In this document: positions 1-30,340 of the stretch, piece after piece
Position numbering within the stretch: the stretch's first letter is position 1
Layout: each line of letters begins with the position of its first letter
From: a virus
Taxonomy: Duplodnaviria > Heunggongvirae > Uroviricota > Caudoviricetes
Virus record (IMG/VR): IMGVR_UViG_2531839446_000015
Length of the DNA: 30,340 nucleotides
Direction: 5' to 3' (one strand)
The notes under the pieces: generated by a model
Told to the model about the DNA's origin: nothing
Seen by the model: the letters and a program-made list of their open reading frames with translations, nothing else
Database searches by the model: none
Translations under genes and position numbers: made by a program

Positions 1-296
1 CTATTTATCGGAAGGTTTATCCTGCTGCGGTTTGTTGTTGACCATATCGCACAACATAGAGAGCAGCATTAACCGTACTTTAAAGGGAGAATGACTAAAC
101 ACGCGCATACACCTCTTGAACTCATTCATAAGACCTCCTGACTTGCTAATCCCATCGATCCTTGAGGGATGATTGCATTACATACAGATATAGCACAGGC
201 TATATTATAAAGCATCAACTATCTGCGAAAAACAACAACTTACAGTGTTATCAATAAGTTACGTTGGTTAATGTCTGTGAGTATTCGGCAGTATTT

Positions 297-1337
297 CTAA
301 GCTGTCGCGACATTTTTGCGACATTTTAGGGGGTTAAGTCGCACAGCATCTTCAAGGTGGCTTGGGGCGAAGTGGGCATAACGCATTGTCATGGTTATGT
401 CAGCGTGGCCGAGAATTTTTTGCAAAACCAGAATGTTTCCGCCGTTCATCATAAAGTGGCTGGCAAATGTATGGCGCAGTACATGGGTAAGCTGGCCGGA
501 GGGGAGTTCAATGCCTGCGCGTTCCAGAGCAGAGCGGAAAGCGTTGTAGCAGGGCTTGGGGAACAGAGCGCCTTTTGTTTCAGGTAATTCGGACAGAAGT
601 TCATCATCAAGGGGAATTGTTCTGTTGCGCTTCCCTTTGGTTTTGACGAACGTGACTTTACCCCCGGCGATCTGGGAGCTTTTCAGCGTTGCCGCCTCAT
701 TCCACCTTGCGCCGGTAGCAAGGCAGATTTTGACAACTAATTCTAGGTACTTAACTTTGCTTCGTTTGCATTCCAGTAAAAGCCGATCAATTTCTTCGGT
801 AGTGAGGAAAGCCATTTCGGTTTCATCAGTACGATACTGTCTGACGTTTTCCAGTGGGTTGGGTGCTGACCATTCACCAATCCGTTTCAGTTCATTGAAC
901 ATCGCTAGAAAGTAAGCATGTTCAAGGTTCATAGTTTTCGGGGAAACCTTAGATACTCTGTTGGTGCGGGCATAATGCCCATCCAGCCTTTTAGCGCGGT
1001 AGGCTGTGAACAACTGGGCATTAAATTCTGTGGCCAGCGGGAATCCCATGCATTCCGCCGCCCAGGTCATAGCATCTTTACGCTTTTCGCCATTGCTCAA
1101 AGCTACGCCGTGGCGTTCATACCACATTGTTATCAGATCTATTAAAGTTCGCTTGTCCTTCCCTTCACCCAGCCACGGAGCTGCGTCTACTTTCTGAAGC
1201 GTATGGTTTTCGAATGCCAGGGCTTCCCCTTTCGTGGCAAATTTTTTACGTATACGCTTCCCGTTCTTGCCATTACTGCGGTTGACGGTGTAGAAGTCGG
1301 CGATCCATTCGCCTGTAGGAAGTTTACGAACGCTCAT
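297..1337 (-). CDS. int: Tyrosine integrase (P2/186 family site-specific recombinase)
   Basis: 346 aa ORF; C-terminal catalytic signature HVLRHTFASHF ... LGHADITMTMRYAH (His/Arg box and active-site Tyr); lies directly downstream of the repressor gene with 1-nt spacing (cI stop 1339-1341, int ATG 1335-1337), as in 186. Confidence 0.9.
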   Translation of the reverse strand: MSVRKLPTGEWIADFYTVNRSNGKNGKRIRKKFATKGEALAFENHTLQKVDAAPWLGEGKDKRTLIDLITMWYERHGVALSNGEKRKDAMTWAAECMGFPLATEFNAQLFTAYRAKRLDGHYARTNRVSKVSPKTMNLEHAYFLAMFNELKRIGEWSAPNPLENVRQYRTDETEMAFLTTEEIDRLLLECKRSKVKYLELVVKICLATGARWNEAATLKSSQIAGGKVTFVKTKGKRNRTIPLDDELLSELPETKGALFPKPCYNAFRSALERAGIELPSGQLTHVLRHTFASHFMMNGGNILVLQKILGHADITMTMRYAHFAPSHLEDAVRLNPLKCRKNVATA

Positions 1338-1338
1338 T

Positions 1339-1962
1339 TTATTTTATCGTCAGAACAACGCGGCCTATGATTTTTATGTCGTCAATTCCGCAATCAAATG
1401 CCATACCAACACCGCTAACTCTGACTTTTCGTACCGGAATCCGTGTAAGAGTGCGGACGCTTGTTTTTCCTTCAACTTCAACCAACCAATCATCGTCATA
1501 AACTTCAGAATAAGACTGGTCAACAATGTACTGAATAAGGCCATCCAGAACACAAATCGGTTGTTGCGGTAAGGGCTTGCCAGGCAGGAAGATGACTTTA
1601 TCAAGCATAAGTGTGCCAGCGTCATAGAGTTGGCCATCAACAATCTTGCTGCGCGGCATTTTGAGTATGTCTAATTCATCATCATTAAATTTACGTCCCT
1701 GTCCTGTTGCCAGCCACTCCAGATTAGCGCCTGTTTCGGCTACGCATTTCACGACAATATCTGCCGGGAAAACTCCACGCTTGTAGCGTGAAGAAAGAGA
1801 ACTGGCTGCCATGTCCAGATGTTCCGCGAGCTGTAACTTCTGCGTAAATCCGTAAGCCTCGATCACCCTGTCAAGAATCGGTGTGCTATCTACGTTTAGG
1901 TCGATTTTAAATGTGCTCATAGCGAATCCATAAGTCTCGATTCGAGAAATTGCCATTGACAC
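1339..1962 (-). CDS. cI: CI-type immunity repressor (186 CI-like)
   Basis: About 205 aa; N-terminal EAYGFTQKLQLAEHLDMAASSLSSRYKRG and C-terminal CGIDDIKIIGRVV resemble my recollection of coliphage 186 CI; divergent from the apl/cII operon. The annotated start at 1962 is GTG; an in-frame ATG at 1954-1956 is an alternative start. Confidence 0.8.
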   Translation of the reverse strand: MSMAISRIETYGFAMSTFKIDLNVDSTPILDRVIEAYGFTQKLQLAEHLDMAASSLSSRYKRGVFPADIVVKCVAETGANLEWLATGQGRKFNDDELDILKMPRSKIVDGQLYDAGTLMLDKVIFLPGKPLPQQPICVLDGLIQYIVDQSYSEVYDDDWLVEVEGKTSVRTLTRIPVRKVRVSGVGMAFDCGIDDIKIIGRVVLTIK

Positions 1963-2011
1963 TTCTCGAAACGCGAATTAATCTGGCTCCATATTTCGAA
2001 TGTTGCCTTAT
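1935..2011. promoter_or_regulatory. Lysis-lysogeny switch region: rightward sigma70-like promoter and candidate CI operator half-sites
   Basis: TTGACA at 1956-1961 and TAATCT at 1979-1984 with 17-nt spacing, reading toward apl (ATG 2056). Inverted repeat TCTCGA-T-TCGAGA at 1935-1947; TTCGAGAA at 1941-1948 and TTCTCGAA at 1963-1970 are reverse complements; another TTCGAA at 1995-2000. Confidence 0.4.
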
Positions 2012-2055
2012 ATAACCCTGTATTGCCGTACAGGTTAACTTGTGGAGTTTGCCTT

Positions 2056-2277
2056 ATGCGTCCGAACATTACAATCATCATCCCAGAACCATACCTGCCT
2101 TTAGACGAGTATTGCCGCCGTACTGGCACCAACAAAGAAACCGCCAGGAACCTGATCGAATACGGAAAATTACCTATTAAGCCGAAGGGTAAGCAGAAGA
2201 AAGGCCTGGTCGAAGTCAACATGGCCGCGCTCACTATTCAGGCTTTAAGTGAATGTGACATTTCGCTTAACGCGTAA
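2056..2277 (+). CDS. Apl/Cox-like excisionase and early regulator (by position and size)
   Basis: 73 aa from the ATG at 2056 (the track ORF starts earlier at 2023); first gene of the rightward operon facing cI, the position held by apl in 186 and cox in P2. Sequence similarity was not verified. Confidence 0.5.
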   Translation: MRPNITIIIPEPYLPLDEYCRRTGTNKETARNLIEYGKLPIKPKGKQKKGLVEVNMAALTIQALSECDISLNA

Positions 2278-2307
2278 TCCATCCTACGGATTAGGGAGAG
2301 GCAAACA

Positions 2308-2811
2308 ATGTTTGATTACCAGACATCTAAACATGCGCACTTTGATGCGGCTTGCCGAGCATTTGCAACTGAGCACAATCTTGAAGATGTGGCCGCTGCT
2401 GTTGGTATGAGGCCACAGATCTTGCGCAACAAACTGAACCCAGCGCAACCGCACCGCCTAACCTGTGATGAGCTTTTGGCTATCACGGATTACACCGAAG
2501 ATGCACGTTTACTTGATGGGATGTTAGGTCAGATTAACTGCCTTCCATCCGTGCCGGTGAACAATGCCACTGAAGCCAACATGCAACTGTGTGCGCTTAG
2601 CGCCACTGCGTGTGTGGGAGCGATTGCTGGGGAAGCCGTATCAACTGGCCATATGACCGCCGCCCGCCGTGCTCAAATTTTGGATCGCGCCCGCGATGCA
2701 ATCCGTAGCTTATCCGTGCTGGCTTATACCGTTGAAAGCCGTATTCACTCTGCGCCGGTTCTGGCTGCTGCGGTGGATCTGGTCACAACCCACGCCACCG
2801 GCCTGATGTGA
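2308..2811 (+). CDS. cII: CII-like transcriptional activator (186 CII family)
   Basis: 167 aa; N-terminus MFDYQTSKHAHFDAACRAFA ... LRNKLNPAQPH ... CLPSVPVNN closely matches my recollection of 186 CII; purine-rich stretch upstream of the ATG at 2308. Confidence 0.75.
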   Translation: MFDYQTSKHAHFDAACRAFATEHNLEDVAAAVGMRPQILRNKLNPAQPHRLTCDELLAITDYTEDARLLDGMLGQINCLPSVPVNNATEANMQLCALSATACVGAIAGEAVSTGHMTAARRAQILDRARDAIRSLSVLAYTVESRIHSAPVLAAAVDLVTTHATGLM

Positions 2812-2820
2812 GGGAACACT

Positions 2821-2994
2821 ATGAAAGCGTTTGTCACTTACCTGAAAAAAGAATCACCAGCCATGCAGTTGCCGAGTGGTTCAACGGGCTGGATAGAACT
2901 GCCGAACGGTCAGCGCTGGAACCCAGGCCACATTTACAAATTCAATGGCCAGCAGCCGCGCCGCCCGTGGTGGCGTCGTCTGATGGGGCTATAG
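2821..2994 (+). CDS. Small hypothetical protein (57 aa, basic C-terminus)
   Basis: ATG at 2821 preceded by GAGGGA (2810-2815); ends TAG 2992-2994. Below the 60-aa cutoff of the ORF track. It is in a different frame from the 2808 track ORF and overlaps its 5' part, so this is an alternative gene model. Confidence 0.3.
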   Translation: MKAFVTYLKKESPAMQLPSGSTGWIELPNGQRWNPGHIYKFNGQQPRRPWWRRLMGL

Positions 2995-3002
2995 GAGGCG
3001 TT

Positions 3003-3431
3003 ATGGCGATTAGCCAGGAACAGCAAAAGCGCGGGCTGGAGCATTTAAAACAGATCCGCCGCAAATACTTCAGCAAAAGCAGCGAGGCCGCTGAATGGTG
3101 GGACAACTTAACACCGGAGTGGCGCGGCGTAGTGCTTCATGCTGCTGCGGTTACATCTGGTACCGGGGCATTTAAAGCCCATTTAAGTAAGTGCTGCTGG
3201 CGGGAGCTTTATGACCGCCTGGGCTATCGGGACATGATTCAACTGCGCCAGGGCATTTCACGGGCGCGGTTAACGTTTGAAGGTTTCGGCAGTTTACGTG
3301 ACAGCGATTTTTCGAAGCGCACCGCGAACCGCTCGATCAAAAAAGTACATCCCATTTATAGCAGTGGCGGGGTGCAGATGGTGATCGCGCCGCATATCGT
3401 CCATAAGTTCCAGCAACAGGGGAATCACTAA
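3003..3431 (+). CDS. Hypothetical early protein (142 aa)
   Basis: ATG at 3003 sits 4 nt after a perfect AGGAGG (2993-2998). The track ORF 2808-3431 is the same frame extended upstream to a GTG with no Shine-Dalgarno. Confidence 0.5.
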   Translation: MAISQEQQKRGLEHLKQIRRKYFSKSSEAAEWWDNLTPEWRGVVLHAAAVTSGTGAFKAHLSKCCWRELYDRLGYRDMIQLRQGISRARLTFEGFGSLRDSDFSKRTANRSIKKVHPIYSSGGVQMVIAPHIVHKFQQQGNH

Positions 3432-3832
3432 TGACCATTATTTCCGTTGAGGGCAAATCGTTGGGGGCAGAGCTGGCTGTGTGGGGCGTCCCGCATAACT
3501 ACGCATTAGCGTTTGCAGAGAAAAGCACCAGTAAAAATGGGCGTATCGCTTTGCATCCGTTCTTCTTCAATGACACTGAACACATGACAAATCCGCGTCA
3601 CTGGCTGGCGATCAATGCTGCTTTCTGGTGCTGCGTGTATCGCGAAGCGGAAAGCAAAGAAGCCCAGATAGAAGCGCTGGCGGGGATTCGTGCAATTTTC
3701 TATACAGCCGGGGCATTGGGAGTTGGCGAGATAAAAGCGCTGATCCAGGAGTGGTGGCGGACAACCTATGAGCTGCACCTGATTCCGGCTCCGAACTACT
3801 CAGCCGCCACAGTACAACCCACTTTTCACTAA
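3431..3832 (+). CDS. Hypothetical early protein (133 aa)
   Basis: TAATG stop-start overlap with the upstream gene; no family recognised by eye. Confidence 0.5.
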   Translation: MTIISVEGKSLGAELAVWGVPHNYALAFAEKSTSKNGRIALHPFFFNDTEHMTNPRHWLAINAAFWCCVYREAESKEAQIEALAGIRAIFYTAGALGVGEIKALIQEWWRTTYELHLIPAPNYSAATVQPTFH

Positions 3833-3851
3833 TTAACAGCCTGAATTTTTT

Positions 3852-3885
3852 GGCCACGGTTCAAGTGGCCGGGGATTCTTTTGCC
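3852..3885 (+). terminator. Intergenic hairpin, possible attenuator or weak terminator
   Basis: GGCCAC (3852-3857) and GTGGCC (3865-3870) form a 6-bp stem with a 7-nt loop, followed by GGGGATTCTTTTGCC; the T-run is separated from the stem by four G residues. Confidence 0.25.
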
Positions 3886-3899
3886 TTAAGGAAACCAAA

Positions 3900-4133
3900 A
3901 TGCACATGACACGTCAGGATTTACCCGCAACAAAATCAGGCACCGACCTGCTGGCCATGCTCACCAAAGCCACGCAGGAAGGTAAAGCCGCAGTTGCTGA
4001 TCTGTGTTCCACCCGTCTGGATAAGCTGGCCACTCATGCGGCCAATGAAGGTTTAAGCGCAACGGAAATCGTTGAGTTAATCCGCGAAGAAGCCGCAGCG
4101 ATTTGCAGCAAAGGCGGTGCGGCATGGCAGTAA
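3900..4133 (+). CDS. Hypothetical small protein (77 aa)
   Basis: AAGGA Shine-Dalgarno upstream of ATG 3900; alanine-rich, predicted helical; no family recognised. Confidence 0.4.
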
Positions 4134-4453
4134 AAATTCATGCGGTAAAAATTGCGCCAAAATATCTTGATGCAGTAGTGGCTGGTCAGAAAAAGGCCGA
4201 GCTGCGAAAAAACGATCGCGGGTATAAAACCGGTGATGTTCTTTCATTGTGCGAGTGGAAGCACGGGAAATACACCGGGCGAGAGTGGGCGGCAGTTATC
4301 ACCCATGTTTTGCCGGTGAATGAAATTATCGCTGATACCGAAAATTGGGTGGTTTTATCTATCCGTTCGCTGTCACCGCTTGAAGTGCTGGAATACATCA
4401 TTTCAAACGGTGTAACAGAGTCGTTAGTTGGCGGAGGTCAATATGGCCGTTAA
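4124..4453 (+). CDS. ASCH-like / DUF3850-like small protein
   Basis: From internal ATG 4124: [45 protein letters not shown] resembles the DUF3850/ASCH pattern (KIWPEYFEAV..GKKTFEIRKNDRDFxVGD) as I recall it; overlaps the previous gene by 10 nt. Confidence 0.5.
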
Positions 4454-5303
4454 AACTCCGCTTAAATGGGTGGGCAGCAAAGCCCGCCTCATGCCTAAGC
4501 TGCGTCCGCACCTTCCAGAAGGTAAACGCCTGGTTGAACCGTTCGCAGGTTCCTGCGCCGTCATGATGAATACGGATTATGACGAGTATCTGATCGCAGA
4601 TGTGAATCCTGACCTGGTTAATCTTTATAAGGCGATGGCGTATCACACTAATGCGCTGCTGAATGAGCTGGAGATCCTGTTTTCTGCCGGTTCGTTAGGT
4701 GATGTAGAAAGCCGTGCCGTTTTCTATTACGCAGTGCGTGATGCTTTCAATCTTTCTGGTGGTAAGGCCGGTTCTGAATCTGTTGAAAATGCTGCGCGTT
4801 TCCTGTACCTGAACCGGCACTGCTTCAATGGTCTGTGTCGGTATAACCGTCGAGGCCAGTTCAACGTCCCGTTCGGTAAGTACAAAAAGCCTTATTTCCC
4901 CGCTGATGAAATCCGCGCCTTTGCTGAAAAAGCAAAACGCGCAACGTTCATTACTGCCCACTATTCAGAAACGCTTGATTTGGTTCGGGGCGGGAGTGAC
5001 GTTGTTTACTGTGATCCGCCTTATCTGACTGATGCCGACAATTTCACCGCTTACCATGAGCGCGGTTTTTCGCATATGGATCAGGGGCGGCTGGCGCGTA
5101 AACTGCGCCGTCTGGCGGAACGTGGGATTCCCGTTGTCGCGTCAAACAGCGATCTGGAAATGGTGCATTACCTGTATGCAGGGTTTGACGCCGTAAAGGT
5201 TAATGCGCCGCGTAGTGTCGGTGCGGCAGCTGCAAGCCCGAAAACGGCGGCAGAGCTGATTCTTAAATGGCCTTTACCGGCGACTTCTGAGGCCAGCGCA
5301 TGA
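4443..5303 (+). CDS. dam: DNA adenine methyltransferase, Dam (GATC) family
   Basis: Motifs [13 protein letters not shown] (N-terminal Dam/SAM motif) and DPPY (catalytic); GGAGG before ATG 4443; stop overlaps the A-gene start (ATGA at 5300-5303). Confidence 0.85.
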
Positions 5304-7321
5304 CGCTGGCAATAAACGAACAATGCTATGCCGTTGATGCCTGGAGGCGGGAAACTTTCGCACCAGGCACACCGGCAGACGCGACTATCACAGAACGCCG
5401 CCTGTGGGCTGTAAACCCGCAGGATTATGAATGGCGATCCCGGTACCTGCATGAGATACCCGACTGGTTAGCCGGGTATTTTGGCCGTCGCTATGAAAAG
5501 CTTTTTTCTGGCCGTGACGGGCGTCGCCGTGCCAATACATTCCTGCGCAAAACAATCGGTGAGAATGTATTGCCACGTCTGCGCAAAGTGGCTGCGCGTT
5601 ACTCGCTGGCCGCTGATGCTGCTGATCTTCCTTTTGGTAAGTCGCTGGAGCGCTTGCCGTCACTAGACCGTCCTGATCTTAAAAAACTGGCTGGCCAGGT
5701 ATCTGGCTGGATTTCCCAGTCACTTTATGACTTCACCGAACAGTTTGATTCCGGCACTGACGACGCCAGAGAGCTGCATCGCCGCACTCTGGAATCTTAC
5801 CGCCATCTTTGTGCCTGTTGCCTGATGCTGAATAACCAGCCGCCGTACTGGACTGAACATGAGGCCAATGAAGGTCAACTGGAAATGCGTAAGGCGGAAT
5901 CCGGGATACTGCGCATGATGGCGCCGGAATGGTGGTACCTGCGTCTTAAACGTGCGCGTGATACGCAGCGCGAGCACATGGCCATTGCGGTGGGACAGGT
6001 GCAAAAAGCGGCCAGCGCTTATGTATCCCGCAAAACACTGGGTGAATGGATAGACCAGAAAAAGCGGAATCTGGAGTTCTTTAAAAAGTTTGATCTGCTG
6101 AATGATGAGGGGCTGCGCATTGCACTGGACAGCATGGTGCACCGCAGCGTTGCAAATCCGGCGATCCGTCGATGTGAACTAATGGTAAGAATGCGAGGGT
6201 TTGAAGATATGGCCAATGAAGAAGGGCTGGCCGGTGAGTTTTACACTATCACCGCGCCATCACGTTTCCATGCGGTTCACAGCAAAGGGGGCTTTGTATC
6301 GCAATGGGATGGAAGTACGCCGCAGGATACCCAGCGCTATTTATGCGGCGTATGGGCAAAAGCGCGTGCAGCGATCTCGCGTGCTGGTATCCATGTATTT
6401 GGGTTTCGGGTTGTTGAGCCTCACCATGACGGGACACCGCACTGGCATATGTTGCTTTTTATGCGTCCGCAGGACGTGGACACGGTACGCGATATTCTTT
6501 GTTATCACGCCAGAATTACCGATTCTGAAGAACTGCAATCTGAAAAGGCGCTGAAGGCGCGTTTTCATGTTGAAGCTATCGATCCCGCCAAAGGTTCGGC
6601 CACGGGCTACATCGCGAAATACATTTCAAAAAATATTGATGGTTTTGCGCTGGATGGTGAGCAGGACGAAGAAACCGGCGAAAACCTGCGTGATATGGCT
6701 AAGTCCGTTTCCGCGTGGGCTTCACGCTGGCGTATTCGCCAGTTTCAGCAGATTGGTGGTGCGCCGGTAACCGTCTGGCGTGAGCTGCGTCGGTTGCGGG
6801 ATCAGGTACTGACAGATCGCAGAATGGATGCGGTTCTGGCCGCTGCTGATGTCGGGGACTGGGCTGCATATACCCAGGCGCAGGGAGGTGCACTGGTTGC
6901 CCGCCGTGATCTGGTTGTTCGTCTGGCCTATGAAATTACGGAACAGGGCAACGAATACGCGGAGGACGTGCAGCGCGTACAGGGTGTTTATTCTCCTTTG
7001 ATTCCTGATTCAGAAGTTTGCACCCGTCTGGTTAAGTGGCAAAAGGTTGCGAAGTTGGCCGAAGCGCCAGCGGAGGCGGGTTTTTCTGGCGGCAACGCCG
7101 CCCCTTGGAGTTCTGTCAATAACTGTACGGAGGGGGGAACCCGCAGACGGTTAAAACTGGAATTACGCAGTCGGGGTTTTGAGGGTTCCGATGAAGAAAT
7201 AGCCATTCTCCTGCGGGGTAGTGGTTTGATATTTGGTCAGGGGGCACTGATTTACCGCAATGGGCGGTTGAAGGAAACACGAAACGAACCATTGCAGGAG
7301 CTTTGGCCGGGGTGGTTATAG
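5300..7321 (+). CDS. Rolling-circle replication initiator (P2 gpA / 186 A family endonuclease)
   Basis: 673 aa; HUH-type motif PHWHMLLF and active-site tyrosine region YIAKYISKN; position after the early operon. Confidence 0.85.
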   Translation: MTLAINEQCYAVDAWRRETFAPGTPADATITERRLWAVNPQDYEWRSRYLHEIPDWLAGYFGRRYEKLFSGRDGRRRANTFLRKTIGENVLPRLRKVAARYSLAADAADLPFGKSLERLPSLDRPDLKKLAGQVSGWISQSLYDFTEQFDSGTDDARELHRRTLESYRHLCACCLMLNNQPPYWTEHEANEGQLEMRKAESGILRMMAPEWWYLRLKRARDTQREHMAIAVGQVQKAASAYVSRKTLGEWIDQKKRNLEFFKKFDLLNDEGLRIALDSMVHRSVANPAIRRCELMVRMRGFEDMANEEGLAGEFYTITAPSRFHAVHSKGGFVSQWDGSTPQDTQRYLCGVWAKARAAISRAGIHVFGFRVVEPHHDGTPHWHMLLFMRPQDVDTVRDILCYHARITDSEELQSEKALKARFHVEAIDPAKGSATGYIAKYISKNIDGFALDGEQDEETGENLRDMAKSVSAWASRWRIRQFQQIGGAPVTVWRELRRLRDQVLTDRRMDAVLAAADVGDWAAYTQAQGGALVARRDLVVRLAYEITEQGNEYAEDVQRVQGVYSPLIPDSEVCTRLVKWQKVAKLAEAPAEAGFSGGNAAPWSSVNNCTEGGTRRRLKLELRSRGFEGSDEEIAILLRGSGLIFGQGALIYRNGRLKETRNEPLQELWPGWL

Positions 7322-7440
7322 GTGTGCATGTGTGTGTAACACATTCATTTGTCAGTAGATGGCAGGAAATTAAATTTCACAATTCGTGCTTTAAGGTGTA
7401 CTGTATGTATATCCAGTTATTTATTGCTTGTGGGGGCTAA

Positions 7441-7647
7441 ATGGATCTTTTGGAGGCGTCGGCACAGCTGGAACGCATTGAGTTATTGGCCAAAATTGCC
7501 CATGTTTACGAAAGTAACCAGAGAGAAAAAACAATCGCTTTGGCCTGGATTGGAGAGCTTGCGGGAGAGGTTCGCGAAATGGTTAAAAAGGAAGGGCAAC
7601 GCCCCCAGAATGGGGGCATTTCAGGCGGCGGGAGTCGCTTTCAGTAG
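7441..7647 (+). CDS. Hypothetical small helical protein (68 aa), doubtful
   Basis: ORF in the A-to-portal interval; weak G-rich Shine-Dalgarno; 3' end overlaps the convergent ogr-like gene by 27 nt. Confidence 0.25.
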   Translation: MDLLEASAQLERIELLAKIAHVYESNQREKTIALAWIGELAGEVREMVKKEGQRPQNGGISGGGSRFQ

Positions 7648-7890
7648 GTCTAATGCCATCTGGCGCTGATCGGGTGAAAGTGCATTCAGTATTTTTTGCA
7701 CCATCGCATCACCCGCTTTAGCGCTGGGGCTGAGAGTGTGGGAGAACGTCAGATTCATAACAAACGTGTGGCCACACTCAACATCTGAACAGGCGCAGTA
7801 AATATCCGCAATTTGCCGGTGCTTCCTGTTCGTTTTACGAATAACAGCCTTTGAGCCGCATTCCGGGCATTCGATTTTCAGAACTCGCAT
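7621..7890 (-). CDS. ogr: Ogr/Delta-family zinc-finger late-gene transcription activator
   Basis: From ATG 7890 (GGAG upstream): MRVLKIECPECGSKAVIRKTNRKHRQIADIYCACSDVECGHTF gives C-x2-C-x22-C-x4-C spacing and a C-terminal TF motif as in P2 Ogr (CPLC ... CQNVNCSATF). The track ORF extends to 7944 with no Shine-Dalgarno. Confidence 0.7.
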   Translation of the reverse strand: MRVLKIECPECGSKAVIRKTNRKHRQIADIYCACSDVECGHTFVMNLTFSHTLSPSAKAGDAMVQKILNALSPDQRQMALDLLKATPAA

Positions 7891-7940
7891 ATTCCATGCT
7901 CCAGCTGTTAAATGATGCCTGGATTTTAGCCTGTTTCGCC

Positions 7941-9002
7941 TCATGCCGCACCCTTATCCGTTGATTCTGTGTAACTTAAATCAAAGTTAAGGTGTAGCCT
8001 TTCCGGTATTTCGGGATCATTGTTAACGGCCAGCATAAAACGGCGCTGGATGGGGGCAATTTCGCTTTTCTTGTAAATGCGTTCAGCCTTTTCAACATCC
8101 CCCAGTCCGGCAGTGTTCTGCGGGACAATACCGGCGAGGCCAGCAGGGAAACGGTGAGCGTTCAGAATGTCCTGGGCGCTGATGTTCTTGATGTTGGCAA
8201 ATTCATCCTTTGCGGAAATATCCCCCATTTCAATGAATTTGATGGCGTCGCCGTCTCCACCGGGAATGTTTACAAGGATGGTGGAGAAGTTACCGATCCC
8301 TTTGCTGTCACGCAGCTGCTGTTCAATTTCTTCCTCCATTTCGTCCGTCATGCTGGGATCGCGGGTATAAAGAATACCGCCTGTGTGCGCACCATTGTGG
8401 TAATAGCGGCGTCGGAAAATGACCGCTTCACTGTTAAGTAACGCGGAATGCACACCGCCTATGTAGTCCGGCAGCCCGTAGATATGCTGTTGCGGGTCAT
8501 ACATTTTGATGAAGATAATATCTTCTTCTGGCCATACCTGCGGTTCCCCTTCCTGTAACACCACGTAGTCACCAGGCTTATCCAGGGCGTTATCTCTGAC
8601 TTTGCGGCGGCGAATATACAGACCGGGCAAGGGTTCAAGTGCGATCACGTCACCCCAGCCGTTACGAATTTTGGCAATCGCAATATCCCCAAAGGTTATA
8701 TAGTCAAACGCTGCCGCTTCCAGCTGGTCGTGAATAAGCCCGCCCCCCTGGTAGTCTGAAACAATCATGTTTTTACGGGCGTGAATGATGCCGCCGTGCT
8801 GACCGTTAAGATTAATCAGTTGCGCGAGTGCCAGCCGGTCAATCGGCTGGGTGAAGTGATCGGCGGCATTGTCGTACCAGATATCACGGTAATCTGTGCC
8901 GGTAGTCAGAACTGGTTCAGGTTTGCCGAATGTGATAATGCTCATCTTTTTTGATTTGTCGCCGCGCTGGTCGCGCTTAACAAAGCGTTTCTTTTTACTC
9001 AT
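7941..9002 (-). CDS. Portal protein (P2 gpQ-like)
   Basis: 353 aa; overlaps the large terminase stop; gene order Q-P opposite to O-N-M-L as in P2. Confidence 0.85.
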   Translation of the reverse strand: MSKKKRFVKRDQRGDKSKKMSIITFGKPEPVLTTGTDYRDIWYDNAADHFTQPIDRLALAQLINLNGQHGGIIHARKNMIVSDYQGGGLIHDQLEAAAFDYITFGDIAIAKIRNGWGDVIALEPLPGLYIRRRKVRDNALDKPGDYVVLQEGEPQVWPEEDIIFIKMYDPQQHIYGLPDYIGGVHSALLNSEAVIFRRRYYHNGAHTGGILYTRDPSMTDEMEEEIEQQLRDSKGIGNFSTILVNIPGGDGDAIKFIEMGDISAKDEFANIKNISAQDILNAHRFPAGLAGIVPQNTAGLGDVEKAERIYKKSEIAPIQRRFMLAVNNDPEIPERLHLNFDLSYTESTDKGAA

Positions 9003-10774
9003 GCTGCCTCTTTCCTTACACCCCAGCGGGATTTAGGTTTGTTTTCATAATTAAGGGGTTCGTTATGCAGACCGTGGGTAATCGCCCAGAACGCCTCCGC
9101 GTGGCCGGTATCCTGGCTGCGGTCAGCGACAAACGTCATGGCGTTGCCGCTTTGTGTGGTGGTTCGGCGCACAGACATAAAGCTGGCGGCGATCTCTTTC
9201 AGGTTTTTATCCCACTCAATACGCTGGCTTTCCACCACGTCCACCGCTTTCAGTACCAGCTTATTTTTGGTGTTCAGGTCGTAACGAATAGGGACGGCCA
9301 CGCGCATGGCAAAATGCTGAATGTTGTCAAAAACACCCTGGCCAATGCCGGTAACGTCCACCCCCAGATATGTGAAGTTGTATTTTTTGAACAACTGCTC
9401 GATCTGTTTTGCCTGGTACCGGAAGTTCATGCCTTTCCAGTAAATCACCTTCAGAACGCGGAACTTCTCCACGGCGAGCATCGGTGGGGCGATGATGACA
9501 AAACAGGACAAATCCCCGCTGCGAGCCGGGTCAAAGCCGCCCCACACTGGCCTGTCACCGAATGGCCGCGCTGCATCTGGGTTGTGATCCTGCCAGGTGT
9601 CGATTTCAACGCCGCAGGCTTCCAGGTCGGAAAAGCTGAAAACGGAATCTTTGCTGTCAACGAACACGCACATATAGAGCATGTTAAAAGTGGCGTCGTT
9701 GTAGCGGTTGCGAAGTTTCTCGATGTTCGCCAGGTTGAAACCGCCCGCAATGGCATCTTCCATCGTAATGACGTAGCGCCATTGCCCATCCGGGCAGAGT
9801 CGCCCGCCGTCACGCATTTCGTTAAAGGAAGGAAACTTAATGGCCGCACGTTTTTTACTGCCCTGTTTCCACTCATCGCCCGTCCAGAACGGGTACGCCT
9901 GGTGCGTTTTTGCCGATGGCGTTGAAAAATAGGTGGTACGCCACTTGTCATGCGTGGCCATTGCGCTGGCCACTTCGTTAAGTTTTGCAAAGTTTGGTAC
10001 CCAGAAATATTCGTCACAGTACAGGTGGCCACTGTAGGACTGGGCGGTGTTTTTGTTGGTGGAGAGAAAACGCAGTTCTGCGCCGTTGCTTAAGCGGATC
10101 GGGTTACCGGTCAGCGTAATACCGAAATACTGCTCTGCAATATTCACGATGTAAGACCGGAACACTTCAGCCTGAGCCTTTGACGCTGACAGAAAGATTT
10201 GCGGATCGCCGGTCATCACCGCGTTTTCAAACGCTTCAAACGCAAAATACCAGGTCGCACCGATCTGGCGGCTTTTCAGGATATTCCTGACAAGCTGGCC
10301 AATGTTATTGCGCAGGTGTTTCTGATATTCAAAAAGATGTTCCTCAGCCCATGCGTCAAAGTCCTCCTGCGTCAGCGAGGTAATATCGTTTTTCTTGTAC
10401 TTCCGTTTGCTGCGCGGTTCGTCGTCATTGTTGTCCCGCGCAGCTGCTTGCCCGGAACTCTGACCGCTGGCCATTTTCTCTTTGTGTTTATTACTCTGCG
10501 CACGCAGTTTCGTGGCATGAGCAATGAGCATGTCCATTTCTTTCAGGTCGAGATCGGTTTTGTTATCGCGGCTGGCCAGCAGTTGGTAACGGCGTTCAAT
10601 CGCTTCCTCTGTGCTTTCAAAACTGAGCAAATCCGCCCAGCTGTATTTCTCCGCCCAGTAGTAAACGATCCGCGCATTCGGCAGATTTAATTCAGATGCG
10701 ATTTCCTTTGGCGTATAGCGGCGCAGATAAAGTGCGCGAACAACGCCTTTTAATTCTTCAGAGTATTTAGCCAT
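8999..10774 (-). CDS. Terminase large subunit, ATPase (P2 gpP-like)
   Basis: 591 aa; divergent from the scaffold gene; size and position match P2 gpP. Confidence 0.85.
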   Translation of the reverse strand: MAKYSEELKGVVRALYLRRYTPKEIASELNLPNARIVYYWAEKYSWADLLSFESTEEAIERRYQLLASRDNKTDLDLKEMDMLIAHATKLRAQSNKHKEKMASGQSSGQAAARDNNDDEPRSKRKYKKNDITSLTQEDFDAWAEEHLFEYQKHLRNNIGQLVRNILKSRQIGATWYFAFEAFENAVMTGDPQIFLSASKAQAEVFRSYIVNIAEQYFGITLTGNPIRLSNGAELRFLSTNKNTAQSYSGHLYCDEYFWVPNFAKLNEVASAMATHDKWRTTYFSTPSAKTHQAYPFWTGDEWKQGSKKRAAIKFPSFNEMRDGGRLCPDGQWRYVITMEDAIAGGFNLANIEKLRNRYNDATFNMLYMCVFVDSKDSVFSFSDLEACGVEIDTWQDHNPDAARPFGDRPVWGGFDPARSGDLSCFVIIAPPMLAVEKFRVLKVIYWKGMNFRYQAKQIEQLFKKYNFTYLGVDVTGIGQGVFDNIQHFAMRVAVPIRYDLNTKNKLVLKAVDVVESQRIEWDKNLKEIAASFMSVRRTTTQSGNAMTFVADRSQDTGHAEAFWAITHGLHNEPLNYENKPKSRWGVRKEAA

Positions 10775-10826
10775 GCGGATAATTATGCCGTGGCTGTGAT
10801 GAAAAAACGGTGGTGTTAATTCGTGT

Positions 10827-10855
10827 CTGTTCGGTAAAGCGTTATAACCGAACTG
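10827..10855. promoter_or_regulatory. Inverted repeat in the divergent late-promoter region, candidate activator site
   Basis: GTTCGG (10829-10834) and CCGAAC (10848-10853) separated by 13 nt, flanked by direct CTGTTC repeats; lies between the divergent P and O starts. It does not match the P2 TGT-N12-ACA consensus. Confidence 0.25.
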
Positions 10856-10935
10856 TTCAGAATAAAGCGTAATGCGGTGGCGGTTTTATTTGGCAATAAT
10901 TGATTTGCAGCGTCAGGGAGTGGAACAGGGGGGAT

Positions 10936-11739
10936 ATGTCACATTTAAAAACTGACTGGCTGTGTGTTGCTACTGAAGGGGATACCGTTGACGGCAGGGT
11001 AATTAAACGGCAGTGGATCATTGATATGGGGGAAACCTATGACTATAGCCACTATGTCGCTTTAATCTGGCCAGAACATGAGGATGATTGCGGGAATTTT
11101 GGTGAAGTGCTGGAAGCCACCTGGAATGATGGTGAAGATGGACTGGCACGGTTATATGTCAGCCTTTGCCCGAATATGCGTCTGATTTTCGCAAATCATG
11201 AAGATCAGCTTTTGTTCTTCTCCATTGAGCCGGAAGAAAACTGGCGCGGTAGCGGGCGTACTTACCTGAAAGGGCTGGCGGTAACAGATACACCTGCCAG
11301 CGTTGGCACCACACGGCTGCGTTTTAGTAGTCGGCGCAATAAATTAACAAAGCAGGGATATTACAGTTGTGTAATTTCCCGTGACGGAAAAATTAAACAG
11401 GAAGCAAGAATGAAGAACTGGCAGAAACGGTTTGGTATTAAGCCAAAGTTTGAAGATGAAACGCCACAGGATAATCCTGCCCCGGATGAAGATAAATTAC
11501 AGGCGCTTGCCAATGTAGTGAACGATCTGGAAGCGCGAGTGGCGAAAATTGAAAATCAACTGAATGACGTTCAGGGTGATGTTGACACAATCGCTGAAGT
11601 GGTGGATACGCAGGAATTTGCGGCAATCCGCGATAATGCAAAAGAAATCGTAACCCGCTTTAACGATCTGGGTAATAAAAACACCCGTACACCGGGGCGT
11701 ACTATTAAAGATAAAGCCGGGAAATTTAATTTCCTGTAA
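10936..11739 (+). CDS. Capsid scaffolding protein (P2 gpO-like)
   Basis: From ATG 10936: CVATEGDTVDGRVIKRQWI resembles the P2 gpO N-terminus (GVEGDTCDGRVISAQDI); central YLKGLAVTDTPAS matches CYLVGLAVTDDPAS. Confidence 0.8.
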   Translation: MSHLKTDWLCVATEGDTVDGRVIKRQWIIDMGETYDYSHYVALIWPEHEDDCGNFGEVLEATWNDGEDGLARLYVSLCPNMRLIFANHEDQLLFFSIEPEENWRGSGRTYLKGLAVTDTPASVGTTRLRFSSRRNKLTKQGYYSCVISRDGKIKQEARMKNWQKRFGIKPKFEDETPQDNPAPDEDKLQALANVVNDLEARVAKIENQLNDVQGDVDTIAEVVDTQEFAAIRDNAKEIVTRFNDLGNKNTRTPGRTIKDKAGKFNFL

Positions 11740-11801
11740 TTCGCTTTATTGCTGATTAGTCCAGAACATATTTTTAAATCGCTTAATTGCGAGGGAGTTT
11801 T

Positions 11802-12824
11802 ATGCACCTTAATAATCGTGCGCGGGATTTACTGGATAAATACTCGGCGGGGATGGCGCAGCAGTTTGGTGCGCGTGATACCAGTCGATATTTTTCCCTG
11901 AATGACCCGCAGGAAAATGCGCTGCGTCTTGCGCTGCTGGAGTCCGTCGAGTTCCTGAACATGATCACCTGTCTGGATGTTGACCAGCTGAGTGGCCAGG
12001 TGATCTCTGTCGGTTCCTCTGTGCTGCATACCGGCCGCAGCGAAAATGGCCGTTTCATTCGTCAGGTAGGCGTTGACGGTAATGACTATTCCCTGGTTGA
12101 AACAGACAGCTGCGCCGCACTGCGCTGGGATCTGCTTTCTGTCTGGGCAAACGCCGGTAAGGACGAAAACGAGTTTTACAACCTGGTACAGGCATTCACC
12201 ACGCAGGCTTTTGCGCTGGACATGTTGCGCATTGGTTTTAATGGTAAGAGCCGGGCGAAAACCACTGATCCGGTAGCAAACCCGAACGGTGAAGATGTGA
12301 ACATCGGCTGGCATGAGCGTATGAAAACGCTGCTGGGTGGCAATCAGATTATGACCGATCCCGTGGTGCTCGATGAGGCAGGGGATTACAAGTCACTGGA
12401 TGCAATGGCGTCTGATCTGATTAACGCCAAAATCCCGGCACAGTTCCGCAATGACCCGCGTCTGGTTGTCCTGGTCGGTGCCGATCTGGTCGCTGCTGAA
12501 CAGTACCGACTGTATCAGGCAGCAGACCGTCCGACTGAAAAAATTGCTGCGCAGATGCTGGGAAGCACCATTGCTGGCCGTCAGGCCATTATTCCGCCGT
12601 TTATGCCGGGTAAACGCATGGTGGTTACGCCGCTGTCTAACCTGCACATCTACACCCAGCGCAATACCCGTATGCGTAAGGCGGAGTTTGTTGAAGATCG
12701 TAAGCAGTTCGAAAACAAATACCTGCGCAATGAAGGTTACGCGGTGGAAGTACCGGAGCTGTATGCGGCCATTGATGAATCCGCTGTGACAATCGGCAAA
12801 GTCTCCGAACCGGTGGAGGGCTGA
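11802..12824 (+). CDS. Major capsid protein (P2 gpN-like)
   Basis: 340 aa from ATG 11802 (GAGGGA Shine-Dalgarno); canonical position between scaffold and small terminase. Confidence 0.8.
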   Translation: MHLNNRARDLLDKYSAGMAQQFGARDTSRYFSLNDPQENALRLALLESVEFLNMITCLDVDQLSGQVISVGSSVLHTGRSENGRFIRQVGVDGNDYSLVETDSCAALRWDLLSVWANAGKDENEFYNLVQAFTTQAFALDMLRIGFNGKSRAKTTDPVANPNGEDVNIGWHERMKTLLGGNQIMTDPVVLDEAGDYKSLDAMASDLINAKIPAQFRNDPRLVVLVGADLVAAEQYRLYQAADRPTEKIAAQMLGSTIAGRQAIIPPFMPGKRMVVTPLSNLHIYTQRNTRMRKAEFVEDRKQFENKYLRNEGYAVEVPELYAAIDESAVTIGKVSEPVEG

Positions 12825-12827
12825 TAA

Positions 12828-13532
12828 ATGGCACTTTCCCCCGCGCAGCGTCACAGCCAGCGTATTGCAATGGAACAAAAGCTGAAGCGCAGCCAGGCAC
12901 TGGAAACCGCGGAAAGTATGCACCTGCTGATCAGGGCGCTGGAAACGGATGTGGAACACGTTCGAAGTCTGCCTACCATCGCCGATCGCGTCGAGTATAA
13001 ACGCGATGTGCTGTTGCCGCGCTGGGTTCCCACTGTGGAAGCCTATCTGGAGAGTGGCCAGGTGTATGCAAATCCGGTTTTCGCCTGGTGTGTTATCTGG
13101 CTGTTTGACGTGGGCGATCTGGATAAGGCGCTGGACTGGGCTGACATTGCTATCAGCCAGCAGCAGGCAACCCCGGATCGGTTACGCAGCAATTTTCCCA
13201 CTTTCGTGGCGGATACGATGCTGGCATGGGCGCAGGAAACCGCAGGGCGTGGGGAAAGTGTGGAGCCTTATTTCACCCGCACGTTTGAGCGGGTGGCAAA
13301 CACCTGGCGACTGCATGAGCAAGTGACGGCCAAATGGTTCAAGTTTGCTGGTCAGGAGTTGCTACGCAATGACGATGGCCAGAAAACGGCGGCGGGCGTG
13401 GATGATATTGAAACGCTGGAAAAGGCCGATCAGCTGCTGGCTATTGCAGAAAAACACTACTCAAAAATTGGCGTCAGAACGGCACGGCAGACGATTGCCG
13501 CTCGCATCCGAAAATTGACAACACAAGGATAA
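12828..13532 (+). CDS. Terminase small / endonuclease subunit (P2 gpM-like)
   Basis: 234 aa; GGAGGG Shine-Dalgarno; position after the capsid gene. Confidence 0.75.
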   Translation: MALSPAQRHSQRIAMEQKLKRSQALETAESMHLLIRALETDVEHVRSLPTIADRVEYKRDVLLPRWVPTVEAYLESGQVYANPVFAWCVIWLFDVGDLDKALDWADIAISQQQATPDRLRSNFPTFVADTMLAWAQETAGRGESVEPYFTRTFERVANTWRLHEQVTAKWFKFAGQELLRNDDGQKTAAGVDDIETLEKADQLLAIAEKHYSKIGVRTARQTIAARIRKLTTQG

Positions 13533-13538
13533 CAACAA

Positions 13539-13775
13539 ATGAAAGAAAGCCATTTACAAGGTGCACATACCCATACCGTGGGGGCACATAGCCATTCTCT
13601 GGGTGGTGCACATACCCATACCGTGGGGGCACATAGCCATTCTCTGGGTGGTGCACATACCCATACCGTGGGGGCACATAGCCATTCTCTGGGTGGTGCA
13701 CATACCCATACCGTGGGTGCACATAGCCATTCTCTGAGTGGTGCACATACGCACACTTTTAATACTGAGCAGTAA
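13539..13775 (+). CDS. His-rich HxH tandem-repeat small protein (78 aa)
   Basis: AAGGA 9 nt upstream of ATG 13539; protein is MKESHLQ + (GAHTHTVGAHSHSLG)x4 + GAHTHTFNTEQ. Sits between the small terminase and head-completion genes, where P2 has no gene. Confidence 0.45.
   Translation: MKESHLQGAHTHTVGAHSHSLGGAHTHTVGAHSHSLGGAHTHTVGAHSHSLGGAHTHTVGAHSHSLSGAHTHTFNTEQ
13561..13758. repeat. Tandem 45-bp direct repeat, about 4.4 copies
   Basis: Unit GTGCACATACCCATACCGTGGGGGCACATAGCCATTCTCTGGGTG starts at 13561, 13606, 13651 and 13696 (fourth copy with 2 substitutions), then a partial copy; the first three copies are identical. Confidence 0.95.
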
Positions 13776-13871
13776 ACGACTACCGCAAGCCAGGCGGACG
13801 CGGTGGAGGGCAGAACACCTTGTGTGTAACTGCGCCGTGGAAACCGGCCAGTCCGCCTTTTCGGGGGATTT

Positions 13872-14324
13872 ATGTTTAGCGGAAAGCCGCTGGATTATCA
13901 GGATGAACCGCTGACCAATAACGGATTCTGGCCAGACCTGAATCTGAAGGATTTTCAGGCGCAGCGGTCACTACCGCCAGATATTGACGCTGACACCATC
14001 AGCCAGGCGCTACTTGCGGCGGTGGCGGAGGTGAATGCGGAGCTGGAAAACGTGGAAGCCAGCTGGAAAGCGAAAGGCAACACGCTGGCGGCAGAGGTAC
14101 CAGGCGTAAAAATGGGCGGACTGAACAGCCTGTGCGCCCAGTATATGAAGGCCGTTTTTGCCAGGGCAAAAGCGGATCTGCTGGGGGAGTTTGCCACCAT
14201 CGGGCGGCGTGATACCCATCCGGGACAGGAAAGCATGGAAACCCGTGCGGGGTTACTGGCTGAAGCATCGGTGGTGATCCGCCGTATGAAAGGGCTGAAA
14301 CGGGCAACGGTGAAAAAAGTATGA
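13872..14324 (+). CDS. Head completion / stabilisation protein (P2 gpL-like)
   Basis: 150 aa; follows the packaging genes; stop overlaps the next start (ATGA). Confidence 0.7.
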   Translation: MFSGKPLDYQDEPLTNNGFWPDLNLKDFQAQRSLPPDIDADTISQALLAAVAEVNAELENVEASWKAKGNTLAAEVPGVKMGGLNSLCAQYMKAVFARAKADLLGEFATIGRRDTHPGQESMETRAGLLAEASVVIRRMKGLKRATVKKV

Positions 14325-14827
14325 GCCAGACGCAGATCCAGAGCCTGACCGCATTTTTTAAAGAGAATGTCCCGCCCCGTGCGATGCGGTCATTTGACAG
14401 TGTGCTGGATGAGATGAAGTTCATTCCTGCGGCGAAGGATTACGGACTGGGACAATATCGCCAGGCGGTGATCCGATATGACGCGGTTCTGAGCTGGGAG
14501 CGTTTCCCGTATCGCCTGTGCCCGCCGCAGCTGCTTATGTCCTTACTGGCGGCGTGGCTGGATGATGCTGACAGGGAACTACTGGATGAAGTGGGACTGA
14601 GTGAAGCCGAACCGGACTGGGATGTGTCGGTGGAGGATGAGGAAGTGGCCACTGTGGTGCTGACTGTTCCGATGGTGGAAGAACTGGTGATCAGGCAGGA
14701 CGAAAACGGGGCTATTCCGTGGCGGGGTGAGCGATGGTCACTGGTTGAGCCTGAAATCTGGACGGCACTGACCGCCAGTATTTACAGCGTGGATGAGCCC
14801 GGTGCGCCGGTGGGGGATAACGAATGA
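14321..14827 (+). CDS. Tail completion protein, gpR-like (tentative)
   Basis: 168 aa; position before the gpS-like gene; weak resemblance to P2 gpR from memory (LLMSLLAAWLDD against LLIVPVLAWLREN). Confidence 0.4.
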   Translation: MSQTQIQSLTAFFKENVPPRAMRSFDSVLDEMKFIPAAKDYGLGQYRQAVIRYDAVLSWERFPYRLCPPQLLMSLLAAWLDDADRELLDEVGLSEAEPDWDVSVEDEEVATVVLTVPMVEELVIRQDENGAIPWRGERWSLVEPEIWTALTASIYSVDEPGAPVGDNE

Positions 14828-15531
14828 TTGCCGGTGGCGAGCTGAATAAAAAACAGCTGGCCGAATTGCGCAAAGCACTGGCCAGCATGGAGCTGCCGCC
14901 GAGAAAACGGCAGCGTCTGATCTGGCGTCTGGCCAAATATGGCGTGATTGCTGCGGCAAAACGGCATGTGCGCAATCAGGAATCCCCGGATGGCCAGAAG
15001 TGGCCGGGACGTAAGACAAAACGCAAAGGGAAGATGCTGCGCAACCTGCCAAAGCTGCTGCATATCCGTGAAATGCCAGAAATTCAGGCTGTGCGGATCT
15101 ATTTACAGGGCGGCGGATACCGGAACGGGGAAACGCCGGTACCAGCCGGAACGGTGGGTTACGCGCAACAAAACGGAATGCGCGTAAAGGTCAGCCGCAG
15201 TAATCAGCCACGGAAGGCAGAGGCCGGGAAAATGGCGACGCCTGCCCAGGCCAAAAAATTACGGGCGCTGGGGTACCGGGTGAAAACCGGTAAGCGATGG
15301 AAAAAGCCCACACTGGGCGAAATCACCAAAACGATGCCATACAGCCAGGCGGGGCTGCTGATTCGAAAACTCAGCGGTAAAGCCGTGAAAACCAGCTGGA
15401 CAGTGGATCTTCCTGCCCGTGTGTTTCTGGGCATGAATGATGATGAATTTGACAAGGCGCTGGCGCGTCAGCTTCAGGCCATCGGCTTTGGCTGGGACGT
15501 TAAAGCGCAGGATATTAAGGGGAAAGCATGA
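14824..15531 (+). CDS. Virion morphogenesis / tail completion protein, gpS-like
   Basis: Motif ESPDGQKWPGRK matches P2 gpS RSPDGQPWPPLK; 235 aa, longer than P2 gpS (about 150 aa) because of a Lys/Arg-rich central segment. Confidence 0.6.
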   Translation: MIAGGELNKKQLAELRKALASMELPPRKRQRLIWRLAKYGVIAAAKRHVRNQESPDGQKWPGRKTKRKGKMLRNLPKLLHIREMPEIQAVRIYLQGGGYRNGETPVPAGTVGYAQQNGMRVKVSRSNQPRKAEAGKMATPAQAKKLRALGYRVKTGKRWKKPTLGEITKTMPYSQAGLLIRKLSGKAVKTSWTVDLPARVFLGMNDDEFDKALARQLQAIGFGWDVKAQDIKGKA

Positions 15532-16655
15532 CCTGGCCAATTGTGACCGTAAACCAGGTAAATCAGCTGTTGGGTGAAACCAATGAAGTGGAACGCACAC
15601 TGCTGTTTATCGGTTCGGGTACCAAAAATGTGGGGAAAACGCTGGCGGTGAATGCCCAGAGTGATTTTGATTCGCTGCTGGGCGAGGAAGCCAGTCCGCT
15701 GAAAAATGATGTTCTGGCTGCTCTGGCGAACGCTGGCCAGAACTGGTGGGGATTCATTCACGTCCTGCCAGCTGACGCGGAGGCAGATGCCTGGGTGAAA
15801 GCGGTTCTGGCCGCGCAGGTGGTGTGCTCTGTGGAAGGCGTGGTGCTGTCTGACGATGTGACCGCTAAAGCGCAGGTAAATCAGGCCGTGACGTTACGAT
15901 CCACCCTGATTTCAAAGTATGGCCGCTGGGTGTGGTTCATTCTGGCCGCACAGGGAATGCAGGACGAAGAAGCCCAGGCGGATTATCAGGTACGCATGGC
16001 CACCCTTCAGGATGGCATTGCAGAAAAGGCGGTGCAGCTGGTTCCCCGCCTGTGGGGAAATGAACCGGGTGTGCTGGCTGGTCGCCTGTGTAGCCGAGCG
16101 GTAACCATTGCTGACAGTCCGGCGCGGGTTAAAACCGGTGCTCTGATGAATCTTGGCAGTGATGAAATGCCGGTTGATGGTACCGGGGAAGTGCTGGAAC
16201 TGGCCACACTTCAGGCGCTTGAAGCACAGCGTTTCAGTGTGCCGATGTGGTACCCGGATTATGACGGTTTTTACTGGGCTGATGGCCGCACGCTGGATGT
16301 TGAGGGCGGCGATTATCAGTCGATTGAAACCCTGCGCGTTGCGGATAAAGCTGCCCGCCGTGTTCGTCTGCTGGCTATCAGCAAAATCGCGGATCGCTCG
16401 CTGAACAGTACGCCGGGAAGTATCGCCGCACATCAGACACTGTTTGCCCGTCCACTGCGTGAAATGTCCACTGCAGCCAGCATTAACGGTGTGTCATTTC
16501 CGGGTGAAGTGAAGCCGCCGCAGGATGGTGATGTGACCATTGTCTGGAAAAACAAAAAGGCGGTGGATATTTACATTGTGGTGCGCACCTGGGAAGTGCC
16601 GCTGCAAATCACCATCAGTCTGTTACTGGATGCGAGTCTGGAGGCTACAGCATGA
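15528..16655 (+). CDS. Putative tail sheath protein (by position; conserved phage protein, possibly DUF2586-like)
   Basis: 375 aa; lies between the completion proteins and a tube-sized gene; no similarity to P2 FI recognised by eye. The DUF assignment is a recollection only. Confidence 0.4.
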   Translation: MTWPIVTVNQVNQLLGETNEVERTLLFIGSGTKNVGKTLAVNAQSDFDSLLGEEASPLKNDVLAALANAGQNWWGFIHVLPADAEADAWVKAVLAAQVVCSVEGVVLSDDVTAKAQVNQAVTLRSTLISKYGRWVWFILAAQGMQDEEAQADYQVRMATLQDGIAEKAVQLVPRLWGNEPGVLAGRLCSRAVTIADSPARVKTGALMNLGSDEMPVDGTGEVLELATLQALEAQRFSVPMWYPDYDGFYWADGRTLDVEGGDYQSIETLRVADKAARRVRLLAISKIADRSLNSTPGSIAAHQTLFARPLREMSTAASINGVSFPGEVKPPQDGDVTIVWKNKKAVDIYIVVRTWEVPLQITISLLLDASLEATA

Positions 16656-17107
16656 CCAAACGTATTTCGGGTATGTCGTTTGACACCTATATGGACGGCG
16701 ATCTGATCCATATCGAGAAAATCACGCTCGATATTACGGATAACAGCGCTGCCGCCCAGACGCGTGGCGTCCCTGACGGGTATGTGGATGGCGATGTTGC
16801 TGCTGAGGGGGAAATTGAAGTCAGTTCAAAAACACTTCAGGTGCTGACAGCCAAAGCCCGTGCAGCGGGTTCATGGCGTGGGCTTCCCCCACTTGATTTT
16901 CTTTTCTATGCCAAAGCCAGTAGCGAAGAAATGAAGGTGGAGACGTTCGGCAATAAATTGCAGGTCAGCAACCTGCTGGATATTGATCCGAAAGGGGGCG
17001 GCGTGACCACGCACAAAATCAAATATTTCGTGACCAGTCCGAAATTCGTCAACATCAACGGTGTGCCGTATCTGGAAGCGGAAGCCACAGAAAACCTGAT
17101 CGGATAA
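16652..17107 (+). CDS. Putative tail tube protein (by position; possibly DUF2597-like)
   Basis: 151 aa, tube-sized, directly after the putative sheath; ATGA overlap with the upstream gene. Confidence 0.4.
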   Translation: MTKRISGMSFDTYMDGDLIHIEKITLDITDNSAAAQTRGVPDGYVDGDVAAEGEIEVSSKTLQVLTAKARAAGSWRGLPPLDFLFYAKASSEEMKVETFGNKLQVSNLLDIDPKGGGVTTHKIKYFVTSPKFVNINGVPYLEAEATENLIG

Positions 17108-17116
17108 GGGGCAGGG

Positions 17117-26165: not shown

Positions 26166-27868
26166 TGATGAAACCAGTAAAACGCCTTTACCTTTCAACG
26201 GATGAAGTTCACCTGGTGGATGCCAGCCTGGTACTGGAGCTGAACAGCTGCGGCCGGGGCTTCATCACCGCAGAGACAACAACCGATTACACCGGAAAAC
26301 TGGTGCGGCTGGATGTAGGGTATACCGATCTGCTTTTGCGCTGGTTTACGGGGTACGTGGAGCGATCGCAGCCCGCAGAAAACGGTTTTCAGCGTCTGTT
26401 CATTCGTGAGCTGGTAGGTGTGTTTGAAAGGATGTGGCCGTGCTCATTTCAACATCCAACTTTACGCGAGGTTGCCAGCTGGCTGGAAGAAAACAGTGGT
26501 ATCTCGGTCAGTGTGCCTGATGCACAGTACAGCGATACCCCCATCCCACATTTTACCCATAACGGTACCGGCTATCAGTTGCTGAACAATCTGGGAAGGG
26601 CGTTCAGTATCCAGGATTACATCTGGTACCAGTTGCCTGATGGTTCGCTTTACGTCGGTGGCGCAGAAAAGTCACTGTTTGCCGGTCGTCCCGTAGAAAT
26701 CCCGTCAGAGTTCAGCCAGGGGGCTGCTGGTGGTAACTCTGTGACATTACCAGTGATCCAGACTATGCGGCCAGGGGTGGAGATGAACGGTGAACGCGTG
26801 ACTAAAGTTCACCTGACTAATGACACGATGGCGATCACATGGACGCCGAGAAACCGCGCAACGGGTAAACCTTTGCAGAAAACACCGGCGCAACGGCAGA
26901 TTGAAAGCCATTACCCGGAACTGGCATCCGGGCTTCATTTGCCAAAGACGGCCAGAGTCGTGGCGCATTCAGAGCCAGTAAAAAGCGGTAACTTTGCCGA
27001 TCCCTTCCGGCCACGTTACGCCGTGGACGTGCAACTGCTTGACGCAGACGGAAACCCGGACAATCAGACGCCTGTTTACTCAGCGGTGCCGCTGCCGGTA
27101 CCAATGGCCGGGAATGATTCAGGTATGTTTCAGTTCCCGCCTGAAGGGACGCTGGTTGAGGTCGCATTCACAGGAGGCAGACCGGATAAACCCTTTATCA
27201 GGCAGACGCTGCCGGATGGCACCAGTCTGCCGGACGTTAAACCCGGTGAGCAATTACAGCAGCAGCGGGAAGAAGTATCCCTGAGGGTGACTCAGGCGGG
27301 TGACTGGGTAAGGCAGACCGATCAGACCATCAGCGAAACATCAATGGTGCGAACCGTAAAAGCCGATACAGAACAGCGCGAACTGGTCAGCCGTGAAACC
27401 ACGGTGAAAGCCACGGATAAAACCACGGTACTGGGAACCGCCACATTGCTGGCCGGAGCCATCCAGCAGGTAAGCGCCGGTGATTATAGCCAGGCGGTGA
27501 AAGGTAACAGGCTGGCCAGTATTGAAGGAAACGAAGAAACGGACATAGCAGGACAGCAGTCCACTAAAGTGGGCGGTGCTGTAGCCGTGGAGGTTGGCGA
27601 AAGTCTGACAGAGAAGATTGCCGCACTGCGTAAATCAGTGGCTGCTGGCGGTCAGCAGGTCATGGGGGCAACTGTCCATATTGGCAGTGAGAGCATCAAC
27701 GCCCTGACCATGATGCTGGATACCATTGATTTACTGGCAGAGCTTGCGCAGCAATGCGCGAACCATTCGCACCCCACCGTTGGAACTCCAACCAATGCCG
27801 CCGCGTTCACACTGACGGCGACGAAAGCCGGGCAGACCCGGAGCAAATACCAGAATATAATTGCCTGA
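26165..27868 (+). CDS. Baseplate hub / central spike protein (gpV/gp5-like OB-fold domain)
   Basis: 567 aa; FQFPPEGTLVEVAFTGGRPDKPFI matches the gpV/gp5 OB-fold consensus (P2 gpV: VGEQVLILAVGGELDTAFVL); C-terminal ANHSHPTVG resembles the His-rich spike apex; about 300 aa of extra N-terminal sequence. Confidence 0.6.
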   Translation: MMKPVKRLYLSTDEVHLVDASLVLELNSCGRGFITAETTTDYTGKLVRLDVGYTDLLLRWFTGYVERSQPAENGFQRLFIRELVGVFERMWPCSFQHPTLREVASWLEENSGISVSVPDAQYSDTPIPHFTHNGTGYQLLNNLGRAFSIQDYIWYQLPDGSLYVGGAEKSLFAGRPVEIPSEFSQGAAGGNSVTLPVIQTMRPGVEMNGERVTKVHLTNDTMAITWTPRNRATGKPLQKTPAQRQIESHYPELASGLHLPKTARVVAHSEPVKSGNFADPFRPRYAVDVQLLDADGNPDNQTPVYSAVPLPVPMAGNDSGMFQFPPEGTLVEVAFTGGRPDKPFIRQTLPDGTSLPDVKPGEQLQQQREEVSLRVTQAGDWVRQTDQTISETSMVRTVKADTEQRELVSRETTVKATDKTTVLGTATLLAGAIQQVSAGDYSQAVKGNRLASIEGNEETDIAGQQSTKVGGAVAVEVGESLTEKIAALRKSVAAGGQQVMGATVHIGSESINALTMMLDTIDLLAELAQQCANHSHPTVGTPTNAAAFTLTATKAGQTRSKYQNIIA

Positions 27869-27880
27869 CCATGATAACAC

Positions 27881-27903
27881 GCCCGCATAATGCGGGCTTT
27901 TTT
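27881..27903 (+). terminator. Rho-independent terminator ending the late/tail operon
   Basis: GCCCGC-ATAAT-GCGGGC hairpin (27881-27897) followed by TTTTTT (27898-27903), 13 nt after the spike gene stop. Confidence 0.8.
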
Positions 27904-28312
27904 ATACCCTTCTCCAGACGCAGCAGAACGCACCCTCAGCACTTTAGGCAACAAATTAACCCAACTCAACACACATAAAAGATCGTGCGCATGGCGCTGC
28001 GTTGGCGCGACGATGCACCGACAAAATAAATCTTTCGCAGACAAAAACGGCGCTACACCGCACCCGCCTGCGGTTTCTGGATCTGGAAAATTTTTCTGTT
28101 TTATTTTTCTACAAAACAGACCGCCAGACCGCGCCGCTGCTGGCGGCTTTGCGGAGAACTGAAACTGAAATGATTGAAAAGGATTTCACTTTTTTTCAGT
28201 GAAAAGGATCTGTGAAGGATCGATGGGAAAATATAACTATCAGAATATAAAAGAGAAATTGAATTTTAGGTGGCGTTTGTGGATCGTTAGTTAAAGGGGG
28301 GGGATATTCTGT

Positions 28313-28344
28313 AAAAAAGCCCGCGACATCAGATGTGGCGCGGG
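28313..28344 (-). terminator. Rho-independent terminator for the minus-strand gene 28384-29100
   Basis: Stem CCCGCG (28320-28325) pairs with CGCGGG (28339-28344); on the minus strand it is followed by a U6 run (plus-strand A-run 28313-28318); 40 nt downstream of the gene stop. Confidence 0.65.
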
Positions 28345-28383
28345 ATGGATAGAAATTTATTCTTATAGAACAACTGAAAAAAA

Positions 28384-29100
28384 TTACTTTAAACTGAGTT
28401 TAAAATTTTTGAATTTACCATACAGGGTATCGCGTACAGAAAAGGAAGGAACCCAATTGAATCCTGTTCGCCATGGGCGAGGACTACCGTGAAAGCATAC
28501 AACTGAAACATCATCAGGAACTTTGCCAGTAGCATAATCTGATGCCAAGTCAGGGTTGTAACCTATCATTTTACGTGTGGCTATATGGCATTTGTAACTA
28601 ACAACAGATCCGGGAATTATATCTTGCCACAATACAGGTTTCATGACGCTACCCAGAAACCCCTGATCACCCCATTTATCTTCTGTTTGGCATTCATGCA
28701 TATTTTTTTCGGGGTCAGTCCAGAACGCATCCCAAACATATTGTTTGATAGACGCAGGAATGAACATAATGGATGAGTTAACCCTGGAAGGGTGGTTAAA
28801 CTCCCGCAGCATAGTGAACTCTTTCGCCGCATCAAAGATTTTGATATCACCAGTTATGACAACATCAACGTCAAAATAAAGCAGATCCTTATCACCTATT
28901 ACCGGATGGTTTGGATTAAAAAGCTCAATCTTAGACCACCAACCTGGAAGGTTGTGCATTAACGGTGCGGTTTCAACACCAGGGATACTTCCAGCATCAG
29001 TTAAGCAAATTGAAGGTATGCCTTTAAATTGGCTATGCAGCCATTGTGCGTGTTTGGGGGTAAATTCTTTACCGCATTTAAGGACGGATACAATCAGCAT
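28384..29100 (-). CDS. Putative glycosyltransferase-like protein (DxD-type motif), AT-rich cargo or flanking gene
   Basis: 238 aa; motif LLYFDVDVVITGD resembles the DxD region of GT-A fold nucleotide-sugar transferases; AT-rich relative to the prophage; own terminator. Functional call is weak. Confidence 0.4.
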   Translation of the reverse strand: MLIVSVLKCGKEFTPKHAQWLHSQFKGIPSICLTDAGSIPGVETAPLMHNLPGWWSKIELFNPNHPVIGDKDLLYFDVDVVITGDIKIFDAAKEFTMLREFNHPSRVNSSIMFIPASIKQYVWDAFWTDPEKNMHECQTEDKWGDQGFLGSVMKPVLWQDIIPGSVVSYKCHIATRKMIGYNPDLASDYATGKVPDDVSVVCFHGSPRPWRTGFNWVPSFSVRDTLYGKFKNFKLSLK

Positions 29101-29281
29101 ATGGGAATCCCATTCTTTAGAGCAATAGTGTGCATTTTTTGAACATCGGCAATACTAAAATAAATAGTCAGGGCATAATTTTCTTAGGTAAGAGTCATGA
29201 TGCCTCATGCCATTCCTTACGTAAAGCTAGGCAGACTCAGCATAATGAGGGGACAAAAAGGGGACGCTGACCACTACAAAC

Positions 29282-29309
29282 AAAAAAGCCACTCCGTCAG
29301 AAGTGGCTT
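29282..29309 (-). terminator. Rho-independent terminator just downstream of the tRNA-like fragment
   Basis: Stem AGCCACT (29288-29294) pairs with AGTGGCT (29303-29309); followed on the minus strand by a U6 run (plus-strand A-run 29282-29287). Confidence 0.6.
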
Positions 29310-29335
29310 AATTATATGATTATAAAGCTAAAATT

Positions 29336-29380
29336 TGGTGGCCCCTTGGACTTGAACCAGCGCCCGGGCGATTATAAGTC
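29336..29380 (-). tRNA. Partial tRNA (3' half, anticodon loop to CCA), tRNA-Ile2/Met(CAU)-like; probable attachment-site remnant
   Basis: Minus-strand sense GACTTATAATCGCCCGGGCGCTGGTTCAAGTCCAAGGGGCCACCA aligns with my recollection of E. coli ileX from the anticodon loop to the 3' end (GACTCATAATCGCTTGGTCGCTGGTTCAAGTCCAGCAGGGGCCACCA), with a few substitutions and a 2-nt gap. Upstream sequence is AT-rich and cannot form an acceptor stem, so it is not an intact tRNA. Confidence 0.5.
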
Positions 29381-29556
29381 TTATGGTGTAACCTTTTGAT
29401 ATTTATATATAAATTTTATTTTTATGTGAATTTTAAGGATCTCTAACCGCTTTATTTTTGGCTAAAAAACCCGCAGTTGTAGCAATGATGCGGGTTGAGT
29501 TAGTCTTTAAAACTGAAATTGATCAGCCATAGCGTTCATAGGTAGCTGCGTATGCA

Positions 29557-29721
29557 TTAACGTTTTTTAGGTGGTGGGGCTACTTGCTGCGTTTGCTGCG
29601 TTTGCCGTGGTGGTTGATAACCATTGTTCTGCTGATTTGGCCTACTTGATGGTTGATATCCCTCATTTATAGGTTGCCAGCCATCATATTTAGTATTGTT
29701 TGCCGGTTTTTCTTCAGCCAT
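29557..29721 (-). CDS. Gln/Pro/Asn-rich micro-protein (54 aa), putative
   Basis: MAEEKPANNTKYDGWQPINEGYQPSSRPNQQNNGYQPPRQTQQTQQVAPPPKKR; its ATG overlaps the stop of the upstream membrane-protein gene (ATGGCTGA). Below the 60-aa track cutoff. Confidence 0.3.
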   Translation of the reverse strand: MAEEKPANNTKYDGWQPINEGYQPSSRPNQQNNGYQPPRQTQQTQQVAPPPKKR

Positions 29722-30340
29722 TTTTTACCTCACTATTGTTGGGAGAATGTAATTTTACCTCAATAAACTCAACACTTTCTATTTCATTAGTCAATATTAT
29801 TATGCCTAATGTATCAGCTAGTTCGTGATCGAAATCGCCATTCTCATCAAGCGCCCAATGTTTCTCAAGATAGATTTGTTCGGGTTCTGGACTATTGGAT
29901 GCAAATGAGTCACTTCCATAAAAACCACCATATTTTTTACCGTTTTTTAGTGTTACCAATACCCAGCAGCGTTGTCTGGTTGAGAAGAAGTAGTCCCAAG
30001 AGCGCCCTATAGGGTGTGGAAGAATATTTTTGACTTTTTCCCAGTTACGAATTTTTAGCAATGCAACAGGTAATAGTACAGGTATTACAATTAAAACTAA
30101 AAAGTAAAAAATGTAATATAAAATAGGGTGTTTCAAAAAAATGTCATTTGTTTCAATTAGATAAATTGGTATTAAAAGAAATGAAAAATTTATGCAACTA
30201 TATGAAACAACGTCAATTAAAACTTTTGATGTATCCAAATCAATTGATGGGTGAAATAGTCTGTAAACTCTCATGCTGATAAATCCGGGCATAATGAACA
30301 GTACAAATAAAAACAATTTCCCCTTCTCTAAAATGTCCAT
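29714..30340 (-). CDS. Membrane protein (three predicted TM helices plus C-terminal soluble domain), AT-rich island gene; 5' end at window edge
   Basis: 208 aa ORF with hydrophobic segments LFLFVLFIMPGFI, CINFSFLLIPIYLI and YYIFYFLVLIVIPVLLPVALL; AT-rich codon usage unlike the prophage. The ATG coincides with the last bases of the window, so the true start may lie beyond it. Confidence 0.5.
   Translation of the reverse strand: MDILEKGKLFLFVLFIMPGFISMRVYRLFHPSIDLDTSKVLIDVVSYSCINFSFLLIPIYLIETNDIFLKHPILYYIFYFLVLIVIPVLLPVALLKIRNWEKVKNILPHPIGRSWDYFFSTRQRCWVLVTLKNGKKYGGFYGSDSFASNSPEPEQIYLEKHWALDENGDFDHELADTLGIIILTNEIESVEFIEVKLHSPNNSEVKNG

Follow-up and report, generated by a model that had tools for sequence, protein, structure and literature searches.

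A probable Quadragintavirus prophage with the HP1-branch late gene order at the mntS/mntR site of Escherichia coli

The tail gene layout of the HP1 branch has been known since 1996. The arrangement has been described under the name "HP1-like viruses" (Lavigne et al., 2009; PMC2771037). Members of Quadragintavirus have been isolated as temperate coliphages (PMC6969025), and the coliphages ESSI2_ev015, ESSI2_ev040 and ESSI2_ev129 (hereafter ev015, ev040 and ev129) are all classed in Peduoviridae, ICTV genus Quadragintavirus. We have analysed a viral sequence of 30,340 nucleotides (IMG/VR record IMGVR_UViG_2531839446_000015), called here the window, the features of which are listed in Table 1. 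It very probably represents a temperate myovirus of the genus Quadragintavirus in the P2 family (Peduoviridae), present as a seemingly intact prophage integrated between mntS and mntR of E. coli. The prophage is an ordinary one, belonging to an already named coliphage genus and having the HP1-branch standard layout as its tail order.

With megablast (positions 297-25000), the closest phages were ev015 (95.7% identity, 90% coverage), ev040 (95.8%, 89%) and ev129 (98.0%, 70%). At least 80% of positions 1-25000 was present at the mntS/mntR site in 25 complete E. coli genomes, the best match having 97% coverage and 96.4% identity, and GCA_000194665.2 is 100% identical across 22714-30340. One-way similarity (identity x coverage) was 0.80-0.84 to the three ev phages, which is below the 95% species line, 0.57 to Cronobacter phage ESSI-2, 0.04 to HP1, 0.02 to 186 and 0.006 to P2. 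The initial annotation had proposed a mosaic with a differently ordered tail module; the same gene order, at high identity, is already that of the named genus Quadragintavirus, and the mosaic is therefore not a new one. Its gene content and order were sound, and all gene calls were reproduced. The extent it assigned, 297-27903, was too short for the element. The prophage starts at the 11-bp att core (199-209), which overlaps the palindrome ATATAGCACAGGCTATAT (188-205) upstream of mntS, and cos, cargo genes and attR lie farther right. A copy of the core is found at window-equivalent ~32541 in the 100%-identical assembly L014, which places attR ~2.2 kb past the window end; completeness of the right end, outside the window, relies on this assembly.

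Table 1. Features of the window, with positions, strand and supporting evidence
Feature	Positions	Strand	Evidence
mntS (host gene in left flank, not phage)	1-129	-	100% amino acid match to annotated E. coli mntS
attL core GCTATATTATA	199-209		only 11-bp repeat common to mntS-int and cargo-mntR spacers of two related lysogens
Tyrosine integrase Int	297-1337	-	Int_N, Phage_integrase
CI immunity repressor, 186 type	1339-1920	-	Phage_CI_repr, Phage_CI_C
Putative lysis/lysogeny switch region	1921-2055		pR-like promoter TTGACA-17-TAATCT (1956-1984), palindromic candidate operators; read from sequence
Cox/Apl-position excisionase-repressor	2056-2277	+	PHROG 575 'Cox-like excisionase and repressor', E 1.5e-27
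CII lysogeny-establishment activator	2308-2811	+	Phage_CP76, E 5.7e-47
Fil	2821-2994	+	Phage_186_Fil
Two early proteins of unknown function	3003-3431, 3431-3832	+	PHROGs 33841 and 3935
DUF2732 protein	3900-4133	+	Pfam
DUF3850/ASCH protein	4124-4453	+	Pfam; 48% identical to P2 orf91
Dam-type N6-adenine methylase	4443-5303	+	Pfam
Replication initiator A, rolling-circle nickase	5300-7321	+	Phage_GPA, E 6e-105
LexA box TACTGTATGTATATCCAGTT	7399-7418	+	match to LexA consensus
Tum-like putative antirepressor, 68 aa	7441-7647	+	186 Tum similarity, position, LexA box
Ogr/Delta zinc-finger late-gene activator	7621-7944	-	Ogr_Delta, E 9e-20; downstream of Q
Portal Q	7941-9002	-	Phage_portal
Large terminase P	8999-10774	-	Terminase_6N/6C/Terminase_5
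Divergent late promoter region	10775-10899		dyad GTTCGGT-N11-ACCGAAC (10829-10853), candidate Ogr site; read from sequence
Scaffold/protease O, major capsid N, small terminase M	10900-13532	+	Phage_GPO, Phage_cap_P2, Phage_term_smal
His-rich mini-ORF, 78 aa, variable slot between M and L	13539-13775	+	Phage_fiber repeat, E 1.8e-7
Head completion L	13872-14324	+	Phage_GPL
Tail terminator R	14321-14827	+	P2_Phage_GpR; PHROG match
S-like tail completion protein	14824-15531	+	Phage_tail_S borderline (23.4 vs 24.3 bits); PHROG 26 clear
Contractile sheath	15528-16655	+	DUF2586; PHROG 907 'tail sheath'
Tube	16652-17107	+	Phage_HP1_Orf24
Holin	17117-17419	+	Phage_holin_3_2
M15 endolysin	17406-17747	+	Peptidase_M15_4
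Rz i-spanin	17747-18085	+	lysis cassette 17117-18245
Rz1 o-spanin overlapping Rz	17946-18245	+	lipobox LSAC read from translation
Tail assembly chaperone	18232-18489	+	Phage_TAC_10
Tape measure protein	18677-20644	+	PhageMin_Tail
Baseplate wedge DUF2590, W position	20641-20970	+	Pfam
Baseplate_J	20967-22151	+	Pfam
I-like	22144-22731	+	Pfam/PHROG
Tail fibre H	22742-24346	+	Phage_tail_fib, Collar
Fibre assembly protein G	24346-24933	+	Caudo_TAP
HP1 orf33-like	24923-25648	+	similarity to HP1 orf33
HP1_ORF34 baseplate protein	25620-26165	+	HP1_ORF34 (Pfam)
VgrG/gp5-like hub-spike	26165-27868	+	weak Phage_base_V and Gp5_C matches
Intrinsic terminator, late operon end	27882-27903	+	GC hairpin and T-run, read from sequence
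Predicted cos site	28043-28067		inferred from ESSI-2 and ev015 record ends
Low-GC (~0.40) variable cargo region adjoining cos	28290-30340	-	composition; operon runs past window
238-aa moron	28384-29100	-	cargo region
54-aa ORF	29557-29721	-	cargo region
DUF6338 membrane protein	29714-30340	-	DUF6338, E 3e-37

Compared with ev015, nearly every backbone phage ORF is full length; most have 89-100% amino acid identity, and the more diverged ones are the int-cI-apl module, O and the Tum-like ORF (43-76%). That the element is a defective (cryptic) prophage, unable to excise, replicate or assemble, is improbable. Heavily deleted remnants of this prophage (1-3163 + 20016-20052 + 26319-30340) are common in E. 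coli, and therefore the lineage does decay in place; but besides having full-length ORFs, this copy shares 91-100% identity with the plaque-forming ev phages in most of its structural proteins, and its att core, terminator, frameshift signal and spanin lipobox are all intact, although a point mutation may have inactivated some gene.

The lysogeny and replication genes are 186-like, and int, cI, cII, fil, A and the Tum-like ORF gave their best tblastn scores in 186, which bears out the 186-type immunity recognised in the initial annotation. Int is 62% identical to that of 186, 51-53% to those of HP1 and phiO18P and 57% to that of ev015, and arm-type-like repeats GCGACATTTTT lie at 307-327. CI is 45% identical to 186 CI over the full length (E 2e-49), CII is 44% identical to 186 CII and 35% to phiO18P CII, and A is 46% identical to 186 A, compared with 37% to P2 A and 32-40% to HP1-type Rep. 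By its position, as in 186, the segment 1921-2055 would act as the switch; sequence comparison of the Cox/Apl-position protein with 186 Apl gave no similarity. A terminator scan placed a terminator-like hairpin (3847-3875) after the early ORF at 3431-3832, and the ASCH gene is present in ev015 and absent from the CM2010 prophage. The LexA box is the sole match in the window at three or fewer mismatches, and none of 100 shuffled sequences had any match. The ORF following it (7441-7647) is putatively a Tum-like antirepressor, judging from this box, from 32% identity to the N-terminus of 186 Tum over 38 residues (single-comparison E 1e-5) and from its position after gene A, which is the same as that of 186 tum.

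A recent swap specific to this prophage, making it a fresh hybrid with a 186-like early region, is highly unlikely. The int-cI-apl block (297-2300) has only 57-70% protein identity to ev015 and the rest 89-100%, and therefore immunity modules are exchanged among close relatives; against a fresh hybrid, however, the CI, Cox, CII and A genes of ESSI-2, ev015, ev040 and ev129 belong to the same families and occupy the same places, the identity to ev015 is 96-98% for cII, fil and A, and cI, cox and cII occur also in K139 and phiO18P. The 186-like character thus predates the prophage, and only the allelic replacement of int-cI-apl, routine in temperate phages, is recent.

The late genes, including Q, P, O, N, M, L and ogr, gave their best tblastn scores in HP1, K139 and phiO18P. 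The bit scores there against those in P2/186 were 612-655 vs 430-436 for P, 273-311 vs 176-194 for Q and 171-218 vs 55-63 for M. Q and P are 49-51% identical to HP1 compared with 33-42% to P2/186, and N is 49-55% identical to K139/phiO18P compared with 27-28% to P2/186. Ogr matched best K139 (56%) and phiO18P (46%), and tblastn found no match in P2 or 186. The head has the P2-family layout that the initial annotation saw, with ogr, Q and P divergent from O, N, M and L (10900-14324), but not the P2 affinity it assumed. The dyad at 10829-10853 is a candidate Ogr site by analogy with the P/O region of P2 and 186. Because a search for the P2 late-promoter motif TGT-N12-ACA gave nothing above chance, late-promoter control is assumed from the presence of Ogr only. 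The His-rich mini-ORF consists of 4.2 copies (98% matches by TRF) of the 45-bp unit GAHTHTVGAHSHSLG; ev129 has a mini-ORF of the same length and repeat with one amino acid difference, ev015 and ev040 have an unrelated 65-aa ORF in this slot, and in CM2010 and ESSI-2 the slot is empty.

The tail is indeed ordered differently from that of P2, and sheath and tube are not recognisable as P2 FI/FII (no tblastn match, hhalign probability <1%). They are 52-55% and 59-63% identical, respectively, to those of HP1/phiO18P. The sheath fold is supported by an AF2 model (pLDDT 63.6), the top 25 Foldseek PDB matches of which are all sheath proteins. The segment with L, R and the S-like gene (13872-15531) matches PHROGs 65 and 26, and the wedge genes (20641-22731) match PHROGs 1237 and 1228 and are 50-60% identical to HP1 orf28-30. 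The chaperone gene contains the -1 frameshift signal A_AAA_AAC (18480-18486), from which an open -1 frame gives an extended product ending at 18680 as read from the sequence. The tape measure is 30-31% identical over 99-100% of its length to those of HP1, K139 and phiO18P, and fibre conservation with HP1-type phages is confined to the N-terminal half. The segment 24923-27868 matches PF25759 (E 3.7e-54) and PHROG 2258 'baseplate protein', and residues 419-506 at the C-terminus of the hub-spike match the T4 gp5 beta-helix (E 4.5e-7). Two of the matching Pfam families, Phage_HP1_Orf24 and HP1_ORF34, are named for HP1 ORFs. Within the lysis cassette (17117-18245), which matches PHROG 1152, the holin shares 54% identity with P2 Y and scores best in P2, and an M15 endolysin was found in neither HP1, P2 nor 186; for these lysis genes the idea of exchange is supported.

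Since the late capsid genes outscore P2/186 in HP1, K139 and phiO18P, head and tail share one ancestry. All the way from int to the final baseplate gene, the genes are ordered as in HP1, K139 and phiO18P. A P2/186-type phage with a foreign tail and lysis module joined near 14300 and 27900, as first proposed, is highly unlikely: the capsid cluster does keep P2-family order and Pfam families, and neither tblastn nor hhalign found similarity of the tail proteins to P2 FI, FII or other P2 tail proteins, but the six capsid genes and ogr have the same HP1-type affinity as the tail, L overlaps the R-like gene by 4 nt (14321-14324) and the two are directly adjacent also in HP1, K139, phiO18P and ESSI-2, identity to the close relatives shows no step at 14300, the terminator that follows the hub gene ends at 27903, and the same layout defines a long-known lineage (PMC2771037). 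The head/tail junction was therefore rejected. By these scores, sequence affinity switches instead at the early/late boundary (~7.3-7.9 kb), with 186-like genes to its left. The only deep mosaicism is the combination of an HP1-like late region with an early region resembling 186 and a holin resembling that of P2, a pattern common to the whole ESSI-2 group.

At the right end, both ends of the ESSI-2 record overlap in CTACACCGCACCCGC, equal to window 28053-28067, and the ev015 record breaks at the same place. The exact cut is thus predicted from database record ends, one record having adapter sequence at that end, and a cos beside attP is in line with what has been published on the HP1-like viruses (PMC2771037). 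Matches to the relatives compared end at ~28200-28290. The cargo region (28290-30340) has a match to PHROG 1962, and its operon continues in L007 and L014 with upstream genes, one of which matches PADLOC PDC-S64.

From these features we infer how a viable prophage would be regulated and induced. The 186-type CI repressor would hold the rightward early operon off until DNA damage releases LexA from the box before the Tum-like gene, the product of which may inactivate CI. Excision of the element at the 11-bp core by Int and the Cox/Apl-position protein would follow, the nickase A would initiate rolling-circle replication, and the zinc-finger protein Ogr would switch on the divergent late operons. 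A single rightward operon of ~17 kb would provide the capsid, an HP1-type contractile tail and the embedded lysis cassette, and the P and M terminase would cut at cos, which adjoins attP and the cargo rather than the portal gene.

Among known systems, ev015, ev040 and ev129 have the same gene order, cos region and cargo slot between cos and attP, with structural proteins mostly 91-100% identical (scaffold O 76%). They differ in the Tum-like ORF (43%), in their cargo genes and in an exonuclease gene that is missing from the window prophage. Their int-cI-apl allele is also a different one (57-70% amino acid identity to ev015), and attachment site and immunity therefore probably differ as well. 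The prophage of CM2010-0578/1 (NZ_CP087564) shares the mntS/mntR site, int and cI and has 96.4% identity over 97% of 1-25000, but is without the ASCH gene and the His-rich mini-ORF and carries a different cargo, serine acetyltransferase. ESSI-2 (Seongnamvirus) is collinear, with proteins 55-90% identical and the same cos from record ends; its nucleotide similarity is only 0.57 and it is therefore of a different genus, with CI 37% identical and no cargo genes annotated. HP1, K139 and phiO18P have an identical late order, beginning at the portal gene and ending with the last baseplate gene, the lysis cassette between tube and chaperone and the zinc-finger activator adjoining the portal gene, and in HP1 and phiO18P cos is beside attP. 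Their late proteins are 30-63% identical (nucleotide similarity 0.04 for HP1), whereas the window differs from them in early proteins nearer 186, a P2-like holin and an M15 peptidase in place of the lysozymes of HP1/K139. With 186 (Eganvirus) and P2 (Peduovirus) it shares the Q-P / O-N-M-L cluster, the A nickase and an Ogr-type activator, and with 186 also the CI/CII/Fil switch type, a Tum-like gene following A and an integrase gene 62% identical. By tblastn no homologues of P2 FI, FII, E, T, U, D, V, W or X were found. Unlike in P2/186, the tail genes of the window form a single block that follows the head genes, cos lies away from Q, ogr comes after Q rather than at the right end, and the Cox/Apl-position protein is unrelated in sequence to 186 Apl.

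Almost all of the window outside mntS is one prophage, and the genes listed in the initial annotation were all found by Pfam and PHROG where it had placed them. Every protein encoded in the window was compared by tblastn with three phages of the HP1 type (Haemophilus phage HP1, Vibrio phage K139 and Aeromonas phage phiO18P), as well as with P2 and 186. The late genes, head genes included, all score best in the HP1-type phages: 612-655 bits against 430-436 in P2/186 for P, 273-311 against 176-194 for Q, up to 345 against 103-112 for N, 171-218 against 55-63 for M, and 114-117 against 41-43 for L. The ogr gene has matches in the HP1-type phages only. Since the head genes score best in the same phages as the tail genes, head and tail are of one ancestry. 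The initial annotation had taken the tail for a swapped module with junctions near 14300 and 27900. This is contradicted at the first position by the affinities of Q, P, N, M and L and by the lack of an identity step there against any close relative; the second position is accounted for by the terminator of the late operon, whose hairpin, after the last tail gene, ends at 27903. Furthermore, there is a 4-nt overlap between L and the R-like gene, and an R-like gene directly follows L also in HP1, K139, phiO18P and Cronobacter phage ESSI-2.

The gene order of the window is the same as that in the annotated genomes of HP1, K139 and phiO18P. The early part has int, cI, cox (with cII in K139 and phiO18P), rep and a zinc-finger gene adjoining the portal gene; the late part has Q-P / O-N-M-L, a tail terminator, S-like, sheath, tube, lysis genes, chaperone, tape measure, DUF2590, J and I; and the end has fibre, fibre assembly, two small proteins and a large baseplate protein. 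In the window, the tail genes come directly after the head genes, the lysis cassette is placed between tube and chaperone, HP1 orf22-24 and orf26-35 are matched collinearly at 29-60% identity (tblastn), and the R-like gene matches the orf21 equivalents of K139 and phiO18P. The Pfam families Phage_HP1_Orf24 and HP1_ORF34, both of which match window proteins, are named after HP1 ORFs. The group "HP1-like viruses" was set up by such properties, with six capsid genes in P2 order (Lavigne et al., 2009, PMC2771037). The tail gene order is not a novelty: this architecture has been on record since the sequencing of HP1, was formalised in 2009, and belongs to a lineage with an ICTV genus. The earlier observation of an unusual order was correct and its interpretation only partly so, and a prophage that combines a P2-type head with a "non-P2" tail should first be checked against HP1, K139, phiO18P and ESSI-2 before it is called a mosaic. 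In the HP1 record (NC_001697), an unannotated ORF at 10447-10635 on the minus strand, between orf14 and the portal gene, is 40% identical to the Ogr-like protein of the window, and HP1 probably has an Ogr/Delta-type zinc-finger gene in the position of K139 orf13.

The early genes have their best matches in 186, with identities of 62% for int, 43-45% for CI, 44% for CII, 39% for Fil and 46% for A. Since early genes are 186-like and late genes HP1-like, the affinity changes at about 7.3-7.9 kb, flanked by gene A and a Tum-like ORF on one side and by ogr and Q on the other. Departures within the late operon are confined to lysis genes, namely a holin 54% identical to P2 Y and an endolysin of the M15 peptidase family without counterpart in HP1, P2 or 186. 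Because this pattern is common to ESSI-2 and Escherichia phages ESSI2_ev015, ev040 and ev129 (ev phages), it goes back a long way in the lineage and is not specific to this prophage. Recent exchanges are modest. In comparison with ev015, identity is 57-70% for the int-cI-apl allele, 43% for the Tum-like ORF and 76% for the scaffold gene; the early region also has small indels, the slot between M and L is variable, and the cargo differs. The DUF3850/ASCH gene, 48% identical to P2 orf91, is found in the ev phages and not in the 96%-identical prophage at mntS/mntR of E. coli CM2010-0578/1 (CM2010; NZ_CP087564), and an extra exonuclease gene of the ev phages is missing from the window, which makes two minor differences in the gene content of the early operon. 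The mini-ORF in the small variable slot that separates the small terminase gene from the head completion gene is His-rich; it consists of a 45-bp unit, encoding (GAHTHTVGAHSHSLG)n, in 4.2 copies (98% matches), and matches a Pfam tail-fibre repeat (E 1.8e-7). An ORF of equal length with the same repeat and one amino-acid difference occupies the slot in ev129, an unrelated 65-aa ORF occupies it in ev015 and ev040, and nothing is there in CM2010 and ESSI-2.

Features read in the window (capsid Pfam families and gene products in map order)
Feature	Position	Strand	Description
mntS	1-129	-	host gene at window start
Palindrome and att core	188-209		core at 199-209
Lysogeny genes			int; CI with two 186-CI domains; Cox/Apl-position gene; CII (Phage_CP76); Fil
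CTGT-N8-ACAG palindrome	2018-2033		cI/apl switch region
Cox/Apl-position gene	2056-2277
Further early genes			two unknowns; DUF2732; DUF3850/ASCH; Dam-type methylase; GPA replication nickase
Hairpin	3847-3875
DUF3850/ASCH gene	4124-4453	+
LexA box	7399-7418
Capsid cluster	7941-14324		Phage_portal, Terminase_6N/6C, Phage_GPO, Phage_cap_P2, Phage_term_smal, Phage_GPL
Ogr/Delta zinc-finger gene, portal, large terminase		-	divergent from scaffold, P2-family capsid, small terminase, head completion
His-rich mini-ORF	13539-13775	+	78 aa
Tail start			GpR; S-like (Pfam just below cut-off, PHROG 26 clear); DUF2586 sheath; Phage_HP1_Orf24 tube
Lysis genes			holin; M15 endolysin; Rz and overlapping Rz1; between tube and Phage_TAC_10 chaperone
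Rz1 o-spanin ORF	17946-18245	+
Slippery heptamer	18480-18486		A_AAA_AAC at chaperone gene end; -1 frame open to 18680
Tail after chaperone			tape measure; DUF2590; Baseplate_J; I-like; tail fibre; fibre assembly protein
Tail end			HP1 orf33-like; HP1_ORF34; 567-aa baseplate protein (hub/spike)
90-aa ORF	27890-28162		regarded as non-coding: no family match, spans terminator and predicted cos
Predicted cos	28053-28067		between hub gene and cargo/attR
Cargo	28290-30340	-	from ~28290; GC ~0.40

When the region 297-25000 was compared with phage records by megablast, ev015 was matched at 90% coverage and 95.7% identity, ev040 at 89% and 95.8%, and ev129 at 70% and 98.0%. These three, isolated as temperate coliphages related to ESSI-2 (Mathieu et al., 2020, PMC6969025), are exactly the three species of the genus Quadragintavirus (Peduoviridae). 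Similarity over 199-30340, calculated as one-way identity × coverage and thus a BLAST approximation and not a VIRIDIC value, is 0.84 to ev015, 0.83 to ev129 and 0.80 to ev040 (0.86-0.89 to the ev phages when cargo is left out), 0.57 to ESSI-2 of the genus Seongnamvirus, 0.04 to HP1, 0.02 to 186 and 0.006 to P2. The ICTV cut-offs on genome-wide nucleotide similarity are at least 70% for a genus and at least 95% for a species. The prophage exceeds the genus value for Quadragintavirus and, with a maximum of 0.84-0.89, stays below the species value against all three named species, because the int-cI-apl allele, cargo and small indels differ. On these similarities, we place it in Quadragintavirus as differing at the species level from the named members. 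As for the family, the six capsid genes are in the Peduoviridae order and layout, portal and large terminase being on the strand opposite to that of scaffold, capsid, small terminase and head completion, and Phage_GPA (E 6e-105) and Ogr_Delta (E 9e-20) were found by Pfam. Membership of Eganvirus (186) or Peduovirus (P2) is not indicated, tblastn having given no matches to FI, FII, E/E', T, U, D, V, W and X. The element belongs to a kind already described, a Quadragintavirus prophage whose layout is standard for the HP1 type, and for the backbone this genus has the same order at high identity, which speaks against the modular exchange of tail and lysis region that had been proposed. Positions 1-48 of the ev015 record (NC_049395.1) are a Nextera transposase adapter, the reverse complement of CTGTCTCTTATACACATCT..., which is a contaminant abutting the genuine phage end.

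At least 80% of window 1-25000 is held by 25 complete E. coli genomes, the best of which have 97% coverage and 96.4% identity, with the prophage at the same site, between mntS and mntR. A degraded remnant, composed of window 1-3163, 20016-20052 (37 bp of the tape-measure gene) and 26319-30340 at an identity of at least 99.9%, is present in many E. coli assemblies, for example E. coli Combat13F7 (NZ_CP019245, 8806-18337; locus L007) and also loci L010 and L013. It retains int, cI, apl, cII, fil and the cargo without structural genes, and a contig look-up found it to be commoner than the intact form. Since almost all backbone ORFs of the window are full length in comparison with the plaque-forming ev phages, the prophage is probably functional.

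The immunity region has the 186-type arrangement in Pfam, in which CI (Phage_CI_repr and CI_C; 45% identical to 186 CI) faces the Cox/Apl-position gene, followed by CII (44%) and Fil (39%). The 186-type immunity of the initial annotation holds for these three proteins and not for an Apl homologue, because the Apl-position protein gives no BLASTP alignment with 186 Apl. Since it belongs to PHROG 575, "Cox-like excisionase and repressor", its role is probably the same, yet it is not an Apl orthologue. A LexA box, TACTGTATGTATATCCAGTT, is the only near-consensus match in the window (0 of 100 shuffles) and is located 22 nt upstream of a 68-aa ORF, which follows gene A as tum does in 186. The ORF aligns weakly with residues 5-42 of 186 Tum (32% identity only) and is without the DinI-like C-terminal part. 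We propose with moderate confidence an SOS induction of the 186 kind through a putative Tum-like antirepressor. The switch region has one perfect CTGT-N8-ACAG palindrome, CTGTATTGCCGTACAG, located just upstream of the Apl-position gene. It was not read as a LexA box, a single site being found against 0.3 expected by chance, and may either have arisen by chance or serve as a repressor operator. Matches to TGT-N12-ACA, the late-promoter motif of P2, numbered five against eight expected, with none in an intergenic late region, and the motif was dropped as evidence for Ogr sites. A generic scan for sigma-70 promoters and terminators did not exceed the shuffle level and was used only for the hairpin at 3847-3875.

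The AF2 model of the 375-aa DUF2586 sheath is of moderate quality (mean pLDDT 63.6). Its top 25 Foldseek matches in PDB are all phage, CIS or bacteriocin sheaths, with E values of 5e-6 to 2e-3 and TM scores of only 0.3-0.4, and the modelled fold places the protein in the contractile tail sheath superfamily. A one-domain sheath model of the ESSI-2 orthologue (81% identical) has already been published (PMC9230969). When sheath and tube were compared profile against profile with FI and FII of P2/186, the probabilities were below 1%, and the underlying alignments of 2-3 sequences are so shallow that they support only "not recognisable by sequence"; to this extent the earlier statement that the two proteins are not recognisably FI/FII is confirmed. 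Searches of PDB by sequence gave nothing useful for sheath, tube, Baseplate_J or HP1_ORF34. Among the HP1-type tail proteins tested, only the spike tip had a solved-structure match by sequence: the C-terminus of the 567-aa baseplate protein matches the T4 gp5 beta-helix (E 4.5e-7), its VgrG and Phage_base_V matches being weak. The HP1-type tail is still structurally uncharacterised. The slippery heptamer at the chaperone gene end is the predicted site of the usual tail-chaperone frameshift. The Rz1 ORF has a signal peptide and a lipobox, LSAC, near its N-terminus and overlaps Rz. The PGAP/RefSeq start of the homologous gene, equivalent to 18057 (189 bp), would drop the lipobox and is probably too far downstream.

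An 11-bp direct repeat, GCTATATTATA, which is the att core, is found in the mntS-int spacer and in the cargo-mntR spacer of related lysogens. In GCA_000194665.2 (contig AFAF02000004.1), which is 100% identical to window 22714-30340, the right-hand copy is ~2.2 kb past the window end, so that the prophage has a length of ~32.3 kb. With neither tRNA nor tmRNA genes in the window, a tRNA can be discounted as the att site. The core overlaps a palindrome, ATATAGCACAGGCTATAT, directly upstream of mntS, which resembles an MntR operator; integration parts mntS from the divergent mntR by ~32 kb, but the palindrome is restored at attL. The two ends of the ESSI-2 record share the overlap CTACACCGCACCCGC, which is also where the ev015 record is broken. 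The corresponding site in the window is the predicted cos, in what would be the HP1-type position, and the interval between the portal gene and gene A contains ogr and the Tum-like gene only.

The matches of most relatives stop where the cargo begins. Inside the window it encodes a 238-aa moron (PHROG 1962), a 54-aa ORF and a DUF6338 protein, and it runs ~2.2 kb past the window end (L007, 16041-18037; also locus L014), where a 298-aa ORF and a 341-aa protein matching the PADLOC candidate PDC-S64 (E 2.5e-47) are found. NCBIfam had no matches for the cargo and unknown early proteins, and PADLOC had no significant matches among proteins encoded inside the window, the ASCH protein being marginal (E 0.003). 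Other phages have acetyltransferase or abortive-infection genes in the same slot. The three contexts of DUF6338 homologues examined are a TIR and SIR2 island, a restriction-modification and AAA_21 island, and the moron slot of a Mu-like prophage; in two of them an ORF of 47-55 aa follows the homologue, as in the window. Literature searches found no functional study of DUF6338 or PDC-S64, and a 2026 paper on P2-like diversity does not mention Quadragintavirus, Seongnamvirus or Hpunavirus. The recurrence of DUF6338 in mobile elements, the small ORF after it and the PDC-S64 neighbour point to a possible new defence or exclusion module. It is a long shot, in our estimation, that the low-GC cargo by the predicted, relocated cos is an unexplored anti-phage/exclusion hotspot of HP1-type phages, one that could hold a new defence or superinfection-exclusion system associated with the membrane.

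In P2-like phages, the defence hotspot was found next to cos, between gpA and gpQ (Rousset et al., 2022, PMC9122126). A survey of P2 defence hotspots that uses gpA and gpQ as anchors would overlook cargo beside a relocated cos. In comparison with the P2-like phages, the predicted cos of the present prophage is relocated, and the variable cargo is again beside it.

Follow-up and report, generated by a model that had tools for sequence, protein, structure and literature searches.

The closest described systems to the locus analysed here are the early operons of phages 186 and P2. The early lytic operon of 186 runs apl-cII-fil-dhr-tR1-orf80...A, where fil encodes a cell-division inhibitor, dhr an inhibitor of host replication, and tR1 is a terminator. 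In P2, the order is cox-orf78-B-terminator-orf80-81-82-83-A-orf91; cII and fil are absent and gene B, needed for lagging-strand synthesis, lies in the slot before the terminator. No functional work on 186 fil or dhr, on DUF2732 or on Quadragintavirus/ESSI-2 phages was found in the searchable literature; the phenotype of Fil is known from a note in the 186 record.

The window considered here is a 30,340-nucleotide stretch of viral DNA (IMG/VR record IMGVR_UViG_2531839446_000015). Its interval 2821-4453 is most probably (about 0.8) the distal portion of an early lytic operon, of the pR type, in a P2-family prophage that is 186-like and Quadragintavirus-type, and carries five genes in two blocks. 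We make this assignment because the gene order matches that of 186 and P2 and because the Fil, DUF2732 and DUF3850 proteins pass curated cut-offs. The features of the interval and of its surroundings are as follows.

cII (context), 2308..2811, plus strand: 186-type CII activator, directly upstream of the five ORFs (Pfam Phage_CP76, 5.7e-47)
ORF1, 2821..2994, plus strand: Fil-family protein of 57 aa, pI 11, homologous to the cell-division inhibitor encoded by 186 fil
ORF2, 3003..3431, plus strand: basic (pI 10.1, net charge +11), helical protein of 142 aa; uncharacterised family phrog_33841
ORF3, 3431..3832, plus strand: protein of 133 aa; phrog_3935; its start overlaps the ORF2 stop (TAATG)
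Predicted intrinsic terminator, 3847..3882, plus strand: counterpart of 186 tR1; stem GGCCAC (3852-3857) and GTGGCC (3865-3870), loop 3858-3864
ORF4, 3900..4133, plus strand: DUF2732 protein of 77 aa, homologue of Orf80 of 186 and P2; opens the second block
ORF5, 4124..4453, plus strand: DUF3850/ASCH (PUA-like) protein of 109 aa, homologue of P2 Orf91; overlaps the dam start
dam (context), 4443..5303, plus strand: D12-class N6-adenine DNA methyltransferase (PF02086, 1.5e-65)
A (context), 5300..7321, plus strand: rolling-circle replication endonuclease, 46% identical to 186 A

Layout of the locus

CII of the window is 44% identical to 186 CII, and the counterparts of A in related loci carry the annotation replication endonuclease or Phage_GPA. 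The order cII-Fil-ORF2-ORF3-terminator-DUF2732 is identical across 13 species. Fil-ORF2-ORF3-DUF2732 is retained in two distant loci (L020 and L022), and in a third, whose sequence is cut off (L023), cII is followed by ORF2-ORF3 and no gene is called as Fil. Between DUF2732 and A, gene content differs among loci. The reality of the genes, their start sites, family memberships and synteny, the terminator and a narrow distribution are established here. Neither Rfam families nor tRNAs were found in the window.

The genes had been described as tightly packed, which holds for the overlaps: ORF2 and ORF3 have TAATG in common, ORF4 and ORF5 share 10 nt, ORF5 and dam 11 nt, and dam and A 4 nt. The packing is not uniform, however, as a gap of 67 nt (3833-3899) separates ORF3 from ORF4 and contains the conserved terminator. 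Fil-ORF2-ORF3 would thus form a first block, before the terminator, and Orf80-DUF3850-dam-A a second block, past it.

Gene reality and start sites

All five genes, of 57, 142, 133, 77 and 109 aa, were found at the coordinates and lengths of the initial call, and close relatives annotated in RefSeq/PGAP have the same five genes with identical lengths. When the window is aligned with four relatives, the sites that vary fall mostly at the third codon position, with counts at positions 1/2/3 of 3/1/23 in ORF1, 20/17/75 in ORF2, 8/5/60 in ORF3 and 4/3/16 in ORF4; the five genes are under purifying selection. The Shine-Dalgarno sequences attributed to all of them are clear for ORF1 (GAGGGA), ORF2 (AGGAGG) and ORF4 (AAGGAA); ORF3 has GGGGA, and ORF5 is preceded only by a weak AAGG/GG.

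A different start model would fuse the first two genes into a single 207-aa GTG-initiated ORF (2808-3431), leaving ORF1 as a spurious overlapping frame. This frame is indeed open in the window and its closest relatives, and one database entry, P0107, is called in it; P0107 is nevertheless the sole entry to use the fused frame, and is incomplete at 107 aa. Counted in the 207-aa frame, variable sites fall 23/3/1, against 3/1/23 in the Fil frame, and the Pfam and PHROG matches lie in the Fil frame. In L004 and L005 the fusion is broken by the loss of 1 nt or the gain of 2 nt, and the ORF2 frame of L004, L006 and L010 is without any upstream start. In addition, full-length ORF2 homologues measure about 136-146 aa, most of them 141-146 (the shorter entries being fragments or chimeras), and the PHROG profile match starts at residue 11 of the 142-aa ORF2. 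That the 207-aa ORF is the true gene is therefore scarcely conceivable: codon-position counts, indels and relatives lacking upstream starts mark it as an artefact, and favour starts at 2821 and 3003 over 2808, as the first-pass annotation had proposed.

The Fil and Orf80 homologues

Only the last of the five genes had been thought to resemble a known domain, a view that is not sustained, as ORF1 and ORF4 both score above Pfam cut-offs. ORF1 matches PF10893 (Phage_186_Fil) over residues 1-37 with 40.1 bits (cut-off 25, E 3e-10) and phrog_816, 'cell division inhibitor', at 3.5e-8; PGAP names its family "phage filamentation protein Fil family protein". By BLASTP, it is 39% identical to 186 Fil over 33 aa (E 6e-7), the likeness being confined to the N-terminal ~35 residues of proteins that differ in length (57 versus 75 aa). 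ORF1 begins 9 nt past the cII stop, the same place as 186 fil, and this arrangement is kept in 13 species. By homology, ORF1 would inhibit host cell division when expressed, and Fil is the sole family among the five with an assigned phenotype.

ORF4 matches PF10809 (DUF2732) with 46.2 bits (cut-off 25, E 4.4e-12) and is related to Orf80 of both 186 (32% identity over 66 aa, E 6e-7) and P2 (E 2e-7). It directly follows the terminator, a position that matches that of Orf80 in the two phages. The 186 record describes Orf80 as of 'unknown function; not essential'.

A conserved predicted terminator between ORF3 and ORF4

The top terminator-like site in a scan lies at 3847-3882 and consists of a GC-rich hairpin followed by a T-rich tract, with the tail GGGGATTCTTTT after the stem. 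Such a terminator occurs at the same place in 17 of 17 related loci (4 close relatives and 13 species), where the stem is kept and the loop varies. Across the stem, 92.5% of cells are paired, as compared to 22-45% in slid controls; both sides change in 4 of 7 pairs, and none of 500 shuffles matches the observed value. The tail is common to the annotated 186 tR1 and to the putative P2 terminator. The site is a predicted intrinsic terminator homologous to 186 tR1, and separates ORF1, ORF2 and ORF3 from ORF4 and ORF5. Of note, this terminator had been overlooked in the first-pass annotation.

ORF5, a DUF3850/ASCH protein in a variable slot

The ASCH/DUF3850-like character noticed earlier for ORF5 is borne out by matches to PF12961 (6.3e-23, 81.2 bits; cut-off 22.9) and to ASCH (3.8e-5, 24.8 bits; cut-off 21.2). 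ORF5 also matches PDB 3IUW (2e-8); judging solely from this alignment, its fold would be a PUA-like beta-barrel. Its relative in P2 is Orf91 (48% identity over 71 aa, E 3e-22). The ASCH superfamily, which includes YqfB, TthASCH, EOLA1 and PDB 3IUW, has a conserved 'GKER'-type octapeptide, GxKxxExR (PMC6803910), whose K and E are essential (PMC6803910; bioRxiv 10.64898/2026.02.27.708502). The octapeptide is intact in ORF5 (G21-Q-K23-K-A-E26-L-R28), and recurs in P2 Orf91 as well as in the orthologues of L006, L014, L016 and L020.

ORF5 has a GC content of 46%, while neighbouring genes are at 52-55%, and it is missing in L003, L004, L008, L011, L013 and L017; it thus occupies a variable, optional cassette slot. 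An obligatory linkage between DUF3850 and dam was considered and rejected because dam exists without DUF3850, and DUF3850 without dam.

The intact octapeptide suggests a pocket that binds nucleosides or nucleic acids, and ORF5 could possibly have an activity of the N4-acylcytidine amidohydrolase type. More generally, the P2-like DUF3850/Orf91 family may be a phage eraser or reader of N4-acetylcytidine, or of another modified base, acting early in infection. DUF3850 nonetheless forms a family of its own, and enzymatic activity has been demonstrated only in other ASCH proteins. The presence of the motif in the P2 Orf91 family offers a concrete and cheap biochemical test for a gene listed as "unknown" since P2 was sequenced.

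The ORF2-ORF3 pair

The region is therefore largely ordinary: three of its five genes belong to families known from 186 and P2, and only ORF2 and ORF3 are true unknowns. These two genes are adjacent in every locus examined, including the distant L020, L022 and L023, where ORF2 is recognized with E-values of about 1e-7 to 1e-14 and its neighbour is still ORF3 (hhalign about 1e-42). Conservation across 186-like prophages, which the first-pass annotation had named as a check, is found for the pair, present in one order in 13 species. The pair does not extend beyond one narrow clade of prophages, which are 186-like and come from Enterobacterales. ORF3 also occurs in Cronobacter phage ESSI-2 (68%) and Yersinia phage vB_YenM_324 (49%).

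Neither ORF2 nor ORF3 has a match in Pfam, NCBIfam, PADLOC, PDB sequences or fold searches, and sequence and profile searches against PDB gave only chance-level matches. The predicted fold of ORF3 is confident and has no match in BFVD; for ORF2, the predicted structure has a low confidence (pLDDT 66). Together, the two genes fill the interval between fil and the terminator, i.e., the dhr slot in 186 and the B slot in P2. No homology was found to 186 Dhr, P2 B, P2 Orf78 or lambda P: BLASTP gave no alignment with Dhr at E<=100, and profile comparison gave hhalign probabilities of 0.2% for P2 B, with the ORF2 as well as the ORF3 profile, and 0.23% for lambda P. With these two proteins lacking known relatives, clear homology to functionally defined 186 proteins does not extend to all five genes. 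The conserved ORF3 loop HPFFFNDTEH was also considered as a metal or catalytic site, an idea rejected because H42, E50 and H51 are lost in distant homologues.

Possible roles of ORF2 and ORF3

The first-pass annotation had regarded this place in the genome as a plausible one for unannotated functions, and the location is indeed a 186-type early operon, home of accessory genes such as fil and dhr. ORF2 and ORF3 would be translationally coupled in the window, and probably work jointly as an early, host-directed accessory module rather than as partners of the phage replicase; such a module may inhibit host DNA replication or another essential host process. Since neither protein has a homologue of known function, this proposal draws only on position and patterns of inheritance. 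The pair is passed on with cII-Fil-Orf80, whatever the A allele or the immunity module: loci L008 and L009 have a common early block, yet their A proteins are 50% and 86% identical, respectively, and in L010 cI is at 38% but cII at 95%. We infer the biochemical functions of all five proteins throughout. A joint reading, in which ORF2-ORF3 would be an unrecognised host-takeover module replacing Dhr, ORF3 would have a new fold and DUF3850/Orf91 would be an eraser or reader of modified bases, is possible, though less likely than not.

The position of the pair, exactly where P2 has its essential gene B and directly before a homologous terminator, could also point to a replication accessory, a non-homologous stand-in for P2 gpB that would serve A instead of attacking the host. 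Three of 38 ORF2 family members even show a faint match to the Pfam family of lambda P replication proteins (best E 0.13). These matches failed the profile comparison described above, however, no PDB profile match was found for either protein, and in 186 the same slot is without a B equivalent. In addition, ORF2-ORF3 are unchanged beside the two divergent A alleles of L008 and L009, which argues against a specific pairing with A, and we consider a role in replication unlikely. Operon regulators that bind nucleic acids, for instance by helping RNA polymerase to read through the downstream terminator, would be in line with the strongly basic character of ORF2, with the N-terminal beta-alpha-alpha-beta-beta order of the ORF3 model, which in our reading is winged-helix-like, and with the 186 record, where tR1 and other terminators are said to be anti-terminated during early lytic development. 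Yet neither protein matches HTH or other DNA/RNA-binding families (the best hit is a single member at E 0.15-0.3), and 186 and P2 have the homologous terminator without ORF2 or ORF3, so that read-through in these phages cannot depend on them. Such a regulatory role is very unlikely.

Finally, the first-pass annotation had raised the idea of an action on competing phages, and ORF2-ORF3, perhaps with ORF5, could counter these or host immunity. ORF2 and ORF3 are accessory genes of the early operon, limited to one narrow clade, and ORF5 lies in a cassette slot that is variable and low in GC, beside a Dam methylase, a classic anti-restriction asset. Furthermore, DUF3850 fusions are enriched in prophages, and anti-defence roles have been a matter of speculation for the authors who reported them (bioRxiv preprint 10.1101/2025.10.10.680097). 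PADLOC gave no significant match for any of the five proteins (none for ORF1-4, and one 15-bit partial match, E 0.003, for ORF5), and ORF2-ORF3 are invariant core genes of their clade, unlike typical anti-defence loci, which are swapped cassettes. By analogy with 186, pR would moreover be repressed by CI in the lysogen, and a resident prophage would therefore not express these genes to exclude other phages. This role is improbable, and we retain the host-directed module as the preferred reading for ORF2-ORF3. If the pair targets an essential host process, it could represent a new small protein inhibitor, and could account for the difference in host dependence between this clade and 186. The residual value of the locus lies in this conserved and narrowly distributed pair, devoid of sequence or fold relatives.

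Comparison with 186, P2 and ESSI-2-type phages

This previously unannotated stretch can now be placed on the well-studied early-operon map of 186 and P2, with its start sites fixed and prototype homologues in these phages for three of the five former "unknowns". Gene order and orientation match those of the 186 early lytic operon: cII, Fil and Orf80/DUF2732 are homologous, the A replicase lies downstream in both, and the terminator marks the equivalent junction and has a GGG(G/C)ATTCTTTTGCC tail in both. In contrast, dhr is replaced in the window by the unrelated ORF2-ORF3, and orf81-84 by DUF3850 and dam. P2 and the window both have a terminator followed by Orf80/DUF2732, whereas the DUF3850 gene comes after A in P2 and before dam in the window.

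The most similar phages are the Escherichia phages ESSI2_ev015, ESSI2_ev040 and ESSI2_ev129 (Peduoviridae, Quadragintavirus and relatives), with about 92-94% nucleotide identity to the window. An orf82-type exonuclease is present in close relatives and absent from the window, and phages of the ev015 type have an extra gene for a DnaQ-like 3'-5' exonuclease between DUF2732 and DUF3850, which the window is missing. The annotation of ESSI2_ev015 (about 93% identity) has the same five genes as the window, with the same lengths.

The five small genes and their frames

The window is the carrier of a prophage of the P2/186 family, whose leftmost genes include five small early-operon genes, here ORF1 to ORF5:

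297-1337, minus strand: integrase
1339-1962, minus strand: CI-type repressor
within 2023-2277, plus strand: Apl/Cox-like gene
2308-2811, plus strand: 186-type cII (Pfam Phage_CP76, 5.7e-47)
2821-2994, plus strand: ORF1, 57 aa
3003-3431, plus strand: ORF2, 142 aa
3431-3832, plus strand: ORF3, 133 aa
3847-3882, plus strand: intrinsic terminator, in the 67-nt gap 3833-3899 between ORF3 and ORF4
3900-4133, plus strand: ORF4, 77 aa
4124-4453, plus strand: ORF5, 109 aa
4443-5303, plus strand: Dam methylase
5300-7321, plus strand: A replication endonuclease

Over 2200-5400 the window shares about 92-94% identity with three Escherichia phages, ESSI2_ev015, ev040 and ev129 (Quadragintavirus, Peduoviridae); of 5,426 complete genomes of E. 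coli, 32 contain prophages resembling this segment. For dam, a mechanical ORF list takes the TTG at 4428 as the start; the relatives' annotation uses ATG 4443, with GGAGG ahead of it. Downstream of A, a 68-aa ORF (7441-7647, plus strand) sits where ev015 has "FIG01046174 hypothetical protein", and a convergent Cys-rich ORF (CPECG...CACSDVEC; 7621-7944, minus strand), whose listed 107-aa form probably begins too far upstream, takes the position of the relatives' Ogr/Delta zinc-finger late activator.

The five-gene stretch is real. For the most part it is an ordinary section, already annotated, of an early operon like that of 186. The same ORFs as in the first-pass annotation were recovered, and RefSeq/PGAP calls in ev015 and E. 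coli prophages give identical genes of equal lengths. When the window was aligned with four relatives, variable sites at codon positions 1/2/3 numbered 3/1/23 for ORF1, 20/17/75 for ORF2, 8/5/60 for ORF3 and 4/3/16 for ORF4; these four genes are therefore under purifying selection in exactly the proposed frames. ORF5, left out of this count because two relatives do not have it, is supported by strong family matches.

The rival model, a single 207-aa GTG-initiated ORF (2808-3431) given by the ORF track, is an artefact. In its frame the same variable sites fall 23/3/1, that is, on first codon positions; L005, one of the related loci compared (L001-L023), has a 1-nt deletion just past the GTG and L004 a 2-nt insertion ahead of the ORF2 ATG. 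Only seven open codons precede this ATG in L004 and L010, with no start codon among them, and L006 likewise offers no upstream start. Homologues of ORF2, when full-length, measure about 136-146 aa; on the 142-aa form, the matching PHROG profile starts from residue 11. Codon counts, indels, missing upstream starts and homologue lengths all bear out the earlier preference for starts at 2821 and 3003, and computationally the choice of start sites is settled. One database gene call, P0107, follows the artefactual 2808-type frame.

A conserved terminator between ORF3 and ORF4

The top terminator-like site of the region lies in the gap 3833-3899, where a GGCCAC/GTGGCC stem with a 7-nt loop is followed by the tail GGGGATTCTTTTGCC, nearly identical to the tails of the annotated 186 tR1 and P2 terminators. 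The same hairpin recurs at this junction in 17 of 17 related loci (four close relatives and 13 species), the stem being constant and the loop variable. In an alignment of 16 sequences, among them 186 tR1 and the putative terminator of P2, 92.5% of cells are paired, and at four of the seven pairs both sides have changed; none of 500 shuffles reached these values, and slid controls were only 22-45% paired. This sequence evidence indicates that the site, absent from the first-pass annotation, is homologous to both terminators. As in 186 and P2, therefore, the five genes form two blocks, with Fil (ORF1), ORF2 and ORF3 5' of the terminator and Orf80 (ORF4), DUF3850 (ORF5), dam and A 3' of it.

RNA folding of the gap also predicts a second small hairpin (3873-3896), found in several relatives too, in which the terminator T-tract TTCTTT pairs with the ORF4 Shine-Dalgarno region AAGGAA. 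It may be mere pyrimidine/purine complementarity, or may couple read-through to ORF4 translation.

Genes with prototype homologues

The initial view that a known domain is recognisable in the last ORF alone is wrong: three of the five genes have prototype homologues in 186 or P2. ORF1 matches Pfam Phage_186_Fil (40.1 bits; gathering score 25), and its PHROG match bears the label "cell division inhibitor". Over 33 residues it is 39% identical to 186 Fil (E 6e-7), and like fil in 186 it directly follows cII; in PGAP annotation the orthologue is already called "phage filamentation protein Fil family protein". ORF4 is a DUF2732 protein (46.2 bits against 25), homologous to Orf80 of 186 and of P2; the 186 record marks orf80 as non-essential.

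The ASCH/DUF3850 assignment of ORF5 held, with matches to DUF3850 (6.3e-23), the ASCH model, PDB 3IUW (2e-8) and P2 Orf91 (48% identical, E 3e-22). The signature octapeptide of ASCH, GxKxxExR (PMC6803910), reads G21-Q-K23-K-A-E26-L-R28 and is retained in P2 Orf91 and the orthologues in L006, L014, L016 and L020. In other ASCH proteins, a 2026 preprint (bioRxiv 10.64898/2026.02.27.708502) reports, deacetylation of N4-acetylcytidine requires the "GKER"-type Lys and Glu. A concrete biochemical hypothesis now exists for the P2 Orf91-type protein.

The variable interval from DUF2732 to A

ORF5 occupies a cassette slot whose content differs among related phages, and its GC content is 46%, versus 52-55% for its neighbours.

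Content of the DUF2732-A slot
L018: empty
L003, L011, L013: dam alone
L008, L017: dam, 70-aa membrane protein
L004: dam, 213-nt hypothetical gene (annotated between dam and A)
L009: dam, 107-aa protein, membrane protein
Window, L006, L014: DUF3850, dam
L016: DUF3850, dam, additional 84-aa protein
ev015, L005: DnaQ-like exonuclease, DUF3850, dam
L020: DUF3850, unrelated 97-aa protein

The DnaQ-like 3'-5' exonuclease gene, a 186 orf82 homologue, lies between DUF2732 and DUF3850 in the closest relatives (L001 4431-5021; L005 3425-4129) and is missing at the 4133/4124 junction of the window, as is the 70-aa protein, predicted to have two hydrophobic segments, that some relatives encode between dam and A (L008 7556-7768; L009 7876-8088; L017 7519-7731). 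Since slot contents vary and P2 carries its DUF3850 gene after A and has no dam, there is no support for linking DUF3850 to Dam functionally.

ORF2 and ORF3

The true unknowns among the five are ORF2 and ORF3. Neither matched Pfam, NCBIfam or PADLOC, nor 186 Dhr, P2 B, P2 Orf78 or lambda P, nor PDB sequences, whether as single queries or as profiles. Both families are small and confined to Enterobacterales: when the ORF2 profile was run with HMMER against all 1.84 billion representatives, only 40 clusters reached E<=1e-3, and six different phage isolates, out of 50,697 records, carry ORF3. AlphaFold2 models ORF3 (pLDDT 85.7, pTM 0.80) with a beta-alpha-alpha-beta-beta unit at the N-terminus and, in addition, a helical bundle; this is a confidently predicted fold without relatives. 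Residues 1-55 (3431-3600; L..E...WGVP.NY...F) recall MerR/Xis-type winged helices, with no family match behind the resemblance. Chimeric database proteins among P0198, P0193 and P0206 join a Fil N-terminus to an ORF3 fragment, the ORF3 N-terminus to the A C-terminus, and the ORF3 C-terminus to that of DUF2732; deletions in decaying prophages appear to have produced them.

The suggested check on conservation across 186-like prophages gave a clear result: the order cII-Fil-ORF2-ORF3-terminator-DUF2732 is unchanged in genome contigs from 13 species. Fil-ORF2-ORF3-DUF2732 is kept in L020 and L022, and the cut-off contig L023 has cII-ORF2-ORF3 and no called Fil gene. Divergence of the ORF2 relative in these three distant loci reaches E 1e-7 to 1e-14, yet a homologue of ORF3 (hhalign E ~1e-42, 47-49% identity) still follows, at most 12 nt away; the two genes overlap (TAATG) in the window and close relatives. 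Relative to the window, L010 is only 38% identical in cI and 31% in apl but 95% in cII, and L008 and L009, with near-identical early blocks, have A proteins 50% and 86% identical to the window's, respectively. The early block moves independently of the immunity module and of the replicase A. Near-identical cII-Fil-ORF2-ORF3-Orf80 blocks are joined to divergent A alleles and unrelated immunity modules, which places recombination joints just outside the block.

This pattern of inheritance is evidence that ORF2 and ORF3 may act as a unit not matched to one A protein, which would favour a host-directed role over one as partners of the replicase. Accessory functions at the location of ORF1-ORF5 are a reasonable proposal; that it holds a new host-takeover pair (ORF2-ORF3) and/or a phage ac4C or modified-base enzyme is rather unlikely, at roughly one chance in four. 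ORF2 and ORF3 merit modest follow-up as conserved, co-inherited orphans, one with a predicted fold without relatives, in the slot that is held by dhr in 186 and by B in P2.

Follow-up and report, generated by a model that had tools for sequence, protein, structure and literature searches.

Is an Ogr/Delta-type zinc-finger gene that lies directly behind the portal gene a late activator that has moved, a paralogue with another regulatory role, or a gene in its customary place? In line with a sequence-only reading of the present DNA, the P2 record has ogr (24036-24254) next to attP, with tin/old between A and cos/Q. The interval between GpA and the portal gene, which that reading had also named as an accessory-gene hotspot, is described as a defence hotspot in P2-like phages (bioRxiv 10.64898/2026.02.27.708500). 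The DNA analyzed here, a stretch of 30,340 nucleotides referred to as the window, holds a P2-like prophage of the ESSI-2/Quadragintavirus type with near-identical phages in GenBank, for example ESSI2_ev015 (99% at the amino acid level). Of 5,426 complete E. coli genomes, 48 carry a prophage of this kind, and Salmonella, Citrobacter, and Enterobacter have them too. Comparisons were made with 80 relatives from IMG/VR, whose loci reach some 6 kb to either side and in most cases end before cI, and with a complete, PGAP-annotated prophage copy in E. coli MFDS1019527. The prophage ends carried no att-type direct repeats of at least 15 nt, a tRNA gene search found none, and an Rfam scan of positions 7000-8300 gave no meaningful match.

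The two-gene interval

The gap between replication gene A and portal gene Q coincides exactly with 7322-7944 (623 bp). The left border of this A-to-Q interval is gene A, with which the early operon's series of large genes ends. The interval consists of two small, convergent regulatory genes, one ogr-like and the other encoding 68 amino acids (Table 1), whose 3′ ends overlap by 27 nt. GenBank/RefSeq annotation and publications on K139-type phages already document the ogr-like gene together with its family and position, and the ogr/Delta-like identity has already been assigned by NCBI PGAP.

Table 1. Coordinates of genes and candidate control elements in the window
Feature	Position	Strand	Basis or description
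186-type CI repressor	1339..1962	-	Pfam Phage_CI_repr + Phage_CI_C
Replication gene A	5300..7321	+	Pfam Phage_GPA, E 6e-105
p95-like promoter with predicted LexA box	7376..7418	+	186 p95/LexA layout
Predicted -35, TTCACA	7376-7381	+	p95-like
Predicted -10, TACTGT	7399-7404	+	17-nt spacer from -35
Predicted LexA box, TACTGTATGTATATCCAGTT	7399-7418	+	One mismatch to CTGT-N8-ACAG
Short Tum-like protein, 68 aa	7441..7647	+	phrog_698, E 2e-22; PGAP-annotated
G+C hairpin, predicted terminator of P-Q-ogr	7598..7620	-	10-bp stem
Ogr/Delta-family gene, long reading, 107 aa (324 nt)	7621..7944	-	Pfam PF04606; PGAP call
Short reading of this gene, 89 aa, beginning MRVLKIECPECG...	7621..7890	-	Conserved protein core
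Cx2C-x22-C-x4-C zinc-binding motif	7774..7869	-	CPEC-x22-C-SDVE-C
Shine-Dalgarno TGGAGC of short form	7898-7903	-	
TAAAAT, candidate -10 for ogr-like gene alone	7923..7928	-	Invariance
Late operon genes P and Q	7941..10774	-	Upstream of ogr-like gene
Portal gene Q	7941..9002	-	Pfam Phage_portal
Large terminase P	8999..10774	-	Pfam Terminase_6N/6C
Dyad TTCGG-N13-CCGAA	10830..10852	.	Between divergent P and O late operons

An Ogr-family gene in its ordinary position

Members of the Ogr/Delta family are expected to bind zinc and to activate late promoters via the alpha subunit of RNA polymerase. The long reading matches Pfam Ogr_Delta (PF04606) over all of the model (positions 1-47 of 47) at E 9.3e-20 and 70.7 bits (cut-off 26.3), and its residues 1-105 match phrog_603, annotated “transcriptional regulator,” at E 5e-44. 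Homologues at the equivalent position in ESSI2_ev015, ESSI-2, Yen324, SW3, and K139 are 54-99% identical. The domain match and the coordinates thus bear out the zinc-finger gene that the sequence-only reading had placed downstream of the portal gene, and its co-directional location directly downstream of both P and Q. A PDB sequence search with the protein retrieved no relative (best E-value 1.2), and the searchable literature yielded no experiment on it or its close relatives.

The gene is the only one of its kind. In a six-frame scan of the window for Cx2C-x15-30-C-x2-4-C, the sole other match is interrupted by a stop codon; the window therefore holds no second ogr, its right end included, where that reading had found none either. 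The complete MFDS1019527 prophage likewise has one CDS annotated as an “ogr/Delta-like zinc finger family protein” and no second; the second copy that had been named as weighing against the proposal is absent. Family membership and the lack of any alternative candidate make the ogr-like gene the best candidate for the late activator of the prophage.

The order P-Q-ogr recurs in ESSI2_ev015, ESSI-2, Yen324, SW3, ev239, K139, phiO18P, F108, and phi3, and P-Q-ogr-...-rep is the normal layout, found also in HP2 and in 80 of 80 IMG/VR relatives. In every one of these 80 loci the core ATG follows the portal stop at a distance of 50-53 nt. Placement of ogr downstream of P-Q has been stated for K139 and Smhb1 (PMC8537503), and an ogr in the P2 position is absent from the whole lineage. 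Because the HP1/HP2/K139/ESSI-2 branch keeps the ogr-like gene here, its placement is ordinary and already documented. Half of the earlier phrase “relocated late activator” consequently survives: the gene is the best late-activator candidate, but it is relocated only by reference to P2 and 186, its position being the standard one in the nine genera or phages listed above and in all 80 relatives.

The operon end and a candidate promoter

P, Q, and the ogr-like gene are co-transcribed, with the ogr-like gene last in a leftward late operon. Its core starts 50 nt past Q, its long form overlaps Q, and no terminator-like site was found on the minus strand between the two genes. The transcription unit ends at a predicted terminator, a hairpin (dG -17.1 kcal/mol, z -2.55) that adjoins the ogr stop codon and sits within the 3′ end of the Tum-like reading frame. 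This is the GC hairpin noticed earlier at 7601-7617, now extended to a 10-bp stem. Almost all of some 55 distinct variants have at the equivalent site a hairpin of the form CCCCC-loop-GGGGG, mostly followed by a T run, and so do ESSI-2, Yen324, SW3, and ev239, with different stem sequences; the T run is interrupted in the window's allele. In the P2 and 186 records, too, ogr and B each share the terminator of a late operon.

An activator dependent solely on the promoter that it activates would have no way to start. Within the Q/ogr junction, the hexamer TAAAAT probably provides the ogr-like gene with a promoter of its own, as judged from its pattern of conservation. It is identical across five genera while the flanking sequence diverges, it straddles codon boundaries (xTA AAA Txx) with the third positions fixed, and in 80 of 80 IMG/VR loci it occupies position -38 relative to the short-form ATG. 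One phage of V. cyclitrophicus has 3.8 kb of cargo on the opposite strand between Q and ogr, which must therefore be transcribed independently of Q there. No acceptable -35 was found for the candidate promoter, and a consensus scan of the minus strand found no sigma-70 promoter.

Two starts are conceivable for the protein. The short-form start is the one annotated in ESSI2_ev015, and K139 Orf13 begins at the residue equivalent to it. The ATG of the 107-aa form overlaps the TGA stop of Q (ATGA), and a start overlapping the Q stop, followed by an open frame, is present in 34 of 34 distinct upstream variants. It is possible, if rather doubtful, that the ogr-like gene lacks a separate promoter and that only the 107-aa protein is made, from the P-Q transcript and by coupling to the portal gene, TAAAAT being retained because it encodes the Leu-Lys with which a functional N-terminal extension begins. 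Such a reading would account for a start kept in four configurations (ATGA, TTGA, TGATG, and TAATG) and for an extension of 17-21 codons that is open in every variant, one of them with a 2-codon insertion; it also agrees with the 107-aa call of PGAP and with the outcome of the sigma-70 scan. As a protein, however, the extension is poorly conserved between genera, TAAAAT alone being invariant down to its third positions, and K139 and HP2 proteins lack it altogether. The separation of the gene from Q in the V. cyclitrophicus phage and the problem of an activator that needs its own activation in order to start argue further for a separate promoter.

A candidate operator between P and O

Late promoters of the P2 type carry an activator site, TGT-N12-ACA, at about -55. 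A search of the window for this site gave 5 matches against 8 expected by chance, none of them in late intergenic regions; target recognition must therefore differ from that of the P2 type. What the region between the divergent P and O operons contains, at its middle, is the dyad TTCGG-N13-CCGAA, which occurs once in the window (0.16 expected by chance) and has perfect 7-bp arms, GTTCGGT/ACCGAAC, spanning 10829-10853. It is kept across six genera, with a varying spacer, in ev015, ESSI-2, Yen324, ev239, K139, and phiO18P. Among 78 IMG/VR loci the dyad is exact in 62 and has one mismatch in 11 (73 of 78 together). The search for conserved sites upstream of the late operons that had been suggested from the sequence thus came out divided, with no P2-type site and a conserved dyad of another kind at P/O. 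By its position and conservation, this dyad is likely the operator of the Ogr-like protein.

A search for additional copies of the TTCGG dyad or of its conserved half TTCGGWTATAAC ahead of the remaining late genes gave near-matches at chance level only. A single dyad for about 20 kb of late genes implies either a very long rightward operon or other, unrecognized late promoters. A comparison of the cI/cox control region with the region upstream of ogr for shared CI-operator-like words returned only chance 10-mers with one mismatch.

A Tum-like gene with a predicted SOS promoter

The convergent 68-aa reading frame, already seen by the sequence-only reading and borne out by its family match and PGAP annotation (Table 1), encodes a short relative of 186 Tum. 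BLASTP aligns it to the Tum N-terminus at 32% identity over 38 aa (E 1e-5), and hhalign aligns its family profile to Tum residues 5-43 over 39 columns with a probability of 95.4% (E 1.9e-8). The PHROG families 698, 8554, and 1993 are common to the 68-aa protein and Tum by reciprocal matches. Pfam gave no match, the reading frame ending before any DinI-like C-terminal domain, and tblastn against a phage collection returned one close match only at E <= 1e-3. It took PHROG profiles and direct comparison, pairwise or by profile, to bring out the homology to Tum. A longer reading frame on the same strand, 7349..7669 (106 aa), was rejected as spurious; it has no family match and runs out of frame over the Tum-like gene.

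By its promoter layout, the 68-aa gene is predicted to be LexA-controlled: a putative LexA box begins at the -10 element of its p95-like promoter. A box in the same place is found in ev015, ESSI-2, Yen324, E. coli MFDS1019527, and K139 orf12, and at the equivalent site in 70 of 80 IMG/VR loci. The gene is a candidate SOS-induced antirepressor gene, and its presumed target is the 186-type CI encoded in the window, which shares 43% identity with 186 CI from end to end (E 3e-49). The protein is highly variable, with 38 distinct sequences in 72 loci; the window's version is 42% identical to the ev015 allele, and the flanks are 95-99% identical. Given a Tum-like SOS gene within it, the A-to-Q interval corresponds to the position of the 186 SOS operon and not to an accessory-gene island. 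The sequence-only reading had missed both the Tum-like, predicted LexA-controlled nature of this reading frame and the apparent role of the hairpin as terminator of P-Q-ogr.

Model and alternatives

Taken as a whole, a model in which a late activator ends the P-Q operon and a LexA-controlled, Tum-like antirepressor gene shares the interval is held with high confidence. The family memberships, the gene order, the conservation of every element, and the published placement are observations; the steps that connect them would run as follows. DNA damage would lead to LexA cleavage and release of the Tum-like gene, whose product would inactivate the 186-type CI and set off a lytic programme ending with Ogr-dependent late transcription. 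The TAAAAT promoter would supply the 89-aa form, and on the late transcript, translation coupled to Q might yield the 107-aa form. The Ogr-like protein would then act at the single P/O dyad to activate the late promoters and, since its gene is the last of the P-Q-ogr operon, late transcription would feed back on its synthesis.

A more elaborate version is improbable. It holds that the overlapping tum-like/ogr-like pair is a conserved regulatory unit with antisense control, two isoforms, and a new bidirectional operator. SOS-driven tum-like transcription would read across the ogr terminator and into ogr in antisense direction, which would delay the late activator until LexA has returned or replication is under way, and TTCGG-N13/14-CCGAA would serve as one bidirectional site driving both late operons.

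Less probable still is the second option of the sequence-only reading, an Ogr-family paralogue with another role, for example in the induction/SOS circuit, with the late genes activated by something else. In K139, phiO18P, and F108, a perfect LexA box stands just upstream of the homologue itself, a hint that the regulation of members of this subfamily may differ from that of P2 Ogr, and most relatives have the ogr-like gene and the SOS gene arranged tail to tail; the absence of TGT-N12-ACA sites would fit as well. In the window's lineage, however, the ogr-like gene has no LexA box of its own, and in the window itself a paralogue finds no support, the gene being single-copy with no P2-type ogr beside it. 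The prophage has no other member of the family, its remaining regulators (CI, Cox-like, and CII-like) include no other late-activator candidate, and an ogr in the P2 position is missing throughout the lineage. The conserved dyad, moreover, coincides exactly in position with the shared P/O activator site of P2. These points favor the Ogr-like protein as the late activator.

That the interval is a moron or defence hotspot with the 68-aa frame as cargo unrelated to phage regulation is very unlikely: the described GpA-portal hotspot, the variability of the frame, and the other genes found there in some relatives speak for it, but homology to the Tum N-terminus, a p95-like promoter with LexA box at a conserved position, a 186-type CI in the same prophage, and a Pfam search that gave no defence or accessory-type domain speak against it, and allelic diversity is expected of an antirepressor matched to its repressor.

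Implications for annotation

As a discovery these results carry little weight; the useful outcome is a set of corrected annotations. The “hypothetical” 68-aa gene can be read as a stand-alone Tum-type SOS antirepressor, and so can PHROG families 698, 8554, and 1993, now of “unknown function.” The A-to-Q interval would then represent an SOS input plus a late activator in place of accessory cargo. In this lineage, searches for late promoters should use TTCGG-N13/14-CCGAA and not the P2 consensus, and P2/186 gene order is an unsafe reference for HP1/K139/ESSI-2-like prophages. Together, these corrections help to predict the SOS inducibility of such prophages.

Comparison with known systems

The closest known counterparts are Orf13 of Vibrio phage K139 and its relatives in ESSI-2, Quadragintavirus, phiO18P, and HP2. 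Orf13, a zinc-finger ogr homolog, is 56% identical over 75 aa, including the post-finger segment ...FSHTLSPSAK.... As in the window, orf13 follows P and Q and precedes rep, its neighbor is a small convergent gene with a LexA box, and a TTCGG...CCGAA dyad stands between P and O. K139 differs in an additional orf14 between Q and orf13, in the LexA box of orf13 itself (shared with phiO18P and F108), and, like HP2, in a protein without the N-terminal extension. Its convergent partner, orf12, belongs to phrog_5581, whereas that of the window belongs to phrog_698, and no homology was detected between orf12 and the Tum-like frame.

With P2 Ogr, 186 B, and P4 Delta the protein shares its small size, the PF04606 domain, and the Cx2Cx22Cx4C spacing. 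The alignment with the Ogr family that the sequence-only reading had called for succeeds at the level of this domain but falls short for P2 Ogr, which is 28% identical over 39 aa only and weakly similar outside the cysteines; the C-terminal third is different. P2 ogr and 186 B, like the window's gene, are the last genes of a late operon with a shared terminator, ogr ending the F operon and B using terminator tB. The window's gene, in contrast, ends the P-Q operon and not the tail (F/D) operon, and is not beside att. In P2, too, a single activator site stands halfway between the divergent promoters of P and O, though of the form TGT-N12-ACA where the window has the candidate operator TTCGG-N13/14-CCGAA. 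Whereas 186 B is CI-repressed, no CI site was recognized at the window's gene.

The likeness to the 186 SOS operon extends from position to promoter. The Tum-like gene follows directly after gene A, the p95 promoter of 186 reads TTCACA-N18-TACTGT, the LexA box starts at the -10 in both, and the distance from LexA box to start codon is about 20 nt, as for 186 tum. The N-terminal 40 residues are homologous to those of Tum, and both phages encode a CI of the same type. In 186, however, Tum has 146 aa, against 68 aa here, where the DinI-like C-terminal domain is missing; neither orf97 nor a cos site follows the window's gene, the 3′ end of which instead overlaps the ogr-like gene by those 27 nt and holds its predicted terminator. 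The LexA/Tum pathway itself has been demonstrated experimentally in DuoHS, another P2-like E. coli prophage (PMC12055606).

Prophage layout and relatives

The window is a P2-like prophage whose gene order, read from the integrase onward, is given in the table. Its DNA is ~95% identical to that of the Escherichia phages ESSI2_ev015, ev040 and ev129 (Peduoviridae, Quadragintavirus), which are temperate and were isolated on E. coli (PMC6969025), and prophages 96–98% identical to it are carried by a minority of the E. coli strains with complete genomes, 48 of 5,426 having a match. Past the last tail gene, the region 28384-30340 holds two leftward ORFs, the first of 238 aa and without a family match, the second a DUF6338 protein that continues past the window end; an AT-rich stretch at 29400-29435 contains a 17-nt repeat. 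This region is probably cargo or host flank, and no att repeat was found at the prophage ends. Between the terminase small subunit gene M and an L-like gene, a 45-nt tandem repeat (13560-13750; 4.2 copies, 98% identical) reads in frame as a 78-aa His-rich ORF, 13539..13775(+), built of repeats of GAHTHTVGAHSHSLG; relatives have an annotated CDS of unequal length here, 198 nt in ev015 and 102 nt in E. coli MFDS1019527.

Features of the prophage, and LexA boxes before Ogr-like genes of relatives
Feature	Coordinates	Strand	Remark
Integrase	297..1337	-	first in gene order
186-type CI	1339..1962	-	
CII-like	2308..2811	+	
DUF3850			between CII-like and Dam methylase genes
Dam methylase	4428..5303	+	
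Replication gene A	5300..7321	+	left border of interval
Tum-like 68-aa ORF	7441..7647	+	
Ogr-like gene	7621..7944	-	
Portal Q	7941..9002	-	
Large terminase P	8999..10774	-	
O, N, M, then head, lysis, tail genes	to about 28.1 kb		rightward from P/O region
LexA box, K139 (locus L002)	5938-5953		before Ogr-like gene
LexA box, phiO18P (locus L010)	4931-4946		before Ogr-like gene
LexA box, F108 (locus L011)	4929-4944		before Ogr-like gene

Identity and placement of the Ogr-like gene

The sequence-only reading had placed an Ogr/Delta zinc-finger gene in the interval between A and Q (7322-7944), and database searches bear it out. The ORF covers the whole Pfam Ogr_Delta model at E 9.3e-20, scoring 70.7 bits where the cut-off is 26.3, and matches phrog_603, ‘transcriptional regulator’ (E 5e-44). 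Its CPEC-x22-C-x4-C motif, at 7774-7869(-), is the sole one in a six-frame scan of the window, barring one match that crosses a stop codon, and the complete PGAP-annotated copy of the prophage holds a single ‘ogr/Delta-like zinc finger family protein’ at the same position, so that neither source contains the second ogr elsewhere that would speak against this assignment. By domain and cysteine spacing, the predicted protein is an Ogr/Delta family member, and its place within the family is the K139 Orf13-type subfamily. The convergent 68-aa ORF and the GC hairpin noted in the same interval are both real.

Relocation of the gene had been one of two readings offered, and it holds only when P2 and 186 serve as the reference. 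Having P and Q followed by the ogr-like gene, then the replication gene on the opposite strand, is standard in the relatives examined: ESSI2_ev015, Cronobacter phage ESSI-2 (Seongnamvirus), Yersinia vB_YenM_324 (Yen324), Salmonella SW3/SI7, ESSI2_ev239, Aeromonas phiO18P, Pasteurella F108, Pseudomonas phi3 and Vibrio K139, where the gene is orf13, a ‘zinc-finger protein’. HP2 (NC_003315 9329-9553) has an unannotated Ogr-like ORF downstream of Q that matches query residues 2-76; the HP1 record (NC_001697; locus L009 about 10447-10680, -) has another just downstream of Q, split after the first CxxC by a frameshift that may be a sequencing error or mark a pseudogene. In all 80 IMG/VR loci (proteins 84–99% identical), the core ATG lies 50-53 nt after the portal stop codon. 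Annotation and literature already record Ogr/Delta genes that follow the portal gene, PMC8537503 doing so for K139 and Smhb1.

Nor is the interval an accessory island here, and it leaves no room for cos; other P2-like phages do have a defence hotspot between GpA and the portal gene (bioRxiv 10.64898/2026.02.27.708500). In Vibrio phage 10N.286.55.A5_PE003 (L013 1191-5000), ~3.8 kb of opposite-strand genes, including one for a 765-aa P-loop NTPase, is inserted between Q and the Ogr-like gene, so the cargo hotspot of that lineage lies between Q and ogr; the Ogr-like gene remains paired with a convergent LexA-box gene.

Expression of the Ogr-like gene

No terminator-like site was found between Q and the ogr-like gene. 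Directly 3′ of the ogr-like stop codon, a 10-bp G+C hairpin (7598-7620; -17.1 kcal/mol) recurs at the same place in nearly all of ~55 distinct sequence variants and in four other genera. Since its position is kept and a T run mostly follows while the stem sequences differ, it is the predicted terminator of a P-Q-ogr operon; the window's allele has an interrupted T run.

Two start codons are possible, 7944 (107 aa) and 7890 (89 aa). The first of these ATGs shares bases with the Q stop (ATGA), and an overlapping start (ATGA, TTGA, TGATG or TAATG) with an open frame is kept in 34 of 34 distinct upstream variants, which argues for translational coupling to Q and a predicted 107-aa form. Between genera, the protein sequence of the N-terminal extension is little conserved; its sole invariant stretch, TAAAAT (7923-7928, minus strand), crosses codon boundaries. 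The second ATG is 38 nt further on and has a Shine-Dalgarno sequence, TGGAGC, and the K139 and HP2 proteins start at the equivalent residue. For a candidate ogr promoter, no recognisable -35 was found. In the V. cyclitrophicus phage, ogr must be transcribed independently, because 3.8 kb of opposite-strand genes separate it from Q. For the window's gene, the proposed picture is a separate promoter, weak or regulated, that would yield the 89-aa protein, with late-operon read-through as a second source.

A candidate late operator

The P2 late-promoter element, TGT-N12-ACA, is absent from the late intergenic regions of the window; a conserved TTCGG dyad is present in the P/O region. The protein belongs to the family, yet has only 28% identity to P2 Ogr and no such operator, and so most likely acts in the manner of Ogr through another DNA site. 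Between P and O, 161 bp of intergenic DNA contain a perfect dyad, GTTCGGT-N11-ACCGAAC (10829-10853), which as TTCGG-N13-CCGAA is unique in the window (0.16 expected by chance). These half-sites, 13 or 14 bp apart, recur in the P/O regions of ev015, ESSI-2, Yen324, ev239, K139 and phiO18P and in 73 of 78 IMG/VR loci, 62 of them with an exact match; the spacer differs in sequence and the flanks have otherwise diverged among relatives. No TTCGG dyad occurs anywhere in the P2 genome, and no second one was found upstream of other late genes in the window. Given these conserved half-sites, the missing TGT-N12-ACA and the one annotated activator site between the P and O start sites of P2, the dyad is proposed as candidate operator of this Ogr subfamily, serving both divergent late promoters.

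The P/O region of Salmonella phage SW3 (L007) keeps the TTCGGTTATAAC half of the dyad, with the second half-site (ACCGAT) displaced ~10 bp, one helical turn. A CATAAT at 10782-10787(-), conserved across genera (AATTATG/ATCATA block of a multi-genus alignment), precedes the ATG of P (10772-10774) by only 7 nt; should this hexamer serve as the -10 for P, the transcript would have no leader or almost none.

A Tum-like ORF behind a probable SOS promoter

The 68-aa ORF matches phrog_698 (E 2e-22), phrog_8554 and phrog_1993, all listed as ‘unknown function’, as do the N-terminal 60 residues of Tum, the SOS antirepressor of phage 186. Its residues 4-41 align with Tum 5-42 by BLASTP (32%, E 1e-5), and a 17-sequence family profile aligns with Tum 5-43 by hhalign (probability 95.4%, E 1.9e-8). 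The ORF is preceded by TTCACA (7376-7381), a 17-nt spacer and TACTGT (7399-7404), with a LexA-box 20-mer, TACTGTATGTATATCCAGTT, at 7399-7418. The arrangement is that annotated for 186 p95, where TTCACA and TACTGT are 18 nt apart, the box begins at the -10 and tum follows 19 nt after it. LexA boxes, mostly perfect CTGT-N8-ACAG, recur at this position in ev015, ESSI-2, Yen324 and the E. coli prophage, and one precedes K139 orf12 at the corresponding place; 70 of 80 IMG/VR loci have a box, 69 of them with a Tum-like ORF. Over its full length, the prophage CI shares 43% identity with that of 186, and it lacks a LexA-like cleavage domain. In 186 the SOS operon directly follows gene A. In another P2-like E. 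coli prophage, LexA/Tum control of induction was shown genetically (PMC12055606). From the Tum homology, the p95-like promoter with its LexA box, the 186-type CI, the position after A and this precedent, the ORF is best read as a predicted short, stand-alone Tum-type antirepressor without the DinI-like domain.

Comparison of window 7441-7600 with a relative's locus (L001 6340-6510) and 72 IMG/VR loci identifies the Tum-like gene as a mosaic hot spot: 38 distinct protein sequences occur in the 72 loci between nearly identical flanks, and the window's allele is 42% identical to that of ev015 inside otherwise 95–99% identical DNA. At least two types exist, …LERIELLAK… and …LQRIALFT…, which probably track immunity type; such allelic diversity is consistent with a protein that has to fit its repressor. 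The stretch coding for the Gly-rich tail faces the ogr terminator and last ogr codons on the other strand, and the 27-nt overlap of the two genes is nearly constant.

In K139, phiO18P and F108, the Ogr-like gene is itself preceded, at 40-60 nt, by a perfect LexA box (CTGT-N8-ACAG, AT-rich spacer). The SOS response may act directly on the late activator in these phages; no such box was found before the ogr-like gene in the window's lineage.

Comparison with known systems

Three points may be new: that phrog_698-type ORFs can be read as short Tum homologues, that the TTCGG dyad is the candidate late operator of the lineage, and that LexA boxes stand in front of the K139, phiO18P and F108 ogr-like genes. 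The P2 record assigns the terminator behind ogr to the ‘ogr transcript and F operon’, and in the 186 record tB terminates ‘transcription from pB and late promoter’; in both phages, therefore, the activator is the last gene of a late operon and has its own promoter besides. By analogy, the same logic probably holds for the ogr-like gene described here, at the end of a different late operon.

Follow-up and report, generated by a model that had tools for sequence, protein, structure and literature searches.

A reading frame of 78 codons that consists almost entirely of HxH repeats was found between the terminase gene M and the head completion gene L of a Quadragintavirus prophage (Peduoviridae, ESSI2_ev129-like). 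It lies in a stretch of 30,340 nucleotides which was analysed as a whole and is called the window below. The product of this mini-gene is tentatively regarded, with a probability of about 45%, as a dispensable late accessory protein that would assemble by itself into a metal-bridged trimer, its length being set by the number of repeats. The M-L position is a polymorphic cassette slot, which is usually empty. A structured RNA element adjoins the mini-gene on its downstream side and separates it from gpL.

The mini-gene and its relation to tail fibres

The features of the M-L region, with positions in the window, were as follows:
12828-13532, + strand: gpM, terminase small subunit (PF05944, E 9.9e-40; phrog_74)
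13525-13529, + strand: Shine-Dalgarno sequence AAGGA of the mini-gene, 9 nt 5' of the ATG and kept in all carriers
13539-13775, + strand: HxH-repeat mini-gene, 78 aa with 19 His and 9 HxH motifs, 7.9 kDa, pI about 7
13560-13750, + strand: 45-bp tandem array
13777-13867, + strand: conserved structured RNA element of 91 nt with a hairpin at 13792-13858; it adjoins the mini-gene and is not part of it
13872-14324, + strand: gpL, head completion protein / head-tail adaptor Ad1 (PF05926, E 1.9e-38; phrog_71)

The translated ORF of 78 aa reads MKESHLQ-(GAHTHTVGAHSHSLG)x4-GAHTHTFNTEQ. The initial annotation had described an ORF of this length with a good Shine-Dalgarno sequence and a fourfold repeat between M and L, built from nearly identical 45-bp units of which the first three are the same. 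Re-reading of the ORF and a run of a tandem-repeat finder (TRF) gave the same picture. TRF reported a period of 45 with 4.2 copies, 98% matches and a score of 368; units 1-3 were identical, and unit 4 differed from them at two bases. A sub-period of 21/24 bp was present inside the 45-bp unit, and the latter is the step by which the copy number of the mini-gene changes. The Shine-Dalgarno sequence is embedded in the last codons of gpM (ACA CAA GGA TAA). The gpM stop codon TAA occupies positions 13530-13532, and the ATG of the mini-gene follows 6 nt on, at 13539. The mini-gene is therefore part of the late operon, and with its ribosome-binding site in the end of gpM it would be translated during lytic growth. 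A promoter-like site was not found upstream of it. For this reason, and because of the short distance to gpM, the mini-gene was rejected as a classical moron.

The mini-ORF is in frame with gpM (window 13530-13541) and is separated from it by just TAA CAA CAA, so that the product of read-through would be the small terminase subunit extended by the HxH array. Read-through of the gpM stop codon was rejected as unsupported; the other cassette found at this position is out of frame, and in locus L013 a TAG intervenes.

The 78-aa protein matched the phage tail fibre repeat family PF03335 in five stretches with 31.0 bits (E 1.8e-7), the gathering threshold of Pfam being 20 bits. Other alleles of 82 aa and 32 aa scored 40.5 and 23.5 bits, respectively. 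The best solved relative was the tip needle of T4 gp37 (PDB 2XGF), to which the mini-protein aligned with an E value of 0.025 over the HxH segment only; homology over the length of 2XGF, which would mark a receptor-binding tip of the gp37 type, was not found. The mini-protein has nine HxH motifs, of the kind that is characteristic of metal-bridged trimers, and they were aligned to gp37 motifs. Together with the Pfam score, this upholds the link to HxH metal sites that had been proposed earlier. No domain besides the HxH repeat was detected in the 78-aa protein with Pfam, PHROGs and NCBIfam, neither an N-terminal virion-attachment domain nor a distal receptor-binding domain as present in fibre proteins. 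PHROGs, NCBIfam and PADLOC contained no family for the mini-protein, and the anti-phage defence models of PADLOC gave no match at E values up to 1. The AlphaFold2 model of the monomer had a pLDDT of 55 and was not used for a fold search on that account.

A word-indexed homologue search with the 78-aa protein returned a single match, probably because the mini-protein is of low complexity; most alleles were absent from that collection. An exhaustive HMMER search yielded 59 matches, mostly long proteins by length. Several of the matching sequences that were read were spurious low-complexity translations, and only P0025, P0029, P0001, P0014 and P0016 were informative. P0014 (1026 aa) and P0016 (234 aa) are metagenomic proteins in which tens of HxH motifs succeed one another at period 7 without interruption, forming very long arrays, and which share a domain C-terminal to the array; neither received a Pfam assignment. 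The repeat period of the mini-protein is 7/8 residues, as in these long arrays, versus 9 residues in the gp37-type needle.

The PF03335 repeat is known from tail fibres that also possess attachment and receptor-binding domains. Heptads of the same type (G-x-H-x-H-S/T-hydrophobic) make up the mini-gene, but here the repeat is the whole protein of 32-82 aa, while the relatives of meaningful sequence obtained in this search were mostly long proteins. Histidine-rich metal-binding proteins of the Hpn type from Helicobacter, small, with about 25% His and plausibly binding divalent metals, also resemble the mini-protein. A relationship in sequence between the two was not found, however, and they are cellular nickel stores, whereas the mini-gene is a late gene of a phage.

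An octahedral His6 site for Fe(II) is built from three symmetry-related HxH motifs in gp37, P2 gpV, phi92 gp138, R-pyocin fibres and the PA0616 spike (PMC6116203; PMC12609058). The HxH motifs of the mini-protein are shared with the T4 gp37 tip, in which each triad binds one Fe octahedrally (PMC6116203; PMC12609058), but the collar, the head domain, the chain reversal and the conserved C-terminal segment of that tip are all absent. The motif chemistry is likewise that of the P2 gpV and phi92 spikes and of the shafts of R-type pyocin fibres (PMC6116203). Each of these proteins folds into a large trimer that encloses one such site, whereas the mini-protein would have up to nine sites and nothing else.

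The phage itself encodes HxH motifs in two further structural proteins:
23915-24265, + strand: HxH motifs of the tail fibre with T4 gp37-type tip, six in all, the last four of them spaced at period 9
27764-27772, + strand: one HxH motif (NHSH) close to the C-terminal apex of the central spike (PF06715 and PF04717 match the spike)

Both had been placed correctly in the initial annotation, at about 24170-24290 and 27760-27790, respectively. Four of the six fibre motifs, at 24176-24265 of the fibre gene (22742-24346), follow each other with the 9-residue period, and the spike gene (26165-27868) contains one motif. The C-terminal 188 aa of the fibre matched 2XGF with an E value of 2.5e-55; as judged from this alignment the fibre of the phage, unlike the mini-protein, is a true homologue of the gp37 tip. 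The fibre is a chimera of a P2-type N-terminal domain (PF12571), a collar (PF07484) and the T4 gp37-type receptor-binding tip, and its variable head-domain segment differs among the window, ev129 and ev040. The only resemblance between the DNA of the mini-gene and the fibre gene was 77% identity over 47 nt (24197-24243). The mini-gene is therefore not a duplication of the fibre copy, as had already been supposed. A fibre-gene donor with DNA similarity was not found in 50,697 phage records by blastn in distant mode either, and a recent origin of the mini-gene as a fragment of a fibre gene was rejected on these two grounds.

Occupancy of the M-L slot and allele series

The mini-gene region was 98.6% identical to that of Escherichia phage ESSI2_ev129, whose copy of the gene is gp20 (YP_009877543.1, 98.7% identical to the window gene). 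Among 80 related IMG/VR contigs recovered through gpL, the slot was empty in 73, contained the HxH mini-gene in 4 and an unrelated 65-aa gene in 3. The M-L gap of the empty slots was only 94-98 nt, so that the premise of the initial annotation, according to which M is normally followed directly by L in P2-type phages, is right. In complete E. coli genomes five of 25 related prophages had the mini-gene (78, 61, 53, 33 and 32 aa). Three of the other prophages were fetched and had empty slots, and the rest had match spans fitting an empty slot; the unrelated 65-aa gene was not seen among the 25. In total, the mini-gene was present on 4 contigs in 2.9 million IMG/VR contigs, and the exact DNA pattern of its N-terminus gave no matches in the GTDB species representatives. 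As the mini-gene is rare among relatives, it is, on the strength of this distribution, dispensable and optional. The cassette junctions were exact and lay between the gpM stop codon and (A/C)GACTACCGC. The M-L slot shows the presence/absence polymorphism between conserved flanks that is typical of an accessory cassette.

In the sister phages ESSI2_ev040 and ev015 the exact slot is occupied by the unrelated 65-aa gene, which was named 'L33' by the depositors and belongs to phrog_8618. A gene of this kind was also seen in Citrobacter, and no relative of the 65-aa gene was detected in PDB or Pfam. The unrelated slot gene of 64-65 aa was located in the following loci:
L002:2208-2405 and L003:2208-2405
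L047/L048, about 1210-1404, and L082, about 1205-1400

Three E. coli proteins (WP_203152244.1, WP_074441931.1 and WP_071989108.1) were identified as the mini-gene in the M-L slot. Its products are annotated as 'tail fiber protein', 'phage tail protein' or 'hypothetical', the first two being labels used in RefSeq. A study of stand-alone HxH ORFs, including the ev129 and E. coli copies, was not found in the literature; the mini-gene is already in the databases under generic names, but it is unstudied.

Alleles of at least ten lengths (32, 33, 47, 48, 53, 61, 68, 73, 78 and 82 aa) were collected from phage isolates, E. coli genomes, IMG/VR, metagenomes and two protein databases. All of them retained the Shine-Dalgarno sequence, start, frame and stop, the N-terminus MKESHLQG.HTH and the C-terminus HTHTFNTE(Q/H), and none had a frameshift or nonsense mutation. 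Frameshifts or the lack of a conserved start in homologous prophages, which the initial annotation had named as arguments against a gene, were thus not encountered. The comparison of copy numbers among related prophages that it had recommended also bore out the instability it had considered likely. Alleles of the window type with 33, 48 and 78 aa corresponded exactly to one, two and four units of the 45-bp repeat, and the other alleles were mosaics of the modules GAHTHSV, SAYNHSAG and GAHSHSLS. Units 1-3 of the window contained GGG where the ev129 units contained GGT. This indicates that homogenization or re-expansion of the repeat outpaces divergence of the flanks, and that repeat turnover is faster than point mutation.

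The commonest allele in the protein collection was that of 32 aa, with 37 and 52 contigs for its two cluster members. It contains two true HxH motifs, and because of its frequency the 78-aa form is regarded as an expansion. About 4 synonymous and about 9 non-synonymous codon differences, counted by eye, separated the 33-aa from the 32-aa allele. Since the central differences are mostly non-synonymous, purifying selection is visible on the termini and the histidines only. Retention of the frame is weak evidence, as every period is a multiple of three.

The structured RNA downstream of the mini-gene

The elements of the RNA hairpin, which is long and irregular, were in the window:
13792-99/13851-58: stem P1, 8 bp
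13800-04/13843-47: stem P2, 4-5 bp
13805-10: GGAGGG of the invariant internal loop, opposite GCCGTGGAA at 13834-42

The internal loop was invariant as GGAGG(G) with GCCGTGGA, and the apical stem was variable, yet covarying. On its 5' side the hairpin is preceded by GACTACCGCAAGCC, a conserved single-stranded segment. A T-run (13859-62) follows it, and relatives usually have a T-rich tail and then the Shine-Dalgarno sequence of gpL. The element occurred in 84 distinct variants at 143 loci. In an alignment of 29 sequences with 21 pairs 98% of the cells were paired, and 12 of the 21 pairs showed compensatory double changes. These values were reached by none of 500 shuffles, and slid controls gave only 30-44% pairing. 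An alignment of 35 sequences across both clades gave the hairpin again, with double changes in 11 of 18 pairs. With the covariance model the window gave a single match (98 bits) and phage P2 gave no match. There was no Rfam match, either at the gathering threshold or at E values up to 10, and a tRNA was ruled out by a tRNA check. The single-sequence fold of the intergenic region was unexceptional (z -0.83), and the structure was revealed by comparison alone. No study of an RNA element between M and L was found in the literature.

In phage P2 the M-L gap of 99 nt (L094:404-500, record 5903-5999) has a hairpin of its own, GGGCGG...CCGCCC, which is long and near-perfect and has a T-run behind it. 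It is unannotated in the record and was not matched by the covariance model. From its sequence, this hairpin is an apparently analogous architecture in a different genus, with homology not being detectable. In the element itself the single-stranded 5' CUACC (13779-13784) could pair with GGUGG (13802-13806), which overlaps stem P2 and the internal loop. At the loci of the L013 clade (L097-L123) CUACC/GGUGG is replaced by CUCCC/GGGGG, one compensatory change, and the other clades were without compensation. This pairing is a possible alternative structure. At the boundary between head and tail genes, the RNA element could act in partial termination, in processing or RNA stability, or as a regulatory site to which a protein binds.

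At positions 13859-13862 the window reads TTTT, one T short of the TTTTT of all its close relatives. The fifth T brings a GTG further upstream (about 13822) into the reading frame of gpL, and in the ev129 record this GTG serves as the start of Ad1. With TTTT, only the ATG at 13872 can start gpL in the window, which suggests that this ATG is the true start.

Nature of the product and alternative explanations

Two independent HxH ORFs that stand alone were also present at other places in the Peduoviridae. P0025 is a 54-aa HxH ORF (Logan SRR33598369) of a phage whose gpL is 58% identical to that of the window. The order at this locus is gpM, RNA element, mini-gene and gpL, the mini-gene being on the opposite side of the RNA element. 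P0025 was absent from a relative with 99% identical gpL and from 62 other members of the clade. In Burkholderia phage FLC10 (Peduoviridae, Kisquattuordecimvirus) an HxH ORF (L012:3968-4237) separates the tube gene from gpE. It comprises 89 aa when read from the first ATG, of which no more than the last 57 codons are annotated in the record (gp25). The tube gene is labelled 'head closure' there, and the ORF sits between it and the gpE/E' chaperone genes. Both ORFs are, like the mini-gene, small, consist of HxH repeats only and lie within late structural operons, but termini, repeat periods and insertion points all differ from those of the mini-gene. Each was absent from its own close relatives. 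Further relatives of P0025 or the FLC10 ORF were not found by tblastn, the low-complexity filter of which may hide some. With the window included, small HxH-only ORFs therefore recur at three late-operon positions, always sporadically. As each of the three placements is directly followed by the next gene, such ORFs are arguably expressed units. Stand-alone HxH mini-proteins might even constitute an unrecognized accessory class of self-assembling, metal-threaded trimeric mini-needles with repeat-tuned length, which arose independently at at least three late-operon positions of the Peduoviridae and served as a virion add-on (e.g., a head/neck decoration) or as a metal binder late in infection; so broad a generalization is, however, rather unlikely.

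For the mini-gene itself, the preferred reading is that of a genuine protein-coding, dispensable cassette in the late head operon of the prophage. Three chains would associate in parallel, and in each HxH triad six histidines would bind one Fe2+ (or Zn2+) octahedrally. The parallel, metal-bridged arrangement is proposed because HxH triads are arranged in this way in the solved fibres and spikes. The result would be a short, putatively homotrimeric, metal-threaded rod, which would accommodate up to nine metals in the 78-aa form and two or three in the forms of 32-33 aa. Its length would follow the number of repeat units, which changes through slippage or unequal recombination, 45 or 21/24 bp at a time. 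The cassette moves from one related phage to another, apparently through recombination in its conserved flanks, that is, the 3' end of gpM and the downstream RNA element. Our best guess for the product is a non-essential metal-binding accessory protein that is either virion-associated or soluble.

A serious rival, although less probable, is a functionless remnant. A fibre-like HxH piece would have been captured in a permissive slot and then altered by slippage, and it might be translated without benefit to the phage. The sporadic and rare distribution, with most relatives having an empty slot, is in agreement with a remnant, as are the high diversity of alleles with mostly non-synonymous central differences, repeat units of 21, 24 and 45 bp that preserve the frame automatically, and the lack of an attachment or other domain in the mini-protein. 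However, none of the 50,697 phage records revealed DNA similarity to a fibre gene. Shine-Dalgarno sequence, start and both termini were conserved in all alleles and disrupted in none, and the Peduoviridae have comparable stand-alone ORFs at three different positions.

An assembly factor had been among the candidate functions in the initial annotation. Such a helper or metallochaperone would deliver iron to the HxH fibre tip and spike apex of the phage or nucleate their trimerization. Six HxH motifs are indeed present in the gp37-type fibre of the phage and one in its spike, and a role of buried ions as reference points in folding, by which the three chains would be brought into register, has been proposed (PMC6116203). 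Nevertheless, ESSI2_ev040 is without the mini-gene and has the same six-HxH, gp37-type fibre tip and a dedicated fibre-assembly gene. The mini-gene is therefore not needed for fibre assembly, and it is also missing from the 73 relatives with empty slots. This function is now disfavoured and considered improbable.

Scarcely probable, too, is the view that the array is an untranslated tandem repeat of the M-L spacer, open by chance. Several of its frames are indeed open, and on both strands it is overlapped by other ORFs, 58-99 aa long. Only the HxH frame, however, has an ATG with a Shine-Dalgarno sequence and a stop just outside the array, and this frame matches the curated protein repeat family PF03335. 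Divergent alleles swap codons (Ser TCT to AGC/AGT; GGT to GGC), but the pattern G-x-H-x-H-S/T-hydrophobic is kept.

A His-codon-rich leader, the translation of which would modulate termination or gpL translation through the hairpin in the style of the his operon attenuator, would accord with 19 His codons (18 of them CAT) in 78, with the covarying hairpin and T-run that follow, with an end of the mini-ORF 1 nt before the conserved single-stranded 5' segment and with a stop codon of any preceding ORF always about 18 nt 5' of stem P1, but it is very unlikely since most relatives (the 73 of 80 that are free of a cassette) have the hairpin without the ORF and the HxH ORF lies 3' of the hairpin in L013; moreover, the hairpin also stands behind the unrelated 65-aa cassette, the FLC10 ORF is in a different context, the His codons alternate with others so that no two are adjacent, the residues follow the PF03335 pattern, and ORF-dependent alternative hairpins of the his type were not found.

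What is new in the present case is the HxH repeat of tail fibres as a free-standing mini-protein of variable length in a cassette slot. In these P2-type phages cassettes are exchanged at the M-L junction, and the covarying RNA hairpin may regulate the transition from head to tail genes in the whole prophage clade. The allele series, with one, two and four units plus the mosaics, is a clean natural case of repeat-driven evolution of the length of a phage protein. If the peptide alone forms the metal-threaded trimer, it would be the minimal natural HxH needle. It would then also provide a tractable model of how buried iron sites register three chains in fibre folding, and possibly a protein nanorod of programmable length.

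Follow-up and report, generated by a model that had tools for sequence, protein, structure and literature searches.

What kind of DNA lies at the right end of this prophage, and what might its genes do? The window, that is the whole stretch of 30,340 nt analysed here (IMG/VR record IMGVR_UViG_2531839446_000015), had been read in a preliminary description as ending in an AT-rich flank that lies beyond a prophage at a tRNA site and carries a glycosyltransferase-like gene, a membrane-protein gene and a micro-ORF. The three ORFs, both terminators, the drop in GC content and the ATGGCTGA overlap that joins the 208-aa stop codon to the 54-aa start codon (ATG) are all present (Table 1), and GC content, which is 0.51–0.58 (about 0.53) across the late region of the prophage, falls to 0.39–0.42 past position 28000. 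Horizontal acquisition of this DNA is borne out as well: none of its genes is core, among 5,426 complete E. coli genomes one has the whole segment and 3 more have the DUF6338 part at 78% identity, and core-gene homology in species-wide synteny was not seen. Moreover, a megablast search of 50,697 phage records gave no match to the cargo segment, and among these records the glycosyltransferase was traceable at protein level only.

Table 1. Features at the right end of the prophage and the repeats that bound it (window coordinates unless another record is named)
Feature	Position	Strand	Basis or remark
attL core, GCTATATTATAAAGC	199..213	.	left repeat copy bounding the whole prophage and its cargo
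Intrinsic terminator closing the prophage late (tail) operon	27881..27897	+	terminator scan; 7-bp stem with 6 GC pairs, then TTTTTT
In-window part of the variable cargo segment	28289..30340	.	extends past the window end as far as attR
Terminator of the glycosyltransferase gene	28313..28344	-	RNA fold; hairpin CCCGCG..CGCGGG, then U-run
PmgQ-family GT-A (GT8-like) glycosyltransferase, 238 aa, stand-alone moron	28384..29100	-	PHROG, PmgQ homology, fold search
att-region relic of a different, ileY-integrating P2-like phage	29279..29393	.	holds a terminator-like hairpin and a tRNA 3′ fragment
Terminator-like hairpin within the att relic	29286..29309	-	terminator scan
Degenerate tRNA-Ile(CAU) 3′ part, tRNA positions 30–76	29336..29380 (45 nt)	-	non-functional
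Terminator of the leftward cargo operon, AACCCGCA..UGCGGGUU, then UUUU	29463..29496	-	RNA fold of 29455–29556
Micro-protein, 54 aa, Pro/Gln/Gly-rich	29557..29721	-	start overlaps the upstream stop
DUF6338 protein, 208 aa, three TM helices and predicted cytoplasmic Sm-like β-barrel	29714..30340	-	complete gene, ATG at window end
attR	L001 24443..24457		∼2.2 kb past window end

The place of this cargo relative to the prophage proved to be different from that supposed at first. K-12 mntS–mntR intergenic sequence matches both insertion flanks with a 15-bp overlap; attB, attL and attR were compared, and a direct repeat of 11–15 bp encloses the stretch from the integrase to the cargo, with K-12 homology restarting at the identical base in five strains. 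The host prophage is a P2/186/HP1-like element of E. coli inserted in the mntS promoter, at the promoter palindrome, and differs from classical P2 in its HP1-ORF34-like tail module. The cargo is not outside this prophage but enclosed by the att direct repeat, and fills a slot that separates the last tail gene from attR. Sister prophages have this slot in common, and its contents differ among them. Homology to 24 sister E. coli prophages stops at window position 28288 or earlier, and five different cargo sets occupy the slot among the prophages compared: that of the window prophage, an AAA ATPase with a Ser acetyltransferase, a Ser acetyltransferase alone, a 165-aa and an 85-aa protein with DUF6338, and the glycosyltransferase alone. 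The slot shows the features of a moron slot, being enclosed by the att repeats, fixed in its position among the core genes and variable in content between close relatives. Window positions 28289–30340 are the first third of a variable cargo segment of ∼6.1 kb and consist of two independent modules, kept apart by an att-region relic that stems from a different P2-like phage.

Published main hotspots of P2-like prophages are the gpA–portal interval and a place within the tail genes (PMC9122126; 10.64898/2026.02.27.708500), and minor hotspots lie beside the integrase-side att and within the late genes (10.64898/2026.02.27.708500). The window slot is similar to them in being a fixed P2-family position with content that varies between near-identical phages, for example a PDC-S64 gene here as against an AAA ATPase gene in one sister phage, and its gene swapping resembles that in 10.64898/2026.02.27.708500, but it differs in being located between the last tail gene and attR. 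Thus the slot beside attR is a further variable accessory position in P2-family prophages, the sort of place that has yielded new anti-phage systems.

The tRNA remnant reported previously is real, but it is degenerate and is not the insertion site, so the island is not one at a tRNA site. The fragment retains 41 of 47 identities (87%, blastn-short) with a 2-nt gap or deletion, and its anticodon is changed from CAT to TAT. ARAGORN found no tRNA gene in the window, Rfam gave no match on 27800–30340 at E ≤ 1, and an intact adjoining tRNA with a duplicated 3′ end as att, which would define a tRNA-site genomic island, was absent. In about 40 E. coli genomes, P2-like prophages have an ogr-to-tRNA-Ile junction to which the relic that holds this fragment is 88% identical. 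A 10-mer that attL and the tRNA relic have in common was taken to be coincidental.

The first module is the 238-aa gene, and its reading as a glycosyltransferase gene that has a terminator of its own and encodes a DxD motif of functional appearance is supported by family, fold and residue conservation. The protein matches PHROG 1962 ‘glycosyltransferase’ over residues 1–223 (E = 4.2e-81), is 39.5% identical to PmgQ of phage P1 and HdmD of P7 over 93% of the query (tblastn to P1 pmgQ) and 76% identical to a homologue from phage Chlobot. In a Foldseek search with the AF2 model (pLDDT 96.8), the top 50 matches were almost all of GT8 type (LgtC, glycogenins, GlyE, 3tzt), with probability 1.0 and TM 0.49–0.57. 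The DxD motif reads F-D77-V-D79-V, in which D77 is invariant among 54 homologues, and D79 and H204 are at least 90% conserved. The superposable GT-A fold, the DxD motif and the conserved downstream, C-terminal His would place the protein with the retaining GT8 enzymes, whose conserved His is of the kind that binds Mn2+; it differs from them in having no match to Glyco_transf_8 or any other Pfam family at E ≤ 1 and in its size, much smaller than that of LgtC/WaaJ-type enzymes. A phmmer comparison with PDB sequences suggested a strigolactone esterase (E about 0.05), which was spurious, and the fold search was preferred. The minus-strand fold of 28300–28384 (z = −2.69) shows the terminator hairpin followed by CUUUUUU.

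The GT8 enzymes of enterobacteria are LPS-core transferases, and the cytoplasmic window enzyme would most likely use a nucleotide-sugar donor to add a sugar to a glycan of the envelope (LPS core or O-antigen), altering the surface of the lysogen, which would amount to lysogenic conversion or an adsorption block. The gene opposes the late operon and has its own terminator, an arrangement which suggests expression in the lysogen, and in one E. albertii locus a homologue is located beside GT4 fragments typical of polysaccharide loci. That the substrate is instead phage DNA, the virion or host proteins seems to us possible but rather doubtful. PmgQ and HdmD belong to a late-region gene block of P1 and P7 labelled ‘putative morphogenetic function’, so a virion or DNA substrate would fit the enzyme too; moreover, an E. 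albertii homologue at a prophage end directly follows tail-fibre assembly genes on the same strand, and the GT8-fold matches include the protein glycosyltransferases glycogenin, GlyE and Skp1 GalT. The window gene differs from pmgQ in being a prophage-end moron. P1 pmgQ is dispensable for lytic growth (PMC10695390), which fits an accessory gene.

The second module is the pair of overlapping genes beyond the att relic. The micro-ORF is short, of low complexity and without match in Pfam, NCBIfam, PHROGs or PADLOC, as a chance frame in AT-rich DNA might also be, and this last reading, which we find hardly credible, is refuted by dN/dS and by control stretches. Between homologous loci pS is 0.58–0.9 against a pN of 0.04–0.25, giving a dN/dS of about 0.04–0.1 with synonymous sites saturated; a frame of this kind follows DUF6338 in many phyla, and none of 289 control stretches has one; a Shine–Dalgarno sequence, GAGG, is present 6 nt 5′ of the ATG; and relatives of the product have been seen by mass spectrometry. 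Thus the 54-aa ORF is a real gene. Its start is located at −8 from the DUF6338 stop, and this overlap fits translational coupling. The micro-protein contains three G[YW]QP motifs (GWQP, GYQP, GYQP) and ends in PPPKKR, is probably disordered, judging from its composition, and is represented by 14 protein clusters in a database of 5.8 billion sequences. No signal or leader sequence is evident in it. The terminator closing this leftward operon was missed by a simple scan because of its 13-nt loop.

Is the pairing a peculiarity of this prophage? The micro-ORF is present in 13 of 13 close loci examined (12 IMG/VR loci and L002), with as exceptions an internal stop in the micro-ORF of L012 and a truncated DUF6338 in L017, and it is also found in relatives at 33–50% identity. 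We defined the module as an ORF of ∼45–70 aa that starts ∼−30 to +40 nt from the DUF6338 stop contains two or more G[YWF]xP motifs and has a charged, Pro-rich tail, to all of which the window pair conforms. A small ORF with at least two such motifs directly follows DUF6338 in 64 of 78 distant loci, which come from many bacterial phyla and one archaeal MAG, compared with 0/78, 0/74, 0/74 and 0/63 in four sets of control stretches. Six of eight distant loci without a motif-bearing ORF have one if long overlaps are allowed; among these eight, L065 has none, and L112 was outside scoring, with no DUF6338 stop within the locus. For GC-rich loci in which DUF6338 appeared longer (223–259 aa), programmed frameshifting or start-less micro-ORFs were considered and rejected, as in most of them the micro-ORF has an ordinary ATG and a Shine–Dalgarno sequence and overlaps DUF6338 by 20–180 nt. 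The micro-ORF of L054 has an in-frame Met codon, yet its start is absent from the scripted list. Hence the micro-protein family, previously unrecognised as conserved, is a conserved partner of nearly every DUF6338 sampled, and the two genes form an autonomous, horizontally mobile module. The view that membrane protein and micro-ORF are a coupled pair is upheld by the overlap, the Shine–Dalgarno sequence and these counts; not visible to the first reading was that the pair closes a longer leftward operon and is one instance of a very widely conserved module.

Such proteins have been detected in one report, in P. stutzeri, in which three relatives with PPPPKK-like tails were found by proteomics; mass spectrometry of the peptides gave 98–100% sequence coverage, indicating that they are translated and abundant, with membrane fractions outside the study (PMC10433244). 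The operon there is similar to that of the window in its DUF6338 gene followed by small Pro-rich ORFs, but has three small genes, whereas the window has a single copy in which the G[YW]QP motif occurs three times. The sole feature that the P. stutzeri peptides and the window micro-protein have in common is the C-terminal tail. The authors described these proteins as species-specific and not conserved (PMC10433244), whereas here the family is found downstream of DUF6338 in most lineages sampled. A small ORF that looks like AT-rich noise is therefore a member of a conserved micro-protein family that genome annotation mostly misses.

The partner matches Pfam PF19865 (DUF6338) with 128.6 bits against a cut-off of 26.5, over model positions 7–202 of 205, and belongs to a family of 3,427 clusters at 50% identity. 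No annotated PHROG, NCBIfam or PADLOC model matched it. A search of BFVD returned one full-length relative, viral and uncharacterised. The predicted topology is N-out, C-in by the positive-inside rule, and in the structure model, which is of moderate confidence (pLDDT 76), the cytoplasmic part appears to be Sm-like, with an N-terminal helix and five bent antiparallel strands that superpose on Sm/Hfq. MscS-type mechanosensitive channels have three TM helices and an Sm-like β domain and form a heptameric ring. DUF6338 shares this order of elements, but has no C-terminal α/β domain and no sequence relationship to MscS, and has a complete Sm fold including the N-terminal helix. A relationship to MscS was considered and rejected: hhalign gave a probability of 0.2% against the MscS-family protein YbiO, and no Pfam MS_channel match was found at E ≤ 1; thus the analogy is limited to architecture. 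DUF6338 also differs from Sm, LSm and Hfq proteins in being membrane-anchored and 9–25% identical, and its partner would be a peptide-like micro-protein rather than RNA. FlgV, raised by a literature keyword match, is an unrelated 2-TM protein that is not Sm-like. The DUF family, of about 3,400 clusters, thus gains an obligate partner and a structural frame, a membrane-anchored Sm-like domain.

The genomic context gives some indication of function. The leftward operon extends past the window end and reads 89 aa, 186 aa, PDC-S64, DUF6338, micro-ORF, with the pair as its last two genes. A defence-predictor check of the extended island, proposed at the outset, was negative for the three window proteins (PADLOC-DB v2, E ≤ 1: 0 families) and positive for the adjoining gene, 20 nt 5′ of DUF6338 and just outside the window, which matches the PADLOC candidate PDC-S64 (E = 2.5e-47). 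NCBIfam had no match among six cargo proteins, and we found no literature on PDC-S64 and none naming DUF6338 in defence. Pairs occur in P2/HP1-like, Mu-like and siphovirus prophages and beside integrases, and most of the distant DUF6338 loci are outside prophages. The 145 nearest neighbours of distant pairs fall into 120 Pfam families, none of them in more than 3; the commonest are SNF2, TIR, ThsB-TIR, caspase, AAA_21, AbiEii, Mrr and Abi_2, and PADLOC matches among neighbours are ZorD, DpdE, PDC-S06 and AbiEii. Ordinary metabolic genes make up many of the neighbours of distant homologues, and the defence-island signal is for this reason no more than suggestive. A conserved third gene was looked for and rejected, as the 89- and 186-aa proteins here are unrelated to the 85- and 165-aa proteins of SC477 and Salmonella, and no family is shared by more than 3 loci. 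On this evidence from sequence it is plausible, as first proposed, that the cargo serves in defence, abortive infection or surface modification, and prophage cargo, defence-type neighbours and the adjoining PDC-S64 gene together would point to an inner-membrane phage-exclusion module.

How might the pair work? DUF6338 is predicted to span the inner membrane with its three TM helices and to carry the Sm-like barrel on the cytoplasmic side, and probably forms rings, by analogy with Sm/Hfq and MscS. The micro-protein, which would be produced by coupled translation from the overlapping start, most likely binds the Sm-like domain via its G[YW]QP motifs and charged tail, and would regulate or complete the membrane protein, with phage exclusion or abortive infection as the most likely role. 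Net charges of the DUF6338 soluble domain and of the cognate micro-protein are anti-correlated (Spearman −0.70, n = 76); the value is −0.63 after dereplication at 70% identity, −0.47 at 60% and −0.34 (n.s.) at 55%, and shared ancestry may hence account for part of the correlation. For the account as a whole, in which swappable cargo combines a surface-acting glycosyltransferase with DUF6338 and micro-protein as a membrane-acting phage-exclusion or abortive-infection module, we consider the case evenly balanced. The more specific proposal, that the pair is an unrecognised mobile two-component system with a membrane-anchored Sm-like ring gated or armed by a disordered micro-protein, serving as a phage-exclusion or abortive-infection effector or in another new membrane function, is tentative.

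Other functions of the pair may be considered against the same observations. A selfish addiction, toxin–antitoxin-like or membrane-homeostasis module, in which the small protein neutralises or tunes DUF6338 and defence has no part, would agree with the strict 1:1 coupling of overlapping or closely spaced genes, with a charge complementarity that may suggest binding, with spread on mobile elements across phyla at 38–49% identity and with the many DUF6338 loci that have no defence genes nearby. This is nevertheless unlikely, as no TA family of Pfam, NCBIfam or PADLOC matches the pair, the position of the small gene is 3′ of DUF6338 whereas most type II TA pairs have it upstream, and the three tandem small-gene copies found at some loci are unusual for antitoxins. 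Such tandem paralogous copies 3′ of DUF6338, in Aeromonas and P. stutzeri, might rather suggest that the micro-proteins are precursor or cargo peptides (RiPP-like or exported proline-rich) and DUF6338 a processing, export or immunity protein, with the repeated GYQP motifs as possible modification sites; the P. stutzeri study also notes the occurrence of DUF6338 in biosynthetic gene clusters and a possible antimicrobial action of small proline-rich proteins (PMC10433244). We regard this as improbable, however, given the diversity of the neighbours, among which no modifying enzyme or transporter is conserved, a DUF6338 with an Sm-like barrel and no recognisable catalytic domain, the near-complete coverage of the P. 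stutzeri peptides in a study that left membrane fractions aside, and a micro-protein without evident leader.

Least probable of these functions is that of a holin-like or lysis-timing phage membrane protein with the micro-protein as its regulator. DUF6338 is a small protein that has three TM helices and, in the cytoplasm, a charged C-terminal part, and in an Aeromonas Mu-like prophage the pair is located between mor and the endolysin gene. In the window, however, the pair is on the strand opposite the late genes, past the late terminator and in a variable cargo slot; it is absent from the sister prophages that carry a Ser acetyltransferase, with or without the AAA ATPase, or the glycosyltransferase alone, no PHROG holin family matches DUF6338, and most distant pair loci are outside prophages.

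If the preferred reading of the pair as a defence or membrane-gating system is right, its architecture would be new; if not, the micro-protein is still a conserved, translated and intrinsically disordered bacterial micro-protein with a fixed partner. The small-protein regulators in AcrZ–AcrB, MgtS–MgtA and KdpF–KdpABC are hydrophobic single-TM helices. The window micro-protein would be similar to these in its size of ∼50 aa and in being encoded beside a membrane protein that it probably binds, but is hydrophilic, Pro/Gly/Gln/Lys-rich and without a TM segment. The pair yields a testable binding hypothesis with specific charge-swap positions, and one locus (P0234) encodes a natural in-frame fusion of DUF6338 and the micro-protein.

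The AT-rich segment at the right end of the window had been read in the preliminary description as cargo beyond the prophage end, in an island at a tRNA site. Window positions 28100-30340 are found unchanged (100% identity) in E. coli Combat13F7 (NZ_CP019245.1), where the segment is placed between mntS and mntR, and among 5,426 complete E. coli genomes no other one matches this stretch over its full length. Comparison with K-12 revealed one insertion with a direct repeat at both ends, and window 297-27868 is filled by a P2/186/HP1-like prophage with integrase, repressor, CII, Fil, replication, head and tail genes, the last tail gene before the segment encoding a gp5/V-like spike of 567 aa. Therefore, the AT-rich segment lies inside the prophage, between the last tail gene and attR, and the earlier geography was wrong. 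The prophage core is common to 24 E. coli sister prophages, none of which (0/24) is homologous past window 28288, and K-12 homology restarts at the identical att base in all strains examined. The slot holds an AAA ATPase and a serine O-acetyltransferase in MFDS1019527, an acetyltransferase in CM2010-0578/1, a 165-aa zinc-ribbon protein, an 85-aa protein and DUF6338 in SC477 and Salmonella Infantis, the 238-aa glycosyltransferase alone in Citrobacter amalonaticus, and the glycosyltransferase, an att relic, the 54-aa micro-ORF, DUF6338, PDC-S64 and ORFs of 186 and 89 aa in the window strain. The segment is a cargo hotspot of the same kind as those of P2-like phages (PMC9122126; preprint 10.64898/2026.02.27.708500), the position here adjoining attR, and both hotspot and glycosyltransferase are further members of kinds already known. 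The cargo reading thus stands, as a variable slot whose content differs among sisters, and its location beyond the prophage and in a tRNA-site island has to be given up.

Coordinates of attachment sites, genes, terminators and other features (window positions unless a locus is named)
Feature	Position	Strand	Remark
attB	L003 (K-12 locus) 2568-2582		GCTATATTATATAGC
attL	199-213
attR	L001 (Combat13F7 locus) 24443-24457		2.2 kb past window end
ORFs of 106 aa and 107 aa	7349-7944	plus (106 aa), minus (107 aa)	between replication and portal genes
567-aa last tail gene	26165-27868
Late-operon terminator	27881-27897
Glycosyltransferase terminator	28313-28344		GC hairpin and U-run, after 238-aa gene
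238-aa ORF (glycosyltransferase)	28384-29100	minus	ORF check
ogr-to-tRNA-Ile junction match	29279-29393
tRNA-Ile remnant	29336-29380	minus
Micro-ORF terminator	29463-29496		GC hairpin and U-run, after 54-aa gene
54-aa ORF (micro-ORF)	29557-29721	minus	ORF check
208-aa ORF (DUF6338)	29714-30340	minus	ORF check
341-aa PDC-S64 gene	L001 22263-23288	minus	just outside window
Three tandem micro-ORFs	L021 (Aeromonas salmonicida) 6588-7190

Several further features of the prophage were observed. The stretch at window 28100-28288, past the late terminator and kept in the sisters, has an 87% match to an unannotated E. coli 160-11H1 region, and small hypothetical genes are annotated at this position in sister prophages (88 aa in L004, 110 aa in L005, 84 aa in L002). 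The last tail gene has only weak Phage_base_V and Gp5_C repeat matches, and an HP1_ORF34-like gene lies before it; the tail tip therefore departs from the classical P2 type. The small ORFs between the replication and portal genes lie where classical P2 has its old/tin anti-phage hotspot. The Combat13F7 RefSeq chromosome is without 23 kb of the prophage (window 3164-26318 against L001 18190-18220); window 20016-20052 is copied (37 bp) at the junction, where a 579-aa fusion ORF arises. Hence the window derives from a different assembly or strain whose prophage is intact.

Within the segment, the three ORFs of the preliminary description are all present exactly as described, and so are the sharp fall in GC (from 0.51-0.58 to 0.39-0.42) and the separate terminator of the 238-aa gene. 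The tRNA remnant is real and degenerate: it retains only tRNA-Ile positions 30-76, two nucleotides have been lost and the anticodon is mutated, and no tRNA is called there by ARAGORN or Rfam. The surrounding sequence matches, at 88% identity, the ogr-to-tRNA-Ile junction of ileY-integrated P2-like prophages in ∼40 E. coli genomes. The remnant is a recombination scar between two cargo modules; as an island attachment site it was rejected.

The 238-aa gene had been called glycosyltransferase-like, and the call is borne out. No Pfam or NCBIfam family matched the protein; it matches PHROG 1962 'glycosyltransferase' with an E-value of 4e-81, and its identity is 39.5% to P1 PmgQ / P7 HdmD and 76% to a phage Chlobot gene. 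Foldseek places its AlphaFold model (pLDDT 96.8, with a 54-sequence alignment as input) among the GT8 retaining glycosyltransferases LgtC, glycogenin and GlyE with probability 1.0, and across that alignment D77 never varies and D79 and H204 hardly do. By predicted fold and motifs the protein is thus a GT-A enzyme of GT8-like type, though the family HMM does not place it in GT8. Its surroundings speak for an accessory role, because the gene is the sole cargo of the Citrobacter sister prophage, its E. albertii homologue lies at a prophage end behind the genes for tail-fibre assembly (in one case adjoining GT4 fragments), and P1 pmgQ is not needed for lytic growth (PMC10695390). In the window it is transcribed opposite to the late operon. 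We infer that it serves lysogenic conversion of an envelope glycan; alternatively, the substrate may be the virion, DNA or a host protein.

The main result concerns the other two genes, which form a DUF6338-GYQP micro-protein module, an uncharacterised and widely distributed gene pair. The DUF6338 gene is complete, since the window stops at its ATG and the same CDS is annotated in RefSeq. Its stop overlaps the micro-ORF start as ATGGCTGA, with GAGG 6 nt 5′ of the ATG, and overlapping or closely spaced ORFs are usual for the pair, so that the translational coupling proposed earlier is judged correct. An ORF of 51–56 aa follows DUF6338 in 12 IMG/VR loci and strain SC477 (DUF6338 59–85% identical), with the consensus M..(H/N)DGWQP...(K/E)GYQP......QQNNGYQPP.QTQQTQ...PPPKKR among close relatives and an internal stop in the copy of locus L012. 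For these ORFs pS is 0.58–0.9, near saturation, pN is 0.04–0.25 and dN/dS is ∼0.04–0.1. Such ORFs are also found downstream of DUF6338 homologues at 33–50% identity. In a Mu-like prophage of Aeromonas salmonicida, three tandem micro-ORFs in different frames, all ending PPPKKP, follow DUF6338 between mor and a GH108 endolysin gene.

Scanning one genome per species gave 80 DUF6338 loci at 38–49% identity in Gamma-, Beta-, Alpha- and Delta-proteobacteria, Nitrospirota, Chloroflexota, Bacteroidales, Synergistaceae, Planctomycetota, Sumerlaeota and a Methanosarcinales MAG. A small ORF ≤330 nt downstream of DUF6338 with ≥2 G[YWF]xP motifs was present at 64/78 distant loci, and the same pattern was absent from the controls (opposite strand, 0/78; upstream, 0/74 and 0/74; two kilobases away, 0/63). 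When longer overlaps were allowed, six of eight loci previously without a motif-bearing ORF gained one; locus L065 still had none, and its DNA after DUF6338 looks from its sequence to encode a transposase, and L039 carries a split copy. The micro-proteins have a median length of 56 aa; Pro makes up 18% of them and Gly and Lys 11% each, and their C-termini are of two types, PPPKKP/PPKKK and PPGDE. Relatives of the window micro-protein fall into 14 protein clusters in a 5.8-billion-sequence database, almost all unnamed; the DUF6338 family itself comprises 3,427 clusters at 50% identity (E≤1e-3).

The literature search found DUF6338 mentioned in one paper, PMC10433244, in which digest-free proteomics of P. 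stutzeri detected three abundant small proteins rich in proline (36, 47 and 41 aa) whose genes share an operon with a DUF6338 gene. Their arrangement is mirrored by the Aeromonas tandem, and their C-termini (...APPPPKK, ...PPPPPKRDSK and ...PPPPPKKGG) resemble the micro-protein tail. This likeness gives protein-level support for the micro-protein class; the authors regarded the three proteins as not conserved outside P. stutzeri, and hence the conservation, which appears unreported so far, had been missed.

Several observations, among them the overlapping or closely spaced reading frames, suggest that DUF6338 may bind its micro-protein. DUF6338 soluble domains and their cognate micro-proteins have inversely correlated net charges (Spearman rho −0.70, n=76; −0.78 with the last 8 residues), and common ancestry may inflate this correlation, which is −0.63 and −0.47 after dereplication at 70% and 60% identity and not significant at 55%. 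The charge-swap columns correspond to window DUF6338 residues N167, L128, D176 and I193 in the Sm-like domain. Moreover, in P0234 (250 aa) of the representative library, DUF6338 is naturally fused in frame to a tail like that of the micro-protein (...EGYETKGYKP...GGNKP...NKPPKK). The Pro/Ala/Ser-rich tails of other long representatives probably reflect overlapping frames in GC-rich genomes. Because positive charges follow TM1 and TM3, the Sm-like domain is predicted to be cytoplasmic. MscS has the same order of elements, three TM helices and then an Sm-like barrel, but no sequence relationship to DUF6338.

The pair travels as cargo. In E. coli, Salmonella and Citrobacter it occupies the attR slot of P2/HP1-like prophages; it also adjoins the integrase of a siphovirus-like prophage, with SNF2 and TIR genes alongside, and in Enterobacter it has an Abi_C gene as neighbour. 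In Serratia it adjoins integrases, IS elements and a type I RM S subunit. Among the 145 nearest neighbours at the 80 distant loci every family occurs in ≤3 loci, which leaves the pair with no third partner. The commonest neighbour families (SNF2, TIR_2, ThsB_TIR, caspase, AAA_21, SMC_N, AAA_13, AbiEii and Mrr) and the commonest PADLOC matches nearby (ZorD, DpdE, PDC-S06 and AbiEii), all of them raw counts, would fit a phage-exclusion or abortive-infection function at the inner membrane. The PADLOC defence models matched none of the three cargo proteins in the window, and many neighbours of the pair are metabolic genes; a defence role is therefore possible, though judged less likely than not. 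The pair may instead be a module of TA-like or membrane-homeostasis type, serve peptide export or maturation, or act in lysis.

The check with defence predictors did yield a match just upstream, where a 341-aa protein encoded 20 nt from DUF6338 matches the PADLOC candidate PDC-S64 (E 2.5e-47) with a weak C-terminal double zinc-ribbon match; the literature search found no paper on PDC-S64. Upstream of it lie the unrelated 186-aa and 89-aa ORFs, the product of the latter looking hydrophobic. The leftward cargo operon runs from the 89-aa ORF to DUF6338 and the micro-ORF. The att core GCTATATTATATAGC is a palindrome in the mntS/rybA promoter; on the mntS strand it carries TATAAT, which lies 7 nt before the annotated 5′ end of rybA. 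Once the phage has integrated, attR retains the intact host upstream region and −10 element directed into this operon, an arrangement that suggests capture of the promoter, with the cargo under Mn/MntR control. Meanwhile mntS retains nothing but the core, upstream of which lies phage DNA, suggesting that its regulation is altered in lysogens.

Follow-up and report, generated by a model that had tools for sequence, protein, structure and literature searches.

A tRNA-like fragment near the right end of the analysed window (a 30,340-nt stretch of viral DNA) is, with good confidence, a non-functional relic of half of a 186-type attP, which recombination probably left within the cargo of the one P2/186-like prophage found between mntS and mntR. 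The relic would comprise the left arm, the terminator and the tRNA-Ile2 3'-half core of a former ileY-type attP; the resident prophage uses another integrase, related to those of the ileY type, and its site is a 15-bp core between mntS and mntR. A tRNA half followed by a terminator is normally read as the boundary of an island. Applied here, that reading would cut one prophage in two, set its right end 3.2 kb from the true one, and deprive the phage of a candidate defence block that it carries (DUF6338, PDC-S64-like). Features of the locus are collected in Table 1.

Table 1. Features of the mntS-mntR prophage and of the attP relic, in window coordinates
Feature	Position	Strand	Basis or remark
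mntS coding sequence, left chromosomal backbone	1..129	-	aligns to K-12 mntS; window position 1 is in the mntS stop codon
attL core GCTATATTATAAAGC	199..213	+	junction mapping against K-12
Int-side phage arm with TGCGACA-N4-TGCGACA-type doublet at 306-323	214..330	+	doublet overlaps int 3' end; 4/4 prophages at the site
Tyrosine integrase	297..1337	-	Pfam Int_N and Phage_integrase
Last conserved tail/baseplate gene (567 aa) and conserved 90-aa ORF	26165..28162	+	variable cargo begins to the right
Cargo module 1: 238-aa moron gene, P1 PmgQ/HdmD-like family	28384..29100	-	phrog_1962, annotated glycosyltransferase, PHROGs E=4e-81
GGGGACA-N4-GGGGACG doublet, left arm of relic	29249..29266	+	common to the ESSI2_ev015 attP arm and GF131
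Rho-independent terminator	29276..29310	-	homologous to the terminator annotated beside phage 186 attP
Phage-type spacer between CCA and terminator, aattttagctttataatcatataatt	29311..29335	-	segment identities
Degenerate tRNA-Ile2 3' half, former att core	29336..29380	-	alignment to ileY, 186 attP annotation
AT-rich DNA right of homology break	29381..29460		no match to compared att arms or tRNA 5' half, apart from a faint D-arm-like match (see text)
Second terminator-like hairpin and T-run, ends DUF6338 operon	29461..29497	-	fold -13 kcal/mol, z=-3.4
Start of cargo module 2: 54-aa ORF and DUF6338 protein	29558..30340	-	Pfam DUF6338 E=3e-37

The fragment is a degenerate tRNA-Ile2 3' half

Read on the minus strand from 29380 to 29336, the fragment is GACTTATAATCGCCCGGGCGCTGGTTCAAGTCCAAGGGGCCACCA. 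It covers the K-12 ileY gene from the anticodon loop to the CCA end with 40/47 identities in the alignment. The anticodon position has changed from CAT to TAT, the variable loop carries three substitutions (CTTGGTC in ileY, CCCGGGC in the fragment), and 2 nt are deleted from the 3' strand of the T-stem. The first-pass annotation, made from the letters alone, had singled out a 45-nt minus-strand stretch running from anticodon loop to CCA, with TAT for CAT and a 2-nt gap in the T-stem, and the alignment bears it out on each of these points. Its further proposal, that the 45-mer aligns to tRNA better than chance, also holds. A megablast search with the right end of the window against E. coli genomes (28 Gb) matched annotated tRNA-Ile loci over 115 bp (29279-29393; 88% identity, E=7e-28), and a blastn search against phages matched attP regions with E values down to 3e-34.

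No tRNA gene is encoded at this position. ARAGORN found 0 tRNA genes in the window, and Rfam returned no match at gathering score in the window and no tRNA match in 29100-29600 even at E<=10. Weak Rfam matches in the latter interval (L10 leader, Thr leader and others) lay far below the gathering scores, were driven by the terminator, and were discarded. When folded together with its 5' flank, the fragment scored no better than shuffled sequences (z=+0.54), whereas ileY formed a cloverleaf (z=-4.2). Neither the cloverleaf of a functional tRNA-Ile2 nor its CAU anticodon with an intact T-stem is thus present, and the suggestion that the AT-rich 5' side cannot complete a cloverleaf is upheld by ARAGORN, Rfam and folding alike. 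The changes private to the tRNA part fit a loss of function and, judged from the sequence, would destroy tRNA function.

The equivalent of the crossover heptamer of phage 186 lies at 29372-29378 and reads TTATAAG in the window and TTATGAG in both 186 and ileY. The two bases that follow the heptamer (TC) are ileY-like, unlike those of 186 or ESSI2_ev015. Neither the viral contigs nor the 185,579 species-representative genomes searched contain the exact CCCGGGC variable-loop variant, and a donor tRNA with this loop in another host was rejected on that ground. A direct-repeat search revealed no further copies of the fragment in the window or in the extended locus, where it is present as a single copy.

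Terminator, spacer and left arm match 186-type attP regions

Phages that target the 3' end of a tRNA gene have a version of this end in their own genome, and integration therefore leaves two of them: an intact gene, completed by the phage 3' copy and followed by phage DNA, and the displaced native end, which keeps its native tail. Phages of the ileY type bring both the tRNA 3' end and a terminator, so that the gene is rebuilt upon integration. The sequence that follows the CCA therefore provides a simple test, a native tail indicating a displaced chromosomal end and a phage-type tail indicating the phage's own copy.

In the record of phage 186 (Eganvirus ev186; U32222), whose target is the 3' end of ileY/ileX, the attP (ca. 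20889-21147) is annotated with arm-type Int sites, a 'predicted terminator of lysogenic operon', an IHF site and 'tRNA-Ile truncated'; the record also annotates a segment 'in common with attB ... 3' end of ileY' and the crossover heptamer at 21023-21029. The siting of 186 at ileY/ileX and the long tRNA-derived cores of 186-type integrases are described by Nilsson et al. 2011 (PMC3448106). The layout of the relic on the tail-gene side is that of the 186 attP: arm-type repeats are followed by a terminator on the minus strand (the strand of the int gene), a short spacer, and a truncated tRNA-Ile 3' half ending at the anticodon-loop crossover heptamer. The two are only ca. 80% identical overall, and they differ in several respects. 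The TAT anticodon and the T-stem deletion of the relic are incompatible with the rebuilding of ileY, its heptamer is TTATAAG instead of TTATGAG, and its core is not identical to ileY. The int-side arm of the 186 attP, with its IHF and Apl sites, and the cognate int are missing at the relic, where unrelated cargo is found instead. Thus, a tail-gene-side arm with homologous terminator and spacer is present, while the ileY-identical core, the int-side arm and the cognate integrase are absent.

A rho-independent terminator had been noticed shortly after the CCA, and it was readily confirmed. It starts 26 nt past the CCA, and a terminator scan places its hairpin at 29309 to 29286 on the minus strand, with a 10-bp stem and a T-run. 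The fold has an energy of -17.2 kcal/mol (z=-5.4), and none of 200 shuffled sequences folded as well. It is identical to the terminator of ESSI2_ev015 at 26/29 positions (23-26/29 for phage arms), and it probably still keeps minus-strand transcripts from running on into the 238-aa gene. The window sequence past the CCA is aattttagctttataatcatataattaagccact..., after which the terminator begins. The spacer is identical at 25/25 positions to that of the 675SK2 prophage/ileY junction and at 24/25 to that of ESSI2_ev015, versus 11/25 for the native sequence downstream of K-12 ileY; the latter (aatcattatttacg...) is absent after the window fragment. In the left arm, the segment with the GGGGACA doublet matches the ESSI2_ev015 attP arm at 20/22 positions. 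By analogy with the 186 annotation, we infer that this doublet is a candidate for the arm-type sites of a former ileY-type integrase.

The closest sequenced relative of the window's prophage is ESSI2_ev015 (Quadragintavirus), whose tail genes are ca. 96% identical to those of the window. Over 135 nt that take in the GGGGACA doublet, terminator and spacer, its attP is 91% identical to the relic, and it lies at the same position, after the tail genes and one cargo gene. The tRNA half of ESSI2_ev015 is intact and only ca. 75 bp from its own integrase, whereas the degenerate tRNA part of the window is identical to it at 39/47 positions, and the nearest integrase gene, in the circular form, lies 3.2 kb away, beyond the cargo and behind another att site. 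Homology to ESSI2_ev015 breaks off within 1-2 nt of the heptamer at which 186 crosses over, and to the right of 29380 the identity drops to ca. 40%, which amounts to no homology. DNA of different ancestry had been proposed for the 5' side of the fragment, and this break in homology agrees with it.

Integrated relatives indicate to which side the fragment belongs. At the prophage/ileY junctions of E. coli 675SK2 and GF131, an identical or near-identical spacer and terminator follow the tRNA 3' end. In both strains, an intact tRNA-Ile is annotated, which consists of the host 5' half and the half brought by the phage; the window fragment, in contrast, has no 5' half and lies in the mntS-mntR locus. 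GF131, with one ileY-integrated prophage, displays both copies: a phage-type tail and the GGGGACA doublet mark the cargo-side copy, and the one at the int-side junction is the displaced copy with the native tail. Since the tail in the window is phage-type, as in the cargo-side copy of GF131, we conclude that the fragment is a phage-borne half and belongs with the DNA to its left, on the terminator side. The first-pass annotation had taken the fragment for the signature of a tRNA-targeting island or phage att site, with the island to the right. As the att site of a phage targeting tRNA-Ile2, the interpretation stands; as the edge of a second island it fails, given the phage-type tail, and the orientation has to be reversed.

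A single pair of att cores encloses the prophage, the relic and the AT-rich block

The window holds a P2/186-like prophage of the ESSI-2 group (relatives of Quadragintavirus), with genes for an integrase, CI repressor, gpA, portal, terminase and tail proteins. K-12 sequence stops at window position 213 and resumes, with a 15-bp overlap, at position 24393 of the corresponding locus of E. coli Combat13F7 (L001). The second core thus lies outside the window, beside mntR, at window-equivalent 32542-32556 (L001 24393-24407). The 15-bp direct repeat GCTATATTATA[A/T]AGC bounds an insert of ca. 32.3 kb and matches the single copy of the empty K-12 site, which reads GCTATATTATATAGC; the right, mntR-side copy is also GCTATATTATATAGC. 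From the sequence, a single att pair encloses everything from window position 199 to window-equivalent ca. 32556, the fragment and the AT-rich block included. The locus is therefore not made up of two adjacent mobile elements, as had been envisaged.

To the right of the fragment, the K-12 backbone resumes at mntR after 3,161 bp. An intact tRNA beyond the supposed island had been predicted, but no tRNA was detected there by ARAGORN, and neither an intact tRNA nor a repeat of the 45-mer was present in the ca. 20 kb examined beyond the window; beyond the mntR junction, gene order follows that of K-12. ARAGORN found no tRNA in 42 kb of the near-identical Combat13F7 locus or in the six loci L010-L015, and none of the 10 related loci examined contains one.

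The resident integrase is 62% identical to the Int of phage 186 and 57% identical to that of ESSI2_ev015 (BLASTP), and it adjoins mntS in 29 complete E. coli genomes. The prophages of strains 1919D3, SC434 and 573 have the same core at both ends and contain no tRNA-like fragment. The genes between tail and mntR differ among them: a serine acetyltransferase is found in 1919D3, DUF6338 with two small genes in SC434, and an AIPR-family protein in strain 573. TGCGACA doublets are located 66-78 bp inside the mntR-side core and ca. 108 bp inside the mntS-side core in all four mntS-mntR prophages. The DNA just inside the mntR-side core differs from one of these prophages to another, with the doublet kept. 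By the same analogy to 186, the TGCGACA doublets are candidate arm-type Int sites. The doublets of the relic are of the GGGGACA type, as in ESSI2_ev015 and GF131, and those of the resident integrase are of the TGCGACA type.

A joined attP form, in which arm-like sequence, GCTATATTATAAAGC, the int-side arm and int are contiguous, was found in a 29.6-kb IMG/VR viral contig (L017), which is a relative with different cargo and not the exact lineage studied here. For the prophage of the window, the predicted attP would join window-equivalent ca. 32541 to window 199-214, giving ...ATCAATAAAAGCTATATTATAAAGCATCAAC.... A search of the phage collection for the lineage-exact attP returned only integrase matches at 75-79%, and a degenerate junction pattern retrieved one viral contig, a relative, and nothing in metagenome contigs. 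Nothing specific on mntS-mntR prophages or on att relics in P2-like phages was found in the literature.

The relic separates two cargo modules

From ca. 28000 onward, the GC content is 0.39-0.42, versus ca. 0.52-0.56 in the body of the prophage. Homology to ESSI2-type phages ends at ca. 28056-28290, and relatives have different cargo past this point. The relic separates cargo module 1, on its left, from module 2, on its right. Homologues of the 238-aa gene of module 1 were found by tblastn in many types of phages (P1-like, lambdoid and others), but the gene was not found beside an ileY-type attP in sequenced phages.

Module 2 is a five-gene block with its own terminator and no integrase. Beyond the window it continues with a gene for a 341-aa PDC-S64-like protein and 186-aa and 89-aa ORFs, after which the phage arm, the attR core and mntR follow. 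The 341-aa protein (L001 22213-23238, window-equivalent 30362-31387) matches the candidate defence family PDC-S64 (PADLOC, E=2.5e-47); the products of the 54-, 186- and 89-aa genes match nothing. The partners of DUF6338 vary by lineage, being the 341-, 186- and 89-aa proteins here and 85- and 165-aa proteins in SC434 and GF131. A closely similar DUF6338 module adjoins ileY in GF131 and mntR in SC434, which indicates that such cargo moves between phages of the two att types.

The slot between tail genes and att site accommodates a serine acetyltransferase gene both in 1919D3, at the mntR site (L007 8308-9012), and in ESSI2_ev015, with its ileY-type attP (L006 1263-1889). In strain 573 the slot is occupied by the gene of the AIPR-family protein (L009 25202-26938). 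These comparisons are further evidence that the tail-att slot is an exchange hotspot common to the att types. Variable cargo and defence hotspots near P2-like att sites are described by Rousset et al. 2022 (PMC9122126) and in a 2026 NAR study (PMC13586616). The variable block seen here, from the last tail gene to the att site, is of that kind; its contents (serine acetyltransferase, AIPR protein, DUF6338, PDC-S64-like protein) differ from relative to relative. The relevant passages of the two studies describe gene content and do not mention an old att half-site inside a hotspot.

The DNA immediately to the right of the break resembles little else. The segment 29381-29505 has no match in E. coli genomes outside the same lineage, and no pre-insertion state was found. 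When 29381-29720 was compared with E. coli genomes, matches were limited to the same lineage and to sequences of ca. 73% identity starting at the 54-aa ORF. No ileY-upstream chromosomal DNA was found to the right of the fragment. A faint match to the ileY D-arm (GGTTA.A.CA) occurs in register on the minus strand at 29381-29409. It amounts to 9/16 nt (P ca. 0.002-0.005, for a window chosen after looking) and to 9/29 nt overall (P ca. 0.12-0.23). The right flank was considered as an int-side arm and rejected as such, having no match to the att regions of GF131, ESSI2_ev015 or 186. The 80-125 bp to the right of the break could still be the other arm of the donor attP, in which case the relic would be a whole attP that lacks only its int.

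The locus is conserved in related E. coli assemblies

Positions 28150-30340 of the window are 100% identical to the Combat13F7 chromosome, and the left 3 kb is near-identical. The prophage of Combat13F7 has a 23-kb internal deletion, which joins window position 3163 to 26322 (L001 18140-18173). The same loss is found in at least two other assemblies (L010 and L013), and it removes the replication and head genes and most tail genes. What is left in the deleted forms is int, CI, CII, Fil, a tail-gene remnant fused into 579/580 aa, and all of the cargo region, relic included; they represent a grounded prophage that has retained its cargo. A full-length prophage is present in four of the six further assemblies.

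Gene order is the same in 7/7 loci: the tail genes are followed by the 238-aa gene, the fragment, the 54-aa ORF, the DUF6338 gene and the genes for the 341-aa and the 186- and 89-aa products, and past the cargo by mntR, ybiR, ldtB and onward in K-12 order. The distance from the fragment to the mntR junction is always 3,161 bp in Combat13F7 and the six assemblies, with mntR itself 3.3 kb to the right; these relic-carrying assemblies may be clonally related and do not count as independent evidence.

Origin of the relic

Related phages have most likely swapped integration module and cargo here, and the fragment would be the record of it. The most probable origin would be recombination of an ileY-type phage with a relative of the mntS/mntR type. 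The ileY-type parent would have contributed the tail genes and the 238-aa gene, together with the terminator and the part of the tRNA half that reaches to the crossover point, and the mntS/mntR-type parent would have given the DUF6338 cargo block together with its own attP and integrase. In the simplest history, one non-homologous join at or near the old core would be combined with homologous exchange elsewhere in the ca. 95%-identical backbones, and the old int-side arm and integrase would thereby be replaced by the cargo, attP and integrase of the other phage. The relic left behind is presumably inactive, having no partner arm, cognate integrase or matching core. This recombination history is inferred from its end states, because no parental phages were found; in particular, no mntS-type phage with the exact five-gene block but no relic was found.

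Several other explanations were weighed against this one. A chance resemblance to a tRNA, to which nothing but the short length of the fragment lends itself, can be dismissed, as the matches (E from 7e-28 to 3e-34) extend over 100-135 nt and include non-tRNA flanks that match phage att arms. That the fragment is a displaced native tRNA-Ile2 3' end with its native terminator, forming the left junction of a second island that extends right to an intact tRNA, is extremely improbable. Such an origin would be in keeping with the resemblance to ileX/ileY, the terminator that follows, and the AT-rich right-hand DNA of different ancestry. Yet the tail past the CCA is phage-type and not native, mntS-mntR is no tRNA locus, the backbone returns 3.16 kb to the right with neither a tRNA nor a repeat of the 45-mer at the far end, and the right block contains no integrase. 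We also regard as improbable an arrangement of tandem elements, in which a prophage from 199 to 29378 would be followed by a 3.2-kb element or satellite without an integrase (29379 to the mntR-side core), each mobilisable by the prophage integrase, with the fragment as a hybrid att site. The heptamer region of the relic, ATTATAA, shares 7 nt with the mntS-type core GCTATATTATAAAGC, and the right block is distinct in composition, ends in a terminator of its own and includes a candidate defence gene. Against this, the right flank lacks a TGCGACA doublet and resembles neither the bacterial side of the core nor the int-side arm that is conserved (ATCAACTATCT...), the GGGGACA-type left arm points to a different integrase, and sister prophages hold the same kind of cargo inside one att pair.

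Another source of the relic might be an integrated ileY junction (phage arm, core and host tRNA 5' part) captured by imprecise excision or rearrangement, the 5' part having been overwritten later. The D-arm match, the extension of the megablast match to 29393, and the ileY-like TC after the heptamer, which is unlike that of 186 and ESSI2_ev015, are consistent with such a capture. We consider it unlikely, however. The D-arm match is confined to a 16-nt window picked post hoc, and the full 29-nt 5' part is no better than 9/29; no chromosomal DNA from upstream of ileY follows the fragment; and a single shared decay does not explain a 3' half that is ca. 85% conserved beside a putative 5' part that is ca. 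31% conserved. The break at the heptamer and the G-to-A change in it raise the possibility, which we view with considerable doubt, that the junction goes back to integrase action at a secondary site. An ileY-type phage could, for example, have integrated in the cargo of a resident mntS-type prophage, with homologous recombination resolving the product. If so, off-target site-specific recombination would be one means by which P2-like phages trade integration modules and assemble the cargo and defence hotspots next to their att sites, and the half-att scars left behind could be searched for systematically.

The mosaicism of P2-like phages, the tRNA-derived cores of 186-type integrases and the integration of 186 at ileY/ileX are established (PMC3448106). 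Because this mosaicism is well established, the locus adds an example and no new principle: the relic represents, in degenerate form, an element already known, and what it chiefly offers is the correct boundaries of the prophage. As an example, it would be a clear and datable one of two sister lineages of 186-like phages trading integration modules and cargo.

Other features of the mntS-mntR prophages

At window 196-213 (K-12 NC_000913.3 853064-853081), the attB core GCTATATTATATAGC starts 3 bp upstream of the annotated 5' end of the rybA/mntS transcript and overlaps an ATATAGC-N4-GCTATAT palindrome. Integration therefore swaps everything upstream of about -17 in the mntS promoter for phage DNA; it also moves mntS and mntR 32 kb apart. 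The manganese-responsive control of mntS may be altered in lysogens.

In SC434 and its relatives, a 193-aa hypothetical gene (L008 1706-2287) is situated between the mntS-side core and the integrase, i.e., as att-int cargo, which is an uncommon hotspot in P2-like phages according to the 2026 NAR study (PMC13586616). The 186- and 89-aa ORFs of Combat13F7 and L010 (L001 23313-24209) correspond to a single 298-aa gene in L011, L012, L014 and L015 (7984-8880), and a frameshift in one of them probably accounts for the two forms. A perfect 45-nt tandem repeat, with three near-identical copies and a degenerate fourth, occupies 13560-13784 of the window. It is in frame within a 78-aa ORF (13539-13775), located between the genes for the terminase small subunit and head completion, and encodes the His-rich sequence GAHTHTVGAHSHSLG.
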